NCBI GenBank assembly: GCA_963815115.1
Contig: CAWFFN010000012.1
Coordinates: forward strand, 32,001 to 96,000
Direction: 5' to 3'
Source: an uncultured delta proteobacterium
GTDB lineage: Bacteria > Desulfobacterota > Binatia > DP-6
Length of the DNA stretch: 64,000 nucleotides
How positions within the stretch are numbered: position 1 is the first letter of the stretch; each line of letters opens with the position of its first letter. Shown here piece by piece: positions 1 through 64,000 of the stretch. Made by a program: the position numbers and the translations under genes. The notes beneath the pieces are model-generated. The model saw only the letters and a program-made list of their open reading frames with translations. It made no database searches and was not told where the DNA came from.

Positions 1-1080
1 CTCCGGCTCGCGGACGGACAGGTGCTCGTTCGGCCCGAGGTGCGCGATCTGGCCAATCGCCTCGGCTTGCAGACGAGCGCCCGCGCGGACGAATACGACG
101 TCGCGATCATCGGCGGGGGGCCGGCCGGCCTTGCGGCCGCGGTCTACGGCGCATCCGAGGGGCTGCGCACGATCGTCATCGAGCGCGAGGCCCCCGGTGG
201 ACAGGCCGGGACGTCCGCGCGGATCGAGAACTATCTCGGATTTCCCGGCGGGGTCTCGGGCGACGAGCTGGCCAGTCGCGCACTCCAGCAAGCGCGGCGC
301 CTCGGGGCGGAGATCGTGGTCACGCGCTCCGTCGCTCGCATCGATCCGAGGACGCGCGAAGTATTTCTCGACGGTGGCGACGTCGTCCGGGCCCGAACGC
401 TCATTCTCGCCACCGGCGTCACGTGGCGGCGCCTCACCGTCGGCGGCCTCGATCGGCTGATCGGCAAGGGCGTCTACTACGGGGCCGCGCGCAGCGAGGT
501 GGGCGCCACTCATGGACTCGACATCCACCTGGTCGGCGCCGGCAACTCGGCCGGTCAGGCGGCCCTCAATTGCGCCAACCATGCACGCCAGGTGACCCTG
601 GTCGTCCGGGGCGGGTCCCTGGACAGGACCATGTCGCACTATCTGATCGAGAAGCTCCAGGGAACATCGAACGTGGAGGTGAGGCTGGGGTCGGAGGTGC
701 ACGCGGTCCACGGCGACACCCACCTGACGGCGATCGACATTCGCGACACCGGCACCGAGGAAGTGCGCCGGCATGATTGCGGCGGCCTGTTCATCTTCAT
801 CGGCGCCGACGCGGAGACCGGGTGGCTGCCGGCGGACATCGTCCGCGACGCACGCGGATATGTCCTGACGGGCGAGGATCTCAAGAAGGCCGGACGCTGG
901 TCGCACCGGCGTGATCCCTACCTTCTCGAAACCAGTGTCCCCGGCGTGTTCGCGTGCGGCGACGTGCGGTTGAGCCCGGTCAAGCGTGTGGCGTCTGCGG
1001 TCGGCGAGGGAAGCATGGCGATCGCGCTCGTCCGGCAATACCTGGCGTACGAAGGGCACTCCGACGCCAGCCGGGCCTAA
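1..1080 (+). CDS. TrxB-like FAD-dependent pyridine nucleotide-disulfide oxidoreductase (5' part outside window)
   Basis: GGGPAG FAD motif, ENYLGF, GAGNSA NAD(P)H motif, [12 protein letters not shown]; frame is open from base 1; no CxxC at the usual site ([10 protein letters not shown]). Confidence 0.85.
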
Positions 1081-1113
1081 TGCTGATCGAGCGGCTTCTC
1101 TACCCAAGCCCCG

Positions 1114-1446
1114 TCACGCCGCCAGCCGCCGGTGGCGAAGATTCAGGTCGAGCGTTTCGCGGACGACCGAGGGATCGAGGTCGAGCACCGCGCAGACGTG
1201 CCGGAAGGTGAAGACCCGCGACGGCGGCTCGTCGGAGGCGATCCAGTCTTGCGTCTTCGAGAGGAGGTCCCGCTCGTCGCGGCTCCTCGCCCGCTCGGGA
1301 TGGCAATGCACCGAGCACGCGTCGTCCAGCACGGCCGCCATCAGCCGCTGCTCCGGCGACCGGGAGGTCGCGTGCATCGTCGTCGAGAGTCGTTCGTGCA
1401 GGGCGTCCACGGGGTCACGCGGCGTGGCGGCATGCGGCGATCTCAT
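1114..1446 (-). CDS. Small conserved hypothetical protein (110 aa)
   Basis: PEQRLMAAVLDDA...WIASDE..FTFRHVCAVLDLDP pattern; ATG at 1446 lies just after a sigma54-like promoter. Confidence 0.6.
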   Translation of the reverse strand: MRSPHAATPRDPVDALHERLSTTMHATSRSPEQRLMAAVLDDACSVHCHPERARSRDERDLLSKTQDWIASDEPPSRVFTFRHVCAVLDLDPSVVRETLDLNLRHRRLAA

Positions 1447-1459
1447 GCTGAGCCCTTCG

Positions 1460-1475
1460 AGCAAGACCGGGGCCA
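1460..1475 (-). promoter_or_regulatory. sigma54 -24/-12 promoter
   Basis: TGGCCCC-GGTC-TTGCT (GG-N10-GC); predicted +1 ~1449, ATG at 1446. Confidence 0.6.
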
Positions 1476-1516
1476 GATGCTCGTGCGAGAATGTGGCCGG
1501 GACACCGCGCGAGACC

Positions 1517-1532
1517 ATTCGAAAGTTGGGAA
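1517..1532. promoter_or_regulatory. Putative bEBP upstream activating site (UAS)
   Basis: ATTCGA-AAGT-TGGGAA, centre ~75 bp from predicted +1. Confidence 0.5.
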
Positions 1533-1615
1533 TCGCCGGCCGCTGGATTCTCGAGGACGACAAAGGCTCAGGGGGTTGCCGGCCGACGATGTCGAACGCG
1601 ATTGCTGCACCACAC

Positions 1616-1975
1616 TCAGGTGGACGCATGCAGCTCGTGCACCAGCGTGTGAAGCAGCTCGTAGTCGAACGGCTTGGACAGGACGACGAGAAACGGGCGG
1701 GCAGCCGCCTCCGCGTCGATGGCGTGCGTCCGGTAGGCGGTCACCAGGACGATCGGCACGCCCGGGCGTGCGGCATGGAACCGGTCGGCGAACGCAACGC
1801 CGTTCTCTCCCGGCATCTCGTAGTCCGTGATGAGCAGCGTGGTGTCGAGGAGCGGCCCCTCTTGGGGGACCTCCCCCGGAAAGGCATAGGCAAACACCTC
1901 GTGACCATCGTCACCCAGCGCCCCGGCGAGGCCCAGGCGAAGGGACGGGTCATCCTCGACCAGGAGGATCGGCAG
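1616..1975 (-). CDS. Response-regulator receiver domain (stand-alone, or frameshifted C-terminus of the upstream kinase)
   Basis: ILLVEDD...LITDYEMPG...VLVTA...LSKPF; no good start codon outside the kinase ORF. Confidence 0.75.
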   Translation of the reverse strand: MPILLVEDDPSLRLGLAGALGDDGHEVFAYAFPGEVPQEGPLLDTTLLITDYEMPGENGVAFADRFHAARPGVPIVLVTAYRTHAIDAEAAARPFLVVLSKPFDYELLHTLVHELHAST

Positions 1976-4133
1976 CTCGCTGCACCTGGGGAGGGGAGGC
2001 GGGGAGTTCGACACGGAAGGCCGTTCCACCTCCCACGACGCGTGCAAGATCGATACCTCCGCCGTGAGCCTGGACGATCTGCTTGGCGATCGCCAATCCG
2101 AGCCCCGTCCCCTCGGGTTTCGTCGTCTCGAAGAGGCCGAAGGGCCGCAGATGGTCGGGGAATCCGGGTCCGGTGTCCGTCACGGTGAATCGCACTTTCT
2201 CGCGGGTGGGAAACTCGACCGACATTCTGATCTCTCCGGGGCCCTGACCGATCGCCTCCAGTGCATTCTTGAGGAGATTGTCGAAAACACGACGCAGCTT
2301 GTCGACGTCGGCGGTGATGGGTGCGATCGTCGAGCTCAGGTGGCCGACGAGTGCGATGCCGCGATGCTGCGCGTCGGGCCGCCAGGCCGCCAGGGACTGC
2401 TCCAGGAAGGCGGGCAGCTCGACGGTGCTCAGCTCCAGCCGCTGCTCGCGCGCGAAGCTCTTGAAGTCGCGAATCATGCCGTCGAGCCGCCGCGTGGTCT
2501 GGGTCAGTTGTTCGATGGCGTCACGCACGCTGCCGAGGGGCTGGTCCGGATCCCGCTCCAGCCGACGGGCGATGCGTTGCGTGAGCATCGAGAGGCCGGC
2601 CAGGGGATTGCCGATGTCGTGGACGATGCGCGCGGAGAGCGCGCCGATGTCCGCCAGGCGCTCGCGCTGGCGAGCGAGCGACTCGGCCTGCCGCAGCTCC
2701 TCCTCGATCTCCTTGCGCATCACGAACTCGCCGATCTGCTGGCTCAGGGCGTCGAAGAGGCCCAGAAGCGCGCGGCCCGGCGCCCGGAGAGCCGAGCTGA
2801 AGCAGACCACCGCGCCGATCACCCCTTCGCGGCTCCGCACCGGGAAGCCGAAGCCGCTCGTGACATGCGTCCCCAACCCGGGTCGCAGCGATCGCCTGGC
2901 AGCGGGATCATTGCCGAGATCGAGCACGTACTCGGGCTTGCCGCTGGCCCAGATGCGGCCGGGAAGCCATTCGCCCCGGACCAGAGTAATCGCGGGAGCG
3001 AGGGCCGTCTGGGCCCCCGACGACAGGGCGGCAGCATGCCACGAGCCGTGGCGGAGCAGGACCGAGTCTCGACGATCGACGAGCCACAGCTCGCTCGCCT
3101 CCAACCCGAGGCGCTCGCAGATGGCGCGGAGCAGCTCGGGCGCGGTGTCCTCCAGCGTGTCGGAGCCGGTCGTGATTCGTGTCACCCCGTACTGGATCGC
3201 CGTGTACTGCTCGGCCTGCCATCGTTCGATCGCTTCGCCCACGATGTGGGCGATCGCCTGGAGGAAGAGCGTATCGTCGGTGGAGAAGGTGCGGTGGTGC
3301 ACGGTGTGGGCGTCGAGCACCCCGTAGGGCCGCTCGAGGAGCGCGATCATGGTGCTGAGGCCCGACACGACCCCGTGCTCGCGGAGAAGCGGGGAGCCCT
3401 CGAAGCGCGTCTCGGTGCGGAGTTCGTCGACCACGACCGGCGTCCTGGTGAGCAGCGTGTAGCCCGCCTGGGAATCCGCTCCCGCGGGAACCAGCGCGCT
3501 CCCGACCACCCTGTCCGTCCAGCCCACGCCGGCGCGGACCAGGAGCGCCGCCTCGTCGGGCAGCAGCTCGGATATCTTGCAGAACTCGACGTCGAGGGTA
3601 CGGGCGACCAGCTCGACCGCCTTCTGGAGGAGGACGTCGAGATCGCTGCCGAGCGCGGCGATTCCCAGCTCGGCGACCGCCTCCTGCTGGCGCACGCGGT
3701 CATGCAGCGTGGCTTCCATACGCGCGCGCTCGCTGACGTCGCGGATGATTGCCGAGTAGCAGACCGTGTCGCCCACCCGTGCTTCCGACACGGACAGCTC
3801 GATGGGAAACGTCTCGCCGCTCTTGCGTCGGGCTTCGACGTGCCGAATGCGGCCGATCGCCTTGGCCTCGCCGGTGTCCCGGTAGTTCGTGAGGAACCGG
3901 TCGTGCTGCTCGCGGTAAGGCGAGGGCATGAGCATCGCGACGTTCTGCTGCAGCACCTCGTCGGCCCGGTAGCCGAAGATCGCCTCCGCGCCGCGATTGA
4001 ACAGCGTGACCCGGCCGCGTGGATCGATGCTGATGATGGCATCCTGCGCGCTGTCGAGCACCGCTTGCCAGCGCGTCGCCTCCAGCTCGAGGAGACGCAG
4101 GGCACGGGTAGCACTCGAGTCCTCGAGAGTCAT
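1950..4133 (-). CDS. PAS(heme, FixL-like)-GAF-GAF sensor histidine kinase
   Basis: PAS MPSPYREQHDRFLTNY...IGRIRHVEARRKSGETFPIELSVSE resembles the FixL heme-PAS with its proximal His; two GAF-like blocks; H-box VHDIGNPL; N box NLLKNALEA; G boxes DTGPG, GTGLGL. Confidence 0.88.
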   Translation of the reverse strand: MTLEDSSATRALRLLELEATRWQAVLDSAQDAIISIDPRGRVTLFNRGAEAIFGYRADEVLQQNVAMLMPSPYREQHDRFLTNYRDTGEAKAIGRIRHVEARRKSGETFPIELSVSEARVGDTVCYSAIIRDVSERARMEATLHDRVRQQEAVAELGIAALGSDLDVLLQKAVELVARTLDVEFCKISELLPDEAALLVRAGVGWTDRVVGSALVPAGADSQAGYTLLTRTPVVVDELRTETRFEGSPLLREHGVVSGLSTMIALLERPYGVLDAHTVHHRTFSTDDTLFLQAIAHIVGEAIERWQAEQYTAIQYGVTRITTGSDTLEDTAPELLRAICERLGLEASELWLVDRRDSVLLRHGSWHAAALSSGAQTALAPAITLVRGEWLPGRIWASGKPEYVLDLGNDPAARRSLRPGLGTHVTSGFGFPVRSREGVIGAVVCFSSALRAPGRALLGLFDALSQQIGEFVMRKEIEEELRQAESLARQRERLADIGALSARIVHDIGNPLAGLSMLTQRIARRLERDPDQPLGSVRDAIEQLTQTTRRLDGMIRDFKSFAREQRLELSTVELPAFLEQSLAAWRPDAQHRGIALVGHLSSTIAPITADVDKLRRVFDNLLKNALEAIGQGPGEIRMSVEFPTREKVRFTVTDTGPGFPDHLRPFGLFETTKPEGTGLGLAIAKQIVQAHGGGIDLARVVGGGTAFRVELPASPPQVQRAADPPGRG

Positions 4134-4287
4134 CGGTGACCAGGTGGCGACGAAGCCGGCGCTACCATGCCCTCGCACGGACGGTCAAGATTGCCACTGG
4201 CGCCGCCCGATCCCGCTGTCGACGGGGTCGACCCGCAGGCCGAAAAGGCGGCTCCGCTATCACGGACCGGAATCCTCCCACGGATGG

Positions 4288-4303
4288 TTCCGACATCCGG
4301 GAA
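4288..4303. promoter_or_regulatory. Putative bEBP UAS
   Basis: TTCCGA-CATC-CGGGAA, centre ~64 bp upstream of predicted +1. Confidence 0.6.
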
Positions 4304-4332
4304 AGGGAACGAGGCGTCGTCGTCATCTCGCC

Positions 4333-4348
4333 TGGCCGGCGGCTTGCT
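4333..4348 (+). promoter_or_regulatory. sigma54 promoter of usp-activator-globin kinase operon
   Basis: TGGCCGG-CGGC-TTGCT; purine-rich SD before ATG 4388. Confidence 0.62.
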
Positions 4349-4387
4349 TGGGGACGTTTCGCACCACTGCAAGAGAGGGGAGCATAG

Positions 4388-4867
4388 ATGCCTGGAGGCC
4401 TCTTCCGTCACATTCTCGTCCCTCACGACTTCTCCGGCCAGGCGACGGTTGCGCTGAAGACGGCGGCCCAGCTCGCCCAGCAGCAGGGGGGAAAGCTCAC
4501 GGTTCTCTACGTCCTGGTGCCCTTCTACCTGCCGGCCGACGTGCCGTTCGGCATGCCGGCACCAGGCGACCTGATTCCCGAGCAACGACGCACGCTCGAG
4601 AGGCTGGTGACCAAGACTCTGGGCGCCGCGCGCCCGCCGGTGACGATCCGCGTCGACATCGGGGACGCGGCCCAGCGCATCCTCGACGCGGCTCGCGGAA
4701 CCGACAGCATCGTCATGGCGACGTCGGGGCGCACTGGCGTGGCTCACTTTCTCATCGGGAGCGTCGCGGAGAAGGTGGTCCGACACGCCCCGGTACCCGT
4801 GCTCACCATCCGGGTGCCCATCTCCAAGCGTCAATCCAGACGCAGGAAGATTGGCGCGGCTTGTTAG
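4388..4867 (+). CDS. Universal stress protein (single Usp domain)
   Basis: HILVPHDFS; IVMATSGRTG...IGSVAEKVVRHAPVPVLTI. Confidence 0.92.
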   Translation: MPGGLFRHILVPHDFSGQATVALKTAAQLAQQQGGKLTVLYVLVPFYLPADVPFGMPAPGDLIPEQRRTLERLVTKTLGAARPPVTIRVDIGDAAQRILDAARGTDSIVMATSGRTGVAHFLIGSVAEKVVRHAPVPVLTIRVPISKRQSRRRKIGAAC

Positions 4868-4897
4868 ACCAGGGATCACTAGGCTAGAGAAGGAACG

Positions 4898-6225
<1,328 letters not shown>

Positions 6226-6251
<26 letters not shown>

Positions 6252-7542
6252 CGGTCCTCCGCGACCACCGCTGCTCCGCGAGCTGACCGGCCTCGACGCC
6301 GGACAGCAGGCCGAGAGGCTGGCGTACTTCGACATCGGTCCGGCCGACCGGCAGCTCCTGCACGATCTCGCGCCCCTTGCCCGGCAAACCGTCGACGGGA
6401 TCGTCGCGGAGTTCTACGACCACCTGCTCCGATTCCCCGAGCTCGCGCGGTTGCTGCACGAGGAGCCGGGACGGCTCGAGCGGCTCGAGGCGGCCCAGCG
6501 CGCGTACTTCCTGGGCCTCACCGAAGGGCGCTTCGACGAGGACTACTTCGAGACGCGACTTCGCGTGGGAGACGCTCACCAGCGAATCGGTCTCCCTCCG
6601 GCGTGGTATCTCGGCGGCTTCGCGCTCTACCTGCGCCTGTCGTTGCGGGCGCTGATCCGGGAGATCGGCGAAGGCGAGCGGCTGCTGCCGGTCCTCGAGG
6701 CTCTGATCAAGGCGATCTTCCTCGACGTCTCGCTGGCCATGAACACCTACATCTACGGCGGCTTCGTGCAGCGCGAGATGGCGAGCGAGCTGGAGCGCGC
6801 GGCGCAGGTGGCCGAGGAGGCGCTGCGTGCCCACGCCAAGGTCGAGCAGGCGAGGGACGAACTGAGCCGAATGGTGGTACACGATCTGAAGAACCCCGTG
6901 AGCGGGATCGCGATGCTGACCCAGCTCGCGCTCCGCAAGGGTCCGGACCTTCCCGAGGCGCACCGCGGCTATCTCCGCCAGATCGACCGCACCTGCAGCG
7001 AGATGATGCGGCTCATCCAGAACCTCCTCGAGATCGCGAAGATCGAGGAGGAAAGGATGCCCGTCCTGCCCGAGCCGGTGTCGCTGGCCGAGCTCGCGGG
7101 CGAGGTCGTGGAGGAATATGCCGTCGTCGAGCAGGGCCAGCAGGCGGTCCGAACCAACGTGCGGCGCGACGTGCCGCCAGCGTTCGCGGACCGCTGGCTC
7201 CTGCGCCGGGTACTGTCCAACCTGGTGGTCAACGCCATGCGGCACGGCGGCAGCCGCGACGTGCGGGTGGACGCGGCCGAGGGGCCGCAACCGGGAGAGG
7301 TCACCCTGCTCGTCGCCGACTCGGGTCACGGCATCGCGCTCGAGGATCAGGCGCGCATCTTCGAGAAGTTCCCGGGCGGGGGGCGGTCGGCGGTCGACGA
7401 CCCGGCCACGGACCCGGGGCTCGGGCTGGCATTCTGCAAGCTCGCGGTCGAGCTCATGGGCGGTCGGATCGCGCTCACCAGCCGCCCCGGAGAGACGGTG
7501 TTCGTGGTCACGCTGCCGGCCCGCGATCCCGCAGCCCCCTGA
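6226..7542 (+). CDS. Globin-coupled sensor histidine kinase
   Basis: Protoglobin/HemAT-like domain (EFYDHL, RVGDAHQRIGLPPAWYLGG); H-box VHDLKNP; NLVVNA; DSGHG; GLGLAF. Confidence 0.88.
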
Positions 7543-7570
7543 GGCCGCCTCGCCCGGAGCGCCGGACGGA

Positions 7571-7586
7571 TTCCGATTCCTGAGAA
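7571..7586. promoter_or_regulatory. Putative bEBP UAS
   Basis: TTCCGA-TTCC-TGAGAA, centre ~95 bp upstream of +1; weaker copy at 7603-7618 (~63 bp). Confidence 0.6.
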
Positions 7587-7646
7587 GGAAGCTGCCACGG
7601 CCGCCGCGACGTTCGGAATTCGCCTCGTGCTGCCGTGCTCCTTGCG

Positions 7647-7662
7647 TGGCAAGGTATTTGCC
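7647..7662 (+). promoter_or_regulatory. sigma54 promoter
   Basis: TGGCAAG-GTAT-TTGCC; predicted +1 ~7673, ATG 7675. Confidence 0.7.
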
Positions 7663-7674
7663 GATGCCAGATGC

Positions 7675-8097
7675 ATGCGAGTACGCCAGTGGATGAAGCT
7701 TCCCGTGATCAGCGTGAAGCCGCGCGATTCGGTGGCCCGGGCCCGCGCGGTCATGGAGGAGCATCGGATCAACCAGCTGCCGGTGCTCGAGGGCGCACGC
7801 CTCGCCGGGATCGTCACCGATCGTGACCTCCGCGACGCCTTCCCCTCCCTGGCCCAGAGCATGGACCTCGCGTCGCGGGAGCGCGCGGCGCCGGATGAGG
7901 TGCCGGTCGAGGACGTCATGACCCGCGACGTCCTCACCGTCGATCCGGAGACCAGCCTCGCCGAGGCGGCCCGCGTGTTGCGCCGGGAACGCATCGGGGC
8001 GCTGCCCGTCGTCAGCGGTGGCCACCTGGTGGGCGTGCTCGCGCGGAGCGACCTGCTCGAGGCTCTCGTGCAACTGCTCGACGACGATCGGGAGTAG
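7675..8097 (+). CDS. CBS-pair protein (AcuB-like)
   Basis: RINQLPVL...GIVTDRDLR; VEDVMTRDV...IGALPVV...GVLARSDLL. Confidence 0.9.
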   Translation: MRVRQWMKLPVISVKPRDSVARARAVMEEHRINQLPVLEGARLAGIVTDRDLRDAFPSLAQSMDLASRERAAPDEVPVEDVMTRDVLTVDPETSLAEAARVLRRERIGALPVVSGGHLVGVLARSDLLEALVQLLDDDRE

Positions 8098-8114
8098 GAG
8101 CGGCGCGCCGCGCT

Positions 8115-8984
8115 TCAGCGCGGCTTCCGCTCCGGCTCCGACCGCAGGTACTCGACGATGGCCTCGACCTCCGACTCGTCGAGGACGGGCGCGAAGTGTG
8201 GCATGTGCGGCTTCTTCTCGTCCAGCATGTGCCAGATGGCGGTCTCCAGAACCTGGCGGTCGACGGCCGAGAAGTAGGCGGCGTCGAACACCACGTGCGG
8301 CCGGCGAATCCCGACCGAGAGCGTCTCGGGCGGGTGCCCGTCGTCGCCATGACATGGAGCGCAGTAGCGACGATAGGTCAGGAACCCTGGCGAGAGCACA
8401 CGCACGAAGGTCACCAGATCTCGCTCCTGGTCCCGGGTCAGTGCTTCGGCGAGCGGCGGCATTCCCCCATGACCGCGGTGCACGACCGCAAGGATGGTCG
8501 CATCGTCCAATCGCTGCTGCAGGGCGGGGCTGGCGAGGTCGAGCGTCCGGTCGGCCGTCTCGCCGAAGGGACCGTGGCAACGCTCGCAGTGCGCGGCATA
8601 CGGCGCCGTTCCCCGGCGCGCGGCCTTCCAGTCGACGGTGGGCAGTCGGCGCAGATGGGTCTCGAGGGCGTCCAGCTCGCGCAGGCGCGCACGCAGCGCC
8701 GCCGGGTCGAGCGGCAGGGCAAGGGCCCGCCCTTCACGGATGCGGCGCACCATGGCGGCGGTGTCGTAGCGGCCGAGCGCCGGGTCGCGCAGATTGCGCG
8801 GACGCTCGGCGAAGAGATCCGCGTCGGGGCCGTCGCCGCGACCGTCGGCGCCGTGGCAGGGAGCGCAGTGATGGAGAAAGAGCTGCGCGCCATCCGGAGG
8901 CGCCTCCTTCGCAGTCGCCGCGTGCGACCCCGCGAGGAGTGTCGCCATCACCACGGCCACGAGCAATCCCTCCGACCGTGGCAT
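8115..8984 (-). CDS. Exported tri-heme c-type cytochrome
   Basis: Signal-like N-terminus; three CxxCH motifs (CAPCH, CERCH, CAPCH); GGMPP and HMPHF axial-Met motifs; alternative GTG start at 8960. Confidence 0.85.
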   Translation of the reverse strand: MPRSEGLLVAVVMATLLAGSHAATAKEAPPDGAQLFLHHCAPCHGADGRGDGPDADLFAERPRNLRDPALGRYDTAAMVRRIREGRALALPLDPAALRARLRELDALETHLRRLPTVDWKAARRGTAPYAAHCERCHGPFGETADRTLDLASPALQQRLDDATILAVVHRGHGGMPPLAEALTRDQERDLVTFVRVLSPGFLTYRRYCAPCHGDDGHPPETLSVGIRRPHVVFDAAYFSAVDRQVLETAIWHMLDEKKPHMPHFAPVLDESEVEAIVEYLRSEPERKPR

Positions 8985-8992
8985 GAAGCGAT

Positions 8993-9008
8993 AGCACGTC
9001 ACGTGCCA
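8993..9008 (-). promoter_or_regulatory. sigma54 promoter
   Basis: TGGCACG-TGAC-GTGCT. Confidence 0.7.
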
Positions 9009-9037
9009 TTGATCCGGCGCCTGCGGCGAGACGGGAA

Positions 9038-9053
9038 TTCGCACGCGTCGGAA
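9038..9053. promoter_or_regulatory. Putative bEBP UAS shared by divergent promoters
   Basis: TTCGCA-CGCG-TCGGAA; ~64 bp from left +1 and ~75 bp from right +1. Confidence 0.62.
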
Positions 9054-9094
9054 AATCTCCCGACCGGGATCGCGCGATTCCGGGAATCGCTTCC

Positions 9095-9110
9095 TGGCAC
9101 GGCACTTGGA
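9095..9110 (+). promoter_or_regulatory. sigma54 promoter (GG variant at -12)
   Basis: TGGCACG-GCAC-TTGGA; predicted +1 ~9121, ATG 9124. Confidence 0.62.
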
Positions 9111-9123
9111 GTAGCGAATCACC

Positions 9124-9570
9124 ATGTTGATCCGCGATCTGATGCAGCGTGAGGTGGCGACGCTCGGGATCAACGATACCCTGGGCCTCGCCGACGACGT
9201 CATGCAGCTCGGCCGCATCCGCCACCTTCCCGTGCTGTCCAACGGGGTCGTGGTCGGGATCGTGTCGCAGCGCGATCTCTATCGTTCGGCGGTCTCTTCC
9301 ATGCTCCAGATGCCACGCGCGACGGAGCGCGAGTGGCTCGGCAAGATTCCCGTGCGCAGCGCGATGTCGTCGAACGTGGTCACGGTTGCGCCCGGAGCCA
9401 CGGTTCACCAGGCCGTCGACCTCATGCTGGCGCACCGGATCGGTTGTCTACCCGTGGTCGAGCGCGGCCAGCTGGTCGGACTCGTGAGCGAGACGGATTG
9501 CCTGCGCCATCTCGCACACCTCCTGGGCATCGCGGAGCAGAAGGCCGCCCTGCCGGAGCTCTCGCAGTAG
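9124..9570 (+). CDS. CBS-pair protein
   Basis: RIRHLPVL...GIVSQRDL; AMSSNVVTV...RIGCLPVV...GLVSETD. Confidence 0.9.
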   Translation: MLIRDLMQREVATLGINDTLGLADDVMQLGRIRHLPVLSNGVVVGIVSQRDLYRSAVSSMLQMPRATEREWLGKIPVRSAMSSNVVTVAPGATVHQAVDLMLAHRIGCLPVVERGQLVGLVSETDCLRHLAHLLGIAEQKAALPELSQ

Positions 9571-9594
9571 GGTCCGCCGATCGTCTCGGGCACC

Positions 9595-10804
9595 ATGGAC
9601 TTCGCCATCCCCGAAGAGATCGAGCACCTCTGTGACGGCGTACGCCGGTTCATGGAGGAGCACGTCTACCCGCTCGAGCGCGCGGCGCGTGGCTGGAAGC
9701 TGGAGGTCGGCGGCCCGGCCTATCCGCCGCTGATCAGGGAGGTGCAGCGCGCAGGCGAAGGCGCTGGGATACTGGGCATTCCACCTCCCGGCCGAAGCCG
9801 GCGGCGCCGGCATCCCGTTCATGTACTACGTGCTCGTGAACGAGATCCTCGGACGCAGCCCGCTCGCCCCGGTGTGCGTCGGCTCGCAGGCGCCCGACTC
9901 CGGCAACGCCGAGATCCTCTGGCGCCACGGCACCGCGCAGCAGAAGGCAGCGCTGGCTCCGGCCGCTGGTCGACGGCGAGATCCGCAGCTGCTTCTCGAT
10001 GACCGAGCCCGAGGTGGCCGGTTCCGATCCGCAGCTGCTGCGCACGACCGCCGTGCGCGACGGCGATCGACTAGGTGATCAACGGTCACAAGTGGTTCAC
10101 CAGCGGCGCGCACGGCGCGGCGTTCGCCATCGTCATGGCGATGACGAACCCCGAGCACGCGAACCCGTACCTCCGCTTCAGCCAGATCATCGTGCCGACC
10201 GACACGCCCGGCTTCCGCATCGAGCGCGGCATCCCGGTGATGGGCGACGACGACAACCATCACGCCGAGATCCGGTACGAGGACTGCCGCGTGCCGGTCG
10301 ACCAACCTCCTCGGCCGCGAGGGCATGGGCTTCGTGATCGCGCAGGAGCGCCTGGGACCGGGTCGGATCCATCACTGCATGCGCTGGCTCGGCGTGGCCC
10401 AGCGCGCGTTCGAGATGATGTGCAGCTACGCCAACGAGCGCGAGATGTTCGGCAGCACGCTGGCGCGCAAGGCGAACATCCAGGACTGGGTCGCCGAGAG
10501 CCCGCGCGGACATCCAGGCGGCGCGGCTGATGACGTTGCACGCGGCGTGGAAGATCGACACCGAGGGCGCCGGCGCGGCGCGCGAGGAGATCGCCCTCAT
10601 CAAGTTCTTCGGCGCCAAGCGTGCTGCACGGCGTCGTCGACAGGGCCATCCAGGTCTTCGGCGCCGCCGGGAGTGACCGAGGATCACCCGCTCTCGATGT
10701 TCTACCGCCAGGCGCGCCTCGCGCGCATCTACGACGGCCCCGACGAGGTGCACAAGATGGTGGTCGCCCGCCGCATCCTGGCGCGCCATGCCTCCCGGGG
10801 CTGA
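9595..10804 (+). pseudogene. Acyl-CoA dehydrogenase broken by about 7 frameshifts (pseudogene or sequencing errors)
   Basis: Consecutive ACAD segments in shifting frames: MDFAIP, APDSGNAEIL, FSMTEPEVAGSDP, INGHKWFTSGA, QERLGPGRIHHCMR, ARIYDGPDEVHK. Confidence 0.85.
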
Positions 10805-10812
10805 GGCCCTCC

Positions 10813-11817
10813 CTGAGCCCGGCGCGTCGCATCGCGGTGGCCCTCGTCACCCTGGGCTTCGTCACGGTGATCGGAACGCTCGGCTACATGCTGCTCGAGA
10901 AGCTCTCCGTCGCGGACGCGCTCTATCTCACCGTCATCACCCTCACCACCGTCGGCTACGGCGATCTGGTCCCGCACACGGGAGCCGGCCGGATGTTCAC
11001 CGTCCTGCTGATCCTGTCCGGGGTGGGCAGTGCGCTCTACCTGTTCACCGTCGGGGCCCAGCTCGTGCTGGAAGGACAGCTGCGCGACGTCTTCGGGAGG
11101 AGCGCGATGCAACGACGGGCGGATCAACTCGAGCGGCACGTCATCGTCTGCGGCTACGGCCGCTTCGGACGCGCCGTCGCCGACGAGCTCGAGCGCAACG
11201 GTGTCGAGATCGTCGTCATCGACGCCGATCCGGCGCGCGAGGAGGAGCTGCAACGACGCGGCGCTCCCTACGTCATCGGATCCGCCGACGTCGACGACGT
11301 GCTCGAGCGCGCGGGGATCGGCCGCGCACGCGCCATCGTGGTTGCCACCCCCTCCGACCCGGACAACGTGTTCATCACGCTCTCCGCGCGGGAGAAGAAT
11401 CCCCACGTCCGCATCCACGCCCGCGGCGAGACGGAAGCCGGCCTGCGGCGCCTCCGGCTGGCGGGGGCCGATCAGGCGCTCTCGGCCTACCACAGCGGCG
11501 GGGTGCGCATGGCGGAGTCGATCCTGCGGCCGTCGGTGGTCGACTTCCTGGAGCTCTCCGCGCCGGGTCGCCGCACCGGGTTTGCGCTGGAGGAGATGCG
11601 GATCGCGCCGCGCTGCGGGCTGGAGGGGCGCACGATCCGGCAGATAGAGGAGGCCTGGAGCCGTCTGCGCGTCGTGGTGCTCGAGCGCAACGGCGAGGCG
11701 TCCCTGATCGTGCCCGATCCGACGACGGTCCTGGCGGCCGGCGATCTCCTGGTGGCGGTCGGCGAGCGCGACACGCTCGCGCGGCTGGCGCAGGCGGCGT
11801 CGAGCGAGACGGCGTGA
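10813..11817 (+). CDS. Potassium channel with RCK (TrkA-N/TrkA-C) domains; start uncertain
   Basis: Two TM helices around the TTVGYGD selectivity filter; HVIVCGYGRFG; C-terminal TrkA-C-like domain. Confidence 0.9.
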   Translation: MSPARRIAVALVTLGFVTVIGTLGYMLLEKLSVADALYLTVITLTTVGYGDLVPHTGAGRMFTVLLILSGVGSALYLFTVGAQLVLEGQLRDVFGRSAMQRRADQLERHVIVCGYGRFGRAVADELERNGVEIVVIDADPAREEELQRRGAPYVIGSADVDDVLERAGIGRARAIVVATPSDPDNVFITLSAREKNPHVRIHARGETEAGLRRLRLAGADQALSAYHSGGVRMAESILRPSVVDFLELSAPGRRTGFALEEMRIAPRCGLEGRTIRQIEEAWSRLRVVVLERNGEASLIVPDPTTVLAAGDLLVAVGERDTLARLAQAASSETA

Positions 11818-11894
11818 TGGTGCTCGGGCTCCTCCTTGCTCGGGTGACAAAACGTGCGAGATTCGATGAAATCGAGAGAAAGGGGCGATCGCGA

Positions 11895-11910
11895 TTCCGA
11901 TGGGTAGGAA
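11895..11910. promoter_or_regulatory. Putative bEBP UAS
   Basis: TTCCGA-TGGG-TAGGAA, centre ~74 bp upstream of +1. Confidence 0.6.
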
Positions 11911-11949
11911 GGAGCGTTCGAGCGGCCGTCGCGGCCGACCCGGAGCCGG

Positions 11950-11965
11950 TGGCGGGTCGGTTGCT
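11950..11965 (+). promoter_or_regulatory. sigma54 promoter
   Basis: TGGCGGG-TCGG-TTGCT. Confidence 0.62.
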
Positions 11966-12039
11966 ACGTGGTCGATCGCGCGAGCTGCGAACCGGATGAA
12001 CGACGCGCCGGCGTCGCCCTCCTCCACGTCGGAGAAGCC

Positions 12040-13248
12040 ATGAACGCCCAGGCCGATCCCATGCGGAGGTCGCCCACCGGCCTCGTGCTCTCCGGCGGCG
12101 GCGCGCGGGCGGCCTATCAGGCGGGCGTCCTGCGCGGCCTGATCGACCTCGGGGTCGCGTCCGGCGGTCCTACGAGCTTCGACATCGTGGTGGGGTCGAG
12201 CGCGGGCGCGATCAACGCCGGCGCGCTCGCCGCGTTCGCGGACCGCTTCGGTGAAGGCGTCGACGGCCTCGAGCGGGTGTGGGGAGCGATCCGTCCCGAG
12301 CAGGTCTTCCGCACCGACCTGCAGTCGCTGGGCAAGATTGGCTTCAAGTGGATCCGCGACCTGTCGTTCGGCGGCGTGCTCCGGCGTACCTCGCCCAAAT
12401 CGCTGCTCGACACCGGTCCGCTGCGCGCATTTCTCGCCGAGCACGTTCCCCTCGCTCGGATCGGTGCGCACGTCGAGAGCGGCGCACTCCGCGCGCTGGC
12501 GATCCTCGCGACCAACCTCTACACCGCCGACGGCGTCGTCTTCGTCCAGGCCGGCCCCGATGTTGCGCTCTGGCGGCGGAGGCGCTGGAGCATCGAGCGA
12601 GCGACCATCGGGGTCGATCATCTCGTGGCCTCGAGCGCGATCCCCATCTTCTTCCCCACCGCCGAGATCGAGGGCCGGCACTTCGGTGACGGGGCGGTCC
12701 GCAACACGGCGCCGCTCAGCCCCGCGATCAACCTGGGAGCGGATCGCATCGTGGCCATCGGCGTCAGCCATGGGCACGCTCCCGAGACGACCACCGGCGC
12801 CGGCCACGAGCGGCCCCCGACGGTGGCTCAGGTGGCCGCGGCGTTGCTCGACGCCGTCCTGCTCGACGCGATCGAGGTGGACGTCGAGCACAGTGGGCGG
12901 GTGAACCACGGCATCGTGGCGGTGCCCTGCGACGACACCCGGGCGCCGCTGCGATGGATCGACGTCCTCTGGATCGCCCCGTCCCGCTCGATCGGCGCGA
13001 TCGCCGCGGAGCACGCGCACCGCATCCCGGCCGTCGTCCGGTATCTGATGCGTGGCCTGGGAGACGACGAATCGACCGTCGAGCTCGCGAGCTACCTGCT
13101 CTTCGACGCCGACTTCTGCCGGTGCCTGATGGAGCTCGGCCGGGCCGACGTCGCCGCGCGCGCGGCCGAGATCGAGGCCTTCTTCGCGGGACGATCGATG
13201 CACCCGGTGACCGAGGCGACGGCGCGCGGCGTGCCCTTGGTGCTCTAG
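12040..13248 (+). CDS. Patatin-like phospholipase/lipase
   Basis: LSGGGARA oxyanion loop, GSSAG nucleophile motif, DGA; GGAGA SD before ATG 12040. Confidence 0.9.
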   Translation: MNAQADPMRRSPTGLVLSGGGARAAYQAGVLRGLIDLGVASGGPTSFDIVVGSSAGAINAGALAAFADRFGEGVDGLERVWGAIRPEQVFRTDLQSLGKIGFKWIRDLSFGGVLRRTSPKSLLDTGPLRAFLAEHVPLARIGAHVESGALRALAILATNLYTADGVVFVQAGPDVALWRRRRWSIERATIGVDHLVASSAIPIFFPTAEIEGRHFGDGAVRNTAPLSPAINLGADRIVAIGVSHGHAPETTTGAGHERPPTVAQVAAALLDAVLLDAIEVDVEHSGRVNHGIVAVPCDDTRAPLRWIDVLWIAPSRSIGAIAAEHAHRIPAVVRYLMRGLGDDESTVELASYLLFDADFCRCLMELGRADVAARAAEIEAFFAGRSMHPVTEATARGVPLVL

Positions 13249-13281
13249 CTCCGTGAGGGAGCGGCACCTTCACGCATCCGA

Positions 13282-14178
13282 TCACGTGTGCGTCGCGCGT
13301 CCAGGGCGGACGACTCCGGCACTGGCGCGCGGCACGATCCACACCGGGCACCCCGCGTCGTGGATGATCGCTCGAGTGGTGTCGGGGGTGAACAGACGTC
13401 GCCAAACGTCACGGGCGTGCTCTCCGAGGACGGCGAACTGCGGCTGCACCGCCCGCAGATGCGAGAGGATCTCGGTCGGGGGCTGGCCGTGGCGGACGCA
13501 AGTGCTGGCCCGGCCGCGGAGCTCCGCGGGCACGGCGGCGTCGAGCCGCTCGCGTGCGGCGCGTTCCGCGCCTTCGGTCCGGTGCGATTCGCCCGGCAGC
13601 ACGTGAAGCAGCTCGAGATGGATGGGAAGCTCGTGCGCGAGGGCGCATGCGTAGTCGATGGCATGCTGCGCGGTGGGCGAGAAATCAGTCGGGACCACCG
13701 CCCGTGGCGCCGCCGCGCCGGGCTCGGCGGCGAGGCGCAGCGGCTCCTGCCGTCCCTCGTGCAGGCACAGTACCGGGCAGGGCGTCTTCGTGATCACGCG
13801 CTCCGTCACCGATGCGTGCTCCGGCGTGCTCCACCCGTGCGAGCCGAGCACGATCAGATCCGCCGGCAGCCGTTCGGCGAGGGAAAGCACGACCTGCCCG
13901 ATCGGGCCGGCGCTGAGCACTCCCTCGACGACCACGGACGTCGGCACCGCGGCGAGGGCGTCGTGCATCTGCCGCTCCGCCTCCGCTTCCGGAAGGCATT
14001 CGCGGTAGTGCGTCGATTCCCAATCCCAGGAGCGCGAGAGGCCAGGAGCGATGGTCATCCGGTTGTAGTGCAGCACGAGGCGGGCCCTGAACGCGCGAGC
14101 CACCTCGACCGCGGAGTCGAGCGCACGAGCGGACAGGGCCGAGAAGTCGATCGGACAGAGGATGGTGCGGATGTTCAT
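13282..14178 (-). CDS. Universal stress protein (tandem Usp domains)
   Basis: MNIRTILCPIDFS...LIVLGSHG...TPCPVL; second domain VVPTDFS...AGCPVWIV; ATGA overlap with upstream gene. Confidence 0.9.
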   Translation of the reverse strand: MNIRTILCPIDFSALSARALDSAVEVARAFRARLVLHYNRMTIAPGLSRSWDWESTHYRECLPEAEAERQMHDALAAVPTSVVVEGVLSAGPIGQVVLSLAERLPADLIVLGSHGWSTPEHASVTERVITKTPCPVLCLHEGRQEPLRLAAEPGAAAPRAVVPTDFSPTAQHAIDYACALAHELPIHLELLHVLPGESHRTEGAERAARERLDAAVPAELRGRASTCVRHGQPPTEILSHLRAVQPQFAVLGEHARDVWRRLFTPDTTRAIIHDAGCPVWIVPRASAGVVRPGRATHT

Positions 14179-14876
14179 GACGCCTCCCCGGCGTGCCCCC
14201 TGCCACGACCCACGGTCCGGGCCGGGTGGGACGGCATCCTCGCGCGCGCACGCGCGAGCAGCGCGATCACCTCGCCGTCGGAGGCCGGCGGGAAGTCGCG
14301 GTACAAGGCCCCGACCGCGTCGAATTGGCGCGGCGCGCGGAGGCATACTATCTCGTCGACGCACGGTCTGAGTCGCGCGAGGGCATCGAAGGCCGCAATG
14401 GGCGTCGCCACCACGAGGCGGCGCGGGCGGGCCCGCCCCACGACGTGCGCCGCGGCACACATGGTGTTGCCGGTCGCGATGCCGTCGTCGACCAGGATGA
14501 CGGTCCGATCCGCGAGCGGGGCGGGGCGTTGTCCCTCGCGCAGCAGGGCCTCGCGCAGGCGTGCCGCCGCGAGCTGCCGGGCGACTTCGCCGCACAGGTA
14601 GTCGGGCAGCACCCCGAGGATCGCGATGGCGCTGTCGTCCAGGGCAACCTCCGGCACGGCGCCGACGACCACGGCGCCGATTCCGAGCTCGGCGTCCGCC
14701 GGGGCGCGGAGCTTCCGCACCACCAGGGCCTCGAGCGGTGCACCCAGGCCTGCGGCGACCTCGTCCGCCACCACCACCCCTCCTCGTGGCACCCCGACGA
14801 CGACGCAATCGGTCCCCCGGTAGTGGCCGAGCTTGGCCGCCAGCTGGCGTCCGGCGTCCCGTCTGTCTGCAAACAT
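14175..14876 (-). CDS. Phosphoribosyltransferase-family protein (Rv0571c/Rv2030c N-domain-like)
   Basis: FADRRDAGRQLA, GVPRGG, VRKL, VILVDDGIATG PRPP motif, AVGALYRDF. Confidence 0.88.
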   Translation of the reverse strand: MFADRRDAGRQLAAKLGHYRGTDCVVVGVPRGGVVVADEVAAGLGAPLEALVVRKLRAPADAELGIGAVVVGAVPEVALDDSAIAILGVLPDYLCGEVARQLAAARLREALLREGQRPAPLADRTVILVDDGIATGNTMCAAAHVVGRARPRRLVVATPIAAFDALARLRPCVDEIVCLRAPRQFDAVGALYRDFPPASDGEVIALLARARARMPSHPARTVGRGRGHAGEAS

Positions 14877-14888
14877 GCCGAAATCCGC

Positions 14889-14904
14889 TGCATCCGACGT
14901 GCCA
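14889..14904 (-). promoter_or_regulatory. sigma54 promoter
   Basis: TGGCACG-TCGG-ATGCA; predicted +1 ~14878, ATG 14876. Confidence 0.7.
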
Positions 14905-14923
14905 GCATGATCGCCACGCATTC

Positions 14924-14939
14924 GTCGCAGCGATGAGAA
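14924..14939. promoter_or_regulatory. Putative bEBP UAS
   Basis: GTCGCA-GCGA-TGAGAA, centre ~54 bp from +1. Confidence 0.55.
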
Positions 14940-15065
14940 TGTGCTGCTCTCCGTTCGCATCACTCGTTGGCTCGGCGGGCGGACGCGCCCACCGGACTCG
15001 GGCGCGCCGGATCGCCGTACCGCGGGCCGAGCCCGACTCAGAAATCGGATCGAAGCGAGCAGGCG

Positions 15066-15081
15066 GTCGCAGATGTGGGAA
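15066..15081. promoter_or_regulatory. Putative bEBP UAS
   Basis: GTCGCA-GATG-TGGGAA, centre ~75 bp upstream of +1. Confidence 0.62.
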
Positions 15082-15121
15082 CGCTTTCCTGCGTTCGTCT
15101 GGCAGGAGCGTCGCCGCGCCC

Positions 15122-15137
15122 TGGCAAGATCCTTGCT
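15122..15137 (+). promoter_or_regulatory. sigma54 promoter
   Basis: TGGCAAG-ATCC-TTGCT. Confidence 0.72.
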
Positions 15138-15225
15138 ACCGATGATGACGGGACGTGCGCTCGCCGGGAGGGGCGGGGTGCCTCTGCAGCGACCGATCGG
15201 GCGCAAGAAGCCTCGCGGAGGGTTC

Positions 15226-16914
15226 ATGCTCACTGCTTCCGGGGATGCGACGAGAGTGCGGCGGCCGCCCCTCGCGCTGGGCCGCGACGAGACCGTGGCC
15301 GCCGACCAGGCAGCGCTCGTGCGCGCGCTCACGGATCCATCATTCTACCCGCATGGCCCCTCGCGGGTTGAGCACGTGCAGACGCACATCTCCCACGTCT
15401 TCCTGGCCGGGCCGTACGCCTACAAGCTCAAGAAAGCGGTGCGGTTCCCGTTCCTCGACGCCAGCACGGCGGCGCGGCGGTGCACCCTGTGCGAGGACGA
15501 GCTCCGGCTCAACGGCCGCCTCGCGGCTCCCATCTACCTCGGCGTGCTGCCGATCACGCGCGAGCCGGACGGTCGCCTGGCGCTCGACGGAAGCGGCCCG
15601 GTGGTCGATCGGGTCGTCTGGATGCGGCGCCTCCCCGACGGGCGCATGCTCGATCGCCTGGTCGCGGGCACGGCGGTCGACGCCGACATGATGGGAAGGC
15701 TCGCACGCATGCTGGCCGACTTCCACGCCGGCGCACCGGCTGGCCCGGAGGTCGCGGCCCATGGTGCGCCCGAGGCCCTCCTCGCCGCCTGGCGTCAGGT
15801 ACTCGGGCTCGCGGCTCCGCTCGTCGGCGGTCCGCTACCTCCGGCGGCGCACACCATTCTCGCGGCCTTCGGTCCCGCCTTCGTCACGCGTCACGATGCC
15901 CTGCTGCGAGGTCGCCAGGCCGCCCGCCACATCCGCGAGGGACACGGCGATCTGCGTGCGGAACACGTCTGTGCCATCGACACGCCCGTGCCTGCTGCCC
16001 CGCCGCACGCCCCGCTCATGCCGGGCATCTACGTCATCGATTGCGTCGAATTCTCGCAGCCGCTGCGCTGCAATGACGTGGCCTCGGAGGTCGCGTTCCT
16101 CGCCATGGATCTCGGCCGGCTCGGCCGGCCCGACCTGGCGGAGGCGTTCGTCGACGCCTACGTCGTCGCGAGCGGCGACCGGCAGCTGCGCGCGTTGCTC
16201 CCCTACTATTGTGCCTACCGGGCGTGCGTCCGCGGGGCGATCGAGGGACTCAAGTCCGTCGAACCGGAAGTCGAGCCGGCCGAGCGCGCGGCCGCGACGG
16301 CGCGCGCCAGGGTGTACTTCGGGCGGGCGCTTCGCCACGCCTGGGAAGCGCAGCTGCCGGCGGTGCTCGTCTGCTGCGGACTCAGCGGCAGTGGCAAGAC
16401 GGCGCTCGCCGCCGCGTTGTCGGAAGCGACGGGCTTCGTCCATCTCAGCACCGACGGGCTGCGGAAGCAGCAGGCATCCGGTGCGACCGCTGCGCCCTAC
16501 GGCGCCGGCCGCTACACCCGGGCGGCACGAGCGGCAGTCTACGCCCGCCTGTGCGCCCAGGCGGACGCCGCGCTCGCGTCGGGAAGCGGCGTCGTGGCGG
16601 ATGCGACGTTCATCCGTCGGCAGGACCGTCAGGCCCTCGCGGCCGTTGCCGCCCGGCACCGCCGTCCGGTGCTCTTCCTCGAGTGCGAGGCCGATCCGCA
16701 CACGATCCGCCGGCGGCTGGAGGCCCGGCGCGGCGGCCTCTCGGACGCGCGCTGGGCAACACACCTCCGCCAGCGCGAGGAGCGCGAGCCATTCGGCCCG
16801 CAGGAGACGCACCGCACCCTCGACACCGGACGCGACCTGCACGACGTGCTCGAGGAGCACCTACCGGCCATCTGGCGGTGGAGTGCGGCGCACGCGGCGA
16901 GCGCCAGGCCGTGA
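15226..16914 (+). CDS. Bifunctional aminoglycoside-phosphotransferase-like/AAA protein (Rv2004c-like)
   Basis: QTHISHVFL, AYKLKK, EGHGDLR, IDCVEF; C-terminal Walker A GLSGSGKT, DATF; GGAGG SD. Confidence 0.88.
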   Translation: MLTASGDATRVRRPPLALGRDETVAADQAALVRALTDPSFYPHGPSRVEHVQTHISHVFLAGPYAYKLKKAVRFPFLDASTAARRCTLCEDELRLNGRLAAPIYLGVLPITREPDGRLALDGSGPVVDRVVWMRRLPDGRMLDRLVAGTAVDADMMGRLARMLADFHAGAPAGPEVAAHGAPEALLAAWRQVLGLAAPLVGGPLPPAAHTILAAFGPAFVTRHDALLRGRQAARHIREGHGDLRAEHVCAIDTPVPAAPPHAPLMPGIYVIDCVEFSQPLRCNDVASEVAFLAMDLGRLGRPDLAEAFVDAYVVASGDRQLRALLPYYCAYRACVRGAIEGLKSVEPEVEPAERAAATARARVYFGRALRHAWEAQLPAVLVCCGLSGSGKTALAAALSEATGFVHLSTDGLRKQQASGATAAPYGAGRYTRAARAAVYARLCAQADAALASGSGVVADATFIRRQDRQALAAVAARHRRPVLFLECEADPHTIRRRLEARRGGLSDARWATHLRQREEREPFGPQETHRTLDTGRDLHDVLEEHLPAIWRWSAAHAASARP

Positions 16915-17358
16915 ACAGAGACCGAGGCCCCGGACCCACCGCCGCGCCCTGTGCACGACCCCGGCAATCGCTCGCGCCGCCTCCCGGGAGGGTGCGCTCG
17001 AGGGCGCACCGATCTCGATGCCGAGCAGCCGGCCGTGCGCCGGCAGCCGACCGAGCGCGTCCGCGAGCTGCAGGGCCTCCGCGACTCCCAGGTCGTGCGA
17101 CGAGACCGGCCGAAGGAAGGAGCCCGGCAGCTTCCGGAGGTCGAGATCGTGAATGGTTCCGGGCGGAGCGCCCGAGCGCACGGCGTCGATGACGAGGGCC
17201 GCCTCGACGCCGTCCAGGAGCTCGATCAGGCCGGCGCCGGGACGATCGGCGACCACCACCTCCACGCCGGGCGGGGGGTCCTCGGCGAGTTGGCGCGCCG
17301 CCGCGAGACCGCAGGCGTCGTCCCCGAACGGGCTGCCGGTGCCGATGATGCGGATCAT
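16861..17358 (-). CDS. Hydrogenase maturation protease
   Basis: IIGTGSPFGDDACG, LVIDAV, SSHDLG; last gene of the hydrogenase operon. Confidence 0.85.
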   Translation of the reverse strand: MIRIIGTGSPFGDDACGLAAARQLAEDPPPGVEVVVADRPGAGLIELLDGVEAALVIDAVRSGAPPGTIHDLDLRKLPGSFLRPVSSHDLGVAEALQLADALGRLPAHGRLLGIEIGAPSSAPSREAARAIAGVVHRARRWVRGLGLCSRPGARRVRRTPPPDGR

Positions 17359-18659
17359 CGCCGCTCGATCGTGAGATCGAGAAAGTGCGTCGCGCACGAG
17401 ATGCAGGGGTCGTAGCTGCGGATGACCATCTCGCACCGGCGGGTCGCCTCCGCACGGGAGAGCGGCAGGATGGCGGGGACGAGGGCGCGCAGGTCGGCTT
17501 CGATCTGCGCCTGGTTCTGGGCCGTGGGTGGCACGATGTGCGCGCTGCGGATCATCCCGCGCTCGTCCGTCTCGTAGGCGTGGTAGAGGCTGCCGCGGGG
17601 GGCCTCGGTGACGGCGCGGCCGACGCCGGCACGGGGCGTCCAGCTCGCCGCCGGAGCGACGGGTGGCTCATAGGTGTCGATGATCCGGATGGCCTCCTCC
17701 ACGCCGTAGAAGATCTCCAGCGCGCGCGCCACGATGCTGACGGAGGGATTGCTGCTCGGCCAGGCGACGTGTGTCTCGCGTGCGACCTCCGTCACGGCGG
17801 GGCCGAGCTCTTCGAAGTTGAGGTTCACGCGAGCGAGCGGACCGAGGAGGTAGGGGCCACGGCCCTTCACCGTCGCATGCAGCGCGTTGGAGTACGGAAC
17901 CTGGTGCTCCGCGAAGACGTCCCCGAACTCGTCCTGGGCGCAGTCGATGCCCTTGTTCGACACCATCCGGCCCTCGTTCATGGGGTATTCCCCGGGCTGG
18001 CGAAGCGACACGAATTCGATGTCCAGGTCGCGATCGGGGAGATCGAAGCCGGAGACCCAGCGGACGGCGGCCCGGGCGTCCTCGCGGGCGCGCTCGAGAT
18101 CGGCACGCGTTCCGGCGAGCTCCGCGGGCCGCGGCGCGCGCGTGAACCCGCCGATGCAGGCGCTGACCGGGTGCACCGAGCGTCCTCCCAGGAGCGCGAT
18201 GATCGCATTGCCCGCCTTGCGCAGGCGGAGTCCGCGCTCGACGGCTGCGCGATCCTTCTGGGCCAGCGTGATGGCGCTCTCGCAGCCGAGGAAATCGGGC
18301 GCCGCCAGCATGAACACGTGGAGCGCGTGGCTCTCGATCCACTCGCCGCAGTAGTAGAGGCGGCGTAGAGCGCGCACCGCCGGGTCGATCGCGACGCCGA
18401 ACAGCCGCTCCAGGGCATGCACCGCGCTCATCTGGTACGCCACCGGACAGATGCCGCAGATGCGAGCCGTGAGGTCGGGGGCCTCGGCGGCGTGTCGGCC
18501 GCGCAGCAGGGCATCGAAGAAACGCGGCGGCTCGAAGAGCGCGAGGCGCAGGTCGACGACCCGGTCGCCCTCGACGGCGAGGTGCAGCGAGCCGCCACCC
18601 TCGACCCGGGAGAGCGTGTCGACGCGGACGATCCTACGCTTTGCCCTTGTCGATGGCAT
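17355..18659 (-). CDS. Group 3b [NiFe]-hydrogenase large (alpha) subunit
   Basis: RVEG, L1 RICGIC, EAPRG, L2 DPCISCATH plus short cleavable tail. Confidence 0.93.
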   Translation of the reverse strand: MPSTRAKRRIVRVDTLSRVEGGGSLHLAVEGDRVVDLRLALFEPPRFFDALLRGRHAAEAPDLTARICGICPVAYQMSAVHALERLFGVAIDPAVRALRRLYYCGEWIESHALHVFMLAAPDFLGCESAITLAQKDRAAVERGLRLRKAGNAIIALLGGRSVHPVSACIGGFTRAPRPAELAGTRADLERAREDARAAVRWVSGFDLPDRDLDIEFVSLRQPGEYPMNEGRMVSNKGIDCAQDEFGDVFAEHQVPYSNALHATVKGRGPYLLGPLARVNLNFEELGPAVTEVARETHVAWPSSNPSVSIVARALEIFYGVEEAIRIIDTYEPPVAPAASWTPRAGVGRAVTEAPRGSLYHAYETDERGMIRSAHIVPPTAQNQAQIEADLRALVPAILPLSRAEATRRCEMVIRSYDPCISCATHFLDLTIERR

Positions 18660-19410
18660 CGCCGCTCTCGCGCCACGGCTGCACGTACCCGTTGATGGCG
18701 CGCAGGCGCTGGACCGCGTCCGTCCGATCCAGCCCCTGGGCGTGCAGCAGGCCCGTGAAGGCCGGCATGTTGGGATCGTCGGCCGGGCCGAAGCAGCCGT
18801 AGCACCCGCGGCCCAGACGAGGACACAGCGCGCCGCAGCCGGTCCGTGTCACCGGGCCGAGGCAGGGTTCGCCGCGCGCCACGACGACACACACGTTTCC
18901 GGCTCGCTTGCACTCCATGCACACGCTGAAGGCGGGCAAGAACGGGCGCGCTCCCGACAGCAGGGACCGGACCACGGCGAGGAGTTGCTGGGTGTCGATC
19001 GGGCAGCCCCAGATCTCGAAGTCCACGCGGACGTGTTCCGAGATGGGGGTGGACGTGGAAAGCGTCTCGACGAACTCGGGGCTGGGATACATGGCGCGCT
19101 TGTACTCCTCGACGTCGGACCAGTTTCGCAATGCCTGGATGCCGCCGGCGGTGGCGCACGCGCCGATGGTGACGAGATATCGGCTCTCCGCCCGCACCTC
19201 GAGTATGCGGCGCGCGTCGTGCGCGGTGGTGATGCTGCCCTCGACGAAGGCGATGTCGTAGGGGCCGTGCAGCGCACGGCTGCGCACCTCCGGGAAATAC
19301 GCGACGTCCACCTGGCGCGCGAGGGTGAGCAGTGCTGCCTCCGCGTTGACGAACTGCAGCTGGCAGCCGTCGCAGGACGCGAACTTGAAGACGGCCAGGC
19401 GCGGCTTCAT
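18634..19410 (-). CDS. Group 3b hydrogenase small (delta) subunit
   Basis: KFASCDGCQ, VEGS, GACATAGG, GCP, CMEC..C, CLGPVTRTGCGALCP, CYGCFGP. Confidence 0.92.
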   Translation of the reverse strand: MKPRLAVFKFASCDGCQLQFVNAEAALLTLARQVDVAYFPEVRSRALHGPYDIAFVEGSITTAHDARRILEVRAESRYLVTIGACATAGGIQALRNWSDVEEYKRAMYPSPEFVETLSTSTPISEHVRVDFEIWGCPIDTQQLLAVVRSLLSGARPFLPAFSVCMECKRAGNVCVVVARGEPCLGPVTRTGCGALCPRLGRGCYGCFGPADDPNMPAFTGLLHAQGLDRTDAVQRLRAINGYVQPWRESGDAIDKGKA

Positions 19411-20234
19411 AGATTGCCGATCCCGAACAGTCGCTTCACCGCCGTGTACTGGAACACCGGCCCGTCCTTGCAGACGAAGTGCGGGCCGAACTGACAGTGC
19501 CCGCAGAGCCCGATCGCGCACTGCATGTGACGCTCCATGGACAGGTACACGTTCTCCTCGCTGATCCCCTTGGCGCACAACGCGCGCACGGCGTAGCGCA
19601 TCATCACCTCCGGGCCGCACATCATGACGACCGCGGATGGCTGGGCCGTGACCTCGTCGAAGAGGTTGGTCACCACGCCGACGCGGTAGCGCCAGTTCGC
19701 GTCGGGCCGGTCGGCGGTCAGGTAGACCTTCGTGCGCGGGTGCCGGCGCCAGGCCTCGAAGCGCTCGCGGTAGAGGAGATCGCGGGGCGTCTTCACCCCG
19801 TGCAGGATGTGGAGCGTCCCGTAGTCGTCGCGGCGGCGGAAGATGTACTCGATGACGCCGACCGCGGGGGCGCAGCCGAGGCCGCCCGTGACGATGACCA
19901 CGTCCCGCCCGCGGGCGGCCTCCATCGGCCAGCCCCGGCCGTACGGGCCGCGCACCCCGGCCACGTCGCCGACCTTCCAGCGTCCCATCACGCTCGTCAC
20001 CCGGCCGACGGCGCTGATCGTGTGCTCGAGCACCGTCGGCTCGTCGGGGTCCGAGACGATCGAGATCGGCACCTCGCCCACGCCGTAGGCGTACAGCATG
20101 TTGAACTGGCCGGCGGCGAAGCGATAGGCGCGCCTCACCGCGGGATCGACGAAGCGCATGGTGAAGGTGTGGATGTGCTCCGCCTCGACACGATGCGCGA
20201 CGATGCGCGCCGGATGAAAGGCATACGGGGTCAT
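19407..20234 (-). CDS. Group 3b hydrogenase gamma subunit (FAD/NAD(P), 2Fe-2S)
   Basis: GQFNML, RGPYG, GGLGCAP, MCGPEVMM, MQCAIGLCGHC...CKDGPVF. Confidence 0.92.
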   Translation of the reverse strand: MTPYAFHPARIVAHRVEAEHIHTFTMRFVDPAVRRAYRFAAGQFNMLYAYGVGEVPISIVSDPDEPTVLEHTISAVGRVTSVMGRWKVGDVAGVRGPYGRGWPMEAARGRDVVIVTGGLGCAPAVGVIEYIFRRRDDYGTLHILHGVKTPRDLLYRERFEAWRRHPRTKVYLTADRPDANWRYRVGVVTNLFDEVTAQPSAVVMMCGPEVMMRYAVRALCAKGISEENVYLSMERHMQCAIGLCGHCQFGPHFVCKDGPVFQYTAVKRLFGIGNL

Positions 20235-21376
20235 CCGCCGTGCCGCCGGTCGCGTTCGGCGCGGATGGCTGCCACCTCCTCGGTGAGATCGATGCCCACG
20301 GGGCACCAGGTGATGCAGCGGCCACAGCCGACGCACCCGGAGGTGCCGAACTGGTCGATCCACGAGGCGAGCTTGTGCGTCAGCCACTGGCGGTAGCGGT
20401 CGTGGATGCGCGGGCGGAAATTCTTGCCGTGGATGTGGGAGTGCTCCAGGGAGAAGCACGAGTCCCACTGGCGAACCCGCTGGCTCATGTTGCCGTCGAG
20501 CTCGGTCTGATCGACCACCGTGTGACAGAAGCAGGTGGGACAGACCATGGTGCAGTTCGTGCAGGAGAGGCAGCGCTGGGCGACGTGGTCCCAGCGCGGG
20601 CTCTCGGCCTCGTCGTAGAGCAGCCCGGGAAGGTCCGAGGTGTCGAGGCGACGCTGCATGCTCGCGGCGCAGCTCGCGATGCGCGCCCTTGCCTCGGCGG
20701 CCTCGGCCGCGGCCGGCGTCTCGGGCACGAGGGCTGCAAGGATCGCGTCGCCTGCCGGCGACCCGCTCTCGACCAGGAACGCGTCCTCCAGCTCGGTCAG
20801 CGCGAGGTCATGGCCGCGGGTGGCCTCGGGGCCGGTGCCCATCGACGTGCAGAAGCAGGTCGCCGCCGCGCGCGTGCAGTTGACGGCGATCAGCACGACG
20901 TGCTCCCGGCGGGCGGCGTAGTGGGCGTCGCGGACGCGATCGTGCAGGAAGATGCGGTCCTGGACGGCCAGCGCCGCGAGATCGCACGCTCGCACCCCGA
21001 TGAAGGCCAGCGGCGCGGGAGAGGGCATCACCTCGTCGACGACGAAACCGCGCCGCTGCTTGCGCACCTCGAGCAGCGGCTCCTCCGGCGCGAAGAACGA
21101 CGGCTTCAGCGACCCGGGCCCGTTGACGACGCCGAAGACCTCGCCCGCGACGCCCGCCACCAGCCGGTAGCGGCCCGGTTGCTGCTGCTCACGCAGCCCG
21201 ACCGGCAGGTCCGCCACCTTGCGGACCTCGTCGAAGACGACGCCGCCGTCGCGGGGCACCGGACCGAGGACGCGGAAGCCTCGTTCCCAGAGGTGCTCGA
21301 TCAGGTCCTCGAGCCGCGCTTTCGCCAGCCGCCACACCGTCCGGGATCGATCGTCGTTCTCGGTGGGGGAATTCAT
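20231..21376 (-). CDS. Group 3b hydrogenase beta subunit (4Fe-4S dicluster)
   Basis: GVRACDL, CFC, CLSCTNCTMVCPTCFC, WDSCF, GCVGCGRCITWCP. Confidence 0.92.
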   Translation of the reverse strand: MNSPTENDDRSRTVWRLAKARLEDLIEHLWERGFRVLGPVPRDGGVVFDEVRKVADLPVGLREQQQPGRYRLVAGVAGEVFGVVNGPGSLKPSFFAPEEPLLEVRKQRRGFVVDEVMPSPAPLAFIGVRACDLAALAVQDRIFLHDRVRDAHYAARREHVVLIAVNCTRAAATCFCTSMGTGPEATRGHDLALTELEDAFLVESGSPAGDAILAALVPETPAAAEAAEARARIASCAASMQRRLDTSDLPGLLYDEAESPRWDHVAQRCLSCTNCTMVCPTCFCHTVVDQTELDGNMSQRVRQWDSCFSLEHSHIHGKNFRPRIHDRYRQWLTHKLASWIDQFGTSGCVGCGRCITWCPVGIDLTEEVAAIRAERDRRHGG

Positions 21377-21523
21377 GGTGGCCCGCGTCGGCGCACTCTA
21401 TACCATATACCATTCGCGAATCGTCTCGAACACGAAGAGAGCCCGTGTGGTGTGGCCGTCGGCTGCCCTCCTTGACCCGACTCGGACCGTACGGGGATAA
21501 GCTCACGGAGTGGTACGGCATAG

Positions 21524-24217
21524 ATGATGGAGAGTCGCGCCGCAGCTTCCTATTCCGCCATGGCCGTCCTTCGCGACGGCGGCTCGATCTTCATTCGCGA
21601 TCTCCGGCCGGATGACAAGGCGCGACTCCTGGCTCATTTTCAGGGGCTCAGCCCGGAGGCGCGCTATCTTCGCTTCCATGCCGTGAAGAAATCGCTCAGC
21701 GTTGGCGAGCTGCGCGAGTTCACCGAGCTCGACTTTCCGTGTCGGGCGGCGCTGGTCGCGACCCTCAGCCACGACGGCGACGAGCGCATCATCGGCGTCG
21801 CGCGCTATACGGTGGACCCGGAGGCACCCGAGCGCGCCGAGGTCGGCTTCGCGGTACTCGACGAGCACCAGGGGCGCGGCGTCGGCACGGTTCTCCTCGA
21901 GCATCTGGCGACCATCGCCCGCGCGAACGGCATCACGGAGTTCGAGGCCTACGTGCTGGGAGAGAACAACCGGATGCTGCACGTCTTCGCCGACAGCGGC
22001 TTCACGGCGAAGCGCTCGCTCGAGGGGGGCGTGTTCCGGGTCGCGTTTTCCACCGAGGCGACGACGGCCTACGTGGAGGCGCACGACCGGCGCGACCGGC
22101 ACGCAGCGGCGGAAAGCCTCCGCTTCGTGCTCGAGCCGCGTGCGGTCGCCGTCATCGGAGCCTCGCGGGAGCCCGGCTCGATCGGTTCGGCACTGGTCGA
22201 GAATCTCGCGCGCTGCGGCTTCCGGGGGCCGATCTATCCGGTCAACCCGGCGGCGCGGGAGATCGCGGGCCTGCCGGCGTACCCCAGCGTGGGCGCGATC
22301 GGGAAGCCAGTGGATCTCGCGGTGATCGCGGTTCCCGCCGTGCGCGTCGAGGAGGTCGTCGCGGAGTGCGCGTGCGCCGGGGTGCACGCCGTGGTGGTGA
22401 TCTCGGCGGGGTTCGCGGAGGTGGTCGGCTCGGGACGCGCGGCGGAGGCGCGGCTGGTCGCCCTCGCCCGCGGCTCGGGCATGCGGATGGTGGGCCCCAA
22501 CTGCATGGGCGTGCTGAACACCGATCCCGCCGTGTCGTTGAATGCCACGTTCGCGGCCACCTGGCCGCCCGCGGGCAACATCGGGATGTTCACGCAGAGC
22601 GGTGCGCTCGGCCTGGCGATCCTCGACTACGTTCGCGCGCTCAACGTCGGCATGTCGAGCTTCGTCTCCGCCGGCAACAAGGCCGACGTGTCGGGTAACG
22701 ACCTCCTGTCGTACTGGGCCGAGGATCCACGGACCCGCGTGATCGTCCTCTACCTCGAGAGCTTCGGGAACCCGCGGAAGTTCGCCCGTGTGGCCCCGGC
22801 GGTCGCCCGCGAGAAGCCGATCGTCGTCGTCAAGTCGGGCCGCTCCGCGGCGGGATCCCGGGCCGCGTCCAGTCACTCGGCCGCGCTGGCGAGCCTCGAC
22901 GTCGCGGTCGATGCGCTCTTCGAGCAGGCCGGCGTCATCCGCACCACCACCCTCGAGGAGCTCTTCGACGTCGCGGTCCTGCTGTCCACCCAGCCGGTGC
23001 CCGCCGGGCCCAAGGTCGGGATCGTCACCAACGGCGGTGGCGCCGGCATCCTGCTCGCGGATGCATGTGCCGCCCACGGCCTCGGCGTCCCGTCCCTCGC
23101 CGACCCGACCACCGCCGCGCTGCGCAGCTTCCTGCCGCCGGCGGCCGCCGTGGGCAATCCGGTCGACATGATCGCGTCGGCGACGCCCGAGCAGTTCGCG
23201 CGCGCCATCGAGATCCTCGGCGCCGATCCCGCGGTGGACGCCCTGGTCGTGATCTACGTCCCCCCCAACGTGACGGACCCGGAGCAGATCGCGGCGGCCA
23301 TCGCGCGCGGCGCCGGGACGATCCCGTCGCACAAGCCGGTTCTCACCGTCTTCATGTCCGCCCGCGGCGCGCCCGCGCTCCTCGGCTCGGGTCCGCGCGG
23401 CCCGCTGCCCTCCTACACCTTCCCGGAGAACGCGGCGCAGGCGCTCGCCGCCGCGGAACGCTACGGCCGCTGGCGCGACCGCCCCCGGGGAAGCGCGCTC
23501 AGCCTCGGGCGCTTCGAGCGCGAAGCCGTCCGTGCCGTCGTCGACCGCGTCCTCGCCAAGGCGGCCGGGCCGGTGTGGCTGGAACCGGACGACCTGTGGA
23601 CGATGCTGCGCGCGGCGGGCATCGAGTTCGCGGCCAGCGAGCTCGCCCGACCCGACGAGGCAGCGGCGACCGCGGAGCGCCTGGGCTACCCGCTGGTCGC
23701 CAAGGCGGTCGCGCCCGGACTCGTCCACAAGAGCGACGTCGGTGGCGTGATCCTCGGCCTCGACTCGGCTGCTGCGGTGGAAGCCGCGGTCCAGACGCTC
23801 GCTGCCCGGCTCGACGCGGTCGACCTCGCGCTCGAGCGCGTGCTCCTCCAGCGCCAGGTCGAGGAGGGGATCGAGGCACTCGTCGGCGTCACGACCGACC
23901 CGACCTTCGGCCCGCTGCTCGTGTGCGGCCTTGGCGGCGTGCTGGTCGAGCTCCTCCACGACGTCGTCTATCACCTGACGCCGGTGACGGACGTCGATGC
24001 CACCGCCATGATCGCCAGGCTGCGCGCGGCCCGGCTCCTCGATGGCTATCGCGGCCAGCCACCCGGCGACCGCGAGGCGCTCGCACTCGTCATCCAGCGG
24101 GTCTCCGCGCTGGTCGAGGCGGTCCCCGAGATCCGCGAGCTCGACCTGAACCCCGTGAAGGTGCTCCCGCCCGGTCGCGGGGCGATCGTCGTCGACGGGC
24201 GGATGCGCCTCGGGTGA
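21524..24217 (+). CDS. GNAT + NDP-forming acyl-CoA synthetase fusion (Pat/Acd family)
   Basis: N-terminal GNAT (QGRGVG); CoA-binding AVIGAS; GPNCMG; QSGAL; GNKADV; ASSH (phospho-His site); ATP-grasp HKSDVGGV, DLNPV. Confidence 0.9.
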   Translation: MMESRAAASYSAMAVLRDGGSIFIRDLRPDDKARLLAHFQGLSPEARYLRFHAVKKSLSVGELREFTELDFPCRAALVATLSHDGDERIIGVARYTVDPEAPERAEVGFAVLDEHQGRGVGTVLLEHLATIARANGITEFEAYVLGENNRMLHVFADSGFTAKRSLEGGVFRVAFSTEATTAYVEAHDRRDRHAAAESLRFVLEPRAVAVIGASREPGSIGSALVENLARCGFRGPIYPVNPAAREIAGLPAYPSVGAIGKPVDLAVIAVPAVRVEEVVAECACAGVHAVVVISAGFAEVVGSGRAAEARLVALARGSGMRMVGPNCMGVLNTDPAVSLNATFAATWPPAGNIGMFTQSGALGLAILDYVRALNVGMSSFVSAGNKADVSGNDLLSYWAEDPRTRVIVLYLESFGNPRKFARVAPAVAREKPIVVVKSGRSAAGSRAASSHSAALASLDVAVDALFEQAGVIRTTTLEELFDVAVLLSTQPVPAGPKVGIVTNGGGAGILLADACAAHGLGVPSLADPTTAALRSFLPPAAAVGNPVDMIASATPEQFARAIEILGADPAVDALVVIYVPPNVTDPEQIAAAIARGAGTIPSHKPVLTVFMSARGAPALLGSGPRGPLPSYTFPENAAQALAAAERYGRWRDRPRGSALSLGRFEREAVRAVVDRVLAKAAGPVWLEPDDLWTMLRAAGIEFAASELARPDEAAATAERLGYPLVAKAVAPGLVHKSDVGGVILGLDSAAAVEAAVQTLAARLDAVDLALERVLLQRQVEEGIEALVGVTTDPTFGPLLVCGLGGVLVELLHDVVYHLTPVTDVDATAMIARLRAARLLDGYRGQPPGDREALALVIQRVSALVEAVPEIRELDLNPVKVLPPGRGAIVVDGRMRLG

Positions 24218-24220
24218 TCC

Positions 24221-25255
24221 TCACCGGGCGTCGCGCCGTGCCATCAGCTCGAGCAGGTCGACGCAGCGCGTGGCGTACCCCGCCTCGTTGTCGTACCAGC
24301 TCACCACCTTGAAGAAGCGGCGGTTGAGCTGGATGCCCGCAGCGGAGTCGAAGATGCTGCTCCGCCGGTCGCCGACGAAGTCGCTCGACACCACCTGCTC
24401 GTCCGTGTAGCCGAGGATGCCCCGCATCGGCCCCTCGGCCGCTCCCCGCATGGCGGCGTTGATCTCGGCCAGATCGGTGTCGCGCGCGCTCCGGAAGGTG
24501 AGGTCCACGACCGACACGGTCGCCGTCGGAACGCGCAACGCCATGCCCGTCAGACGCCCCTTGAGCGCCGGGATGCACAGCGTGACCGCCTTGGCGGCGC
24601 CGGTGCTCGCCGGGATGATGTTCAGGTAGGCGTTCCGCCCGCCCCGCCAGTCCTTCTTGCTCGGTCCGTCCTGCGTGGGCTGCGTCGGCGTGACTGCGTG
24701 GACCGTCGTCATGAGGCCTTCCTCGAGCCCGACGCTCTCGTGGAGCACCTTTGCCACCGGCGCGAGGCAGTTGGTCGTACAGCTGGCGTTGCTGATGACG
24801 CCGTGCTTCGCAGGGTCGTAGGCGTCGTCGTTGACTCCCAGGCAGACGGTGGGCACCTGGGCCGGGTCGCTCTTGGTGGGCGCCGAGATGACGACCCGCT
24901 TGGCTCCCGCCTTCAGATGGCCGCTCGCCTTCTCGAGATCGGTGAAGAGCCCGGTCGATTCGAGCACGTAGGCCACTCCCTCGCTCTTCCACGGCACCTC
25001 GGCCGGATCTCGAACCGAGAAGACGCGGGTCTTCCGTCCGTCGACCGCGAAGCCGTCACCGGTGACCGTGATCTCCGCCGGCCTGCCGGCGAGTCTGAAC
25101 GGCCCTTGCATGGTGTCGTGGCCCAGCAGGTAGGCCAGGTTGTCTGCGGGGACCAGATCGTTGACCGCCGCGACCTCGAGGCCCCGTTCGCTCGCGATGC
25201 GGTGGACCAGGCGCCCGATGCGCCCGAAGCCGTTGATGCCGATACGGATCGCCAT
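24221..25255 (-). CDS. gap: Type I glyceraldehyde-3-phosphate dehydrogenase
   Basis: [36 protein letters not shown]. Confidence 0.96.
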
Positions 25256-25272
25256 GATGCTCTCCTTCCTAC

Positions 25273-25950
25273 CTATGCCGGCGTGGGGGCGCGCAGACCG
25301 CCGGCCGCCTCCCTGCGCGCGAAGAACCACTGCTTCACCACCTCGACCGCGACGAGGTAGACGGCCGTCATCGCCGCGATGATGGCGTAGAGCCCGATGG
25401 GCGGCTGCACGAACCCGAACGCCCGCCCGATCGGCGTGAGCGGCAGAAGCGCCGCGATCGCCACGACCGCGAGCGAGGTCGCCGCCAACCACGGACTCGG
25501 GATGCTCCGCCACGGGCGGCCGCGCGTGCGGATGACGAAGATCACGAGGATCTGGGTCGCCATCGACTCGATGAACCACCCGGTCTGGAACAGCGCCTCG
25601 TGCGCGTGCAGCCAGAGGATCAGGAGGGCGAAGGTCGCGAAGTCGAAGACCGAGCTCACCGGACCGATCGTCCACATGAAGTCGCGCACGAACCGCATGT
25701 CCCACTGCCGCGGGCGGGCGACCTCGCCCTCGTCCACCTGGTCCATGGGGATCGGCACCTCGGAGACGTCGTAGAGCATGTTGTTGAGCAGGATCTGCAC
25801 GGGCAGCATGGGCAGGAAGGGCAGGAAGACCGCGGCGGCGGCCATGCTGAACATGTTCCCGAAGTTGGAGCGCGCGTCGAGATCCGCGAGGGTGCGCCCG
25901 AGCGGCGTGCACCACCAGGCGTCTTCCGGCTCGGGGAGCGCGTCGGCCAT
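25273..25950 (-). pseudogene. Internally deleted MgtA-like P-type ATPase (first ~27 aa fused in frame to C-terminal TM region)
   Basis: SNFGNMFS...[18 protein letters not shown]...FQTGWFIES...FVIRT is the MgtA C-terminus; no DKTGT, TGES or GDGxND; only 225 aa. Confidence 0.8.
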
Positions 25951-26029
25951 CGCGTCCTCGCCCTGGCCAGCCCCGAGACGGCTCCAGCGGCCCGGCCGGT
26001 GTCGAGGCCGGGTCGCGCTGGCGCCGGCG

Positions 26030-27493
26030 TCAGCCGCCACCTGGCACCGCCGCGCCGGCGGCCGCAGGTTCCGGCGCGTGGCTCGCGGCATCTCGCAGCA
26101 ACGCGAACTCCGCGTCGACCGCGTCCACCAGCTCGTGGAGATCGGGGACGGCATCCCAGTCGGCGTTGAATCCCCACTCCACGCGGCCATCGTAGCTGAA
26201 CAGCGCGACTCCGAGCGCCTGGTTCGGGAAGAGGGGGACCAGGGGATGGCAGGCGACCATGCGCGCGCCCTCGACGTAGACCGGAAACTGCGGACCCGGC
26301 ACGTTCGTGACCACCAGGTTGTAGGGCTGCGCACGCGCCGCAAGCCGGGCGAACTGGGTAAGCAACGTCGTGAAGGTGCGATCGCTCAGCTCCTCCAGCG
26401 TCTGCATCCCGAGTGCCTGCTGCGATTGCTTCGCCGCGCGCGTCTCGGCGACCACGCGCTCCAGCCGCCGGCAGGGGTCGCGCTCGTCGAGCGGCAGGCG
26501 GGTCACCAGCATCGCCACCCGGTTTCCCAGCTCCCGCCGGTCGGCATCGCTACGAACGTTCACGGGCAGCATGGCGCGGAAGTCCATCCCGTCGACGGAG
26601 ATGCCGCGCCGGCGCAGGAAGCGCCGGAGCGCTCCCGACAGGACGGCCAGGACGACGTCGTTCACGGTGCCGCCGAGGCGCGCGCGGATGGCGCGCATCT
26701 CGGCCAGCTCCATGGTGGTCCAGTCGAACCGCCGGTGGGGCCCGATCTCGACGTTGAACGGCGTCGGCGACGAGGCGGAGACGCCGGCGCCGACGGCCTC
26801 GGCGATCGCGGTCAGGGCGCCCGCCGCGCGCGCCAGCGTGGCGCGGGGCGCGCGCACCGTCTCGCTCGTGGTCGCGAGCACGCTCAGCGGGGCCACGCCG
26901 CGATGAGAGAGCTCGTCCATGAGCAGCCGGAAGCCGCCGGGCGCCGGGCGGGGCAGCCAGCGCGGTGGCGGCTCCGCGAGGGCCGGATCGGGCTCGGGGC
27001 TCGGGCGCATGACGGAGGCCATCAGCTCGACGCTGCCCACGCCGTCGATCATGCAGTGGTGCACCTTCGTTATGATGGCGAATCGCCCCTCGTCGAGCCC
27101 CTCGACCACCCACATCTCCCAGAGCGGCTTCCCGCGATCGAGCTGCTGGGACATCAGGCGGCCGGCGAGCCGTTTGAGCTGCCGCTCGTCGCCCGGCCGC
27201 GGCAGATGGGTGTGGCGCACATGGTAGGCGAGGTTGAAGTGGGCGTCATCCACCCACACGGGATGGTCGAACAGCGGCACCCGCGCGATGCGCTGGCGGT
27301 AGCGCGGCATGCGATGGAGCCCGGCCTCCATGAGCCCGCGCACCCGCTCGATCTCGACGCCGCCCTCCCCGGTGCCGAGCGGCCCGGGCTCGAAGATCGC
27401 GACCGAGCCGATGTGCATGTGGCTGCTGGGATCCTCGAGCGCGAGAAAGCTCGCGTCCAGGGCCGAGAGGCGATCTGCATGTGTGTACGGCAT
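26030..27493 (-). CDS. Wax ester synthase/diacylglycerol acyltransferase (WS/DGAT) #1
   Basis: LSALDASFL, LDRGKPLWE, HHCMIDG, TVNDVVL, GNRV, VTNVPGP. Confidence 0.93.
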   Translation of the reverse strand: MPYTHADRLSALDASFLALEDPSSHMHIGSVAIFEPGPLGTGEGGVEIERVRGLMEAGLHRMPRYRQRIARVPLFDHPVWVDDAHFNLAYHVRHTHLPRPGDERQLKRLAGRLMSQQLDRGKPLWEMWVVEGLDEGRFAIITKVHHCMIDGVGSVELMASVMRPSPEPDPALAEPPPRWLPRPAPGGFRLLMDELSHRGVAPLSVLATTSETVRAPRATLARAAGALTAIAEAVGAGVSASSPTPFNVEIGPHRRFDWTTMELAEMRAIRARLGGTVNDVVLAVLSGALRRFLRRRGISVDGMDFRAMLPVNVRSDADRRELGNRVAMLVTRLPLDERDPCRRLERVVAETRAAKQSQQALGMQTLEELSDRTFTTLLTQFARLAARAQPYNLVVTNVPGPQFPVYVEGARMVACHPLVPLFPNQALGVALFSYDGRVEWGFNADWDAVPDLHELVDAVDAEFALLRDAASHAPEPAAAGAAVPGGG

Positions 27494-27502
27494 GGGAGGG
27501 AT

Positions 27503-27518
27503 AGCACGCGGCATGCCC
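27503..27518 (-). promoter_or_regulatory. sigma54 promoter
   Basis: GGGCATG-CCGC-GTGCT; predicted +1 ~27492, coincident with ATG 27493. Confidence 0.55.
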
Positions 27519-27558
27519 CCCGGCGGGAGCCCATGGACGAGAATCGACCGCGTGCCCG

Positions 27559-27574
27559 TTCTCAGTCCTCGGAA
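27559..27574. promoter_or_regulatory. Putative bEBP UAS centred between divergent promoters
   Basis: TTCTCA-GTCC-TCGGAA; 74.5 bp from both predicted +1 sites. Confidence 0.68.
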
Positions 27575-27614
27575 TGGGATGCCCCGGACGTTCGCAGCGT
27601 CAACGCGGCGGCCA

Positions 27615-27630
27615 TGGCACGGTGCCTGCT
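27615..27630 (+). promoter_or_regulatory. sigma54 promoter of ACAD-synthase-ACC-PPTase operon
   Basis: TGGCACG-GTGC-CTGCT; predicted +1 ~27641, ATG 27649. Confidence 0.7.
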
Positions 27631-27648
27631 CTTCAGGCGCGAGCCGAA

Positions 27649-29325
27649 ATGGCCCTCGATCACGAGACGCTGGACGCGAGCATCGCGGCCCTTCGCGAGT
27701 TCGCGTCGCGCAGGCTCCCTGACGGGATCCTCCTCGATCTCGATGCCCGCGACGAGTTTCCGGGCGATCTGATCCGGGCGATGTACGGTCCGGAGCTGGG
27801 CATCCACCTCTTCTTCATTCCCGAAAACCATCACGGCATGGGGGCCAGCGCGTTCGATCTCTCCCGTATCTGTGAAGAGCTGGCCCGCATCGACCTCGGA
27901 ATCGCGACCGGTGTCCTGGCAACCTTCCTCGGCAGCGAGCCGCTCCGCGTCGGCGGTACGCCGGAGCAGCAGGCCCGCTGGATGACCCGCATCGCCGACG
28001 AGGGCCTGTTGATGGCCTATGCCGCGACCGAGCCGGCGGCGGGCAGCGACCTGGCAGCGCTCCGCAGCACTGCGGCGCGGGTCGAGCGGGACGGCGTCGT
28101 GGTCGGCTACCGGATCACGGGCAGCAAGCAGTGGATCAGCAACGGCGGGGTCGCCGATCTCTACTGCGTCCTCGCCAGCGCGCCTGGCGGTCCGTCATGG
28201 TTCGTGGTCGAGCGCGGTGTCGATGGGCTGGCGCAGGGCAAGCCGGAGGACAAGCACGGCATCCGCGCCAGCAATACCGCCGCGCTCACCTTCGAGGACG
28301 TCTTCGTCGACGCGGACCGGCTGATCGGAGGCGTGGAGGGGCAGGGGCTGCTCCAGGCCCAGGCGGTGTTCGGCTACACCCGGCTGATGGTGGCCGCTTT
28401 CGGACTGGGTGCCGGGTGGGCGGCGCTCGACCGCGCGATTCCCTACTCGACGCAGCGGGTCCAGGCCGGCAGCCCGCTCAGCGAGAAGCAGGGCTATACC
28501 CACAAGCTCATCGTGCCGCACGTGGTCCGCCTGGAGGCGGCACGCGCCTACATCGAGGAGGTCGCCACCCGCCTTGACGCCGGCGGCGGCACGCTCATTA
28601 CAGAGGGTGCCATCGCCAAGTATCTCGCCACCGAGGCCGGTAACGCAGCGGCGGATGCCTCCATCCAGGCGCTCGGCGGCTATGGCTATACCCGCGAGTA
28701 TGTGGTCGAGAAGATCAAGCGCGACGTGCGCATCACCACAATCTACGAAGGCACCTCCGAGATCATGGAGATGACCATCGGCCGCGACCGCTGGCAGGAG
28801 CATCTGAAGACGCGCGGTGAACACTATCATCGCGCGGGCCGCGATCTGGAGGCCCTGCACGGCCGGCAGCCGGCGGTGGGCGCCGGCATGGCGGCGCTCG
28901 CGCTCCACGCCCTCGCCGAGGTCCTCGAGCGGGCGCGGCTGGCCCGCCTCACCCGCCACCAGCACGTCCTGCTGCGCCTGGGCGAGCTCATCGCTCACGC
29001 CGAGTGCTGCGCGAGTGCCGCGGGCCGGGCCGCGGCCGCGGCCGCGGGGACCCTCGACCCCCGTGCGCACGTCCGCTTCGACGCCGCCACGCAGGCCGCG
29101 ATCGCCCGGATCTACGCCCGGGAGACGGCGCTCAGGATCGCGAGCGACGGCCTCCGCCTGGTCTGCGGCGCGAGTCCGAACGGCGCCGCCGAGGCCGGTC
29201 CGCTCGCCGCCGCGCTCCGGCTGCCGACGATCCACGCCGCCCAGGCAGGGCTGCTGGTCGATCTCGGTCTGGTCGCGGATTCGCTCTACGGGCGGGGCGG
29301 CGTGCCGGCCCAGGCAACCGCCTGA
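27649..29325 (+). CDS. Acyl-CoA/acyl-ACP dehydrogenase with C-terminal helical extension
   Basis: [43 protein letters not shown] (catalytic Glu). Confidence 0.9.
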
Positions 29326-29345
29326 CGGAAAGGCGGGGAGGATCG

Positions 29346-32300
29346 ATGGACGACACGGCTCACCGCGCCATCGCCGTCGTGGGGCTCGGCGCGATCCTCC
29401 CGGACGCCCCCAGCGTCGCGGCGTTCTGGCAGAATCTCTGCGACGGCCGCTACAGCATCGGGGCGGTCCCGGAAGGTCGCTGGGACCCGGGCCTGTACTA
29501 CGATCCCGATCCCGCCGTTCCCGACAAGACCTACTCGAAGATCGGCGGCTGGGTGCGCGAGGCGCCGTGGGCCCCCGTCGAGTGGAAGCTGCCCATCCCT
29601 CCGCGGGTCAGCGACGCCATGGACGAGGGCCAGAAGTGGGCCATCGCCTGCACCCGCCAGGCTCTGGACGATCTGGCCGAGTCGGGGCACGGCCTCGATC
29701 CCGAGCGCACGGCGGTGGTGCTCGGCAACGCCATGGCGGGGGAGAAGCACTACCTCACGGTGTTGCGCATCCAGTTCCCGGAGTTTGCCGACGAGCTGGC
29801 GAAGGCGCCGAGCTTCGGCGCGCTGCCTCGCGCGGCGCGCGACGCCATCCTGCGCGAGCTCCACGCCGGGGTCGCGCACCGGCTCCCGGAGATCACCGAG
29901 GACACCATGCCGGGCGAGCTCGCCAACTGCATCGCCGGGCGGATCGCCAACCTGTTCAACTTCCGCGGCCCGAACTACGTGGTCGATGCGGCCTGTGCGT
30001 CCGCGCTCGCCGCCATCAGCGCCGCCGCCGAGGGGCTCATCGAGGGCGAGTACGACGCCGTCGTCGCCGGCGGCATCGATCGCAACATGGGCGCGTCGTC
30101 GTTCACCAAGTTCTGCAAGATCGGTGCGCTCTCCGCGACGGGCACGCGGCCCTACGCCGACGGCGCGGACGGCTTCGTCATGGGTGAAGGCGCGGCGGTC
30201 TTCGTGCTGAAGCGGCTCGCCGACGCCGAGCGTGCGGGCAACCGCGTCTATGCGGTCATCCGCGGCCTCGGCGGCTCGAGCGACGGCAAGGGCAAGGGCA
30301 TCACTGCGCCGAATCCGGTCGGACAGCGTCTGTCCATCGAGCGCGCCTGGCGCAATGCCGGACTCGCCCCGGCGACGGCGACCTACGTCGAGGGGCACGG
30401 CACCTCCACCCGAGTCGGCGACCTCGTCGAGGTGCAGAGCCTGAGCGAGGTGTTCGCGGCGGCGGGAGCGGCGCCGGGGACGATCGCGCTCGGCTCGGTG
30501 AAGTCGAACATCGGCCACCTGAAGGCCGCCGCCGGCGCGGCCGGGCTGCTCAAGACGGTCCTCGCCCTGCATCACGAGATGCTGCCGCCGAGCCTGCACT
30601 GCGAACGTCCGAACCCCGGCATCGACTTCGCGGCTTCGCCGTTCCGTGTGAACACCGCGGGGCGCCCGTGGGAGGTCCGGAGCGACGAGGTCCGCCGCGC
30701 CGGGATCAGCGCCTTCGGGTTCGGGGGCACCAACTTCCACGCCGTCGTGGAGCAGTTCGTCCCCGGGCGACTCGACGGCACGAGTCGCCGGAGTCGCGTG
30801 GTCAGCGCCGGCGTGCCGGCGGCGCCCCCGGATGCCGCGATGCCCAGGCCTCCGCTGCGCGGAGCGCTGGTGCTGGGCGCGCCGTCGGTGGCGGCGCTCG
30901 CCGAGCGCGTGCGCACGGTCGCCGGCGAGGCCGGTGCCGGCGTCGCGCCGGCGCCCGCACCGCCGGAGGAGGTCGACCTGCGCCAGCCCGAGCGCCTCGC
31001 GATCGACTACGGCGACGCGGCCGAGCTCGCCGACCGGGCGGCCAGGGCACTCGACGCCCTCGCCAGCGATGCGCCCGCGGCCTGGAAGGCGCTCCGCGCC
31101 CAGGGGATCTTCCGCGGCCACGGTGCCGCGCCCAAGGTCGCCTTTCTCTATACCGGGCAGGGCTCGCAGTACGTGAACATGCTGAAGGGGCTGCGCGCGG
31201 CCGAGCCGATCGTCGCCGACACCTTCGCGCTCGCCGACCGCGTGATGAGCCCGCTGCTGGGCCGGCCGCTCACCGATTACATCTTCGCCGCCGAAGACGC
31301 CGAAAGCATCGCGAGCGCCGAGGAGGCGCTCAAGCAGACAGCGGTGACGCAACCCGCCGTGCTGGCAGCCGACGCCGCGCTCACGCGCCTGCTCGCTGCC
31401 TACGGCATCGTGCCCGATCTGGTGATGGGACACAGCCTCGGCGAGTACGGCGCACTGGTCGCGGCGGGTGCCTTGCCGTTCGAGGATGCCCTCGAGGCGG
31501 TGAGCGCGCGCGGCCGCGAGATGACGAGCCTCACGATCGAGGACTGCGGTGCGATGGCCGCCGTGCTGGCACCCCTGGACGAGGTGGAGCGCATCCTCGG
31601 AGGCGTCGAGGGGTACGTCGAGATCGCGAACCTGAACAGCACCAAGCAGTGCGTGATCGGCGGCGCGACGGCGGCCGTCGAGCGCGCGATCGCCGCGGTG
31701 CAGGCCGCGGAGTACACGGCCATCCCGCTGCCGGTGAGCCACGCCTTCCACACCCGCATCGTGGCGCCGGCGAGCGAGCCGCTGCGCCTCGTGCTCGGGC
31801 GGCTCCGGCTCCAGTCGCCGACGCTGCCCATCGTTGCCAACGTGAGCGGCGAGTTCTACCCCATGGGCCCCGGGGTGGCGGCCGAGATGGTCGACATCCT
31901 CGGCCGCCAGGTGGCCTCGCCGGTCCAGTTCGTGAAGGGGCTGGAGACGCTGTATGCGGCCGGCGCGCGCGTCTTCGTCGAGGTCGGCCCCAAGCGCGCG
32001 CTGCAGGGCTTCGCCGACGACGTCCTCGGCGGCCGGCCGGACGTCGTCTCGCTCTTCACCAACCACCCCAAGCTGCCGGACGCGGTCGCCTTCAATCAGG
32101 CGCTGTGCGGGCTCTACGCCGCCGGCCTCGGGGTCGGCCGCGCCGCGCCCGCTCGCGTCCGCGACGTCGCCACCGCGGCCGCGGCGGTCCCCGCTCCCGC
32201 GCCGCTCGTGGCGCCCGCGGCGCACCTGCCGGTCGCGGCGCCCGCGGGCGAGGTCCCGGCCGAGACGCAGCGCGCGCTCGGGCGCCTCGCCCTCGCGTTT

Positions 32301-35300
32301 CTCGAGCGGGCGTCCGGCCTGATCCCCGGGGCGGCGCACGCGCAGGTGCCGGTCGTCGTCACCGGGGCGGCGCTCGGTCTCCCCGGCACCGAGCACGTGT
32401 TCGACGACGACAACGTCGGACAGCTGCTCCACGGCGCGCAGCTGATCGACGTCATTCCGGCGCGCTTTCGCCACGCGATCCTCGACAAGCACATCACGCG
32501 GCTGGTGAAGAGCGACGAGGGCGGCCACTTCGAGGTGATCGAGCACGAGAGCGACGTGCTCAAGCTCGCGGCCCGCGGCGGGGCGTTCGACCTCGGGGCG
32601 GAGTTCGGCGTCCCCGCCGAGCGCCTCGGCGCCCTCGACCGCACGACGCAGCTCGCCATCGGCGCGGGGATCGACGCCCTGCGCGATGCGGGCATCCCGC
32701 TCGTGATGCGCTATCGCACGACCAGCAAGGGCACGCGCCTGCCAGAGCGCTTCGAGCTGCCGGAGCCGCTCCGTGACGAGACCGGCGTCATCTTCGCATC
32801 GGCCTTCCCCGGCTATGACGCCTTCGCCGCCGAGCTGGCCGACTACCACTCCGACCGGGCGCGACGCGAGGAGCTGGCGCTGCTGGAAGGGTTGCGCACC
32901 CGGCTCGCCGAGTCGGCCAACGGCCACGACCTGTCCGTCACGGAGGTGGACCGGCTGATCCACGACCGCCGGACGGCGATCGAGCGGCAGCCCTACGCGT
33001 TCGACCGCCGTTTCCTGTTCCGCGTCCTCTCCATGGGGCACTCGCAGTTCGCGGAGCTGATCGGAGCGCGCGGGCCGAACACGCAGGTGAACGCCGCCTG
33101 CGCCAGCACGACGCAGGCGCTGGGGCTGGCGGAGGACTGGATTCACGCCGGCCGGTGCCGCCGCGTCATCGTCATCGCCGCCGACGACGTCACCAGCGAC
33201 CACCTGCTGGAGTGGTTCGGCGCTGGCTTCCTGTCGACGGGTGCCGCCGCCACCGACGACGTGATCGAGGAGGCCGCGCTGCCCTTCGACCGGCGCCGGC
33301 ACGGCATGATCCTCGGCATGGGCGCGGCGGCCATCGTCGTCGAGCACCCCGACGCCGCCCGCGAGCGCGGCATCCAGCCAGTCTGCGAGGTCGTGGCCAC
33401 CGTCACCGCGAACAGCGCCTTCCACGGGACGCGGCTCGACGTCGAGCACATCGGGCAGGTGATGGAGCAGGTCGTTGCCTGCGCCGAAGCGCGCACCGGC
33501 ATCCCGCGCGCCGTCATGGCGCCGCAGCTCATGTTCGTCTCGCACGAGACCTACACGCCGGCACGGGGAGGCAGCGCCGCGGCCGAGGTCCACGCCCTGC
33601 GCCAGACCTTCGGTGCGAACGCCGAGCGGATCGTGGTGGCGAACACGAAGGGATTCACCGGACATCCGATGGCGGTCGGCATCGAGGACGTGGTCGCCGT
33701 CAAGGCGCTGGAGACCGGGCTGGTGCCACCGGTCGCGAACTTCAAGGAAGTCGACCCGGAGCTCGGGCCGCTGCACCTCTCCCCCGGCGGCGCCCACGAC
33801 ATCGAGTGGGCGCTGCGTCTGGGCGCGGGCTTCGGCTCGCAGATCAGCATGGTGCTGCTGCGGCGGACGCCGCTCGCCCGCGAGACGCGTCCCGCGCCGG
33901 ACGAGCTCGGCTACGCCTCCCGCGTCATCAGCGCTGCTGCGTGGCGGGAGTGGCTGGCCCGCATGAGCGGCGAGGCGAGCCCCGAGCTCGAGGTCGTCGC
34001 CCGCACGCTCCGGGTGAAGGAGCGTGCGGGCGCCGCACGTCCGGTCGCCGTGGCGGCCGTGGCATCCCCGTTGCCCGTGCCCGTCGCTGCGCCGGCGCCG
34101 GCGGCCGTCGATCCCGTGGAAGCGCGCGTGCTCGCGGTCGTGGCGGAGAAGACCGGCTATCCGCCGGACATGCTCGCGCTCGACCTCGACCTCGAGGCCG
34201 ATCTCGGCGTGGACACCGTCAAGCAGGCCGAGACGTTCGCGGCGGTGCGGCAGGCGTACGACATCCCGCGCGACGACAAGCTCAAGCTGCGCGACTTCCC
34301 GACCCTCGCCCACGTCATCCAGTTCGTCTACGACCGCCGGCCCGACCTGGTGGCGGCGAGGGCCGCCGTGCCCGCCGCGGCGCCGGCGCCGGCGGCGGGA
34401 GCCGTCGCGGAGCGTGACGAGGTCCGCGAGCGGGTGCTCGCGATCGTGGCGGAGAAGACCGGCTATCCGTCGGACATGCTCGCGCTCGACCTCGACCTCG
34501 AGGCCGATCTCGGCGTGGACACCGTCAAGCAGGCCGAGACGTTCGCGGCGGTGCGGCAGGCGTACGACATCCCGCGCGACGACAAGCTCAAGCTGCGCGA
34601 CTTCCCGACCCTCGCCCACGTCATCCAGTTCGTCTACGACCGCCGGCCCGACCTGGTGGCGGCGAGGGCCGCCGTGCCCGCCGCGGCGCCGGCGCCGGCG
34701 GCGGGAGCCGTCGCGGAGCGTGACGAGGTCCGCGAGCGGGTGCTCGCGATCGTGGCGGAGAAGACCGGCTATCCGTCGGACATGCTCGCGCTCGACCTCG
34801 ACCTCGAGGCCGATCTCGGCGTGGACACCGTCAAGCAGGCCGAGACGTTCGCGGCGGTGCGGCAGGCGTACGACATCCCGCGCGACGACAAGCTCAAGCT
34901 GCGCGACTTCCCGACCCTCGCCCACGTCATCCAGTTCGTCTACGACCGCCGGCCCGATCTCGGACAGGGAGCGGGCGCGGCGAGTGACGACACGACATCG
35001 CGCGCTCCGGCCGCGGCGCCGGTGCCGGACCTCCGCATCCGTGCGCGCGTTCCGCGTCGCGTGCCCGTACCGGTGCTCCGGCCCGGGCTCGACCTCTGCG
35101 TGCCGACGGGCGTGACGCTGACGGGGGGGAGCCGTGTCCTCGTCATGGCGGATGGTGGTGGGGTCGCGGAGGCGCTGGCAACGCGCCTCCGCACCGAGGG
35201 AGTCACCGCGCTGGTGGTGGACGATGCGCCTGCGGCCGAGACGCTCGAGCAGCGGGTGCTGGGCTGGCTCGCCGACGGACCGATCCAGGGCGTCTACTGG

Positions 35301-37535
35301 CTGCCCGCGCTCGACGGCGACCCCGACCTCGCCGAGATGGACATCACTTCCTGGCGCGAGGCGCTGCGCGTGCGGGCGAAGCTCCTGCACGTCGTGCTGC
35401 GCCTCGTCGACGCGGGCATGGAGGAGCCCGGCCGCTTCCTGGTGGCGGCGACGCGACTCGGCGGACGGCACGGGTACGACGACGTCGACGTCCCCGCGCC
35501 GATGGGCGGCGCGGTGACGGGGCTGGTGAAAGCCTATCGCCGCGAGCGCGCGGCGCTCGTGAAGGCCGTCGACTTCGAATCCACCCGCGCGCCGGCGGAG
35601 ATCGCGGACGTGCTGGTGGCCGAGACGCTCGCCGACCCCGGGGCGGTGGAGATCGGCTACGCGGGCGGGTTGCGCTGGACGGTGGGCCTCGCGGACGCCC
35701 CAGCCGCAGATGGCCAGCCCGGCCTGGTCCTCGGCCGCGAGACGGTGTTCGTGGTGACCGGCGCGGCAGGCGGCATCGTGTCGGCCATCGTGGCGGACCT
35801 TGCCGCCGCCTCGGGTGGCAGCTTCCACCTCCTCGACCGGGTACCCGAGCCGAAGGAGGACGATCCCGACGTTGCCCGGCTCGATCGTGACCGCGACGGC
35901 CTCAAACGTGACCTCGCCGAGCGCCTGCGGGGCCGGGGCGAGCGGCCGACTCCAGCCCTCGTCGAACGTGAGCTGGCTGCGCTCGAGCGGGCGCAGACGG
36001 CGCTCGACGCGCTGCATGCCGTCCGCCGGGCGGGCGGAACCGCGTCCTACCACGCCGTCGATCTGCTCGACGCCGCCGCGGTCGCCGGGGTGGTCGACGA
36101 GATCCGGCGGCACCACGGCCGCATCGACGTCCTGCTCCACGCGGCGGGGCTCGAGGTGAGCCACCTGGTCGGACAGAAGCCGGCCACGGAGTTCGACCGC
36201 GTCCTCGACGTGAAGTGCGACGGCTGGTTCAACCTGATGCGCGCCGCCGCCGACCTGCCGATCGGCGCGGCGGTCGCTTTCAGCTCCATCGCCGGCCGCT
36301 TCGGCAACCGCGGCCAGACCGACTACAGCGCCGCCAACGACCTCCTCTGCAAATGGACCGCGAAGCTCCGGACCGTGCGACCGGCGATGCGCGCGATCGC
36401 CATCGACTGGACCGCCTGGTCCGACATCGGCATGGCCTCGCGCGGCTCGATCCCGACCGTGATGGCGGCAGCCGGGATCGACATGCTGCATCCGGACGAC
36501 GGCATCCCGATCGTGCGCGCGGAGCTGACGGCGGGCGGGACGCGGGGCGAGGTGGTGATCGCGGACCGCCTGGGCGTCCTCGTCGAGGAGTGGCACGCGA
36601 CGGGCGGACTCGACCCGGCCCGGGCCGAGCGTCTGGTGCAGGAAGCGGGGGGCCCGGTGCTCGGGTCGGTCGTCGAGATGGGCGTGCACGGCGGCCTCGC
36701 GGTCGAGACCATCCTCGACGCGCGACAGCCATTCCTGGGCGATCACCGCATCGACGGCACCCCGGTGCTCCCCGGTGTCATGGGCATCGAGGCGTTCGCG
36801 GAGGTGGCGGCGCTGCTCGTGCCCGGGTGGCACGTGCACGGCGTCGAGGACGTGCACTTCCTCGCCCCCTTCAAGCTCTACCGGGACGAGCCGCGCGCGG
36901 CGCGGATCGAGGCGACGCTGCGCGCGGACGGCGACGGCCTCCTCGCCGACTGCCGTCTCCTCGGCAGCCGGAAGCTTCCCGCCCAGGACGCGCCGCAGGT
37001 GACGACGCACTTCACCGCCCGCATCCGCCTCCGGCGCCCGGCGCCCGCGGTCGAGCACGCCGAGCCGCCCCCGCCGCCCAACGGGCGCGCGGTCACGGCC
37101 GAGGACATCTATCGCGTCTACTTCCACGGCCCGGCCTACCGCGTCCTCGAGCGCGTGTGGCGCGACGGCGACCGCGTCGTCGGGCTCATGGCCCGCGGGC
37201 TCCCGCCGGACCGCCTGCCCGCGGGATGCCGCACCCGTCTGGCTCCCCGCCTGATCGAGCTCTGCTTCCAGACCGCCGGCATCGCCGAGCTCGCGCGCAC
37301 GGGCCGCATGGGCCTGCCCGAACGCATCGAGCGCGTCGTGCCAGGGCAGCCGGACGAGGAGACCGACGAGCGGCTCTTTGCCGTCGTCAGCCGGCGGGCC
37401 GACGGCGCCTTCGACGCGCACGTCGTGGACGGGGCCGGGACCGTGCACGTCGCCCTGCACGGCTACCGCACGGTCGAGCTCCCGGCGAGCGTTGCCGACG
37501 CGCAGATCGCCGCGCTCCAGGCCGTCGCCGGGTGA
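29346..37535 (+). CDS. Iterative type I PKS/FAS-like synthase, KS-AT-KS-ACP-ACP-ACP-KR-DH (2729 aa), PfaA-related
   Basis: KS1 DAACAS/HGTST/KSNIGH; AT GHSLG and HAFH (malonyl); KS2 NAACAS/SHETYT/TKGFTGH; ACPx3 DLEADLGVDTVK; KR TGAAGGI, YSAAND; DH HRIDGTPVLPG; no ER or TE. Confidence 0.9.
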   Translation: MDDTAHRAIAVVGLGAILPDAPSVAAFWQNLCDGRYSIGAVPEGRWDPGLYYDPDPAVPDKTYSKIGGWVREAPWAPVEWKLPIPPRVSDAMDEGQKWAIACTRQALDDLAESGHGLDPERTAVVLGNAMAGEKHYLTVLRIQFPEFADELAKAPSFGALPRAARDAILRELHAGVAHRLPEITEDTMPGELANCIAGRIANLFNFRGPNYVVDAACASALAAISAAAEGLIEGEYDAVVAGGIDRNMGASSFTKFCKIGALSATGTRPYADGADGFVMGEGAAVFVLKRLADAERAGNRVYAVIRGLGGSSDGKGKGITAPNPVGQRLSIERAWRNAGLAPATATYVEGHGTSTRVGDLVEVQSLSEVFAAAGAAPGTIALGSVKSNIGHLKAAAGAAGLLKTVLALHHEMLPPSLHCERPNPGIDFAASPFRVNTAGRPWEVRSDEVRRAGISAFGFGGTNFHAVVEQFVPGRLDGTSRRSRVVSAGVPAAPPDAAMPRPPLRGALVLGAPSVAALAERVRTVAGEAGAGVAPAPAPPEEVDLRQPERLAIDYGDAAELADRAARALDALASDAPAAWKALRAQGIFRGHGAAPKVAFLYTGQGSQYVNMLKGLRAAEPIVADTFALADRVMSPLLGRPLTDYIFAAEDAESIASAEEALKQTAVTQPAVLAADAALTRLLAAYGIVPDLVMGHSLGEYGALVAAGALPFEDALEAVSARGREMTSLTIEDCGAMAAVLAPLDEVERILGGVEGYVEIANLNSTKQCVIGGATAAVERAIAAVQAAEYTAIPLPVSHAFHTRIVAPASEPLRLVLGRLRLQSPTLPIVANVSGEFYPMGPGVAAEMVDILGRQVASPVQFVKGLETLYAAGARVFVEVGPKRALQGFADDVLGGRPDVVSLFTNHPKLPDAVAFNQALCGLYAAGLGVGRAAPARVRDVATAAAAVPAPAPLVAPAAHLPVAAPAGEVPAETQRALGRLALAFLERASGLIPGAAHAQVPVVVTGAALGLPGTEHVFDDDNVGQLLHGAQLIDVIPARFRHAILDKHITRLVKSDEGGHFEVIEHESDVLKLAARGGAFDLGAEFGVPAERLGALDRTTQLAIGAGIDALRDAGIPLVMRYRTTSKGTRLPERFELPEPLRDETGVIFASAFPGYDAFAAELADYHSDRARREELALLEGLRTRLAESANGHDLSVTEVDRLIHDRRTAIERQPYAFDRRFLFRVLSMGHSQFAELIGARGPNTQVNAACASTTQALGLAEDWIHAGRCRRVIVIAADDVTSDHLLEWFGAGFLSTGAAATDDVIEEAALPFDRRRHGMILGMGAAAIVVEHPDAARERGIQPVCEVVATVTANSAFHGTRLDVEHIGQVMEQVVACAEARTGIPRAVMAPQLMFVSHETYTPARGGSAAAEVHALRQTFGANAERIVVANTKGFTGHPMAVGIEDVVAVKALETGLVPPVANFKEVDPELGPLHLSPGGAHDIEWALRLGAGFGSQISMVLLRRTPLARETRPAPDELGYASRVISAAAWREWLARMSGEASPELEVVARTLRVKERAGAARPVAVAAVASPLPVPVAAPAPAAVDPVEARVLAVVAEKTGYPPDMLALDLDLEADLGVDTVKQAETFAAVRQAYDIPRDDKLKLRDFPTLAHVIQFVYDRRPDLVAARAAVPAAAPAPAAGAVAERDEVRERVLAIVAEKTGYPSDMLALDLDLEADLGVDTVKQAETFAAVRQAYDIPRDDKLKLRDFPTLAHVIQFVYDRRPDLVAARAAVPAAAPAPAAGAVAERDEVRERVLAIVAEKTGYPSDMLALDLDLEADLGVDTVKQAETFAAVRQAYDIPRDDKLKLRDFPTLAHVIQFVYDRRPDLGQGAGAASDDTTSRAPAAAPVPDLRIRARVPRRVPVPVLRPGLDLCVPTGVTLTGGSRVLVMADGGGVAEALATRLRTEGVTALVVDDAPAAETLEQRVLGWLADGPIQGVYWLPALDGDPDLAEMDITSWREALRVRAKLLHVVLRLVDAGMEEPGRFLVAATRLGGRHGYDDVDVPAPMGGAVTGLVKAYRRERAALVKAVDFESTRAPAEIADVLVAETLADPGAVEIGYAGGLRWTVGLADAPAADGQPGLVLGRETVFVVTGAAGGIVSAIVADLAAASGGSFHLLDRVPEPKEDDPDVARLDRDRDGLKRDLAERLRGRGERPTPALVERELAALERAQTALDALHAVRRAGGTASYHAVDLLDAAAVAGVVDEIRRHHGRIDVLLHAAGLEVSHLVGQKPATEFDRVLDVKCDGWFNLMRAAADLPIGAAVAFSSIAGRFGNRGQTDYSAANDLLCKWTAKLRTVRPAMRAIAIDWTAWSDIGMASRGSIPTVMAAAGIDMLHPDDGIPIVRAELTAGGTRGEVVIADRLGVLVEEWHATGGLDPARAERLVQEAGGPVLGSVVEMGVHGGLAVETILDARQPFLGDHRIDGTPVLPGVMGIEAFAEVAALLVPGWHVHGVEDVHFLAPFKLYRDEPRAARIEATLRADGDGLLADCRLLGSRKLPAQDAPQVTTHFTARIRLRRPAPAVEHAEPPPPPNGRAVTAEDIYRVYFHGPAYRVLERVWRDGDRVVGLMARGLPPDRLPAGCRTRLAPRLIELCFQTAGIAELARTGRMGLPERIERVVPGQPDEETDERLFAVVSRRADGAFDAHVVDGAGTVHVALHGYRTVELPASVADAQIAALQAVAG
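34128..34957 (+). repeat. 306-bp tandem repeat encoding the three ACP domains
   Basis: TGGCGGAGAAGACC at 34141, 34447 and 34753; period-306 identity appears perfect over 34165-34957. Confidence 0.92.
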
Positions 37536-40500
37536 GCGACATGCGAGACCAGTTCGGCCGCATCGCGGTCGTCAACCGCGGCGAGGCCGCGATGCGGCTC
37601 GTTCACGCCGTCCGCGAGCTCAACCACGAGCACGGCACGGCGATGCGGACGATCGCGCTGGTCACCGAGCCCGATCGGGCGGCCATGTTCGCCCGCGAGG
37701 CCGACGAGGTGCACGATCTCGGCCCCGCGCTGTACGACGGGCCGGGCGGCCGGCGCTCCGCCTACGTCGACCTGGAACGGCTCGAGCAGGCGCTCCGTGC
37801 CACCCGCGCCGACGCGGCATGGGTGGGCTGGGGCTTCGTCGCCGAGCGCGCCGAGTTCGCCGAGCTGTGCGCGCGGCTCGACGTGGTCTTCATCGGACCG
37901 AGCCCGGCCGCGATGCGGCTCCTGGGCGACAAGATCGCCGCCAAGCGGCTCGCCGAGCGCGCCGGCATCGCCGTGGTGCCGTGGAGCGGCGGCGCCATCC
38001 GGACGCCGGCGGACGCGGTCGAGCACGCGCGCGCGCTCGGCTTCCCCCTCATCCTGAAGGCGGCGGCGGGCGGCGGCGGGCGTGGCATCCGCGAGGTCGG
38101 CAACGAGGCGCAGCTGCTCGCCGCCCTCGAGCCCACCGCCAGCGAGGCGGCGCAGGCCTTCGGCGACGGCACGCTCTTCCTCGAGCGGCGGGTCGCGGCC
38201 GCGCGGCACGTCGAGGTGCAGGTGGTGGCCGACCGCCACGCGACCGTGTGGGCGCTCGGCGTCCGCGACTGCACGCTCCAGCGCCGCCACCAGAAGGTGG
38301 TCGAGGAATCCCCCTCGCCGGCGCTGTCCGCGGCGGAGGACGCCATCCTGCGTGCGGCCGCGGTGCGGCTGGCACGCGCCGCCGGCTACGAGAACGTGGG
38401 GACCGTCGAGTTCCTCTTCGACCCGGTGGGCCGGGAAGCCTGGTTCATGGAGGTGAACACGCGCCTCCAGGTCGAGCACCCCGTGACCGAGTGCACCACG
38501 GGCAGCGATCTCGTGAAGCTCCAGCTTCACGTCGCCCTGGGTGGCAGGCTCGAGGGGGACCCTCCGGCGGTGCGTGGCCATGCCATCGAGGTCCGGCTCA
38601 ACGCGGAGGATCCGGAGAACGGGTTTGCCCCGGCGCCCGGCCAGGTCGAGCTGCTCCGCCTCCCCGGTGGTCCGGGCATCCGTGTCGACCGCGGCGTGGA
38701 CGAGGGCGATCGCATCGCGCCGCAGTTCGATTCCATGATCGCCAAGATCGTCGCCCACGGCGCCGGCCGCGGCGAGGCGCTTGCCCGGCTGCGCCGGGCA
38801 CTCGCCGACACCACCGTCGTGGTCCGCGGCGGCGCCACCAACCGGGCCTTCCTCCTGGGCCTCCTCGACCGGCCCGAGGCCGCCCGCGGCGACTACGACA
38901 ACGGCTGGCTCGATCGGCTGGTCGTCGAGGGCGCGCACCTGCCGCACGGAGGCGTCGAGATCGCGTTGCTCGCGGCGGCGGTGGAGGTCTACGAGGCAGA
39001 AGCGACGATCGAGGTGCGCGGCTTCCTCGCCTCGGCAGCGCGGGGCCGTCCCGCGGTCCCGCCAGACATCGGGCACGCCGCCAAGCTCCGGGTGCATGGA
39101 GTGACCCACGCCGTCGAGGCGCGGCGCCTCGGGCCGCACGCCCATCGCGTCACCGTCGAGGGGCGCACGATCGCCGTGGGCGTGGAACGGGTCGGCTCCT
39201 TCGAGCGCTGGCTCACCGCCGGCGGGCAGCGCCACCGCCTCGTCTCGGTCAGCGACGGCGAAGCGTATCGCATCGAGGTCGACGGGGTTCCCCACCGTAT
39301 CGGACGCGACGAGGGCGGCGTGGTGCGAGCGCCTGCGCCGGCGATGGTGCTGTCGATCGCCGTCGGACCCGGCGACCTGGTCGCGGCGGGGGACCGTGTC
39401 GCGGTGCTCGAGGCGATGAAGACCGAGATCCCGATCCTTGCGCCGGTCGCAGGGCGCGTGCGGAGCGTGCTGGTGACCGCCAACCTCCAGGTGGATGCCG
39501 GCGCCCCGCTGCTCGTGCTCGAACCCACCCAGGCCGCGGCGGACGAGCGTGCCGGCGACGGCCTCGCCCTCGACCGGCTCGTTTCCACGCCGCGCCCGAC
39601 GGGTTCGGCCGACGCGCGCCGCGAGGCGCTCGAGACGCTGCGGCAGCTCATCCTCGGGTTCGACGTGGAGCCGGCCGACGCGCGCCGCCTGGCGGCGGAG
39701 TGGTCCCGGGCCGGAGACGACGCGGAGCTTCGCCGGGCGGAGGACGATCTGCTCGACCTCTTCGTCGACGTCCATTGCGTGTTCGACCATCGCGGGATCG
39801 ACGACGAGCCGGAGGAGCCGGGATCGGTGAGCGCCCAGGAGTACGTCCTGAGCTACCTGCGCACGCTCGATGCGGAGAGCGGGAACCTGCCCGGATGGTT
39901 CGTCGAGCGGCTGCGCCGGGCGCTTGCCCGACACGGCGTGCACTCCCTGGAGCGCTCGGCGGCACTCGAGGCCAGCTGGGTTCGCCTCTTTCGCGCGCAC
40001 CAACGCGTGGAGGAGCAGGTGCCGGTGGTCATGCGCATCCTCGAGCGGCGTCTGCAGGCGGTCCCCGAGGAGGGAGCGGAGGGATCCGCGGCGATGCTCG
40101 ACCGCATGGTCGCGCTCGGCGGCGCCGCACACCCGGCGCTCGCCGATCTGGCGCGGGAGCTGCGCTACCGCTGGTACGATCGGCCGCTGTTCGAGCAGAC
40201 GCGCGCCGCCGTCTACCGCCAGGTGGAAGCCCACCTGGCGGCCCTCGCCAGCCCCGGCGACTCCGGACGGGCGGAGCACGTCGCCTGGCTCGTCGACTGT
40301 TCCCAGCCGCTCGTGGGGTTGCTCTGCCCGCGCCTCGACCGTGCGTCACCGCCGCTCCGGCGGACGATGCTGGAGGTCCTGGTCCGCCGATACTACCGCA
40401 TCCGCGACCTCCGAGGTCTCGAGTTGAGGGACGTGGGCGGCCGGACGTGCGCCGTGGCCGAGTACGGGTTCGACAATCGCCGCATCCATCTGTTCGCCAC

Positions 40501-43093
40501 CTACGCGGCGTGGGCGGGTCTCGGTGACGCGGCCCGTGCCCTTGGCCGACTCATCGCCGACGTCCCCGCCGAGCACGACGTCGTCGTCGACTTCTTCCTC
40601 TGCCGCGATGGCGCGTCGTCCGAGGATCCGGACGCCGTCGCCGCCGCAGCGCTCGCGGCCCTCCGGGAGGCGGGCTTCCCGCGCGGGCTCCGGCGGATCG
40701 TGGTCATGATCGCGACCGAGGGCCGCCTCGGCATCGGCGACGTGCTCCACTTCACGTACCGGCCCGACGGCGACGGCTATCGCGAGGAGCGCCTGTATCG
40801 CGGCCTCCATCCCATGATGGGCAAGCGGCTCCAGCTCTGGCGGCTGCGCAACTTCGACATCGAGCGACTGCCGTCGGTGGAGGACGTCTATCTCTTCCGC
40901 GCCGTCGCGCAGGCGAACCCGAAGGACGAGCGCCTGTTCGCCCTCGCCGAAGTGCGCGACCTGACGCCTGTCCGGGACGCGGAGGGGCACGTGGTACAGC
41001 TGCCTCACCTGGAACGCGTCCTCGCCGAAGCGCTGGCCGCCATCCGCCTCCAGCAGGCGCAGCGCGCGCCCGACCGCCGTCTCTACTGGAACCGGGTGCT
41101 CCTGCACGTCTGGCCGCCGATGACGCTCACGCCCGACGAGCTGGATCATCTCGTCCGCAAGCTCGCGCCGGGAACGGCCGGGCTCGGCCTCGAGAAGGTG
41201 GTGTTGCGCGCACGCATCCCCGACCCGGCGGGCGGCGAGCTGCGCGACACCATTCTCCAGGTCACCAATCCCGGTGGCCGCGGCTTCACGATCACGGCGC
41301 TCCCGCCGGCGGAGCTGCCGATCCGGCCGCTCACCGAATACGCCCAGAAGGTCGTGCGCCTGCGCCGGCTCGGGCTCACCTATCCCTACGAGGTGGTCCA
41401 CATGCTGACGCCGTCCGAGGGGCAGCGGTCGGCGTTTCCGCCCGGCGAGTTCGTCGAGCACGACCTGGACGCGACGGGACGCCTCGTGCCCGTCGAGCGG
41501 CCGCCTGGCGCCAACACGGTCAACCTCGTCGTCGGCGTGATCCGGAACCGGACGGCGAGCTACCCGGAGGGCATGACGCGCGTGTGCCTGCTCGGCGATC
41601 CGAGTCGCAGCATGGGCGCGCTGGCGGAGGCCGAGTGCCGCCGCATCATGGCGGCGCTCGACCTCGCCGAGACGATGCGGGTCCCTCTCGAGTGGTTCGC
41701 GATCTCGGCCGGCGCGAAGATCTCGATGGAGAGCGGCTCCGAGAACATGGATTGGATCGCCCGCGTCCTGCGCCGCCTGATCGAGTTCACCCAGGCGGGC
41801 GGCGAGGTCAACGTCGTGGTCGCGGGGATCAACGTCGGCGCGCAGCCGTACTGGAACGCCGAGGCGACGATGCTGCAGCATACCCGCGGCGTCCTCATCA
41901 TGACGCCCGAGGGTGCGATGGTGCTCACCGGCAAGCGCGCGCTGGACTACTCCGGGGGCGTGTCGGCGGAGGACAACTTCGGCATCGGCGGCTACGAGCG
42001 CGTCATGGGGCCGAACGGCCAGGCGCAGTACTGGGCTCGCGACCTCGCCGACGCATGCCGCATCCTCTTCCAGCACTACGAGCATTCCTACGTGGCGCCT
42101 GGCGAGCGTTTCCCTCGCCGGAAAGCGACCGCCGACCCGGGCGACCGCGACGTGCGCGATGCGCCTCACGGCGACGGCTTCGTACGCGTCGGCGACGTCT
42201 TCAGCGACGAGTTCAACCCCGGTCGCAAGCGCCCGTTCGAGATCCGCAGGGTGATGGCCGCGACGATCGATCGGGATCGCCCGCCGCTCGAGCGCTGGGC
42301 CGCGATGCGCGACGCCGAGGTCGCCGTGGTGTGGGATGCCCATCTCGGGGGCCATCCGGTCTGCCTGCTCGGGATCGAATCGCGGCCGGTGCCGCGCCTC
42401 GGTCTCGTGCCCGCCGACGGCCCCGAGCAGTGGACGGCGGGCACGCTCTTCCCGCGCGCGTCGAAGAAGGTGGCACGCGCCATCAACGCGGCGAGCGGGA
42501 ACCGTCCGGTCGTGGTGCTCGCCAACCTTTCCGGCTTCGACGGCTCCCCGGAGTCGCTCCGCGAGCTGCAGCTCGAGTACGGAGCGGAGATCGGCCGCGC
42601 CGTGGTGAACTTCGACGGGCCGATCGTCTTCTGCGTGATCTCGCGCTATCACGGGGGCGCCTACGTCGTGTTCTCCAGCGCGCTCAACGCATCGGTGGAG
42701 AGCGCCGCGGTGGAGGGCTCCTACGCCTCCGTGATCGGCGGCGCGCCGGCGGCGGCCGTGGTGTTCGCAGGCGAGGTGGATGCCAGGACACGGCGCGACC
42801 CTCGCGTGGCCGCGGTGGAGGCGGAGGTCGCGGCAGCCGACGGGCCCGAGAAGGCGCGGCGGCGGGCGGCTCTCGCGGAGGTGTGGGCGGTCGTGCACGC
42901 CGAGAAGCTCGGCGACGTGGCGCGCGAGTTCGACCAGGTCCACAGCGTCTATCGCGCGCAGCAGGTCGGCTCGATCCATCGCATCATCCCCGCCGCCGCC
43001 CTGCGCCCATACCTGATCGACGCGGTCGCGCGGGGCATCCAGCGGACGCTCGAGGCGGCGCGGCCACGGACGGCGGAGCATCCGGCGGCATGA
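37532..43093 (+). CDS. Single-chain multidomain acetyl/acyl-CoA carboxylase (BC-BCCP-central-CT, ~1850 aa)
   Basis: BC NRGEAA, GGGGRG, QRRHQK, EVNTRLQVEHPVTE; biotin site EAMK; CT with ANLSGFDGS; GTGA overlap with synthase stop (alternative ATG 37541). Confidence 0.9.
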   Translation: MSDMRDQFGRIAVVNRGEAAMRLVHAVRELNHEHGTAMRTIALVTEPDRAAMFAREADEVHDLGPALYDGPGGRRSAYVDLERLEQALRATRADAAWVGWGFVAERAEFAELCARLDVVFIGPSPAAMRLLGDKIAAKRLAERAGIAVVPWSGGAIRTPADAVEHARALGFPLILKAAAGGGGRGIREVGNEAQLLAALEPTASEAAQAFGDGTLFLERRVAAARHVEVQVVADRHATVWALGVRDCTLQRRHQKVVEESPSPALSAAEDAILRAAAVRLARAAGYENVGTVEFLFDPVGREAWFMEVNTRLQVEHPVTECTTGSDLVKLQLHVALGGRLEGDPPAVRGHAIEVRLNAEDPENGFAPAPGQVELLRLPGGPGIRVDRGVDEGDRIAPQFDSMIAKIVAHGAGRGEALARLRRALADTTVVVRGGATNRAFLLGLLDRPEAARGDYDNGWLDRLVVEGAHLPHGGVEIALLAAAVEVYEAEATIEVRGFLASAARGRPAVPPDIGHAAKLRVHGVTHAVEARRLGPHAHRVTVEGRTIAVGVERVGSFERWLTAGGQRHRLVSVSDGEAYRIEVDGVPHRIGRDEGGVVRAPAPAMVLSIAVGPGDLVAAGDRVAVLEAMKTEIPILAPVAGRVRSVLVTANLQVDAGAPLLVLEPTQAAADERAGDGLALDRLVSTPRPTGSADARREALETLRQLILGFDVEPADARRLAAEWSRAGDDAELRRAEDDLLDLFVDVHCVFDHRGIDDEPEEPGSVSAQEYVLSYLRTLDAESGNLPGWFVERLRRALARHGVHSLERSAALEASWVRLFRAHQRVEEQVPVVMRILERRLQAVPEEGAEGSAAMLDRMVALGGAAHPALADLARELRYRWYDRPLFEQTRAAVYRQVEAHLAALASPGDSGRAEHVAWLVDCSQPLVGLLCPRLDRASPPLRRTMLEVLVRRYYRIRDLRGLELRDVGGRTCAVAEYGFDNRRIHLFATYAAWAGLGDAARALGRLIADVPAEHDVVVDFFLCRDGASSEDPDAVAAAALAALREAGFPRGLRRIVVMIATEGRLGIGDVLHFTYRPDGDGYREERLYRGLHPMMGKRLQLWRLRNFDIERLPSVEDVYLFRAVAQANPKDERLFALAEVRDLTPVRDAEGHVVQLPHLERVLAEALAAIRLQQAQRAPDRRLYWNRVLLHVWPPMTLTPDELDHLVRKLAPGTAGLGLEKVVLRARIPDPAGGELRDTILQVTNPGGRGFTITALPPAELPIRPLTEYAQKVVRLRRLGLTYPYEVVHMLTPSEGQRSAFPPGEFVEHDLDATGRLVPVERPPGANTVNLVVGVIRNRTASYPEGMTRVCLLGDPSRSMGALAEAECRRIMAALDLAETMRVPLEWFAISAGAKISMESGSENMDWIARVLRRLIEFTQAGGEVNVVVAGINVGAQPYWNAEATMLQHTRGVLIMTPEGAMVLTGKRALDYSGGVSAEDNFGIGGYERVMGPNGQAQYWARDLADACRILFQHYEHSYVAPGERFPRRKATADPGDRDVRDAPHGDGFVRVGDVFSDEFNPGRKRPFEIRRVMAATIDRDRPPLERWAAMRDAEVAVVWDAHLGGHPVCLLGIESRPVPRLGLVPADGPEQWTAGTLFPRASKKVARAINAASGNRPVVVLANLSGFDGSPESLRELQLEYGAEIGRAVVNFDGPIVFCVISRYHGGAYVVFSSALNASVESAAVEGSYASVIGGAPAAAVVFAGEVDARTRRDPRVAAVEAEVAAADGPEKARRRAALAEVWAVVHAEKLGDVAREFDQVHSVYRAQQVGSIHRIIPAAALRPYLIDAVARGIQRTLEAARPRTAEHPAA

Positions 43094-43806
43094 CTGGCGT
43101 CGATCCCTCGCGCGGAGCGACCCGTCCGGTCGGGGTCCTCATGGCCCACGTCGGCGAGGTGCCGCCGGGAGACGCCTGGCTCGGAGCGCGGGAGCGCGCG
43201 GTCCTCACCACGCTGCGCTTCCCGAAGCGGCGAGCGGACTGGCGCCTCGGACGCTACGCGGCGAAGCGGGCCGCGGCGGGGTGGCTCGGGCGCCCCACCC
43301 GTCTCGAGGAGCTCGCGGGGCTCGAGATCCTCGCCGACGGGGATGGGGCGCCGCGGCTCCATCTCGAGGGCGCGGCGCGCGTCGCGCTGTCGCTCAGCCA
43401 TCGCGACGCGTGGGGAATGGCGGCGGTGGCCAGCCCCGAGGTGGCGCTCGGGTGCGATCTCGAGCTCGTCGAGCCGCGCAGCGAGCTGTTCCTGGCCGAC
43501 TACCTCACCTCGCGCGAGCAGGCGCTCGTGGCGGCCGGCGACCCGGACGATGGCGTGCGGAGGGCCACCCTCGTCTGGTCGGTGAAGGAATGTGTTCTCA
43601 AGGCGCTCCGCGAGGGCCTGCGCCTGGACACGCGCTCGGTCGAGCTGGCGGAGCGGGCCGGCGAGCCCGTGCGCGGATGGTCGCCCGTGGCGGGGCGCGA
43701 AATCCCGGGCGGTCCGGTCTTCGAGGGATGGTGGCGCCCGTACGGCGCGATGCTCGCCTGCGTCCTCGGAGCCCCCGCGCTCGGAGCGCCGCTCACACTC
43801 ACCTGA
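43090..43806 (+). CDS. Sfp-type 4'-phosphopantetheinyl transferase
   Basis: LSLSH, LGCDLE, WSVKECVLKA; ATGA overlap with carboxylase. Confidence 0.88.
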   Translation: MTGVDPSRGATRPVGVLMAHVGEVPPGDAWLGARERAVLTTLRFPKRRADWRLGRYAAKRAAAGWLGRPTRLEELAGLEILADGDGAPRLHLEGAARVALSLSHRDAWGMAAVASPEVALGCDLELVEPRSELFLADYLTSREQALVAAGDPDDGVRRATLVWSVKECVLKALREGLRLDTRSVELAERAGEPVRGWSPVAGREIPGGPVFEGWWRPYGAMLACVLGAPALGAPLTLT

Positions 43807-43830
43807 GATGCGACGAAGGAGGGACATGGT

Positions 43831-44229
43831 ATGGCACGATCGAAAACAGGTATCTCGCTCGCCGACATCCGCGAGTCCGTGAAGCGGATCCGCGGCGAGG
43901 GGGAGCGCTTCATGGGGCGCATCCGGCGGGACTCCGAGGTCTTCGCTCGCCGGACGCGGGCCGAGGTCGAGGCGGACGCGCGCAAGGTGCGAGACGACCT
44001 GCGAGCCCGGGTGGACAGGTCGATCAAGGATCTGGAGACGCGGGCGCGGAAGGTCGTCCAGACGTTCGAGAAGCAGGCTGGACGGGTGGCCGATGGCGCT
44101 CGCAAGGGGCTCGCCCGCGGCGCGGTCGAGGAGCTGCCGAAGCTCGGGAAGCGCATCCGGGAGCTCGAGCAACGGCTCGAGCAACTCGAGCAGCAGCTGC
44201 GCGCGACGCTCAAGGACACCGCTCCCTGA
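43831..44229 (+). CDS. Helical phasin/apolipoprotein-like protein, possible lipid-inclusion protein
   Basis: 132 aa, highly charged amphipathic/coiled-coil character ending in IRELEQRLEQLEQQL; strong GGAGG SD; function inferred from context. Confidence 0.5.
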   Translation: MARSKTGISLADIRESVKRIRGEGERFMGRIRRDSEVFARRTRAEVEADARKVRDDLRARVDRSIKDLETRARKVVQTFEKQAGRVADGARKGLARGAVEELPKLGKRIRELEQRLEQLEQQLRATLKDTAP

Positions 44230-44250
44230 CCCGGGGTCGTCCCGCCGTCT

Positions 44251-44287
44251 TTCCCATGTGTGCGAGGGATATTCCGGTTTGTACGAA
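44251..44287. promoter_or_regulatory. Tandem putative bEBP UAS pair
   Basis: TTCCCA-TGTG-TGCGAG (44251-44266, ~96 bp) and TTCCGG-TTTG-TACGAA (44272-44287, ~75 bp), 21 bp apart. Confidence 0.6.
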
Positions 44288-44328
44288 TGCCGGCGGGCGC
44301 AAGCGTGCAGGCGCGGGAGCACCTCGCT

Positions 44329-44344
44329 TGGCACGCGACCGGCA
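44329..44344 (+). promoter_or_regulatory. sigma54 promoter of cytochrome c-PFOR operon
   Basis: TGGCACG-CGAC-CGGCA. Confidence 0.6.
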
Positions 44345-44366
44345 ATTGGCGTCCCCGGAAGATCAA

Positions 44367-44744
44367 ATGCGCAGACCCCTCGTTCTCGCGGGAGTCCTCT
44401 CCGCAGCGCTCGTCCCCGGTTCGCTCCATGCCGACGTCGCGGCCGGCGCCCGGATGTTCAAGCAGCGCTGCGCCCCGTGTCACTCTCTCGAACCGGGAGT
44501 GCAACGGCACGGGCCCAGCCTGGAGAACCTGATGGGCCGGCAGGCGGGAATGCATCCCGGGTTCGAGTACTCGGAGGGCCTGCCGAGGAGCGGGCTGATC
44601 TGGAACGGGGAGACCCTGGACAGCTGGCTGCGCAACCCTCACGCGGCCGTCCCCGCGGCCGGGATGCCGTTCGAGGGGCTCGAGAACACGACGCAGCGCC
44701 ATGACGTGATCGAGTTCCTCGAGCACGAGGCCGCGCCGCGATGA
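44367..44744 (+). CDS. Class I (c2-like) cytochrome c
   Basis: Signal peptide MRRPLVLAG..., CAPCH, GPSL, GFEYS, AGMPF axial Met. Confidence 0.88.
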   Translation: MRRPLVLAGVLSAALVPGSLHADVAAGARMFKQRCAPCHSLEPGVQRHGPSLENLMGRQAGMHPGFEYSEGLPRSGLIWNGETLDSWLRNPHAAVPAAGMPFEGLENTTQRHDVIEFLEHEAAPR

Positions 44745-47700
44745 GCGCGTTGCACACGCTCGACGGGAACGAGGCGGTCGCCTCGGTGGCGCACCGCCTG
44801 AGCGAGGTGATCGCGATCTATCCCATCACGCCGAGCTCCCCCATGGGCGAGCTGGCGGACGAGTGGTCGGCGGCGGGCCGGGCGAACATCTGGGGCGGCG
44901 TACCCACGGTCGTGGAGATGCAGTCCGAGGGCGGGGCAGCGGGCGCCGTCCACGGCGCGCTCCAGGCCGGCGCCCTCACCACGACGTTCACTTCCTCGCA
45001 GGGCCTCCTCCTGATGATCCCGAACCTCTACAAGATCGCGGGCGAGCTCACCGCCTGCTGCCTGCACGTGGCGGCCCGCACGCTGGCGACCCACGCGCTC
45101 TCCATCTTCGGCGACCACTCCGACGTCATGGCCTGCCGCCAGACCGGCGTGGCGCTGCTCGCGTCCGGTTCGGTCCAGGAGGCACACGACCTGGCCGCCA
45201 TCGCGCACGCGGCGACCCTGGAGACGCGCATTCCGTTCCTCCACTTCTTCGACGGCTTCCGCACCTCGCACGAGCTTTCCAAGATCGCGCTCCTGGATGA
45301 CGACGCCTTGCACGGGCTGATCGATGCCGACGCCGTCGCCGCGCACCGTGCGCGCGCCCTGACGCCCGACCATCCGGTGCTGCGCGGCACGGCCCAGAAC
45401 CCCGACACCTTCTTCCAGGCCCGCGAGGCCGCCAATCTCTTCTATGACGCGTGCCCGGCCCGGACCCAGGCAGTCATGGACCGTTTCGCCACGCAAACCC
45501 GGCGCGCCTATCACCTCTTCGACTACGTCGGGCACCCGGAGGCGGACCGCGTCCTCGTGCTGATGGGCTCCGGAGCCGAGACCGCGCACGCGACCGTCGA
45601 GTGGCTCGTGTCGCGCGGCGAGCGGGTCGGGGTGCTGAAGGTCCGGCTGTTCCGTCCCTTCTCGGGCGCCGACTTCGTGGCGGCGCTCCCGCCGACGGTG
45701 CGCGGCATCGCCGTCCTCGATCGTACCAAGGAGCCGGGCGCGCTCGGCGAGCCGCTGTATCTCGACGTGTTGGCGGCGCTGGCGGAGTCGGGACGCATGC
45801 CCGCGACCGTCACGGGCGGGCGATACGGTCTCGGCTCCAAGGAGTTCACCCCGGCCATGGTGCAGGCCGTGCTGTGCGAGCTGGACGCGCCCGCCCCGCG
45901 CCGCCACTTCACCGTCGGCATCGTGGACGACGTCACCGGGCTGTCGCTGGCTGTCGCCGACGACCTCGACATCGAGCCCACGGACGAGGTCCGTGCCGTG
46001 TTCTACGGGCTCGGCTCCGATGGCACGGTGGGCGCGAACAAGAACTCGATCAAGATCCTGACCGAGGACGCCGACCGTTTCGGACAGGGGTACTTCGTCT
46101 ATGACTCGAAGAAGGCCGGCGCGGTCACCGTGTCGCACCTGCGCTTCGGCCCGCGCCCCATCCGCGCTCCCTACCTGGTCCGCCGGGCGCAGTTCGTCGC
46201 CTGCCACCAGTTCGGCTTCCTCGACCGCCTCGACGTCCTCGCCGTTGCAGCCCCGGGAGCGACCGTGCTGCTGAACGCCCCGTACGGTCCGGAGGCGGTC
46301 TGGGACCACCTGCCGCGCGAGGTGCAGGAGACGCTGCTGGAGAAGCGGCTCCGGCTCTTCGTGGTCGACGCCTACGGTCTGGCGCGGGAGCTCGGCCTCG
46401 GCGGTCGGATCAACGCCGTCACGCAGGCGGCCTTCTTCGCCCTGGCGGGCGTGCTGCCGCCCGACACGGCGGTGGCGCGCATCAAGACCGCCATCGCGAA
46501 GACCTACGAGCGTAAGGGCGCCGCCGTGGTGGAGCGCAACTGCGCCGCGGTGGACGCAACGCTGGCCGCCCTGCACGAGGTCCAGTTGCCCGGGCGGGCC
46601 GACGCGACCCGCGCCCGCCCACCCGTGGTGGCGCTCGAGGCGCCCGAGTTCGTGCAGCGGGTCACCGCAGCGCTGCTCGCAGGCCACGGCGACCTGCTCC
46701 CGGTGAGCGCCTTCCCGGTCGACGGAACGTGGCCGCTCGGGACGGCTCGCTGGGAGAAGCGCGCGCTGGCGCGGGAGGTCCCGGTGTGGGACGCGGCCCT
46801 CTGCATCCAGTGCAACAAGTGCGCGCTGATGTGCCCGCATGCCGCGATCCGCGCGAAGGTGTACTCGCCCGAGGCCCGGGCGGCGGCGCCGCCGACGTTC
46901 AAGGCGACGCCCTATCGTGCGGGGGAATTTCGCGGGCTCGACTACACCATCCAGCTGGCGCCAGACGACTGCACGGGCTGCGGACTCTGCGTCGAGGTCT
47001 GCCCCGCCAAGGATCGCGCCAACCCGCGGCACAAGGCGATCGACATGGTGCCGCAGGAGCCGCTCGCCGAGCCCGAGCGTGCGAACTACGCCTTCTTCCT
47101 GGCGCTCCCCGAGCCCGACCGGACCGTCGCCCCGCGCGACGTGAAGGGCAGCCAGCTTCTCGAGCCGCTCTTCGAGTACTCCGGCGCCTGCGCGGGCTGC
47201 GGCGAGACCTCCTACGTGAAGGTCCTGACGCAGCTCTTCGGCGACCGTGCGCTGATCGCCAACGCCACGGGATGCTCGTCGATCTACGGCGGCAACCTGC
47301 CGACGACGCCCTTCACCACCAACGGCGACGGGCGGGGTCCGGCCTGGTCGAACTCGCTCTTCGAGGACAACGCGGAGTTCGGGCTGGGCTTCCGCCTCGC
47401 CGTCGACCAGCACGCGGCGCGCGCCCGCGCGCTGCTCCGTGAGCTCTCCGGCACCCTCGGCGACGCGCCGGTCGGCGAGCTCCTGGACGCGGCACAGGTC
47501 GACGAGGCGGGCATCGCCGCGCAGCGCGCGCGTGTCGTGACGCTGCGGGCCCGCCTGCGTGGCGTGGACAGACCGGTTGCTCGGGAGCTCGAGCGGCTCG
47601 CCGACTATCTCGTGCGCAAGAGCGTCTGGATCGTCGGCGGCGACGGCTGGGCGTACGACATCGGCTACGGCGGGCTGGACCACGTGCTGTCGCTCGGCCG

Positions 47701-48280
47701 CGACGTCAACATCCTGGTGCTGGACACCGAGGTGTACTCGAACACGGGGGGCCAGCAGTCGAAGGCCACGCCCCTGGGCGCCGCCGCCAAGTTCGCCTCG
47801 GCGGGGAAGCGGACGCCGAAGAAGGATCTGGGGCTGATGGCCATGGCGAGCGGCCACGCCTACGTCGCGCGCATCGCGATCGGGGCCCGCGACGCGCAGG
47901 CCCTGCGCGTCTTCCAGGAAGCCGAGTCCTATCCGGGGCCTTCGCTGATCATCGCCTTCAGCCCGTGCATCGCCCACGGCTACGACCTGCGCTTCGGCGC
48001 CGAGCAGCAGAAGCGCGCCGTCGAGTCGGGGTACTGGCCGGTCTACCGCTACGATCCGCGCCGGCTCGTGCAGGGCGAGTCCCCGCTCGTCCTCGAGTCC
48101 GGGCCGGTGAAGCGCCCGCTCGCGGACTACGTCGGCCAGGAGGCGCGCTTCCGGATCGTCGAGCAGCAGGACCCGGCCGCGTTCCGCGAGCTCATGGCCA
48201 CCGCCGAGCGGGAGCTGCACAACCGGATCGCGCTCTACGAGGCCCTGGCGCACCTCGCCGTGCCGGGGCCGGCGGCATGA
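44741..48280 (+). CDS. nifJ: Pyruvate:ferredoxin/flavodoxin oxidoreductase
   Basis: YPITPS, MQSEGGAAG, DGFRTSHE, two CxxCxxCxxxCP, SGACAGCGE, GGDGWAYDIG, NTGGQ. Confidence 0.96.
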   Translation: MSALHTLDGNEAVASVAHRLSEVIAIYPITPSSPMGELADEWSAAGRANIWGGVPTVVEMQSEGGAAGAVHGALQAGALTTTFTSSQGLLLMIPNLYKIAGELTACCLHVAARTLATHALSIFGDHSDVMACRQTGVALLASGSVQEAHDLAAIAHAATLETRIPFLHFFDGFRTSHELSKIALLDDDALHGLIDADAVAAHRARALTPDHPVLRGTAQNPDTFFQAREAANLFYDACPARTQAVMDRFATQTRRAYHLFDYVGHPEADRVLVLMGSGAETAHATVEWLVSRGERVGVLKVRLFRPFSGADFVAALPPTVRGIAVLDRTKEPGALGEPLYLDVLAALAESGRMPATVTGGRYGLGSKEFTPAMVQAVLCELDAPAPRRHFTVGIVDDVTGLSLAVADDLDIEPTDEVRAVFYGLGSDGTVGANKNSIKILTEDADRFGQGYFVYDSKKAGAVTVSHLRFGPRPIRAPYLVRRAQFVACHQFGFLDRLDVLAVAAPGATVLLNAPYGPEAVWDHLPREVQETLLEKRLRLFVVDAYGLARELGLGGRINAVTQAAFFALAGVLPPDTAVARIKTAIAKTYERKGAAVVERNCAAVDATLAALHEVQLPGRADATRARPPVVALEAPEFVQRVTAALLAGHGDLLPVSAFPVDGTWPLGTARWEKRALAREVPVWDAALCIQCNKCALMCPHAAIRAKVYSPEARAAAPPTFKATPYRAGEFRGLDYTIQLAPDDCTGCGLCVEVCPAKDRANPRHKAIDMVPQEPLAEPERANYAFFLALPEPDRTVAPRDVKGSQLLEPLFEYSGACAGCGETSYVKVLTQLFGDRALIANATGCSSIYGGNLPTTPFTTNGDGRGPAWSNSLFEDNAEFGLGFRLAVDQHAARARALLRELSGTLGDAPVGELLDAAQVDEAGIAAQRARVVTLRARLRGVDRPVARELERLADYLVRKSVWIVGGDGWAYDIGYGGLDHVLSLGRDVNILVLDTEVYSNTGGQQSKATPLGAAAKFASAGKRTPKKDLGLMAMASGHAYVARIAIGARDAQALRVFQEAESYPGPSLIIAFSPCIAHGYDLRFGAEQQKRAVESGYWPVYRYDPRRLVQGESPLVLESGPVKRPLADYVGQEARFRIVEQQDPAAFRELMATAERELHNRIALYEALAHLAVPGPAA

Positions 48281-49275
48281 ACCTCTCCACCACCTATCTC
48301 GGCTTCACGCTCCCGCACCCGCTCATGCCGGGTGCGTCTCCGCTGGTCGACGACCTGGGCACCGTGCGGCGGCTGGAGGACGCGGGCGCGGCCGCGATCG
48401 TGATGCACTCGCTCTTCGAGGAGCAGATCGCGGCCGAGGAGCAGGTTGCGAGCCAGATCGCCGCGCACGGCGACTCCTTCGGGGAGGCGCTGAGCTACCT
48501 GCCGGAGTCCCCGGCGTTCGCGCTCGGACCGGACCGCTATCTCGAGCAGCTCCGCCGCATCCGCGAGGCCGTCGCCGTGCCAGTGATCGCCTCGCTGAAC
48601 GGCGTGACGTCGGCCGGGTGGCTCGAATACGCCCGCCTGCTGGAGGAGGCGGGCGCGCATGCCCTCGAGCTGAACGTGTATCACCTCGCCACGGATCCCG
48701 CCGAGACCGCGAGCCGGGCCGAGGCGCGCGTCCTCGACGTGCTGCGCGCCGTCCGCGGCGCCGTGCGCGTCCCCCTCGCGGTCAAGCTGTCCCCGTTCTA
48801 CTCGGCCTTCGCCCACCTGGCGGCCGAGCTGGACGGGCTCGGCGCCGACGGCCTGGTCCTCTTCAACCGGTTCTATCAGCCCGACATCGATCCCGAAGCG
48901 CTCGAGGTCGTGCCGGCGCTGCAGCTCTCCGATTCCTCGGAGCTCCGGCTCCGGCTGCGCTGGCTCGCCGTCCTGCACGGCCGCATCCGCCCGGCCCTCG
49001 CGGCGAGCGGCGGCGTCCACACCGGCCTCGATGCTCTCAAGGCGGTGCTGGCCGGCGCGCACGCCGTGCAGATGGTCTCGGCGCTGTTGCGCCATGGTCC
49101 CGGACACCTCGCCGTGGTGCGGGCCGAGCTCGAGCGGTGGCTCGAGGAGCACGAGTACGATTCGCTCGCCCAGGCGCAGGGGAGCATGAGCCTGCTGCGC
49201 TGTCCGGATCCGGCGGCCTTCGAGCGCGCGAACTACCTGCACGTGCTCCAGAGCTGGCGGGGCGTCGAGAGCTAG
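48277..49275 (+). CDS. Dihydroorotate dehydrogenase-like FMN protein (nifJ-associated family)
   Basis: MNLSTTYLG, SLFEEQI, ELNVY, VKLSPF, FNRFYQPDID, GGVH, FERANY; ATGA overlap with nifJ. Confidence 0.85.
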   Translation: MNLSTTYLGFTLPHPLMPGASPLVDDLGTVRRLEDAGAAAIVMHSLFEEQIAAEEQVASQIAAHGDSFGEALSYLPESPAFALGPDRYLEQLRRIREAVAVPVIASLNGVTSAGWLEYARLLEEAGAHALELNVYHLATDPAETASRAEARVLDVLRAVRGAVRVPLAVKLSPFYSAFAHLAAELDGLGADGLVLFNRFYQPDIDPEALEVVPALQLSDSSELRLRLRWLAVLHGRIRPALAASGGVHTGLDALKAVLAGAHAVQMVSALLRHGPGHLAVVRAELERWLEEHEYDSLAQAQGSMSLLRCPDPAAFERANYLHVLQSWRGVES

Positions 49276-49300
49276 CACCGCACCGGATCGCGCGCTCGCC

Positions 49301-50785
<1,485 letters not shown>

Positions 50786-50806
50786 CGGCCCCGGGCCGCC
50801 GCCGCG

Positions 50807-52705
50807 CTACCGGCGCATCGCGGACATCTGCAACGGTCGGAGCATCGCGCGCTTCTTGTTCTGGTGTGCCTGCATGCGGCGCAGGATGTCGTCGAGCACC
50901 CGCACCGCGCTGGTGAGGTGGGCGCCCTTGTTGAGCATCACGCACTCCGCGCGCTCGCCCATCGCCGCGTCGGTGATCTCGGCACGCGACGGGGTCCCGG
51001 TCTTGGCGAGATTCTCGAGGACCGCGGTGGCCCAGATGACCGGAACGTGCGCCGCCTCGCACATCCAGAGCATCTCTTCCTGTACCTCGGCGAGGCGCTC
51101 GTAGCCGCACTCCACGGCGAGGTCCCCGCGCGCGATCATCACACCGATGGCTTGATTGTGCATCGCCGCGAGCAGCAGGCTCGGCAGGCGATCGAAGGCG
51201 GCGCGGGTCTCGATCTTGAGGACGATGCCGAGGTGCTCGGCATCGAGGCGCCGGAGCTCCGTGCGGAGGTCGCGCACGTCCTCGGGCCGGTTCACGAACG
51301 AGAGACCGACCATGTCGGCGAGACGCACGACGACCGCGAGATCCGCGATGTCCTTCGCGGTGAGCGCCGGCAGCCGCAGCGAGCTGTCCGGCAGGTTGAT
51401 CCCCTTGTCGGCACGCAGCTTGCCGCCATCGGGTGGAACCTGGGTGATCCGCACCCGGAGCCCCTCGGCGTCGCTCGCGTCCACGATGCCGCCGATCTTG
51501 CCGTCGTCGAACCAGATGCGCTCTCCCGGGCGTACGTTGCCCAGGACCTGCGGCAGGGTGCACGGGATGGATGCCGGTCGGAGGAGCGTCCCGTCCTCGC
51601 CATGGCGTGCCGGTCGTCCGGGAGCCGGATCGCGCGTCACCACCAGCGTGTCGCCGGTTCCGAGGAGCAGGAACGCCGCATCTGCGGGGAGGGCGCCGAT
51701 CCTGGCGTCGGCGCCCGCTCCCGCCTCGGCGCCCGAGGTGTGGCGCAGCTCGACCGGCTCGCCGGCATCCAGGTACGCCGTCTGCTCGGCCAGCGCCCAG
51801 CGACCCCCCCGCGCCCCCTCCCCGACGGTCAGGTGCCGTGGCTTGCCGCGCAGGTCGTGCAGGACGAGGCGGTCACCCTGGGAGAGGCGTTGGCCCCAGC
51901 CCTCCGGCACGGTGAGCACGCCCTCGGCCCGCCCGGGCGGCGGCACGGGGGCTTCACGTGCCGTCAACCAGACGCGTGCCGGCGAGATCACCTCGCCACG
52001 GACGTTGCGCTTCGGGCGCCACCTGAGCACCTGCGATTCGGGTGCGATCGGCCCCGTGCGGAGCTTGGGACCGGCGAGATCCATCAGGACACGACAGTCC
52101 CGGCCGAGCGCGGAGCGCGCGGCCGCGAGATGGGCCACCATCGCCGCCCACGCCTCCGGACCGTCGTGGGCACAGTTGATCCGCGCGCAGTCCATGCCGT
52201 TGGCCAGCAGCTCGTGGATCAGTGTCCCGTCTTCTGCTGCCTCGCTCGGCATCGTCACGAGGATACGAACCGCCCGCCCGGGCGGCTTCGACCCGAGCAG
52301 TGCGGCCGTATGCTGGTGAAGGAGGGCCTTGCCGGCCGCAAAGTCCACCGCGTCGCCGTCCGTCCCCGTCCAGCGCCGGCCGACCAGATGGTGCAGGATC
52401 TTCAGGACGGTGACCAGGTTGTCGAGCACGTGGGCTTCGGTGCGTCCGAGCGAGGACAGGCCGAGCGAGGCGAGGCGCTTCTGGACCTCTCGGATGTCGT
52501 GCTGCCGCAACGCCACGTAGTGCAGGAGGTTCCGCGCGCTGTCGCGATAGGACTGATGCTGGTCCCGGAGATCCTCGTCGAGGGCATGCTCCACGAGAAG
52601 ACAGCGGGTACGGGTGGCCTCGAGCTCGTCGATGAGCTCTGCCAGCACGTGGGAATCCCACGGAACGGCCGCCTCGAGCACGGCTCGACGGAGTGCATCA
52701 GCCAT
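50807..52705 (-). CDS. pyk: Pyruvate kinase (long form with enlarged B domain)
   Basis: RINCAHD, MDLAGPKLRTG, KGINLP, LKIET, MIARGDLAVE, WATAVLE, ECVMLNKG. Confidence 0.88.
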   Translation of the reverse strand: MADALRRAVLEAAVPWDSHVLAELIDELEATRTRCLLVEHALDEDLRDQHQSYRDSARNLLHYVALRQHDIREVQKRLASLGLSSLGRTEAHVLDNLVTVLKILHHLVGRRWTGTDGDAVDFAAGKALLHQHTAALLGSKPPGRAVRILVTMPSEAAEDGTLIHELLANGMDCARINCAHDGPEAWAAMVAHLAAARSALGRDCRVLMDLAGPKLRTGPIAPESQVLRWRPKRNVRGEVISPARVWLTAREAPVPPPGRAEGVLTVPEGWGQRLSQGDRLVLHDLRGKPRHLTVGEGARGGRWALAEQTAYLDAGEPVELRHTSGAEAGAGADARIGALPADAAFLLLGTGDTLVVTRDPAPGRPARHGEDGTLLRPASIPCTLPQVLGNVRPGERIWFDDGKIGGIVDASDAEGLRVRITQVPPDGGKLRADKGINLPDSSLRLPALTAKDIADLAVVVRLADMVGLSFVNRPEDVRDLRTELRRLDAEHLGIVLKIETRAAFDRLPSLLLAAMHNQAIGVMIARGDLAVECGYERLAEVQEEMLWMCEAAHVPVIWATAVLENLAKTGTPSRAEITDAAMGERAECVMLNKGAHLTSAVRVLDDILRRMQAHQNKKRAMLRPLQMSAMRR

Positions 52706-52739
52706 GCCACCCCGGAAATGCAGACCCCCGGGGGCGAGT

Positions 52740-52755
52740 TTCCCAAGTGTGAGAG
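52740..52755. promoter_or_regulatory. Putative bEBP UAS
   Basis: TTCCCA-AGTG-TGAGAG, centre ~75 bp upstream of +1. Confidence 0.62.
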
Positions 52756-52796
52756 AGTCCGGAAGCTCGGACCATGATCACGCGGAGGGCGGGGAC

Positions 52797-52812
52797 TGGA
52801 GCGTCGCTTGCT
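52797..52812 (+). promoter_or_regulatory. sigma54 promoter
   Basis: TGGAGCG-TCGC-TTGCT; predicted +1 ~52823, ATG 52822. Confidence 0.62.
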
Positions 52813-52821
52813 ATCTCCAAC

Positions 52822-53481
52822 ATGACCACTCGGGCCGCGCCGGTCGGGGACGGCTCCCCCGGCGCCAAGCGCTGGTTCTTCGACGTCTGGTCGCGCTTCT
52901 ACGACCTGCCGGTCGTTCAGCGGCTCACGTATCGGCCGGTGCACGATGAGATCCTGGGCGTGCTCGGGGACGGGCAGTCGAAGATGCTGCTCGATCTGGG
53001 ATGCGGAACCGGGCTCCTCTCGCGGCGGGTCCGGCATGAGCTTCCGGGCATGCGGGTCGTCGGCTGCGACTTCTCATACGGCATGCTCCGGCGGGCCATG
53101 GTTGCGGGCGAGGACAGCGGCTGGGTGCAGGGGGATGCGACGCGCTTGCCGTTCCGCGGCGGATGCTTCGACGCGGTCGTGTCGACCGAGTCGTTCCACT
53201 GGTTTCCCGACCAGCCCGCCGCCCTCGCCGAGTGCTTCCGTGTGCTCGCCCCCGGGGGTCGCTTGCTCGTGGCGCTGGTGAATCCGCCCGCCACACAGGT
53301 GAGCGACGCCGTGTACCTGGGCTCTCGCCTCGTGGGCGAGCCCTTCTACTGGCCGACGCGGCAGCGCATGTGCGCGATGGTGGAAGCCGCCGGGTTCCGC
53401 GTCGCGATGCAGCGGCGCGTGTATCGCCTGCCCGCCGGGATCTTGCTGCCGCCGGTGCTCACGGTCGCCGTCCGGCCCTAG
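52822..53481 (+). CDS. Class I SAM-dependent methyltransferase
   Basis: LLDLGCGTG, GCDFSYGML, GDATRLPF, RVLAPGG. Confidence 0.88.
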   Translation: MTTRAAPVGDGSPGAKRWFFDVWSRFYDLPVVQRLTYRPVHDEILGVLGDGQSKMLLDLGCGTGLLSRRVRHELPGMRVVGCDFSYGMLRRAMVAGEDSGWVQGDATRLPFRGGCFDAVVSTESFHWFPDQPAALAECFRVLAPGGRLLVALVNPPATQVSDAVYLGSRLVGEPFYWPTRQRMCAMVEAAGFRVAMQRRVYRLPAGILLPPVLTVAVRP

Positions 53482-53529
53482 CGCACCATCGGGCCCGTCG
53501 GCGGGGCTTCCCCGATGGTGCGCGGCCGC

Positions 53530-54954
53530 TCAGGCGGCGAACGAGTCGCGGTTCGCCAGGCGGCAGAGCGTCGCGAACTCCTCCCGGACCGCCCCGGCGA
53601 AATCGTGCAGGTCGGGCATGGCGTCCCAGTCGGCATTGAAGCCCCAGAAGAGATCGCCCGCGTAGCTGAAGAGCGCCACCCCGACCCCCTGGTTCTGGAA
53701 CAGGGGCACCATGGGATACGTCTCGCGCAGTGGCGCCTCGAGCAGGAAGAGCGGAACCTGGGGACCCGGCACGTTGGTCACCACCAGGTTGTATGCCAGA
53801 CGCCGGGTCGCCAGACGGATGATCTGGCTCAGGACGGCCGTGGCGGTCCAGTCGCCGATCGCCTCGATGAGCTCGGCACCCTGCACGGCACGCGACTCCT
53901 TCTGCCGCGTCGTCGCATCCACCACGCGGCGATAGCGGGTCGCGGGATCACGCTCGCCGATCGGGAGCTGGGCGACGAAGTTCGCGACCCGGTTGCCGAG
54001 CTCGCCGTGATGCGCGGTCGTGCGCAGGCTCACGGGCACCATGGCGCGGAAGTCGAGGCCCTCGACGCTCGTGCCGCGGGCTTCGAGAAAGCGCCGCGCG
54101 GCCCCGACGACGGTCGCGAGGATGACGTCGTTCACGGTTCCGCCCAGGCTGTTCTTCACCGCCTTCACGTCGTCCAGCCCCAGACGGAGCCAGTCGAATC
54201 GCCGGTGGGGACCGATCGGAAGATTGAGCGGCGTGGGCGACGCGGGCCAGCTCCCGGGGCCGAGCGCTTCGAGCACACCGAGGCCACTCTCCCGGGCCGC
54301 GGCGAGCGCTCGCATCGGCTCCGCCAGCGCGCGCACACCGGAGCTCACGACCCCCGCCGCCCCGGCCACACGGCGGCGCAGCTCGCTCGCGAGGAGCTCC
54401 CGGGGCGTGGGGGCGGGGCGTGGGCGCCACGATGGACCGGGCTCCGACGTCCCGGTGGGGCCGGGTGAGAGGACGGCCGTCAGCAGATCCATTCCCGAGA
54501 TGCCGTCGACCATCGCGTGATGGACCTTGGCCACCAGCGCGAACCGGCCGCCCTCCACGCCCTCGATGACCCAGATCTCCCAGAGCGGCTTCGTGCGATC
54601 GAGCTTCTGCGAAAGGATGCGACCGCACAGGCGCTTGAGCTGCCGTTCTGCCCCGGGACGCGGGAGCGCCGTGTGCCGCACGTGGTAGAAGAGGTTGAAG
54701 CGGTCGTCGTCCACCCAGACGGGGTGGCCCTCGAGGGGGACGTACGCCAATCGCTGACGGTAGCGCGGGATCAGGTGCAGCCGCGATTCGATGAAGGCCC
54801 GGATGCGCTCCATCTGCAGCCCACCGTGCGCCGTGCGCAGGGGCGCCTCGTCGAAGAGAAGGGCAGCGGCGACGTGCATGTGGCTGCTCTCGTCCTCGAT
54901 CTCGAGGAAGGACGCATCGAGGGCCGATAGACGCTCGTAGTGTGCAGCGGCCAT
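53530..54954 (-). CDS. WS/DGAT #2
   Basis: LSALDASFL, LDRTKPLWE, HHAMVDG, TVNDVIL, VTNVPGP; GGAGG SD. Confidence 0.93.
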   Translation of the reverse strand: MAAAHYERLSALDASFLEIEDESSHMHVAAALLFDEAPLRTAHGGLQMERIRAFIESRLHLIPRYRQRLAYVPLEGHPVWVDDDRFNLFYHVRHTALPRPGAERQLKRLCGRILSQKLDRTKPLWEIWVIEGVEGGRFALVAKVHHAMVDGISGMDLLTAVLSPGPTGTSEPGPSWRPRPAPTPRELLASELRRRVAGAAGVVSSGVRALAEPMRALAAARESGLGVLEALGPGSWPASPTPLNLPIGPHRRFDWLRLGLDDVKAVKNSLGGTVNDVILATVVGAARRFLEARGTSVEGLDFRAMVPVSLRTTAHHGELGNRVANFVAQLPIGERDPATRYRRVVDATTRQKESRAVQGAELIEAIGDWTATAVLSQIIRLATRRLAYNLVVTNVPGPQVPLFLLEAPLRETYPMVPLFQNQGVGVALFSYAGDLFWGFNADWDAMPDLHDFAGAVREEFATLCRLANRDSFAA

Positions 54955-54973
54955 GTGAGCCTCCCGAGGTACT

Positions 54974-54989
54974 ACCAAACGCCGTGCCG
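54974..54989 (-). promoter_or_regulatory. sigma54 promoter (GG variant at -12)
   Basis: CGGCACG-GCGT-TTGGT. Confidence 0.55.
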
Positions 54990-55030
54990 TGGCAGCGGAG
55001 TCCGGCCGGGCGCTCCTCGACGGCCCGCCG

Positions 55031-55046
55031 TTCCCACGCATGCGAC
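55031..55046. promoter_or_regulatory. Putative bEBP UAS
   Basis: TTCCCA-CGCA-TGCGAC, centre ~75 bp from +1. Confidence 0.62.
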
Positions 55047-55119
55047 GCGGGCGTCCGGCGTGAAGCACGCCTGGGAATGGTGCCACCCCGGAGGGGCCCT
55101 GACACGCAGAAGTCGCAGG

Positions 55120-55977
55120 CTATCGCGGCGGGGTCTGGTCTCCCGGACCGGGCCGCCCCGTGCCGCCGGCCACCCAGTGCATCGCCCGCGTCGCCCAGTG
55201 GACGAGACTGTCGGCGACGCCGGGCGCGAGCGCGGCGAGCTTCTCCAGGGTGGCGGCCCCCGGGGGCACCGAGACCTCCACCAGCCCGAAGCGGACGGCG
55301 GCGAACACCGCCCACACCACCCACGACGGCGGCATGTTCAGCGCGCTCGGCCAGAGGTCGAGAAACTCCGGGTCACCTGCCACCGCGTCGACCATCGGGG
55401 TCTCGACCACGCCCGGCAGCACGAGGGAGACGTGCACCGGTCCACCGTGGAGCTCCGTCCGCAGCGCCTCGGTGAGGCCGACGAGCGCGAACTTGGTGGC
55501 GCAGTATCCTCCCAGGGGCGACACGCCCCGCCGGCCGGCCAGGGAGGCCACGTTGACGATGGAGCCCCCGCCCTGGGCGCGCATGGAGGGGACGGCCTCC
55601 TGCATCACGAAGAGCGCGCCGAAGAGATTGACCCGTAGCATGGTGTCGAGGTCCGCGGCGTCGAGCTCGAGCACGTGCGCGGGGATCAGGATGCCGGCGT
55701 TGTTCACCACCACGTCGACCCGGCCGAAGCGCTCCTGCACCCTCGCGAAGCAGCCCCGGACCTGGGCACGGTCGCCGACGTCTGCCGCAGCGACGAGGGC
55801 TTCCGCTCCCTGGGCGCGGACCAGCTCGGCCACCTCCTCGAGCACCTGCTGGCGCCGTGCGACCAGCGCCACTCGCGCTCCGGCGGCGGCGAAGGCCAGC
55901 GCGGTGGCGCGCCCGATGCCGCTCGACGCGCCGGTGACGACCACCACCTTGCCCCGGAAGCTCTCGAACCACGTCAT
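55120..55977 (-). CDS. Short-chain dehydrogenase/reductase
   Basis: TGASSGIG, NNAG, YCATK. Confidence 0.92.
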   Translation of the reverse strand: MTWFESFRGKVVVVTGASSGIGRATALAFAAAGARVALVARRQQVLEEVAELVRAQGAEALVAAADVGDRAQVRGCFARVQERFGRVDVVVNNAGILIPAHVLELDAADLDTMLRVNLFGALFVMQEAVPSMRAQGGGSIVNVASLAGRRGVSPLGGYCATKFALVGLTEALRTELHGGPVHVSLVLPGVVETPMVDAVAGDPEFLDLWPSALNMPPSWVVWAVFAAVRFGLVEVSVPPGAATLEKLAALAPGVADSLVHWATRAMHWVAGGTGRPGPGDQTPPR

Positions 55978-56071
55978 GGCTGTCCCCCTCGCCGATATCG
56001 AAACCTCTTGCGCGCGGCAAGCTCGGCCGCGTCTCCACGTGAGGCGCCGCCTGCTGGCGCACCGCGCGCGG

Positions 56072-58675
56072 TCACCGGCACACCCCGCTCGCGATCAGTG
56101 CGTCGACCTCGCCGGCGCGGAGTCCGAGCACCTGCACCAGGACCTCCCTGGTATGCGCGCCGAGCAGCGGCGCGGGTGCAGGGGACGACGTCCGCATGCG
56201 GCTCATTCGAACCGGATTCGCGGTGTGGCGCGCAGGGCCGACCTCGGGGTGCACGATGCTGACGAGCGCGCTTCGCGCAGCGAGGTGCGGATCGGCACGA
56301 TGCTCGTCCGGGCCCTGCACGGGCATGGCGGAAACCCCGGCAGATTGTAGCGTGGCAGCCGCCGCCTCGGGTGCTCGCGCGCGCGTCCACGCCGCGACCC
56401 GTTCGTCGAGGTCCGTGCGGGCGGAGAGACGGGCGTCGAGCGTCGCGAGCCCCGGCTGGTGGGGCCATCCGAGGGCTCGGCGGAAGCGCTCCCACGCGTC
56501 GTCTCCGGCGACCGCGATGGCGCACCAGCGATCGTCGCCGGCGCATGGATAGACGCCGTGCGGGCAGGCGTAGTCGACCGCATTGCCTTGCTGGCGAGTC
56601 GGCCGGAGCGTGAGCGCCGCCTCGAGATAGAACTCGCCCATCAGGTAGGCGACCGTTTCGGTCTGGGCGAGCTCGATGAACTGTCCTTCGCCCGTCCGGC
56701 GCCGGTGCTCGAGCGCCGCCAGCACGGCGACCGCGCCGAGCTTGCTCGCGATGTGGTCGGGGTGGTTGAGCGACGATCCGGCCGGGTAGGGCGCATCGGG
56801 ATGGTTCCACAGCCAGGTCGCCCCTGCGAACGCCGCAGCGATCGGCCCGAACGCCGGGGCCTCGCCGAGCGGTCCGCCCCGCCCGTAGCCCTGTGACGCC
56901 ACGTAGACGACCGCGGGCTGCACCCGCCGCACGTCGGGATAGTCGAGGCCCAGGTTTCGTACCACGCCACCCCGGAGGTTCTCGACGACGACGTCGGCGC
57001 TCGCACAGAGCTGCAGGGCGATCTCGCGGGCTCGCGCGGCGCGCAGGTCGAGGCAGACGCTCTTCTGGCCGCGACAGTCGTCGTTGAACGGAAACGCGGT
57101 ATTCGGGTTGTCGAGCTCCGGCGTCAGGCGCCGCATGAAGTCCAGGTTCGTCCGCGACTCGATCTTGATCACCTCGGCGCCGAATTCTCGCAGCAGCCAG
57201 CAGAGCTCCGGCCCGACCGCGCCGACCCCGAGGTTGATGACGCGCATTCCGGCGAGCACCGGCGCGGCCGGGGTCTCGTCGGGAGCCCGGCTCCCCGGAG
57301 GGTGCTCGCCGGCGGTGGTTCGTCTCGGGGCGAAGCCGTGCACGTCGTCCTCGCCGGGCGCAGGAGCCGGGCGGCGGAGACCCGGCGGGGTGACCGACAG
57401 GCGCCAGGGAGCCGAGGCCAGCGGAGCGTCGCCGAGGTGTGGGAATCCCGAGCTGTGGAAGTAGTTGCGCGCGCACGTTTGGGGCGCGGCGACGAACTCC
57501 TCCGGCGTGTTGACGGGAGTCATCGGGACCCCGAGCCGCAGCGCCGTCTCGAGCACCTCGTCGCGTGACCGCGAGCGTAGTGCGCGTCCGGCGAGCAGGC
57601 GCGCCGTCCCGAGCAACCCGTGCACCAGGGAGAGGGTGAGCCCGGGCAGGGCAACGAGGCGCGAGGCGCCGAGCACGGCGCCGTTGGCCAGCCCGAGCGC
57701 CTGGAACGGGAGCGACTCGAGCCACGCCCCGGCGGCTCCCGCGATGCCGGAGCCGGGCTGCGACTCGGTGAGGTGTCTCGAGGTAGGCGGTTGGCGTTCC
57801 GACCCGGCCGCCGGGGCTGCGGGCGGGCCATCCCAGAGCAGCCGGGCAAAAGCGGCGAGCTGCCGCGGCGTGCCGGGGACTGCCCGCACGTGGCCGTCGC
57901 GTGTCGGAAGGACGAGATAGGCACCGTCGCCGTCGCGCGGCGCCGAGCTGGGAAACAAGGGAAAGCGGCGCGCGTAGTCGCCGAGGGGGATCGACCAGGG
58001 ATCGAGCCCGTTGAGGGCCGCTTCCTGGACCGACACCTCGACGGTCTGACCCGTTCCGTGCCGGGTTCGGTCGAGCACGGCGGCAAGCGCGCCGGCGACG
58101 GCGAAGATCGAGGCACAGTCGTGGGCAAGATATCCGGGGAGCCAGCACGGCGGCAGCTCGGAAAGCCCGGAGCCGTGCAGGGCGCCGCTGGCGGCGAACG
58201 CGGCGAGCGGCTCGAGCCGCCATCCCGCACGCGGGCCGGAGAGGCCGAAGTCCGAGATCGCGACGTGGACGAGATGGGGATGCCGCGCGCGCACCTCGTC
58301 GGGCGTCAGGTGGTGGCGGGCCTGCTCCGCGGGCCCCAGGTTCTCGATCAGGATGTCGGCCTGCGCGCAGAGGTGGTCGAGGCGTTCGCGGCCCCGCGCG
58401 CTCTCGAGATCGAGGACCGCGCCGCGCTTGCCGGCGTTGCGGTAGAGGAACGGCAGCGAGCGGTCGGGCGCCACCTGGTTGCCGGCGAACGGCGGGCGCA
58501 GGCGTCCCGGGTCGCCGCCCGGAGGCTCGACCTTCACGACCTCGGCCCCGAGCTCGGCGAGCATCCGGCCGGCGAGCGCGCCGCGCAGATCCGCGAGGTC
58601 GACGACTCCGAGGTGCTCGAGCGCGGCGCAGGGGCCGGGTCCCGCCGCTTGCCTCGTCGCTGGCTGGCCGCTCAT
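56072..58675 (-). CDS. Family III (CaiB/BaiF) CoA-transferase, tandem domains
   Basis: LAELGAEVVKVEPP..D..R; second domain FGAEVIKIES; ADVVVEN; GEGQFIE; APLLGAHT. Confidence 0.88.
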   Translation of the reverse strand: MSGQPATRQAAGPGPCAALEHLGVVDLADLRGALAGRMLAELGAEVVKVEPPGGDPGRLRPPFAGNQVAPDRSLPFLYRNAGKRGAVLDLESARGRERLDHLCAQADILIENLGPAEQARHHLTPDEVRARHPHLVHVAISDFGLSGPRAGWRLEPLAAFAASGALHGSGLSELPPCWLPGYLAHDCASIFAVAGALAAVLDRTRHGTGQTVEVSVQEAALNGLDPWSIPLGDYARRFPLFPSSAPRDGDGAYLVLPTRDGHVRAVPGTPRQLAAFARLLWDGPPAAPAAGSERQPPTSRHLTESQPGSGIAGAAGAWLESLPFQALGLANGAVLGASRLVALPGLTLSLVHGLLGTARLLAGRALRSRSRDEVLETALRLGVPMTPVNTPEEFVAAPQTCARNYFHSSGFPHLGDAPLASAPWRLSVTPPGLRRPAPAPGEDDVHGFAPRRTTAGEHPPGSRAPDETPAAPVLAGMRVINLGVGAVGPELCWLLREFGAEVIKIESRTNLDFMRRLTPELDNPNTAFPFNDDCRGQKSVCLDLRAARAREIALQLCASADVVVENLRGGVVRNLGLDYPDVRRVQPAVVYVASQGYGRGGPLGEAPAFGPIAAAFAGATWLWNHPDAPYPAGSSLNHPDHIASKLGAVAVLAALEHRRRTGEGQFIELAQTETVAYLMGEFYLEAALTLRPTRQQGNAVDYACPHGVYPCAGDDRWCAIAVAGDDAWERFRRALGWPHQPGLATLDARLSARTDLDERVAAWTRARAPEAAAATLQSAGVSAMPVQGPDEHRADPHLAARSALVSIVHPEVGPARHTANPVRMSRMRTSSPAPAPLLGAHTREVLVQVLGLRAGEVDALIASGVCR

Positions 58676-58873
58676 CGATCTCGCCGTGAAAGAGCGCGAC
58701 TATCCGGCCCTGGCCGCTCCAGGGTCAACCGGAGGCGAATCCGTTCTCGTCTCTGGGAAATGTCCTCCGCTCTCGAGAACCGCGCTTTCACGGGTTGCCG
58801 GGCCGGCAACCCGTGAGCCTGCGGCTCGATCTGGCGCTCGGGGGAGAAGGGCGACCTCGAACGAATCGGGGTC

Positions 58874-58889
58874 GTCGCATGGATGCGAA
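58874..58889. promoter_or_regulatory. Putative bEBP UAS
   Basis: GTCGCA-TGGA-TGCGAA, centre ~75 bp upstream of +1; another copy TTCTCG-TCTC-TGGGAA at 58744-58759 near the CoA-transferase start. Confidence 0.62.
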
Positions 58890-58929
58890 TCCCGCGTCGA
58901 TACACGGGCCGCCGAAGCCCCGGAACGCC

Positions 58930-58945
58930 CGGACCGGATATTGCT
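58930..58945 (+). promoter_or_regulatory. sigma54 promoter
   Basis: CGGACCG-GATA-TTGCT; predicted +1 ~58956, ATG 58961. Confidence 0.55.
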
Positions 58946-58960
58946 CCACCTGGAGAGTCG

Positions 58961-60388
58961 ATGGCCTTCCAGTACCACGAACGGCTGTCCGCGTTGGATG
59001 CGAGCTTCCTCGCGCTCGAGGATGTGAGCTGCCACATGCACATCGGCGCGGTGTCGATATTCGACGGCGGCGCCTTGACGCTGCCCGGAGGAGGCATCGA
59101 CATCGATCGCATCCGTGCTCTCGTCGAGGCGGGACTCCATCGCATCCCGCGCTATCGCCAGCGACTTGCCCACGTGCCCCTCGTCGGCCATCCCGTGTGG
59201 GTCGACGACCCCTGCTTCAACCTGGCGTATCACGTCCGGCACACGCATCTGCCGTGCCCCGGGGACACGCGCCAGTTGAAGCGCCTGGTCGGCCGTCTGA
59301 TGTCCCAGCAGCTCGACCGCGGAAAGCCCCTCTGGGAGCTCTGGGTGGTGGAGGGGCTCGAAGGCGGCCGCTTCGCGTTCGTCAACAAGGTTCACCATTG
59401 CATGATCGACGGCGTCGGAAGCGTCGAGCTGACCGGCACGGTCATGCAGCGTACGCCCGAGCACGACCCGCGCCTAGACGAGCCGCCGCCCCGCTGGCTG
59501 CCAAGACCTGCGCCGACCGCCGGGCGCCTGCTGGCAGACGAGCTCCTGCACCGCGCGCGCGCGCCACTCGCCGCGGTCACGGTTGCGGGGCGCGCCATCG
59601 CCTCGCCGGGGCAGGCCTGGAATGCGGCGACCACCACGGTCCAGGGCCTGGCGGAAGCCCTGAGCGGGGGTCTGCACCCGGCCTCGCCCTCTCCGCTCAA
59701 CGTCGAGATCGGACCGCACCGGCGGTTCGACTGGACCGAGATGGACCTGGGCAGGATCCGCGAGATGAAGGCCCGCTACGGCGGGACGGTGAACGACGTC
59801 GTGCTCGCGATCCTCTCCGGCGCGCTCCGGCGCTTTCTGCGCCGGCGCAGCGTCGACGTCGACGGGCTCGAGTTCCGTGCCATGCTTCCGGTCAACGTGC
59901 GCACCGCTACCGATCAGCGAGACCTGGGGAACCGGGTGGCGATGCTGGTGGCACGGCTGCCCCTCGATGAGCGCGACCCGCAGCAGCGGCTGGCCCGCAT
60001 CGTGGAGGAGACCCAGCGTGTGAAGCACTCGCACCAGGCGGCTGGCGTGCAGACGCTCGAGGCGCTCAGCGATCAGACCTTCACCACGCTCTTCACGGAA
60101 TTCGGCCGGCTCGCCGCCCGCTCCCGCCCGTTCAACCTGGTCGTGACCAACGTGCCCGGACCGCAGTTCCCCGTCTACGTCCTGGGCTCGCGGATGCGGG
60201 TCAGCTACCCCCTCGTCCCGCTCTTCCGCGGCCAGGCGCTCGGCGTCGCGCTCTTCAGCTACGACGGCCGGCTCTTCTGGGGGTTCAACGCCGACTGGGA
60301 CGCGATCCCGGACCTTCACGAGCTGGTGACCACCGTGGACGGCGAGCTCGAGGCGCTGGCCGGCACGGCCGCCGCCGTCCCCTCGTGA
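58961..60388 (+). CDS. WS/DGAT #3
   Basis: LSALDASFL, HHCMIDG, VTNVPGP; closely similar to #1. Confidence 0.93.
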   Translation: MAFQYHERLSALDASFLALEDVSCHMHIGAVSIFDGGALTLPGGGIDIDRIRALVEAGLHRIPRYRQRLAHVPLVGHPVWVDDPCFNLAYHVRHTHLPCPGDTRQLKRLVGRLMSQQLDRGKPLWELWVVEGLEGGRFAFVNKVHHCMIDGVGSVELTGTVMQRTPEHDPRLDEPPPRWLPRPAPTAGRLLADELLHRARAPLAAVTVAGRAIASPGQAWNAATTTVQGLAEALSGGLHPASPSPLNVEIGPHRRFDWTEMDLGRIREMKARYGGTVNDVVLAILSGALRRFLRRRSVDVDGLEFRAMLPVNVRTATDQRDLGNRVAMLVARLPLDERDPQQRLARIVEETQRVKHSHQAAGVQTLEALSDQTFTTLFTEFGRLAARSRPFNLVVTNVPGPQFPVYVLGSRMRVSYPLVPLFRGQALGVALFSYDGRLFWGFNADWDAIPDLHELVTTVDGELEALAGTAAAVPS

Positions 60389-60417
60389 CGGCGTTCGCAA
60401 CCGAGAGGGTTCCGATC

Positions 60418-61872
60418 ATGGCCGACGCGCATCACGAACGGCTCACCGCGCTCGACGCGACCTTCCTCGGCGTCGAGGATCGCTGCTCCCACATGCACAT
60501 CGGGTCGGTGGGCGTGTTCGAGGCCGGGCCCGCCGCGGGCCCCGGCGGCTCCCTCGACTTCGACCGCATCCGCCGGCTCGTGTCCGTGGTGCTCGACGGC
60601 GTGCCACGGTATCGCCAGCGCGTCGAGACGATGCCGCTCCTCGGGCACCCGGTGTGGGTGGACGATGCGTCCTTCAATCCTCGCTACCATCTGCGGCACA
60701 CGCGCCTGCCGAGCCCGGGCGACGAGCGTCAGCTGAAGCGCCTCGTCGGCCGGCTCATGTCCCAGCAGCTCGACCGGGGAAAGCCGCTGTGGGAGACGTG
60801 GTTCATCGAGGGACTCGAGGGCGATCGCTTCGCGGTGGTCTCGAAGGTGCATCACTGCATGGTGGACGGCATCGGGGGCGTCGAGATGACGACCGCGACG
60901 ATGCGCGTCGAGCCGGGAGACGATCCCCGCCTCGACGCGCCGGTCCGAGCCTTCACGGCGCGACCGCGACCGGCGGGCCGCGACCTCGTGCTCGCCGAGC
61001 TGCGGCACCGGCTGGGAGGAGCCGCCGGCTTCGTCGGCGGCGCTGCACGCGCCCTCCTGTCGCCCGGCCGGGCCGTGGACGCCCTCGCCGGCACCTTCGC
61101 TGGACTGGCGGCGAGCGTCGGCACGAGCTTCCGGTCGGCATCGCCCACCCCGCTCAACGTCGAGATCGGACCTCACCGCCGCTTCGACTGGACGACGATG
61201 GACCTGGCCACGGTGAAGGCGGTGAAGGGCCGCCTCGGTGGCACGGTCAACGACGTCGTGCTGGCCGTGGTCGCGGGTGCGATGCGGCGCTATCTCGGCG
61301 GCCACGGGGTGGAGGTCGATCGTCTGGACTTTCGCGCCATGGTGCCCGTCAACCTGCGAGCCGGACCCGAGGGCGTCGGCAACCGGGTGGCGAGCGTGGT
61401 TGCCCGTCTGCCCGTCGACGAGCCCGATCCGGGTCGCCGCCTCGAGCGCGTCCGCCGCGAGACGGAGACCGTGAAGCACTCGCACCAGGTCGACGTGCTC
61501 CAGGCGATCGAGGACATCACCGACTGGAGCTTCACGACGCTGCTCAGCCAGACGGCCCGGCTCGCGACGATGTCGCAGCCCTTCAACCTGGTGGTGACCA
61601 ACGTTCCCGGGCCACAGTTTCCGCTCTACTTCCTGGGCGCGCGCATGCTCGAGGCCTATCCGTTCGTGCCCATCTTTCACTACCAGGCGCTCGGCATCGC
61701 GCTGTTCAGCTACGACGGGCGGCTCTTCTGGGGCTTCGACGCCGACTGGGACGCGGTGCCCGACCTGCACGGTCTCGTCGGCGCCGTCGACGAGGAGTTC
61801 CGGCTACTCGGCACGGCGGCGGGTCTCGACCCTGGTGGCGAGGGGGAGCGCGAGACGGCCCATGGGTCGTAG
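60418..61872 (+). CDS. WS/DGAT #4
   Basis: LTALDATFL, HHCMVDG, VTNVPGP; alternative GTG start at 60385 overlapping the upstream stop. Confidence 0.93.
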   Translation: MADAHHERLTALDATFLGVEDRCSHMHIGSVGVFEAGPAAGPGGSLDFDRIRRLVSVVLDGVPRYRQRVETMPLLGHPVWVDDASFNPRYHLRHTRLPSPGDERQLKRLVGRLMSQQLDRGKPLWETWFIEGLEGDRFAVVSKVHHCMVDGIGGVEMTTATMRVEPGDDPRLDAPVRAFTARPRPAGRDLVLAELRHRLGGAAGFVGGAARALLSPGRAVDALAGTFAGLAASVGTSFRSASPTPLNVEIGPHRRFDWTTMDLATVKAVKGRLGGTVNDVVLAVVAGAMRRYLGGHGVEVDRLDFRAMVPVNLRAGPEGVGNRVASVVARLPVDEPDPGRRLERVRRETETVKHSHQVDVLQAIEDITDWSFTTLLSQTARLATMSQPFNLVVTNVPGPQFPLYFLGARMLEAYPFVPIFHYQALGIALFSYDGRLFWGFDADWDAVPDLHGLVGAVDEEFRLLGTAAGLDPGGEGERETAHGS

Positions 61873-62057
61873 CTCCGGGTCGGGCGCTCACCACTGGCGC
61901 GAGCACGAGGCCCGACCAGCGAGAACCTCGAGGTCGAGGCCAGCCACCCGGGCATCGGCCACACCCACGTTCCGGAGTGCGACTCTGGAGCTGAGAACGG
62001 CCTGCGTGTGGGCCGGTCAGCACGGATTGGGACGGAGCCTTGAGCATGCCACGTTTT

Positions 62058-62083
62058 GCCGCGCCGGCTTTGCCGGGCGCGGC
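62058..62083. terminator. GC-rich hairpin between convergent genes
   Basis: GCCGCGCCGGC-TTT-GCCGGGCGCGGC with one bulge; no clear U tract. Confidence 0.3.
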
Positions 62084-62157
62084 ACGGCGTCCGCTCGATT
62101 CGCCGAACGCCACACGCTCGCCTCCGCTTTCGACCCGAGACGAAGCCTCGAGTCGCC

Positions 62158-63468
62158 CTACCAGGCCGGCGAGGTCTCGACCCGGTCGGACGGTGCGGCG
62201 GCTGGACTCAGGGCAGCGCGGGCACGCCAGCGGTCGCCCGCGCTCGCCAGGACGGCGCCGCCGATCTTCAAGATCCGCATGTCGCCGAACGGCGTGCCGA
62301 GACCGCTGTTCACGATCAGCCCGACCGCGAGGTTTCGTCGCGGGTCGGCCCACGCCCCGGAGCCGCCGAGCCCGAAGTGTCCGAACGCCTGGCGCGGCAC
62401 CCCGCGCATGGTGAGGACGCCGTGGTATCCGAGCCGCCACCCCATGTCGAAGGGGATGACGAGTCCTCGGCGGACGGGTGATTGCACTTCGGTCGCGCGG
62501 GCCAGCGCGCCCGGCGAGAGAAGCCGCACGCCATCGATCGTGCCGCCTCCCGCGAGGGCCGCGTACATCTTCGCCAGCGATCTGGCAGTGAAGAGCCCGT
62601 TCGCGGCCGGGATGGAGACGCGCAGGGTTTCCTCGGCACCGAAGTCGAAGCTGCTGATCCCGCGCGGCATGAGCGCGTCGGCGATGCTGGCGAGGTCGAG
62701 ACGAACGCCGACGAGGTCGAGCACATGCTGTATCGCCCACGCCGGCCACGCGAGGAGCTCGGGAGCCTCGAGGCCGTTCAGTCGCAAGCGGCCGAGAGTG
62801 CCCGGAGCGAGGAAGCTGGTCTCCGGCCAGATCAGCTCGGCCGCACGATGCAGCTGGTCACGCGGGGCGCCGACGTACATGCCGTCGAGACCGAGCGGCT
62901 CGGCGATCAGCTCGCGCACGAGCTGCGAGAAGCGCTGGCCGGTCACCCGCTGCGCGATCTCTCCCACGAGATACCCGTAGGTGAGGCCGTGATACCCGGT
63001 GCGCGTGCCCGGCTCGTAGTCGGGCGTGGCACGCTCGATCGCCTGGATCATGTAGTCCCAGTCGAGCATGCGCTCGGCGTGATCGACCATGCGGCGGATG
63101 TGGTGCAGCCCCGACTGGTGCGCCAGGACGTGGCGCACGGTGATCCGCTCCTTCCCGGCCTGGGCGAACTCCGGCCAGTAGCTGGCGACCGGACGGTCGT
63201 AGTCGACGAGGCCGCGGTCGGCGAGGATGTGGACCACGGTGGAGGCGACGCCCTTCGTGGTCGAGAAGCTCGGCGCCATCGTGTCGCGCCGCCAGAGGGT
63301 GCCCTGCCGGTCGCGGTATCCGCCCCACAGGTCGACCACGCATCCGCCGTCCTGGTACACGCAGACTGCCGCGCCGCCGGTATATTGCCCGAGGATGCTC
63401 CGGAACGCGCGCGCGACGGGGATGAAATCCGGGTGGACGAACCCGTCGACGTGGACGCCGCCGCTCAC
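62158..63468 (-). CDS. Beta-lactamase-fold serine hydrolase/esterase
   Basis: FSTTK (SxxK), YWPEF, LAHQSGL, GYHGLTYG, FGHFGLGGS; GTG start chosen because it lies downstream of the promoter. Confidence 0.88.
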   Translation of the reverse strand: MSGGVHVDGFVHPDFIPVARAFRSILGQYTGGAAVCVYQDGGCVVDLWGGYRDRQGTLWRRDTMAPSFSTTKGVASTVVHILADRGLVDYDRPVASYWPEFAQAGKERITVRHVLAHQSGLHHIRRMVDHAERMLDWDYMIQAIERATPDYEPGTRTGYHGLTYGYLVGEIAQRVTGQRFSQLVRELIAEPLGLDGMYVGAPRDQLHRAAELIWPETSFLAPGTLGRLRLNGLEAPELLAWPAWAIQHVLDLVGVRLDLASIADALMPRGISSFDFGAEETLRVSIPAANGLFTARSLAKMYAALAGGGTIDGVRLLSPGALARATEVQSPVRRGLVIPFDMGWRLGYHGVLTMRGVPRQAFGHFGLGGSGAWADPRRNLAVGLIVNSGLGTPFGDMRILKIGGAVLASAGDRWRARAALSPAAAPSDRVETSPAW

Positions 63469-63490
63469 AAAGGACACCGGTCGTTTTTCG

Positions 63491-63506
63491 AGCAAGAAGC
63501 GAACCG
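63491..63506 (-). promoter_or_regulatory. sigma54 promoter
   Basis: CGGTTCG-CTTC-TTGCT; paired degenerate UAS ATCCCA-TTTC-TGGAAC at 63546-63561 (~74 bp). Confidence 0.5.
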
Positions 63507-63576
63507 CTCGGGAAGGCAAGGGACCTGCGCCCGCGGGGCGGCTCCATCCCATTTCTGGAACGAGCCAGCCGCCGGG

Positions 63577-63592
63577 TTCTCACCGCCGGGAA
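63577..63592. promoter_or_regulatory. Putative bEBP UAS
   Basis: TTCTCA-CCGC-CGGGAA, centre ~64 bp upstream of +1. Confidence 0.6.
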
Positions 63593-63622
63593 CGGCAGTG
63601 CGGGCCCTCCGCCCCCGTGCCA

Positions 63623-63638
63623 TGGCACGGCTCGTGCA
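63623..63638 (+). promoter_or_regulatory. sigma54 promoter
   Basis: TGGCACG-GCTC-GTGCA; predicted +1 ~63649, ATG 63651. Confidence 0.7.
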
Positions 63639-63650
63639 CAGCCAGGAGGC

Positions 63651-63809
63651 ATGACGCCGAGGAGCAGGTTCCCGGACCGGCCACTGCGTCTCGGGGCGGT
63701 CGGTGATGCCGAGGGTCGGCTCGATGCCGACCGCTTCTATCGCCACCAGGAGAACGTCCAGGCCTTCTTCGACGCGGCGGGCCGGCTCGAGACGCGCTTT
63801 GCCGCGTGA
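63651..63809 (+). CDS. Small hypothetical protein (52 aa), absent from the ORF track
   Basis: MTPRSRFPDRPLRLGAVGDAEGRLDADRFYRHQENVQAFFDAAGRLETRFAA; fills the gap between promoter and next gene. Confidence 0.5.
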   Translation: MTPRSRFPDRPLRLGAVGDAEGRLDADRFYRHQENVQAFFDAAGRLETRFAA

Positions 63810-63822
63810 AGGGAGTCTCGCC

Positions 63823-64000
63823 ATGGCGATCAGCAGCCGATTGTCGGCGATGGATGCCGCGTTCCTCTATCTCGAGCGCCCGGACCAGAAGCTCCACGTG
63901 GGCTGTCTGTCGTTGCTCGACGGCCCGGTGCCGTTCGACGCCTTCACCGACCTGATCGTCCAGCGGCTCGAGCAGCTGCCACGCTACGCGCAGCGCCCGG
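63823..64000 (+). CDS. WS/DGAT #5 (runs off the window)
   Basis: MAISSRLSAMDAAFLYLERPDQKLHVGCLSLLDG...LPRYAQRP; GGGAG SD. Confidence 0.85.
   Translation, partial: MAISSRLSAMDAAFLYLERPDQKLHVGCLSLLDGPVPFDAFTDLIVQRLEQLPRYAQRP

Follow-up and report, generated by a model that had tools for sequence, protein, structure and literature searches.

What reads the palindromes that recur beside sigma-54 promoters in this Binatia genome, and to what signal do they answer? Members of the class Binatia are widespread and uncultured, and have been described as aerobic methylotrophs and as degraders of alkanes. In the main text of the principal genomic survey of the class, the strings 'sigma', 'regulat', 'hypox' and 'dorman' appear nowhere (PMC8262859), and our literature search, with most subscription journals outside its coverage, found no mention of the palindrome or of a Binatia regulon. 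Each mechanistic element described below is familiar; the combined wiring seems to be undescribed. Throughout, the window is the whole stretch of 64,000 nucleotides that was analysed, and G000 is the genome that contains it.

The palindrome is enriched in intergenic DNA

An earlier note on this DNA had listed 15 copies of a palindrome, TTCNSA-N4-TSNGAA, near sigma-54 promoters. All 15 coordinates carry the motif: three copies fit exactly, nine have one mismatch, and those at 1517, 44272 and 63546 have more than one. Two unlisted one-mismatch copies lie at 2197, in coding sequence, and at 58744, without a good promoter. Among copies with at most one mismatch, 13/14 are intergenic, a density of 3.9 per kb versus 0.016 per kb in coding DNA, and 300 dinucleotide shuffles of the intergenic DNA gave 0.2 copies on average and at most 3, against the real 13. 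Enrichment over shuffled and coding DNA, which the note had named as a check, is thus borne out. A half-site spacer of 4 is the sole enriched length (14 matches; spacers of 1-3 and 5-8 give 0-1).

Sites and promoters are helically phased

The genome encodes RpoN (PF04552, E 2.6e-61), and 17 sigma-54 promoters with -24 GG and -12 GC elements, each accompanied by a site, lie before operon starts in the window; the previous count of 16 was one short. The sites and promoters are as follows, with distances in bp from site centre to the first G of the promoter.

4257-4272 (weak) and 4288-4303 (strong): tandem enhancer, putatively autoregulatory, by motif scan
4334-4347 (+): sigma-54 -24/-12 promoter of the usp-activator-globin kinase operon; site centres 38.5 and 69.5 bp upstream of the first G
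1517-1532, weak partner 1548-1563: enhancer; promoter 1461-1474 (-), 50.5/81.5
7571-7586, half-site partner 7603-7618: enhancer; promoter 7648-7661 (+), 69.5/37.5; CBS protein next (Pfam)
9038-9053: site serving divergent promoters 8994-9007 (-, 38.5; cytochrome c) and 9096-9109 (+, 50.5; CBS protein)
11895-11910: site; promoter 11951-11964 (+), 48.5; patatin-like gene
14924-14939: site; promoter 14890-14903 (-), 28.5, an outlier; phosphoribosyltransferase and tandem USP
15035-15050 and 15066-15081: tandem sites; promoter 15123-15136 (+), 80.5/49.5; AAA_33 protein
27559-27574, partner 27528-27543: between divergent promoters 27504-27517 (-, 49.5; WS/DGAT) and 27616-27629 (+, 49.5; acyl-CoA dehydrogenase, PKS, carboxylase, PPTase)
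44251-44266 and 44272-44287: sites; promoter 44330-44343 (+), 71.5/50.5; small ORF, PFOR, DHOD-like, TreT-like
52740-52755: between divergent promoters 52695-52708 (-, 39.5; pyruvate kinase) and 52798-52811 (+, 50.5; methyltransferase)
55031-55046, weak partner 55062-55077: promoter 54975-54988 (-), 50.5/81.5; WS/DGAT
58874-58889: site; promoter 58931-58944 (+), 49.5; two WS/DGAT genes
63546-63561 and 63577-63592: tandem sites shared by divergent promoters 63492-63505 (-, 48.5/79.5; beta-lactamase-family hydrolase) and 63624-63637 (+, 39.5/70.5; WS/DGAT)

The small ORF after promoter 44330-44343 looks cytochrome c-like by eye and has no family match.

Measured from palindrome centre to predicted +1, the distances fall at 73.5-75.5 (11 cases), 63.5-64.5 (4), 53.5 (1) and 94.5 bp (1), with additional sites at 95.5 and 96.5, a recount that reproduces the classes first reported. 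The single case near 54 exists but is a lone outlier with no class in relatives, where the best site lay less than 37.5 bp from the first G at 0/124 promoters. To call the regulon 'window-wide' was an overstatement: many operons have a site and promoter, but neither a good site nor a good promoter stands before the hydrogenase operon, before the acyl-CoA genes at 21524 (ligase) and 9595 (dehydrogenase), or at 43831. The hydrogenase operon and acyl-CoA ligase were rejected as members, with no site or promoter in 21330-21560.

Since these same sites served to train the matrix, its scores within the window are circular, and phasing was tested independently in the rest of G000 and in 60 related Binatia genomes, which are kin rather than independent samples. 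Outside the window, 27 of 31 pairs in G000 are at most 2 bp off phase; the whole genome has about 47 site-promoter pairs. Strict palindrome counts alone were too noisy in lower-GC relatives and were replaced by the motif-plus-promoter pattern, scanned with the site-promoter gap left free between 28 and 76 bases. The resulting 121 pairs, carried by 37/60 genomes, show a period of 10.6 bp with R=0.71, against a maximum R of 0.33 in 10,000 null draws; with one pair per genome, mean R is 0.66. The consensus of 124 promoters of relatives, selected with the window-trained matrix, is TGGCACG-N4-TTGCT. These results support a sigma-54 regulon with helically phased palindromic enhancers, confirming the original observation as a whole and extending it past the window.

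The enhancer is a pair of sites

At 68 of the 124 promoters a partner site lies 30-32 bp away, compared with 2, 1, 0 and 5 at four control offsets, and in the window most 'single' sites turn out to be accompanied, at 31-32 bp, by a weaker one. What looked like one site is in fact a pair spaced 30-32 bp apart, an architecture absent from the earlier note. The proximal site is mostly centred at -63 to -76, the site-promoter spacers are 69% GC, and the shortest spacing class leaves 29-31 bases between site edge and -25 G. Such enhancers had been called unusually close, which holds only in part: among the sigma-54 promoters of Desulfovibrio vulgaris, the most populous distance class is reported to lie less than 100 nt from the nearest activator site (PMC4641369), and Vibrio qrr enhancers are reported to be phased at about 11 bp (PMC4740811). 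Neither helical phasing nor an enhancer less than 100 bp away is without precedent.

The activator at 4898 is the likely binder

An NtrC-type activator, two heme-sensor kinases and two smaller proteins are encoded near the left end of the window:

1616..2014 (-): single-domain receiver protein, downstream of the FixL-type kinase (Pfam Response_reg)
1950..4130 (-): FixL-type heme-PAS/GAF/GAF/HisKA/HATPase kinase (Pfam), proposed activating sensor
4388..4867 (+): universal stress protein (Pfam Usp), first gene of the putatively autoregulated operon
4898..6250 (+): NtrC-type activator, REC-AAA-HTH (Pfam, orthologs)
6226..7542 (+): globin-coupled histidine kinase, protoglobin-HisKA-HATPase (Pfam)

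The activator combines REC, AAA+ (GAFTGA) and Fis-type HTH domains. As assembled, one extra base near 6114-6117 shifts the HTH into another frame; it is intact in 22/22 orthologs, which are 447-458 aa long; the one at locus L002 is 87% identical. The extra base is missing from a short-read contig of 239 bp that is nearly the same elsewhere (a single contig at depth 5, possibly from the source sample), and the frameshift looks like an assembly error. A second copy of the activator on contig C5 has an internal deletion and is split, so that G000 as assembled has no intact copy. The second HTH in G000, on that contig at 1779834, was rejected as a stand-alone repressor; it is a fragment of this decayed duplicate.

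The motif-promoter pattern occurs in 31 of 37 genomes with the activator HTH and in 6 of 23 without it; the other 6/37 lack the strict pattern. Across 201 Myxococcota genomes, a manual count gave 17 matches against 29 for a reversed control. The Binatia activators form a clade (SH-aLRT 98) whose recognition helix, LG.(S/G/A)LSSLYRK, is invariant in 22/22 orthologs. Co-occurrence and the invariant helix support the earlier proposal that the 4898 activator is the likely binder of the palindromes. Autoregulation through site 4288 is also supported, as a site and promoter head the activator operon in 11/22 orthologous loci by manual reading. In 7 orthologous loci the gene for the universal stress protein (USP) immediately precedes that of the activator; in locus L006 one gene separates them.

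Two heme-sensor kinases flank the activator

Both kinases had gone unremarked in the first reading of this locus. For the PAS domain of the FixL-type kinase, the best PDB matches are FixL (1D06, 1DP6; E 3e-23), and its heme-ligand His and distal Arg positions are kept. The heme ligand is retained in 11/17 kinase loci of relatives. We take the kept positions to be the proximal heme-ligand His and the distal Arg. This kinase clade occurs in 15/37 activator-positive and 0/23 activator-negative relatives. Just 3/24 same-family genomes have it, so the globin kinase may be the sole sensor in most close relatives. A promoter for the FixL-type kinase driven from site 4288 was looked for and not found. 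The single receiver at 1616-2014 is possibly a phosphate sink; a kinase and single-receiver pair recurs on contig C8 of G000 (557571-559130).

The globin domain of the second kinase matches HemAT, a Geobacter globin and AfGcHK (5OHE), and globin Tyr64 and His118 and kinase His219 are invariant in 11/11 globin kinases compared. Protoglobin domains occur in 25/37 activator-positive and 0/23 activator-negative relatives, within about 2 kb of the activator in 21/25; 5/37 relatives have the activator and neither sensor. Both kinases share the specificity-helix motif HD..NP..G..MLTQ. The globin kinase also has a D-x-x-N motif, presumably compatible with phosphatase activity.

Target genes and the low-oxygen reading

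Among 100 first genes scanned downstream of promoters, 27 encode CBS, USP, hemerythrin-CBS or HSP20 proteins and 34 have no family. Further target families are HPF, AAA_33, PFK, PFOR and WS/DGAT, along with cbb3-type cytochrome c domains and a radical SAM protein whose second-best model, below cut-off, is heme b synthase. This hypoxia/dormancy character, and the spread of the system across the class, were also missing from the initial description.

We propose, with a probability of about 0.65, that the window belongs to a sigma-54 low-oxygen (hypoxia/dormancy) regulon of the class Binatia, run by the 4898 activator through phased tandem sites with heme-kinase input. When O2 leaves its heme, the FixL-type kinase would phosphorylate the activator, as FixL is reported to phosphorylate its partner when O2 is unavailable (PMC13327599). 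The globin kinase would work on the same receiver, either adding phosphate as a second kinase or removing it as a phosphatase that depends on O2. Two dimers of the activator would then occupy palindromes of the form TTC(C/G/T)CA-N4-TG(G/C/A)GAA three helical turns apart, with the nearer site 38, 49, 60 or 71 bp upstream of the -25 G and always on one helix face, so that the AAA+ ring could reach sigma-54 at the promoter over a short GC-rich spacer. One palindromic site may serve two divergent promoters, and the activator would induce its own operon in positive feedback while switching on genes for nucleotide-sensing stress proteins, lipid storage and anaerobic carbon flow. Of the interpretation first offered, the sigma-54 regulon, the likely binder and autoregulation stand, and the closeness of the enhancers was overstated.

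A bolder version, which we hold only tentatively and consider doubtful, is that Binatia independently built a DosR-like sigma-54 dormancy switch with matched heme kinases, close enhancers that require the correct face of the helix but no IHF-bent loop, and many essentially leaderless mRNAs. The exact IHF consensus was found in spacers of 0/124 promoters, a weak test, and the first ATG lies at -2 to +5 of the predicted start at 41/106 promoters.

Alternative explanations

Loose GG-N10-GC matches run to hundreds in this window of 71% GC, but chance pattern-matching in GC-rich intergenic DNA is contradicted by the shuffle, spacer, partner-offset, Myxococcota-background and out-of-sample phasing results, and we regard it as refuted. 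The regulon could instead be real in the lineage and orphaned in this strain, its activator having truly lost the DNA-binding domain. Although both copies in G000 are damaged, this is very improbable given the short-read contig without the extra base, several further genes that are also frameshift-split in the assembly, and sites that are still strong and in phase. Another of the roughly 37 sigma-54 activators of the genome might also bind the motif, with the 4898 gene merely a regulated member; a site upstream of a regulator shows regulation of it, not binding by it, and genomes G039, G020 and G004 have phased sites without an activator ortholog. G039 has a textbook tandem-site regulon with CBS, USP, HSP20 and AAA_33 genes. 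Yet among the loci compared (19/19, 30/35, 30/34 and 30/37 activator loci), just four G000 activators are matched in G039 and in G020 alike by an ortholog at 60% identity or more, and all four also occur in G008, which has no exact palindrome, and three in the pattern-negative G001. Neither sensor is present in G039 or G020 either, which is what a single locus missing from the assemblies would produce; by markers both genomes are 100% complete, in 350 and 270 contigs, and G004 is 89% complete. We therefore consider a different binder unlikely.

The same activator and motif might serve another input, being ON with O2 or answering to NO, CO, redox state or general stress. The Anaeromyxobacter globin kinase AfGcHK is reported to autophosphorylate with O2 bound, a sign opposite to that of FixL (PMC6211767), and a search of G000 found neither an NmpS nor an NmpT match of full length by which the signal might be inverted. 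CO and NO are further ligands of heme sensors, DosS being one example (PMC8125079), and USP, CBS and HSP20 are generic stress genes. Against this stand the frequently kept heme ligand of the FixL-type PAS domain, the D-x-x-N motif of the globin kinase, and targets such as PFOR, cbb3-type cytochrome c domains, hemerythrin-CBS and the radical SAM protein. We judge another input fairly unlikely, and we retain low oxygen as the predicted signal.

The low-oxygen reading supplies a regulator, a motif and a target list for how Binatia, here an uncultured soil bacterium, might endure low oxygen, and offers metatranscriptome studies a marker to score. Together with DosR in mycobacteria and NmpR in myxobacteria, it would make three wirings, apparently of independent origin, for the same set of hypoxia genes. 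With their discrete spacer classes, the natural promoters, more than 100 in number, form a library for asking how close a sigma-54 enhancer can lie and whether looping is needed.

Comparison with known systems

NmpRSTU of Myxococcus xanthus likewise joins a globin-coupled kinase, an NtrC-type activator and sigma-54 to CBS, USP and cbb3-related targets, and the NmpR regulon is reported to be hypoxia-induced and autoregulated (PMC11841059); hypoxia induction is predicted here. NmpR promoters have two sites 14-15 nt apart (29-30 bp centre to centre by our arithmetic), the proximal one essential, and the motif is GCGCA-N5-TGCGC, as opposed to TTCNCA-N4-TGNGAA here; the reported NmpR promoters number 7 (PMC11841059), against about 47 site-promoter pairs in G000. 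In the window, the NmpR-type motif has 8 near-matches, all inside called genes, and the enriched spacer is 4, not 5. Our stand-in for NmpR, a protein of the Archangium nmpUTS-nmpR locus L104 identified by synteny and not M. xanthus NmpR itself, has the recognition helix ISVRKIQYRL and falls outside the Binatia clade in a tree of 141 rows made by a quick method, with weak deep nodes. Between the globin kinase and the Archangium NmpU candidate, identity is 26% and the DHp residues differ. NmpRSTU uses the NmpS hybrid kinase and the NmpT double receiver, and the Binatia system has a FixL-type kinase instead: by tblastn in G000, NmpS matches just the generic kinase part and NmpT nothing at E 1e-12. 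Tree position, motif spacer, the lack of NmpS and NmpT, and an activator HTH model found in 0/201 Myxococcota genomes led us to reject membership in NmpRSTU.

At glnAp2, NtrC binds tandem sites at about -108 and -140, 32 bp apart. LuxO at the Vibrio qrr genes also uses tandem activator sites, with distances clustered about 11 bp apart, and its reported loops of about 80-120 bp contain phased A/T tracts (PMC4740811), whereas the proximal Binatia sites lie mostly nearer. With FixL-FixJ the system shares a heme-PAS sensor domain with the ligand residues kept. The FixL partners are FixJ/FixK; the proposed Binatia partner is an NtrC-type activator, and the kinase neighbours are a single receiver and an NtrC-type protein. 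The kinase was rejected as a FixL equivalog, scoring 183.6 as a whole against an NCBIfam cut-off of 850.

DosR (DevR) is a LuxR-family regulator that works with sigma-70-type polymerase. The reported DosS/DosT-DosR system nonetheless directs two heme kinases onto one regulator, has tandem, helically phased boxes, strong plus weak, with sites shared at divergent promoters, and overlaps in targets: USPs, HspX-like, Tgs1-like WS/DGAT, phosphoribosyltransferase and P-type ATPase genes (PMC3177182, PMC7753917, PMC8125079). The proximal DosR box lies 33-34 bp from the start site (Table 1, PMC3177182). The DosR sensors carry GAF hemes, and the Binatia sensors PAS and globin domains; in place of a LuxR-family DosR with an 18-bp Dev box, we find an AAA+ sigma-54 activator and a 16-bp palindrome. 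The resemblance to DosR is convergence, not homology.

The palindromic site and its helical phasing

The window (C12:32001-96000) lies in a genome (G000; 6.9 Mb, 12 contigs) that has rpoN; its near-complete sigma-54 activator domains number about 37. All 15 copies of the 16-bp palindrome TTCNSA-N4-TSNGAA that the earlier note had listed were found in place; 13 of the 14 window copies with at most one mismatch are intergenic, 300 shuffles of the intergenic DNA yielded a mean of 0.2 and a maximum of 3, and among palindromes only the form with a 4-base spacer is enriched. The -24/-12 promoters said to accompany the sites are present as well, though we count 17 rather than 16. Measured from site centre to predicted +1, the distances were as described: 73.5-75.5 bp (11 cases), 63.5-64.5 bp (four), 53.5 bp (one) and 94.5 bp (one). 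At four places a site or a site pair separates divergent promoters and is phased with both of them. The regulon had been called window-wide, but sites are missing at the hydrogenase operon, at the acyl-CoA ligase (21524) and at two further operon heads, and the regulon thus falls short of the whole window.

The phasing extends to the rest of the genome, where 27 of 31 site-promoter pairs outside the window lie no more than 2 bp off the same 10.6-bp phase. Further clusters of phased pairs occur at C5:14-90 kb, C5:1786-1795 kb and C9:1928-1933 kb. When relatives were searched with a fixed site-plus-promoter pattern, its gap free over 28-76 bases, 121 pairs were found in 37 of 60 genomes, with distances to the first G in classes of 37.5-39.5, 48.5-51.5, 59.5-61.5, 69.5-72.5 and 78.5-82.5. 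A period of 10.6 fits these pairs best (R 0.71; 10,000 uniform draws all at or below 0.33), and mean R is 0.66 with one pair per genome; the relatives are kin and the samples dependent, but the genes downstream are nonetheless diverse. In 201 Myxococcota genomes the pattern was at background, with 17 matches against 29 for the reversed control (our count).

A bipartite enhancer

The surroundings of most of the 121 pairs, together with 22 activator loci and five loci of the relative G039, gave a set of 124 promoters at 78 loci. In 68 of these, a second site lies 30-32 bp from the best one (control offsets: 2, 1, 0 and 5), and a further 17 have a weak partner site. The enhancer is bipartite, also in the window:

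1548, 4257, 7603, 15035, 27528, 55062, 63546/63577: partner sites

The proximal site of the 68 pairs is mostly at 37.5-41.5 (24) or 47.5-51.5 (22). Since the best site is never nearer than 37.5 among the 124 promoters, the 28.5 case at site 14924 is an outlier. The spacers average 69% GC, and an exact IHF consensus occurred in 0 of 124, in a test of low power. At three G039 loci (L105-L107), CBS, USP and HSP20 genes are preceded by tandem, very strong sites at a spacing of 30-32 bp; G039 is 55% GC, and the activator was not found there, nor were its sensors.

The candidate activator

The text from here on concerns these genes:

1950-4130: FixL-type kinase
4898-6250: NtrC-type activator, candidate binder of the site
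6226-7542: globin-coupled kinase

The activator has its nearest named relatives in Candidatus Binatia, and its clade (23 rows) reaches an SH-aLRT of 98 in a tree built by a quick method from 141 AAA domains of at least 225 aa. Its recognition helix is identical in 22 of 22 orthologs. An HTH model matches 37 of 60 relatives at E <1e-18, by construction for the 22 orthologs from which it was made; across 301 genomes of the phylum its matches are confined to the activator's own class, and there were none in 201 Myxococcota genomes. The site-promoter pattern occurs in 31 of the 37 HTH-positive genomes (109 matches) versus 6 of 23 HTH-negative ones (12 matches). In line with the proposed autoregulation, a site and promoter stand at the head of the activator operon in 11 of 22 loci (by our reading).

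Three relatives (G039, G020 and G004) have phased sites and no ortholog of the activator, and the targets in G039 fall in the same families as elsewhere. Another protein could bind the site, but a better-fitting activator was not found in G000: the four common to G039 and G020 also occur in the motif-free G008. The simplest reading would be that the ortholog fell into an assembly gap. A 505-aa protein from a relative (P0086) shares the C-terminal region (86% identity) and has a GAF domain replacing the receiver, hinting at a possible one-component version of the activator.

The window activator changes frame at about residue 407 (orthologs have 447-458 aa). A single short-read contig over 5976-6205, of depth 5 and possibly from the source sample, has one base missing at 6117 and one other difference; it points to a likely assembly error. 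A decayed second copy of the activator is present on C5. The second usp-activator cassette (C5:13358-14646), at ~87% identity, carries a site of its own at 37.5; its activator has lost residues 163-310, in frame, and transposase-like ORFs lie close by. A C-terminal piece is found at C5:1779723-1780009, beside a duplicated ORF.

Sensor kinases and the sign of the response

The FixL-type kinase lies upstream of the activator, divergently oriented. FixL is the best match to its PAS domain (E 3e-23), in which the heme-ligand positions are conserved; its kinase clade is found in 15 of 37 activator-positive versus 0 of 23 activator-negative relatives, and 11 of 17 loci have a PAS of the heme type. 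The globin-coupled kinase is encoded downstream, and a protoglobin domain is present in 25 of these 37 versus 0 of these 23 relatives, adjoining the activator in 21. Neither sensor was seen in 5 of the 37 activator-positive genomes. Common to both kinases is HD..NP..G..MLTQ after the phospho-His, which suggests that they may act on one receiver. The partner of FixL is phosphorylated when O2 is unavailable (PMC13327599), while the Anaeromyxobacter globin kinase AfGcHK is active with O2 (PMC6211767). As these are opposite in sign, we infer the sign of the response from the targets together with the FixL domain.

G000 has another PAS kinase of the FixL type next to a single receiver (C8:557571-559130), paralogous to window 1616-4130. 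At two further loci, an AurF-like di-iron gene with its own phased promoter (L014:11203-12216, L015:7967-8980) lies between activator and globin kinase.

Target genes

Window targets comprise USPs, CBS proteins, an AAA_33 protein, a phosphoribosyltransferase, five WS/DGAT genes, a PKS-carboxylase cluster, PFOR, a TreT-like protein and pyruvate kinase. In the relatives 106 first genes were called, six of them scanned earlier; the 100 scanned here include 11 CBS, 4 hemerythrin-CBS, 9 USP, 3 HSP20, 3 PCMT, 3 radical SAM, 2 HPF and 2 PFOR, and 34 without a family.

Several window genes merit description. One phased promoter serves 27649-43806, which encodes an acyl-CoA dehydrogenase, a 2729-aa iterative-type PKS, a PPTase and a 1853-aa fused biotin carboxylase/carboxyltransferase; the five WS/DGAT genes flank this operon, and together they may form a pathway for storage or wax lipids. 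The hydrogenase operon (16861-21376) encodes a four-subunit NAD(P)-linked sulfhydrogenase-like [NiFe] hydrogenase and a maturation protease, all under equivalog cut-offs; it lies within the island, yet without site or sigma-54 promoter. An acyl-CoA dehydrogenase at 9595-10804 is apparently split across three frames, and 25273-25950 is a lone C-terminal fragment of a cation-transporting ATPase; the damage reflects assembly indels or decay. A 110-aa ORF under a phased promoter (1114-1446) has no NCBIfam match, and its 98-aa core no Pfam match.

Possible near-leaderless mRNAs

At 41 of 106 promoters in the relatives, a long ORF has its first ATG between -2 and +5 relative to the predicted start, leaving no space for a ribosome-binding site. 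In G000, among sigma-54-like promoters with an ORF, 9 of 17 that bear the motif and 16 of 73 that lack it have such an ATG at -2 to +6, and the arrangement is thus partly a lineage trait. Judged from predicted starts, this suggests that Binatia may have leaderless or near-leaderless sigma-54 mRNAs. Window examples are:

9124, 14876, 27493, 52681, 7675, 1446: start codons near the predicted sigma-54 start

Comparison with known systems

The sites had been called unusually close to their promoters, which is true in part. A review puts sigma-54 enhancers ~100-150 bp upstream (PMC7057263), but D. vulgaris offers a precedent, with most activator sites <100 nt from the promoter (PMC4641369). A large class of the present sites, centred at -63 and with no IHF sites apparent, falls at the short end of the range. 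Helical phasing of enhancers is already known: qrr loops of ~80-120 bp are phased at ~11 bp (PMC4740811). The regulon is real and lineage-wide, made of known parts; it was not found in the searchable literature.

An Archangium MAG locus (L104) has a complete nmpU-nmpT-nmpS and a convergent NtrC-type gene, which served as NmpR stand-in. Both the DosR regulon (PMC3177182, PMC7753917, PMC8125079) and the NmpR regulon (PMC11841059) overlap the target set. The Binatia system works like the Myxococcus hypoxia system NmpRSTU and the mycobacterial dormancy system DosST-DosR, and is a member of neither.

Follow-up and report, generated by a model that had tools for sequence, protein, structure and literature searches.

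An acyl-CoA dehydrogenase-family flavoenzyme (ACAD) is the most conserved partner of the Type R lipid synthase encoded directly downstream of it, and we consider it likely that this ACAD serves the synthase as a trans enoyl-ACP reductase (ER). What is new is probably the mechanism, i.e. an ACAD filling the missing ER step of a Type R synthase. For the acyl product we lean slightly towards a neutral-lipid fate, and the chance that both propositions hold together lies a little below even.

Organization of the locus

The window, i.e. the whole 64,000-nucleotide stretch of DNA that was analyzed, contains five co-oriented open reading frames at 27649-44229, which encode the ACAD, the synthase, a single-chain acyl-CoA carboxylase (ACC), a 4'-phosphopantetheinyl transferase (PPTase) and a protein of 132 residues. 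They are spaced by 20, -4 (GTGA), -4 (ATGA) and 24 nt, in agreement with the original prediction of GTGA/ATGA overlaps or gaps of about 20 bp. The divergent gene for a wax ester/TAG synthase (WS/DGAT) was likewise recovered, 134 nt off the operon, and its score of 461 bits with TIGR02946 (cut-off 310) together with the HHxxxDG motif places it in that family.

26030..27514, minus strand: WS/DGAT (wax ester/TAG synthase), divergent from the operon; TIGR02946, HHxxxDG intact
27615..27630, plus strand: sigma54-type -24/-12 site before the ACAD gene, by consensus match
27649..29325, plus strand: ACAD-family flavoenzyme, 558 aa
29346..37535, plus strand: Type R PfaA-like iterative synthase, KS1-AT-KS2-ACP x3-psiKR/KR-DH, 2729 aa
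32346..33866, plus strand: second KS domain (KS2), FabF-like; Cys-His-His intact, aligns to FabF
34110..34964, plus strand: three near-identical ACP domains, by profile matches
36654..37487, plus strand: dehydratase (DH) domain, by profile, alignment and fold
37532..43093, plus strand: single-chain acyl-CoA carboxylase, eukaryote-type, BC-BCCP-central-CT, 1853 aa; ACC_central 73 bits
43090..43806, plus strand: PPTase, 238 aa, by profile matches
43831..44229, plus strand: amphipathic helical protein, weakly phasin-like, 132 aa

The operon had been called self-contained, which is doubtful because the ACAD would need ETF, and the ETF genes lie elsewhere in the host genome.

Relationship to known synthases

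The locus had been put forward as an undescribed FAS/PKS route. As a gene cluster it matches the Type R of Shulse & Allen 2011; what stands is that no characterised pathway or product was found, and no paper that describes the product of a Type R cluster, or an ACAD serving a PKS or FAS as trans ER, came up in a literature search that covered few subscription journals. The accessible text of the 2011 paper describes Type R as a PfaA homologue of the order KS-MAT-CLF-ACP(3-6)-KR with a PPTase and an uncharacterised product, names Koribacter, Solibacter, Elusimicrobium and Roseiflexus as holders, places an ACC gene between the PfaA homologue and the PPTase in Koribacter, and suggests that end products differ by host (PMC3098273). 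The present cluster has the single PfaA homologue that begins with KS and MAT (here AT) and continues with three ACPs and a KR, the downstream PPTase, the optional ACC between the two, and no PfaB, PfaC or PfaD. A KS-like domain also occupies the Type R position between MAT and ACP, yet it carries Cys-His-His and aligns to FabF. Judged by this match to the published architecture, the cluster is probably a member of the Type R secondary lipid synthases. It differs in its intact KS2, its DH and its dedicated ACAD as a constant partner, whereas the 2011 description, as far as its accessible text goes, has a CLF and mentions no DH, ACAD, ETF/EMO or WS/DGAT; the term "acyl-CoA" appears in it a single time, in another connection.

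Relatives of the cluster occur in Acidobacteriota, Chloroflexota, Myxococcota, Actinomycetota, Pseudomonadota and Rhodothermota. Metagenome-assembled Korobacteraceae and Bryobacteraceae encode proteins that match KS1 at 65-68%. Synthase relatives are common (at least 623 of 650 among the matches listed), as are those of the ACAD, for which 7893 of 8000 candidates scored were relatives and the sequence clusters number in the thousands.

The predicted resemblance to PfaA holds as a resemblance, with 929 bits for TIGR02813; this is below the cut-off of 1010 and leaves the protein outside the Pfa PUFA synthases (Types A/B). As predicted, the partners PfaB, PfaC (KS-CLF-DH-DH) and PfaD are missing: tblastn finds one full synthase only in the genome, and no PfaD was found in G000. 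The two systems share the PfaA-like KS-MAT-tandem ACP-KR order and the PPTase, and PfaD stands beside four ACAD-less relatives of our synthase. Unlike the Pfa systems (PfaA-E), the present cluster has an extra active-type KS between AT and ACP, and an ACAD in the proposed ER role.

Domains and catalytic residues of the synthase

A domain profile search of the synthase finds two KS, one AT, three ACP, one KR and one DH, and matches no ER or TE family, as had been predicted. The predicted fold of the C-terminal 836 residues (pLDDT 89) agrees, showing a KR didomain into which no ER is inserted and then a beta-rich DH region; a hidden ER in this part of the protein was rejected on these grounds. 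The AT carries the motifs GHS and HAFH, which recur in 42/42 full-length synthase relatives and which we take to be of the malonyl type, in line with the malonyl specificity originally proposed.

Could KS2 be a CLF? This reading was rejected in view of the Cys-His-His triad, the alignment to FabF and the retention of these residues across relatives. Because the listed KS2 variants among 42 relatives are all intact (Cys in 39, the first His in 42, the second His in 36), the label "CLF", rather than KS2 of the present copy, seems to be the outlier. The number of ACPs varies among synthase relatives from 2 to 7 and is mostly 3-5. The DH has an unusual residue pair, with His kept in 82/82 relatives and Glu replacing the usual Asp in 81/81.

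The ACAD and its linkage to the synthase

With N, M and C domains, FAD motifs and the catalytic Glu all present, the ACAD belongs to the acyl-CoA dehydrogenase superfamily. The catalytic residue is Glu367, and Glu is found in 62/62 aligned relatives. The predicted fold has a VLCAD-like C-terminal helical extension. The protein scores below the cut-off of every NCBIfam equivalog (217 against 640 for the AcrC model), its best PDB matches are ordinary MCADs, and the sequence gives no reductive or oxidative direction. The original prediction had assigned no role to this gene.

Of 69 genome loci that could be evaluated, 65 have the ACAD gene ahead of the synthase gene. Starting from close ACADs, a count that leaves out distant ones (48-58%), the synthase follows in 66/66 evaluable metagenome loci and in 6/6 further genomes; the distant ACADs are solitary and without a synthase in the four regions examined. 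Synthase-linked ACADs form one clade (43 rows, SH-aLRT 99). Pairwise identities of KS1 and ACAD correlate with r=0.93 over 73 loci, a value to which shared ancestry contributes.

In complex predictions the ACAD dimer (residues 5-465) with ACP scores 0.48, the best control 0.00; the runs share at least 87% of contacts, with a partner pLDDT of at least 83. In a benchmark, 116 of 157 solved pairs and 2 of 215 mismatched pairs scored at or above the mark. Because only 18 solved pairs, but both mismatched pairs, fall between the mark and 0.60, the predicted complex gives weak support to an ACAD-ACP interaction.

Replacement by PfaD and the direction of the ACAD

Five synthase genomes (four tested together and G311) lack the ACAD genome-wide, and in four of these five the enoyl reductase PfaD is encoded about 2.5 kb or less from the PPTase gene. 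PfaD was found beside none of the ACAD-type loci fetched. Because the PfaD-type loci form one clade, only one exchange of ACAD for PfaD is indicated; the clade comes from a tree of 54 selected rows, as a length filter dropped three of the four PfaD rows from the broader synthase tree. Counting against a strict exchange, some ACAD-type genomes carry PfaD on other contigs: 3 of 9 Chloroflexota and 1 of 49 of the rest.

Directly upstream in the genome loci lie genes for EtfA (49/66), EtfB (49/64) and an EMO-like protein (46/60). This adjacency is confined to a single Terriglobia-dominated clade and is absent at the present locus, and of 30 ACAD-type genomes that lack the adjacent module, 26, the host included, have an EMO-like gene elsewhere. 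The same three-part EMO-ETF-ACAD chain is the reductive precedent in enoyl-CoA respiration of Syntrophus aciditrophicus, which in the accessible account concerns crotonyl-CoA and catabolism, with no synthase and no lipid product (PMC8805022). In Euglena gracilis, according to the part of the source available, ACAD and ETF use respiratory electrons to reduce enoyl thioesters in the course of anaerobic wax ester fermentation (PMC6587861). Long-chain acyl synthesis by a reductive ACAD with ETF, ending in wax esters, is what we propose here from the genes; Euglena, however, uses reversed beta-oxidation on CoA, rhodoquinone and mitochondria, whereas the present cluster would use malonyl-CoA and an ACP megasynthase.

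ACADs are usually oxidative, and ETF and EMO fit either direction. Together with the MCADs among the closest solved sequences and the His/Glu pair of the DH, this favors an ACAD that desaturates acyl-ACP or a starter acyl-CoA and passes electrons via ETF/EMO to quinone, while the ER-less synthase would make unsaturated or polyene lipids or borrow FabI. One genome (G041) fits this scheme, having the synthase and FabI and neither ACAD nor PfaD. We nevertheless regard an oxidative ACAD as unlikely: a known ER, PfaD, takes its place where it is lost, the neighborhood is fermentative, and profile or homologue searches, which were used for FabI, FabZ and FAR, gave no FabI match in the host or in 3 of 19 other ACAD-type genomes.

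WS/DGAT and the fate of the acyl product

The original prediction had WS/DGATs off-load the product into wax esters or triacylglycerol. A WS/DGAT gene adjoins the cluster in 24/58 genome loci (AdhE in 23/56), in at least three synthase lineages, and the order AdhE-STAS-WS/DGAT-EMO-ETF-ACAD-synthase-ACC is kept in about a third of genome loci. Among sampled Acidobacteriota genomes, WS/DGAT is enriched (present in 7/11 vs 22/239, Fisher p=3e-5, overstated by kinship). The comparative data thus support off-loading by WS/DGAT, but not as an obligatory function: adjacency is seen in only 4/21 metagenome loci, and WS/DGAT, present in 49 of 58 ACAD-type genomes, was not found in the other nine. In the host lineage it is background, being present in 34 of 38 relatives that lack the cluster, and the host genome has 11 copies. 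On this comparative evidence the link to the cluster is real but optional. The host also carries a two-domain SDR of the PRK07201 type, presumably a fatty acyl-CoA reductase. Among the named holders of Type R, Roseiflexus produces wax esters according to the accessible text of the source (PMC4400912).

The same evidence for the ACAD as trans ER would also serve a product that goes mainly elsewhere, e.g. into membrane, glyco- or ether lipids or host-specific compounds, with WS/DGAT recruited secondarily in some lineages. Overall, 13 of 63 synthase genomes gave no WS/DGAT match, among them all four PfaD-type genomes, in which FabI was not found either, and the host-dependent end products suggested in the accessible text of Shulse & Allen (PMC3098273) agree with it. 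Against this stand the enrichment in Acidobacteriota, the gene order described above and the retention of FabI outside the host family, where 16 of 19 ACAD-type genomes have it, so that FAS II covers membranes there. We therefore judge such a destination improbable.

A catabolic beta-oxidation module that remobilises stored lipid and is merely co-regulated with the synthase could account for the VLCAD-like fold and for a patatin in the same island (see below), but is very unlikely given the invariable succession of close ACAD and synthase, the gap of 20 nt, and recurrent neighbor clusters in which, among those examined, no hydratase, hydroxyacyl-CoA dehydrogenase or thiolase was found.

Sigma54 sites and low-oxygen surroundings

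The sigma54 site predicted ahead of the operon was found at 27615, 34 nt before the ACAD ATG, with one mismatch to what we take to be the -24/-12 consensus, and it recurs at the corresponding position in the congener G003. The window contains nine sigma54-like sites, compared with a mean of 1.6 and a maximum of 5 in 60 shuffles; across the genome the average is 2.3 per 64 kb. Such a site is rare across the loci scored: 6 of 75 have it ahead of the ACAD, and 0 of 56 ahead of the EMO-like gene. We infer that one sigma54 promoter may serve all five genes. The flanking regions are as follows:

4388..25915, no strand assigned: low-oxygen island, by profile matches
44741..49275, plus strand: PFOR and dihydroorotate dehydrogenase-like (DHOD-like) gene, with a second sigma54-like site in front at 44329
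50807..61872, no strand assigned: pyruvate kinase and three further WS/DGATs, by profile and motif matches

The island comprises Usp, a sigma54 activator, a protoglobin histidine kinase, CBS proteins and a patatin, as well as a sulfhydrogenase-like NiFe hydrogenase, an acyl-CoA ligase/GNAT and GAPDH. G002, G003 and G476 also have PFOR close to the cluster, and in G002 and G476 the DHOD-like gene follows it. From these surroundings, the operon is probably induced via sigma54 at low oxygen in the host. By analogy with Euglena, the sigma54 low-oxygen setting with PFOR, hydrogenase and protoglobin kinase suggests a neutral-lipid electron sink.

The host encodes complex I. No Men or Mqn pathway marker of menaquinone synthesis exceeded its cut-off in the host genome: MqnA and MqnD were not found, MenD had no match over its cut-off, and a MenA-like gene scored only below it. 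An MqnC-like match proved to be CofH, and a methyltransferase at 52774-53481 was rejected as RquA (rhodoquinone) or as a menaquinone methylase, as no NCBIfam model exceeded its cut-off.

Proposed mechanism

We propose that PFOR would supply acetyl-CoA and the single-chain ACC malonyl-CoA, that the AT would load the PPTase-activated ACPs, and that the two active KS domains would carry out condensation. KR and DH would yield 2-enoyl-ACP, which the upstream ACAD, run reductively with electrons from ETF, would reduce to close each cycle; ETF in turn would draw on quinol through the EMO-like protein, where available. Mostly saturated acyl chains would be released without a thioesterase and be converted by WS/DGAT into wax esters or triacylglycerol. 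At low oxygen the cluster may thus store carbon and electrons from sugar as fat or wax. Taken as a whole, i.e. as a second, inducible de novo fatty-acyl synthase that stores carbon and electrons, the proposal has in our view not quite an even chance.

Could Type R clusters represent a widespread bacterial wax-ester/TAG fermentation coupled to "enoyl-ACP respiration"? In the absence of oxygen the two-KS megasynthase would condense sugar carbon, and the ACAD would make the growing chain the terminal acceptor for complex I, quinol, EMO and ETF. By standard biochemical stoichiometry, glycolysis and PFOR provide four electron pairs and two ATP per glucose, which equals the demand of two malonyl-CoA cycles. 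With an ER of the NADPH type no net ATP would remain; an ACAD fed by quinol would instead allow proton pumping to cover the cost. This extension is speculative and somewhat unlikely; if true, it could explain where the wax esters in Roseiflexus mats come from and would give bacteria of soil and peat a means of survival.

Type R has remained productless for over a decade despite its wide phylum range, and a concrete, testable mechanism is now available: a flavoenzyme of a fat-oxidising family would be reversed on ACP, with PfaD instead in one lineage. If true, this would give FAS/PKS biochemistry a new class of trans enoyl-ACP reductase, show common soil bacteria coupling lipid synthesis to energy conservation without oxygen, and provide, in four genes, a compact supply of acyl chains for making wax esters or TAG.

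Accessory genes of the operon

By domain description, the ACC is comparable to SACE_4237 of Saccharopolyspora erythraea, a characterised multidomain ACC with a single chain of about 200 kDa and the same BC-BCCP-central-CT order, which in the accessible account is essential and housekeeping (PMC6491548), unlike the cluster-bound accessory ACC found here. Among relatives of the cluster, Chloroflexota have split carboxylase subunits instead, and some loci have no ACC. The gene after the PPTase had been proposed to encode a phasin-like droplet coat, which did not hold up: the Pfam Phasin model (PF05597) gives 23.6 bits against a cut-off of 28.8, and in 25 loci with at least 600 nt downstream of the PPTase (three of them repeats of the same genome) no homologue follows, which rules it out as a conserved cluster member. 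The 132-residue protein has amphipathic helices only and is a host-specific neighbor, with four paralog matches elsewhere in the genome.

Gene layout and architecture of the synthase

The five open reading frames and the divergent WS/DGAT of the original prediction were borne out, with intergenic gaps of 20, -4, -4 and 24 nt within the cluster:

26030-27514 (-), WS/DGAT
27649-29325 (+), ACAD
29346-37535 (+), synthase
37532-43093 (+), carboxylase (ACC)
43090-43806 (+), PPTase
43831-44229 (+), 132-aa open reading frame

The synthase has 2729 amino acids, and a family scan gave the domain order KS1-AT-KS2-ACP x3-KR-DH, with no thioesterase (TE) match. It does resemble PfaA, as had been proposed, but scores 929 against TIGR02813, below the cut-off of 1010. 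Its C-terminal 836 residues were modelled at a pLDDT of 89 and match PKS psiKR/KR didomains across ~530 columns, with a beta-rich DH region after the didomain and no enoyl reductase (ER) insert within the modelled part. The KS1 triad, the AT serine, the AT HAFH motif and the KR tyrosine are invariant among 42 full-length relatives, while the catalytic Cys and two His of KS2, which align with their FabF counterparts, are present in every printed variant (39, 42 and 36 of 42 rows). In the DH (36654-37487), His is found in 82/82 sequences and Glu replaces Asp in 81/81. Asp is usual at this position in PKS dehydratases; the His/Glu pairing is presumably FabZ-like. The carboxylase is of the eukaryotic single-chain type (ACC_central matched), characterised in Saccharopolyspora (PMC6491548). 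Host contig C5 (1416798-1418267) carries a solitary carboxyltransferase fragment that shares 60% identity with the C-terminus of this carboxylase.

Type R identity and distribution

The cluster had been regarded as an undescribed FAS/PKS route. In layout it fits the definition of Type R, the secondary lipid synthase class of Shulse & Allen 2011 (PMC3098273), given as KS-MAT-CLF-ACP(3-6)-KR plus a PPTase, with an ACC gene between in Koribacter and an uncharacterised product. It is therefore not undescribed, and is a further example of a catalogued, uncharacterised kind. The literature covered, largely the main text of open-access papers, contained neither a Type R product nor a proposal of an ACAD as ER. 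The present locus contributes the PfaD swap, a WS/DGAT link counted against controls, grounds for dropping the phasin gene, and a sigma54 setting associated with low oxygen.

The family is large (at least 623 of 650 matched stretches and at least 7893 of 8000 scored candidates for the ACAD) and patchy: the ACAD occurs in 2/40 relatives of the host, both from its genus, and at 60% identity or more in 11/250 sampled Acidobacteriota, and the synthase in 11/301 Chloroflexota. The window synthase clusters in the tree with that of the congener G003 and apart from that of genome G002, which points to repeated transfer. Since the host also encodes FabZ, FabD-FabG-ACP, FabF and PlsX, and most of its relatives lack the cluster, the Type R synthase is here a secondary one.

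The ACAD as partner of the synthase

The ACAD sits upstream of the synthase in 65 of the 69 genome loci that could be evaluated (75 fetched, mainly Acidobacteriota). In the opposite search, which started from the ACAD, the synthase came next in 66/66 evaluable metagenome loci (80 fetched). The synthase-linked ACADs are monophyletic (support 99), separate from four stand-alone sisters, and their distances parallel those of KS1 (r=0.93 over 73 loci). In fold the ACAD resembles VLCAD, and it retains the catalytic Glu. When two ACADs (residues 5-465) were modelled together with a single ACP, the complex scored 0.48 and the best control 0.00; contacts agreed to at least 87%, and the partner pLDDT was 83 or higher. 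The mark for this score was reached by 116/157 solved and 2/215 mismatched pairs, 18 solved pairs and both mismatches lying at or below 0.60, and the prediction lends weak support to an ACAD-ACP complex.

Five synthase loci lack the ACAD. In four (L064, L068, G042 and G311) the enoyl reductase PfaD adjoins the PPTase; in the fifth (L022, genome G041), which holds synthase and PPTase, neither ACAD nor PfaD was found genome-wide and FabI is present. The four PfaD-type loci form one clade (support 100) nested among ACAD types, the root lying on a long branch, so the exchange was a single swap. Distant from the cluster, PfaD occurs in 3/9 ACAD-type Chloroflexota and 1/49 other ACAD-type genomes. 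We consider it most likely, with reasonable confidence, that the ACAD is a trans enoyl-ACP reductase, and we infer the direction of the reaction.

It is rather unlikely that the ACAD works oxidatively and the product is unsaturated or a polyene, or that FabI acts in trans; FabI is kept by 16/19 other ACAD-type genomes but was not matched in the host. FabI matches were absent from 10/11 genomes (the host and ten of its family), with or without the cluster, and FabK in the host was below cut-off. That an ACAD so regularly placed is a catabolic bystander seems improbable.

The stand-alone sister ACADs (48-58%; L199, L200, L201 and L202) have no synthase nearby, and a FabI match is missing in 2/4 of their genomes. 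A gene that is FabH-like in its N-terminal sequence, possibly encoding a starter-unit enzyme, lies ahead of the ACAD in L206 (8169-9272), L072 and L139.

Possible electron supply

Among genome loci, the ACAD is preceded by EtfA in 49/66, by EtfB in 49/64 and, in 46/60, by a CCG Fe-S protein resembling EMO; the corresponding counts for metagenome loci are 27/64 and 17/43. Within the genome loci, only one Terriglobia-dominated clade shows such adjacency; of the ACAD-type genomes without the adjacent module, 26/30, including the host, have an EMO-like gene in trans. The clade carries beside its synthase the three components, EMO-ETF-ACAD, that reduce enoyl-CoA in Syntrophus (PMC8805022), and in Euglena wax ester synthesis this reduction proceeds via ACAD-ETF-rhodoquinone (PMC6587861). 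The host encodes complex I; in its genome MqnA/D were not found, MenD gave no match over cut-off and a MenA-like gene only one below it, which speaks against a simple menaquinol model.

In three genomes (window 44741-49275; L079; L208) the cluster has PFOR beside it and, after PFOR, a dihydroorotate dehydrogenase-like flavoprotein (PRK07565), an arrangement that might pass electrons to the ACAD in loci with no adjacent ETF. Locus L215 (host contig C7, 712840-716557) holds the F420 biosynthesis genes CofG, CofH and a CofE-like piece.

A possible link to neutral lipid

The best explanation, which we hold tentatively, is that a synthase which draws on malonyl-CoA, is inducible and has the ACAD as its reductase would bank carbon and electrons as neutral lipid. 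The energy argument for quinol-fed enoyl-ACP reduction rests on textbook stoichiometry. The proposed association with WS/DGATs finds support in genome loci, where one lies within 10 kb upstream in 24/58 and AdhE as well in 23/56, usually in the order AdhE-STAS-WS/DGAT-EMO-EtfB-EtfA-ACAD-synthase-ACC, and among Acidobacteriota, where 7/11 genomes with a close ACAD carry a WS/DGAT vs 22/239 without (centre genome dropped). Against it, a WS/DGAT is adjacent in only 4/21 metagenome loci, and in the host lineage 34/38 cluster-free genomes have WS/DGATs. Three or more lineages of the synthase show adjacency (those of the window, Woeseiaceae and Terriglobia), and 49/58 ACAD-type genomes have a WS/DGAT anywhere; none was found in nine ACAD-type and 4/4 PfaD-type genomes (completeness not given). 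The divergent placement is lost in G002 and G003. Roseiflexus, a wax ester producer (PMC4400912), is a named Type R holder (PMC3098273). That the ACAD is a reductase and the lipid has a different fate is rather unlikely.

AdhE-STAS-WS/DGAT heads the Terriglobia operon in L004, L007, L018 and 20 similar loci, 0-4.2 kb upstream. AdhE could supply the alcohol there; if this is ethanol, as is possible, the products would be fatty acid ethyl esters of natural origin.

A low-oxygen sigma54 setting

The window is a low-oxygen island, with genes for a protoglobin histidine kinase, sigma54 activator, Usp, CBS proteins, sulfhydrogenase-like hydrogenase, GAPDH, pyruvate kinase, PFOR and four WS/DGATs. 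In G002, G003 and G476, too, PFOR is found close to the cluster. The candidate oxygen sensor of the island is:

4898-7542, sigma54 activator adjoining the protoglobin histidine kinase; comparable genes also lie close to the G002 and G003 clusters

A sigma54-like site lies upstream of the ACAD at 27615, and another before the G003 ACAD. The window holds nine such sites vs 1.6 in shuffles (2.3 per 64 kb genome-wide), five of them directly preceding an ATG. The site is not family-wide (upstream of the ACAD in 6/75 loci, of the EMO-like gene in 0/56). AdhE was not found in the host, whose PRK07201 SDR we take to be of the fatty acyl-CoA reductase type. Translation points to a remnant of a P-type ATPase C-terminus (25273-26343) between GAPDH and WS/DGAT.

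The phasin-like protein put forward as a cluster member fell below the phasin cut-off, and its gene follows the PPTase in 0/25 fetched loci, which rules it out as a conserved part. It has four paralog matches elsewhere in the host genome. Two near-duplicate stretches (contig C6, 3557-11761; C7, 3948-12159) hold phasin-like paralogs and their own sigma54-like site, and may be an assembly duplication.

What the first reader, a model, noticed from the sequence alone, without database searches (positions are those of the whole stretch)
34215..34829. All three ACP domains have Thr instead of the phosphopantetheine-acceptor Ser, next to a dedicated PPTase
Seen: each ACP reads DLEADLGVDTVKQAE, with ACC (Thr) codons at 34215, 34521 and 34827. 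Established: carrier proteins are phosphopantetheinylated on the Ser of GxDS (PfaA: EADLGIDSIKR). Seen: KS, AT, KR and DH active sites look intact, no other carrier domain is visible in the window, and an Sfp-type PPTase sits in the same operon. Inference: this synthase family may carry its Ppant arm on threonine, installed by a specialised PPTase. I know of no characterised example. Caveat: the three copies are near-identical, so they amount to one independent observation, and ACC is one base from Ser codons TCC/AGC.
Basis: partly seen in the sequence, partly recalled or inferred. Interest (0 to 1): 0.9.

Follow-up and report, generated by a model that had tools for sequence, protein, structure and literature searches.

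The report
Carrier domains with threonine, not serine
A widespread but uncharacterised family of giant lipid-building enzymes has threonine where all known carrier proteins have the serine that holds their cofactor arm, always beside its own activating enzyme, which points to an undescribed way of attaching that cofactor.

Summary
The three tandem ACP domains of the 2,729-aa synthase (window 29346-37535) read DLGVDTVKQ, with ACC codons at 34215, 34521 and 34827.

It is not a private mutation.
- In 120 homologues, 599 of 608 ACP domains have Thr at this site.
- In 80 loci from many phyla, 303 of 303 sites are Thr, written with all four Thr codons.
- In 137 ordinary modular PKSs the same motif has Ser 569 times and Thr at most once in an ACP-like context.

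The Thr sits at the start of helix II, where the phosphopantetheine Ser normally sits.

A divergent Sfp-size PPTase follows the synthase in 52 of 56 evaluable loci. Its subfamily was found only in genomes with these ACPs (4 of 121). In archaeal and one bacterial version it is fused to the synthase.

In the archaeal enzymes the first ACP is Ser or Thr in different members, so the hydroxyl is what matters.

The locus is the known, uncharacterised "Type R" secondary-lipid synthase (Shulse and Allen 2011). I found no paper that notes the Thr.

Most likely the arm is attached to threonine; this is untested biochemically. Earlier notes of this scan flagged the same family on other DNA.

The parts
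27574..29325 (+). Acyl-CoA dehydrogenase-family gene (583 aa, with a C-terminal extension of about 180 aa that has no Pfam match). It is the first gene of the conserved module and a candidate stand-in for the missing enoyl reductase (inference).
   Evidence: Pfam Acyl-CoA_dh_N/M/1. Best NCBIfam hit is acryloyl-CoA reductase, 217 bits, below its cut-off. Directly upstream on the same strand in 65 of 67 evaluable loci.
29346..37535 (+). Type R PfaA-like iterative synthase with domain order KS-AT-KS-ACPx3-KR-DH.
   Evidence: TIGR02813 PfaA scores 929 bits, below its cut-off of 1010.
29364..30605 (+). First ketosynthase, with Cys/His/His present.
31143..32003 (+). Acyltransferase, with GHSLGE and HAFH motifs.
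32352..33866 (+). Second ketosynthase-like domain (called 'CLF' by Shulse and Allen). It keeps Cys/His/His.
34110..34343 (+). ACP domain 1. The Thr codon ACC is at 34215-34217. The folded core contains no Ser at all.
   Evidence: (first printed line).
34416..34649 (+). ACP domain 2. The Thr codon ACC is at 34521-34523.
34722..34955 (+). ACP domain 3. The Thr codon ACC is at 34827-34829.
35751..36425 (+). Ketoreductase.
36654..37487 (+). PKS-type dehydratase (PKS_DH_N plus PS-DH).
37532..43093 (+). Single-chain multidomain acetyl-CoA carboxylase (BC, BCCP, ACC_central, CT). Its GTG start overlaps the synthase stop codon.
   Evidence: A fused ACC lies between synthase and PPTase in 31 of the 56 evaluable loci.
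43090..43806 (+). Sfp-size PPTase (238 aa). Its ATG overlaps the ACC stop codon. Invariant in the family: D106, E108, W146, K149, E150, K154 (numbered from the M at 43141).

Best explanation
The three domains are working acyl carrier domains of a Type R PfaA-like iterative synthase. Their 4'-phosphopantetheine arm is attached to the threonine at the start of helix II (DLG[VI]DTVKQ) in place of the universal serine. The transfer from CoA is made by the PPTase encoded at the end of the same operon, a separate subfamily inherited only with these synthases. Shown: the Thr is family-wide and under selection; it occupies the Ser position of an ACP fold; only Ser alternates with it; the PPTase is genetically tied to the synthase. 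Inferred: that the Thr hydroxyl is actually phosphopantetheinylated, and that the partner PPTase is what makes this possible. Speculation: Thr insulates these carriers from the housekeeping AcpS, or stabilises the phosphodiester.
For: (1) Conservation. HMM-defined ACP domains in the 120 best homologues: Thr 599, Ser 7, Pro 1, Lys 1, of 608. The Pro and Lys are 17- and 24-bit degenerate domains, and 6 of the 7 Ser are in one canonical PfaA-type protein. In 80 genome loci (Acidobacteriota, Myxococcota, Chloroflexota, Leptospiraceae, Rhodothermales, Gemmatimonadales, Ilumatobacteraceae and others) 303 of 303 sites are Thr. The codons are ACC 156, ACG 118, ACT 15, ACA 14, so selection acts on the residue.
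(2) A sample not chosen by ACP sequence. Of the family members found through KS-AT alone, 7 of the 7 that contain ACPs are DT.
(3) Control. In 137 modular PKSs the motif has Ser 569 and Thr 4 times, with only one Thr in an ACP-like context. The 13 other PP-binding matches in this genome show no Thr at the site; 12 keep a Ser in the canonical motif.
(4) Position. The Thr aligns with the Ppant Ser of PigH ACPs and other solved ACPs. In the AlphaFold model (pLDDT 83.9) helix II starts at this Thr, and the best Foldseek hits are all ACPs, TM 0.75-0.9.
(5) No alternative acceptor. The ACP alignment has no invariant Ser, and ACP1 of the window has no Ser in its core.
(6) Ser/Thr toggling. In 9 Thermoplasmatota enzymes the first ACP is Ser in 7 and Thr in 2, and all later ACPs are Thr.
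(7) PPTase linkage. Start and stop codons overlap in the operon. The PPTase lies downstream in 52 of 56 evaluable loci. It is fused into the synthase in 9 of 10 archaeal proteins and in bacterial genome G148. In 121 genomes of one class, PPTase matches of 289 bits or more occur in exactly the 4 genomes that have DT-ACPs of 140 bits or more, on the same contigs; all other PPTase matches are 95 bits or less. One of the four was the chosen centre.
(8) Complex model of PPTase + CoA + Mg + ACP: score 0.64, best of 3 controls 0.01. This mark was reached by 58 of 80 solved complexes and 2 of 110 mismatched pairs. The runs agree in at least 94% of contacts and the partner pLDDT is at least 75. Contacts include catalytic E150 with Thr44 and E108 with V45. 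Sfp-PCP and AcpS-ACP complexes are solved, so this pass may be from memory and shows likeness only.
Against: There is no biochemical evidence. In the best-studied case, E. coli ACP S36T 'cannot be post-translationally modified by 4'-PP' and does not complement an acpP deletion (passages of PMC3340395), so Thr is not generally accepted by PPTases. The PPTase catalytic motifs (GxDxE, WSxKE) look ordinary, and nothing in the sequence explains Thr acceptance. Two loci with enough flank (L021, L078) show no PPTase nearby. One of the six patterns used to fetch the 80 loci contained the Thr, which biases towards Thr. The homologues were seeded by shared 5-residue words from the ACP region.
Confidence: 0.72

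Rival explanations
1. The Thr domains are not phosphopantetheinylated. They are carrier-like scaffolds or docking modules, the synthase works on a Ser-ACP supplied in trans (for example the housekeeping AcpP), and the operon PPTase serves that other carrier.
For: E. coli ACP S36T is reported as unmodifiable. The genome has 13 other PP-binding matches, 12 with a canonical Ser. In 7 of 9 archaeal enzymes one Ser-ACP precedes the Thr-ACPs.
Against: Arrays of 4 to 8 copies with about 25 invariant positions, including the whole helix-II recognition face, are what is expected of working tandem carriers as in PfaA. 117 of 120 homologues have Thr in every detected ACP, and two archaeal orthologues have Thr in the first ACP as well. 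The PPTase subfamily occurs only with these synthases, and is even fused to them, which makes little sense if its substrate were elsewhere. The site varies only to Ser, never to Ala or Gly, in domains scoring 85 bits or more.
Confidence: 0.1
2. The Thr is modified, but with something other than the standard arm or by other chemistry: for example another CoA-derived group, or a direct O-acyl ester on Thr.
For: No direct evidence. It is allowed only because no modification has been measured and the PPTase is very distant from characterised ones (Sfp E = 0.025 by single sequence; best NCBIfam hit AcpT, 28.9 bits against a cut-off of 174).
Against: The PPTase keeps the Mg/CoA-binding and catalytic residues of Sfp and AcpS. 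KS, AT, KR and DH domains of the ordinary kind need a long thiol arm to reach their active sites (established knowledge of FAS/PKS). A direct oxo-ester has no arm and no thioester.
Confidence: 0.08
3. The arm is attached to a different conserved hydroxyl of the domain (T23 of EKTGYP, Y25 or T73), and the helix-II Thr is only structural.
For: T23, Y25 and T73 are invariant in the 32-sequence alignment.
Against: They are not at the position that PPTases address in any solved complex. Homology and the complex model put Thr44 next to catalytic E150. Only position 44 toggles with Ser.
Confidence: 0.03
4. A private mutation, sequencing error or decaying gene in this genome.
For: The three copies are 99% identical at the DNA level, so within the window they are one observation.
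Against: Thr is found in 599 of 608 homologous domains and at 303 of 303 sites in 80 loci, with four different codons. The reading frame is intact and the catalytic motifs are present.
Confidence: 0.005

Closest known systems
Type R secondary-lipid synthase cluster (Shulse and Allen 2011, PLoS One 6:e20146, PMC3098273; passages read through 'find')
   Same: A pfaA homologue with KS-MAT-'CLF'-ACP(3-6)-KR followed by a PPTase gene. In Koribacter versatilis an ACC gene lies between them, as it does here. Scattered over Acidobacteria, Chloroflexi and Elusimicrobia. Product unknown.
   Different: The main text of the paper contains neither 'threonine' nor 'serine', so the Thr acceptor is not noted there. 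Its supplements, including the PPTase alignment figure, could not be seen. The conserved upstream acyl-CoA dehydrogenase gene and the C-terminal DH domain do not appear in the passages I read.
PfaA tandem ACPs of PUFA synthases with the PfaE PPTase
   Same: Tandem ACP arrays. The N-terminal half of the domain is shared up to the motif (KTGYP...LEADLGID). A PPTase gene lies in the cluster. P0068 and 10 genomes of the window's own phylum carry this type.
   Different: The PfaA type reads DSIKR[VI]EIL, with Ser. The present type reads DTVKQ[AV]E.F, and the second half of the domain is different. One genome (G112) has an in-between DSIKQVEIF form.
PigH doublet ACP of prodigiosin biosynthesis (PDB 5y08), the best sequence hit among solved structures
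   Same: E = 7.5e-10. DLGVDS and DLGIDS align to DLGVDT. The domains are in tandem.
   Different: Ser acceptor. A different pathway.
E. coli AcpP S36T mutant
   Same: The same Ser-to-Thr change at the acceptor site.
   Different: There it is an inactive allele. It is reported as not modifiable by 4'-PP and does not complement (PMC3340395 passages). Here Thr is the conserved natural state.
Sfp (PDB 1qr0, 4mrt) and AcpS PPTases
   Same: PF01648 domain. Residues matching Sfp D107/E109 and the W-x-K-E motif are invariant. Two-lobed, about 230 aa, like Sfp.
   Different: Very distant (profile E = 3e-10 to Sfp, 8e-13 to AcpS). No NCBIfam model reaches its cut-off. The subfamily was found only next to DT-ACP synthases in the genomes searched.

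Membership tests
Type R secondary-lipid synthase cluster (Shulse and Allen 2011) | A pfaA homologue with domain order KS-MAT-CLF-ACP(3-6)-KR | tested here: met
   Pfam domain order KS, AT, KS-like, 3 PP-binding, KR, then DH. Homologues carry 4-8 ACPs.
Type R secondary-lipid synthase cluster (Shulse and Allen 2011) | A downstream PPTase gene, optionally separated from the synthase by an ACC gene | tested here: met
   ACC at 37532-43093 and PPTase at 43090-43806. The same order holds in 52 of 56 evaluable loci.
Type R secondary-lipid synthase cluster (Shulse and Allen 2011) | Placement in the Type R clade of their KS tree | not tested
   I built no tree. Their reference sequences were not fetched by name.
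Phosphopantetheine-binding carrier domain (Pfam PF00550) | Four-helix ACP fold and a Pfam score above the cut-off | tested here: met
   PF00550 scores 59 bits for the protein against a cut-off of 20.8 and about 27 bits per domain. AF2 model pLDDT 83.9; Foldseek best hits are all ACPs.
Phosphopantetheine-binding carrier domain (Pfam PF00550) | Ser at the N-terminus of helix II as the attachment site | tested here: not met
   Thr in all three copies and in 599 of 608 homologous domains.
Phosphopantetheine-binding carrier domain (Pfam PF00550) | Is actually phosphopantetheinylated | not testable with these tools
   Needs mass spectrometry of the protein.
Sfp-type (group II) PPTase | PF01648 domain with the Mg/CoA-binding Asp and Glu and the W/F-x-K-E motif | tested here: met
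   54.8 bits against a cut-off of 25. D106, E108, W146, K149 and E150 are invariant in 32 sequences and align to the Sfp motifs.
Sfp-type (group II) PPTase | Pseudo-dimeric length of about 230 aa with the N-terminal 4PPT_N half | tested here: inconclusive
   Length is 238 aa. The profile aligns to Sfp over positions 20-178. However, PF17837 scores only 18.2 bits against a cut-off of 27.
PfaA polyunsaturated fatty acid synthase (TIGR02813) | Score above the curated cut-off | tested here: not met
   929 bits against a cut-off of 1010.1, and the best stretch covers only the KS-AT part.

The most novel reading that the evidence does not exclude
O-(4'-phosphopantetheinyl)-threonine is the natural, obligatory cofactor linkage of a whole synthase family present in hundreds of bacterial and archaeal species. 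It is installed by a co-evolved PPTase subfamily that accepts Thr, which the classical E. coli AcpS-AcpP pair does not. The Thr would then make these carriers a private substrate of their own PPTase, or harden the linkage against removal.
Probability: 0.55. Interest if true: 0.88.

Novelty: new variant of a known kind. Interest (0 to 1): 0.8.

Why it matters
Attachment of phosphopantetheine to a conserved serine is treated as universal for fatty-acid, polyketide and non-ribosomal peptide synthesis. Annotation rules and sequence patterns assume Ser, and Ser-to-Thr is used as a dead allele in E. coli. A large natural family with Thr, tied to its own PPTase, would add a new protein modification. 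It would also offer an orthogonal carrier/PPTase pair for labelling and pathway engineering. It would explain why these abundant soil, sludge and marine-archaeal synthases might fail when expressed with Sfp alone. Finally, it gives a concrete first experiment for a cluster class that has had no known product since 2011.

Tried and rejected
(1) The representatives search with KS-AT was meant to give an ACP-blind sample reaching the Ser/Thr boundary. It was swamped by 137 giant modular PKSs. Only 13 single-module relatives were listed, of which 6 lacked an ACP region. I re-used the modular PKSs as a background control.

(2) The DT-ACP HMM is so specific that it matched only 8 ACPs in those 137 PKSs, so the control had to be a regex.

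(3) The divergent WS/DGAT gene next to the operon (26030-27514, minus strand) looked like a clue to the product, but it is not conserved: 0 of 80 loci. GAPDH, GNAT-ACS and PFOR also gave 0 of 80.

(4) NCBIfam has no model specific for the synthase or the PPTase.

(5) Literature. Seven searches and term look-ups in three papers found no mention of a Thr acceptor, of DTVK-type ACPs, or of any follow-up on Type R. Subscription papers and supplements were not searchable.

(6) I looked for PPTase residues that could explain Thr acceptance. The catalytic motifs are canonical and nothing distinctive could be argued from sequence.

(7) Not done: a KS or ACP phylogeny, an expression check in public runs, and a structure model of the PPTase alone.
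Full report
**Observation.** The + strand ORF 29004-37535 translates without a stop; its probable start is the ATG at 29346. Pfam gives KS, AT, a second KS-like domain, PP-binding, KR and a PKS dehydratase. The motif DLGVDTVK occurs three times, with Thr codons ACC at 34215, 34521 and 34827, exactly as reported. The three ACPs are one 306-bp tandem array, 2.7 copies at 99% identity, so inside this window they are a single observation. The catalytic motifs of both KS domains (Cys/His/His), AT (GHSLGE, HAFH), KR (YSAAN) and DH (HxxxGxxxxP) are present.

**Operon.**
- An acyl-CoA dehydrogenase-family gene (27574-29325) precedes the synthase.
- A single-chain multidomain acetyl-CoA carboxylase (37532-43093) follows it, with its GTG overlapping the synthase stop codon.
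- A 238-aa PPTase (43090-43806) comes next, with its ATG overlapping the ACC stop codon.
- The genome has only one other PPTase match, a 157-aa AcpS-type gene on another contig.
- It has 13 other PP-binding matches. Twelve carry a Ser in the usual motif, and L013 shows no clear motif.
- No other carrier domain lies in the window.

**Is the Thr private?** No.
- A search with the ACP region returned 120 listed homologues of 1,577-4,263 aa (5,876 scored hits). Named sources include Oscillochloris, Chloroploca, Anaerolineae, Terriglobales, Blastocatellia, Saprospiraceae, Nocardioidaceae, Desulfoluna and Thermoplasmatota archaea.
- With an HMM of the domain, these 120 proteins hold 608 ACP domains that cover the site: Thr 599, Ser 7, Pro 1, Lys 1.
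- Six of the Ser are in P0068, a canonical PfaA-type protein (DSIKR). One is the first ACP of the archaeal P0017. The Pro and Lys are two degenerate 17- and 24-bit domains of P0063.
- 117 of 120 proteins have Thr in every detected ACP, with 4-8 ACPs per protein.
- That search was seeded with words from the ACP region, so I also looked at relatives found by KS-AT only: 7 of the 7 that contain ACPs are DT.
- A scan of one genome per species gave at least 398 related stretches, of which the best 80 loci were kept.
- On those 80 loci, 303 of 303 motif sites are Thr, written ACC 156, ACG 118, ACT 15 and ACA 14. One of the six scan patterns included the Thr, so this set leans towards Thr. The use of all four codons still shows selection on the residue.

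**Controls.**
- In 137 modular PKSs (over 3,500 aa) the same loose motif has Ser 569 times and Thr 4 times. Three of those Thr are in KS or other contexts and one is in an ACP-like context.
- In 151 genomes of the window's own phylum, 13 have an ACP match at E <= 1e-10, including the window's genome. I read all 12 others. Two carry the DT type, and ten carry the PfaA type DSIKR[VI]EIL. One of the ten (G112) also carries an in-between DSIKQVEIF form.
- Thr therefore goes with one ACP subfamily, which also always has Val at +1 and Lys-Gln at +2/+3.

**Is it the acceptor position?**
- The best solved relative is the PigH doublet ACP (5y08, E = 7.5e-10). Its DLGVDS and DLGIDS align to DLGVDT, and type II ACPs align their Ser to this Thr as well.
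- An AlphaFold model built on 32 sequences (pLDDT 83.9, pTM 0.74) has helix II starting at this Thr.
- The best Foldseek matches in the PDB are all ACPs, with TM 0.75-0.9 normalised to the target.
- The 32-sequence alignment has no invariant Ser, and ACP1 of the window has no Ser in its core (printed).

**Ser/Thr toggling.** Nine Thermoplasmatota proteins of this family were recovered, 8 with a fused PPTase and one partial. The first ACP is Ser in 7 and Thr in 2, on the same scaffold (85-95 bits on the DT-ACP HMM). Every later ACP is Thr. In well-scoring domains the site is only ever Thr or Ser. That is what is expected if the hydroxyl is the functional group, and if one PPTase can serve both residues.

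**Link to the PPTase.**
- A PPTase homologue lies downstream in 52 of 56 loci with enough flank. Of the four misses, L051 ends inside ACC, L083 has a weaker hit, and L021 and L078 have none.
- A fused ACC lies in between in 31 of those loci. The acyl-CoA dehydrogenase gene is directly upstream in 65 of 67.
- In bacterial genome G148 the PPTase domain is in the same 3,558-aa frame as DT-ACPs.
- In 121 genomes of the class around one acidobacterial carrier, PPTase matches to the family profile of 289-315 bits occur in exactly the four genomes that have DT-ACPs of 140 bits or more, on the same contigs. All other PPTase matches are 95 bits or less. One of the four was the chosen centre, and related genomes are not independent.
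- The PPTase keeps the residues that align to Sfp D107/E109 and the W-x-K-E motif. It is otherwise distant from solved enzymes (profile E = 8e-13 to AcpS, 3e-10 to Sfp) and reaches no NCBIfam cut-off.

**Complex model.** PPTase + CoA + Mg + ACP scored 0.64, against 0.01 for the best of 3 controls. This mark was reached by 58 of 80 solved complexes and 2 of 110 mismatched pairs. The runs agree in at least 94% of contacts and the partner pLDDT is at least 75. Low-error contacts include E150 with Thr44, and E108 and W146 with Val45. PPTase-carrier complexes have been solved, so the pass may come from memory. It shows that the pair looks like a normal PPTase-carrier pair with the Thr at the active site, and nothing more.

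**What is known.** Shulse and Allen (2011) catalogued this layout as the 'Type R' secondary-lipid synthase: KS-MAT-CLF-ACP(3-6)-KR plus a downstream PPTase, with an ACC gene in between in Koribacter, and product unknown (passages). Their main text never uses the words threonine or serine; I could not see the supplements. A paper on E. coli ACP states that S36T cannot be modified by 4'-PP and cannot replace acpP (passages of PMC3340395). Seven full-text searches and look-ups in two further PUFA-synthase papers found no report of a Thr acceptor. From memory, and not from any call: the curated lists of protein modifications that I know name only the serine-linked form. Earlier notes of this scan on other genomes reached the same 'Type R' label, and one says the carrier domains 'break the usual rules'. 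I treat those as leads only.

**Verdict.** The most likely reading (0.72) is that these carriers hold their arm on threonine, loaded by the co-inherited PPTase. The main rival is that the Thr domains are unmodified and a Ser-ACP works in trans. It is hard to square with the copy number, with the conservation of the recognition face, and with a PPTase that exists only with, or fused to, these synthases. Everything rests on comparative and model evidence, and a single mass-spectrometry experiment would decide it.

Noticed in passing
window 32352-33866: The domain that Shulse and Allen call a chain-length factor keeps the full Cys/His/His triad (NAACAST, SHETYT, FTGHP). It therefore looks like a second active ketosynthase and not a Gln-type CLF.
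   Followed up: partly
window 27574-29325: The acyl-CoA dehydrogenase-family gene is the most constant neighbour of the synthase: 65 of 67 loci, at 57-71% identity outside the near-identical L019. It has a conserved C-terminal extension of about 180 aa with no Pfam match. The synthase has no ER domain, so this protein may act as the enoyl reductase (inference).
   Followed up: partly
window 37532-43093: A eukaryote-style single-chain acetyl-CoA carboxylase (BC, BCCP, ACC_central, CT; 1,853 aa) is translationally coupled between the synthase and the PPTase. The same arrangement is seen in 31 of 56 loci. Some Chloroflexota loci instead have only a biotin-carboxylase-like hit downstream of the PPTase.
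   Followed up: partly
window 26030-27514 (minus strand): A wax-ester synthase/diacylglycerol acyltransferase gene is divergently placed next to the operon. It is not conserved in the 80 related loci (0 of 80).
   Followed up: yes
window 21524-24217: A GNAT acetyltransferase fused to an ADP-forming acyl-CoA synthetase-like region (CoA_binding, Succ_CoA_lig, ATP-grasp_5). This is the Pat-type protein acetyltransferase layout.
   Followed up: no
P0220 and P0253: DT-type ACPs also occur in other layouts. The ACPs sit directly after the first KS (about residue 510-630) and again later in the protein, so this carrier type is not confined to the KS-AT-KS-ACPn-KR-DH order.
   Followed up: no
P0224 residue 2152: One modular PKS has an isolated GMDTV in an ACP-like context. 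This is a possible sporadic Thr (or dead) carrier outside the family.
   Followed up: no
G112:C1:208877-209401 (L103): Tandem ACPs read DSIKQVEIF inside a 3,636-aa open frame. They combine the Ser and Ile of the PfaA type with the Lys-Gln and Phe of the Thr type, so they may be an evolutionary intermediate.
   Followed up: no
own phylum sample: The cluster is sporadic in the window's own phylum. DT-type ACPs were found in 2 of 150 other genomes, and not in the one genome of the same family that was searched. The closest KS-AT hit outside the near-identical L019 is 69% identical, in a Terriglobales locus. This suggests horizontal transfer.
   Followed up: partly
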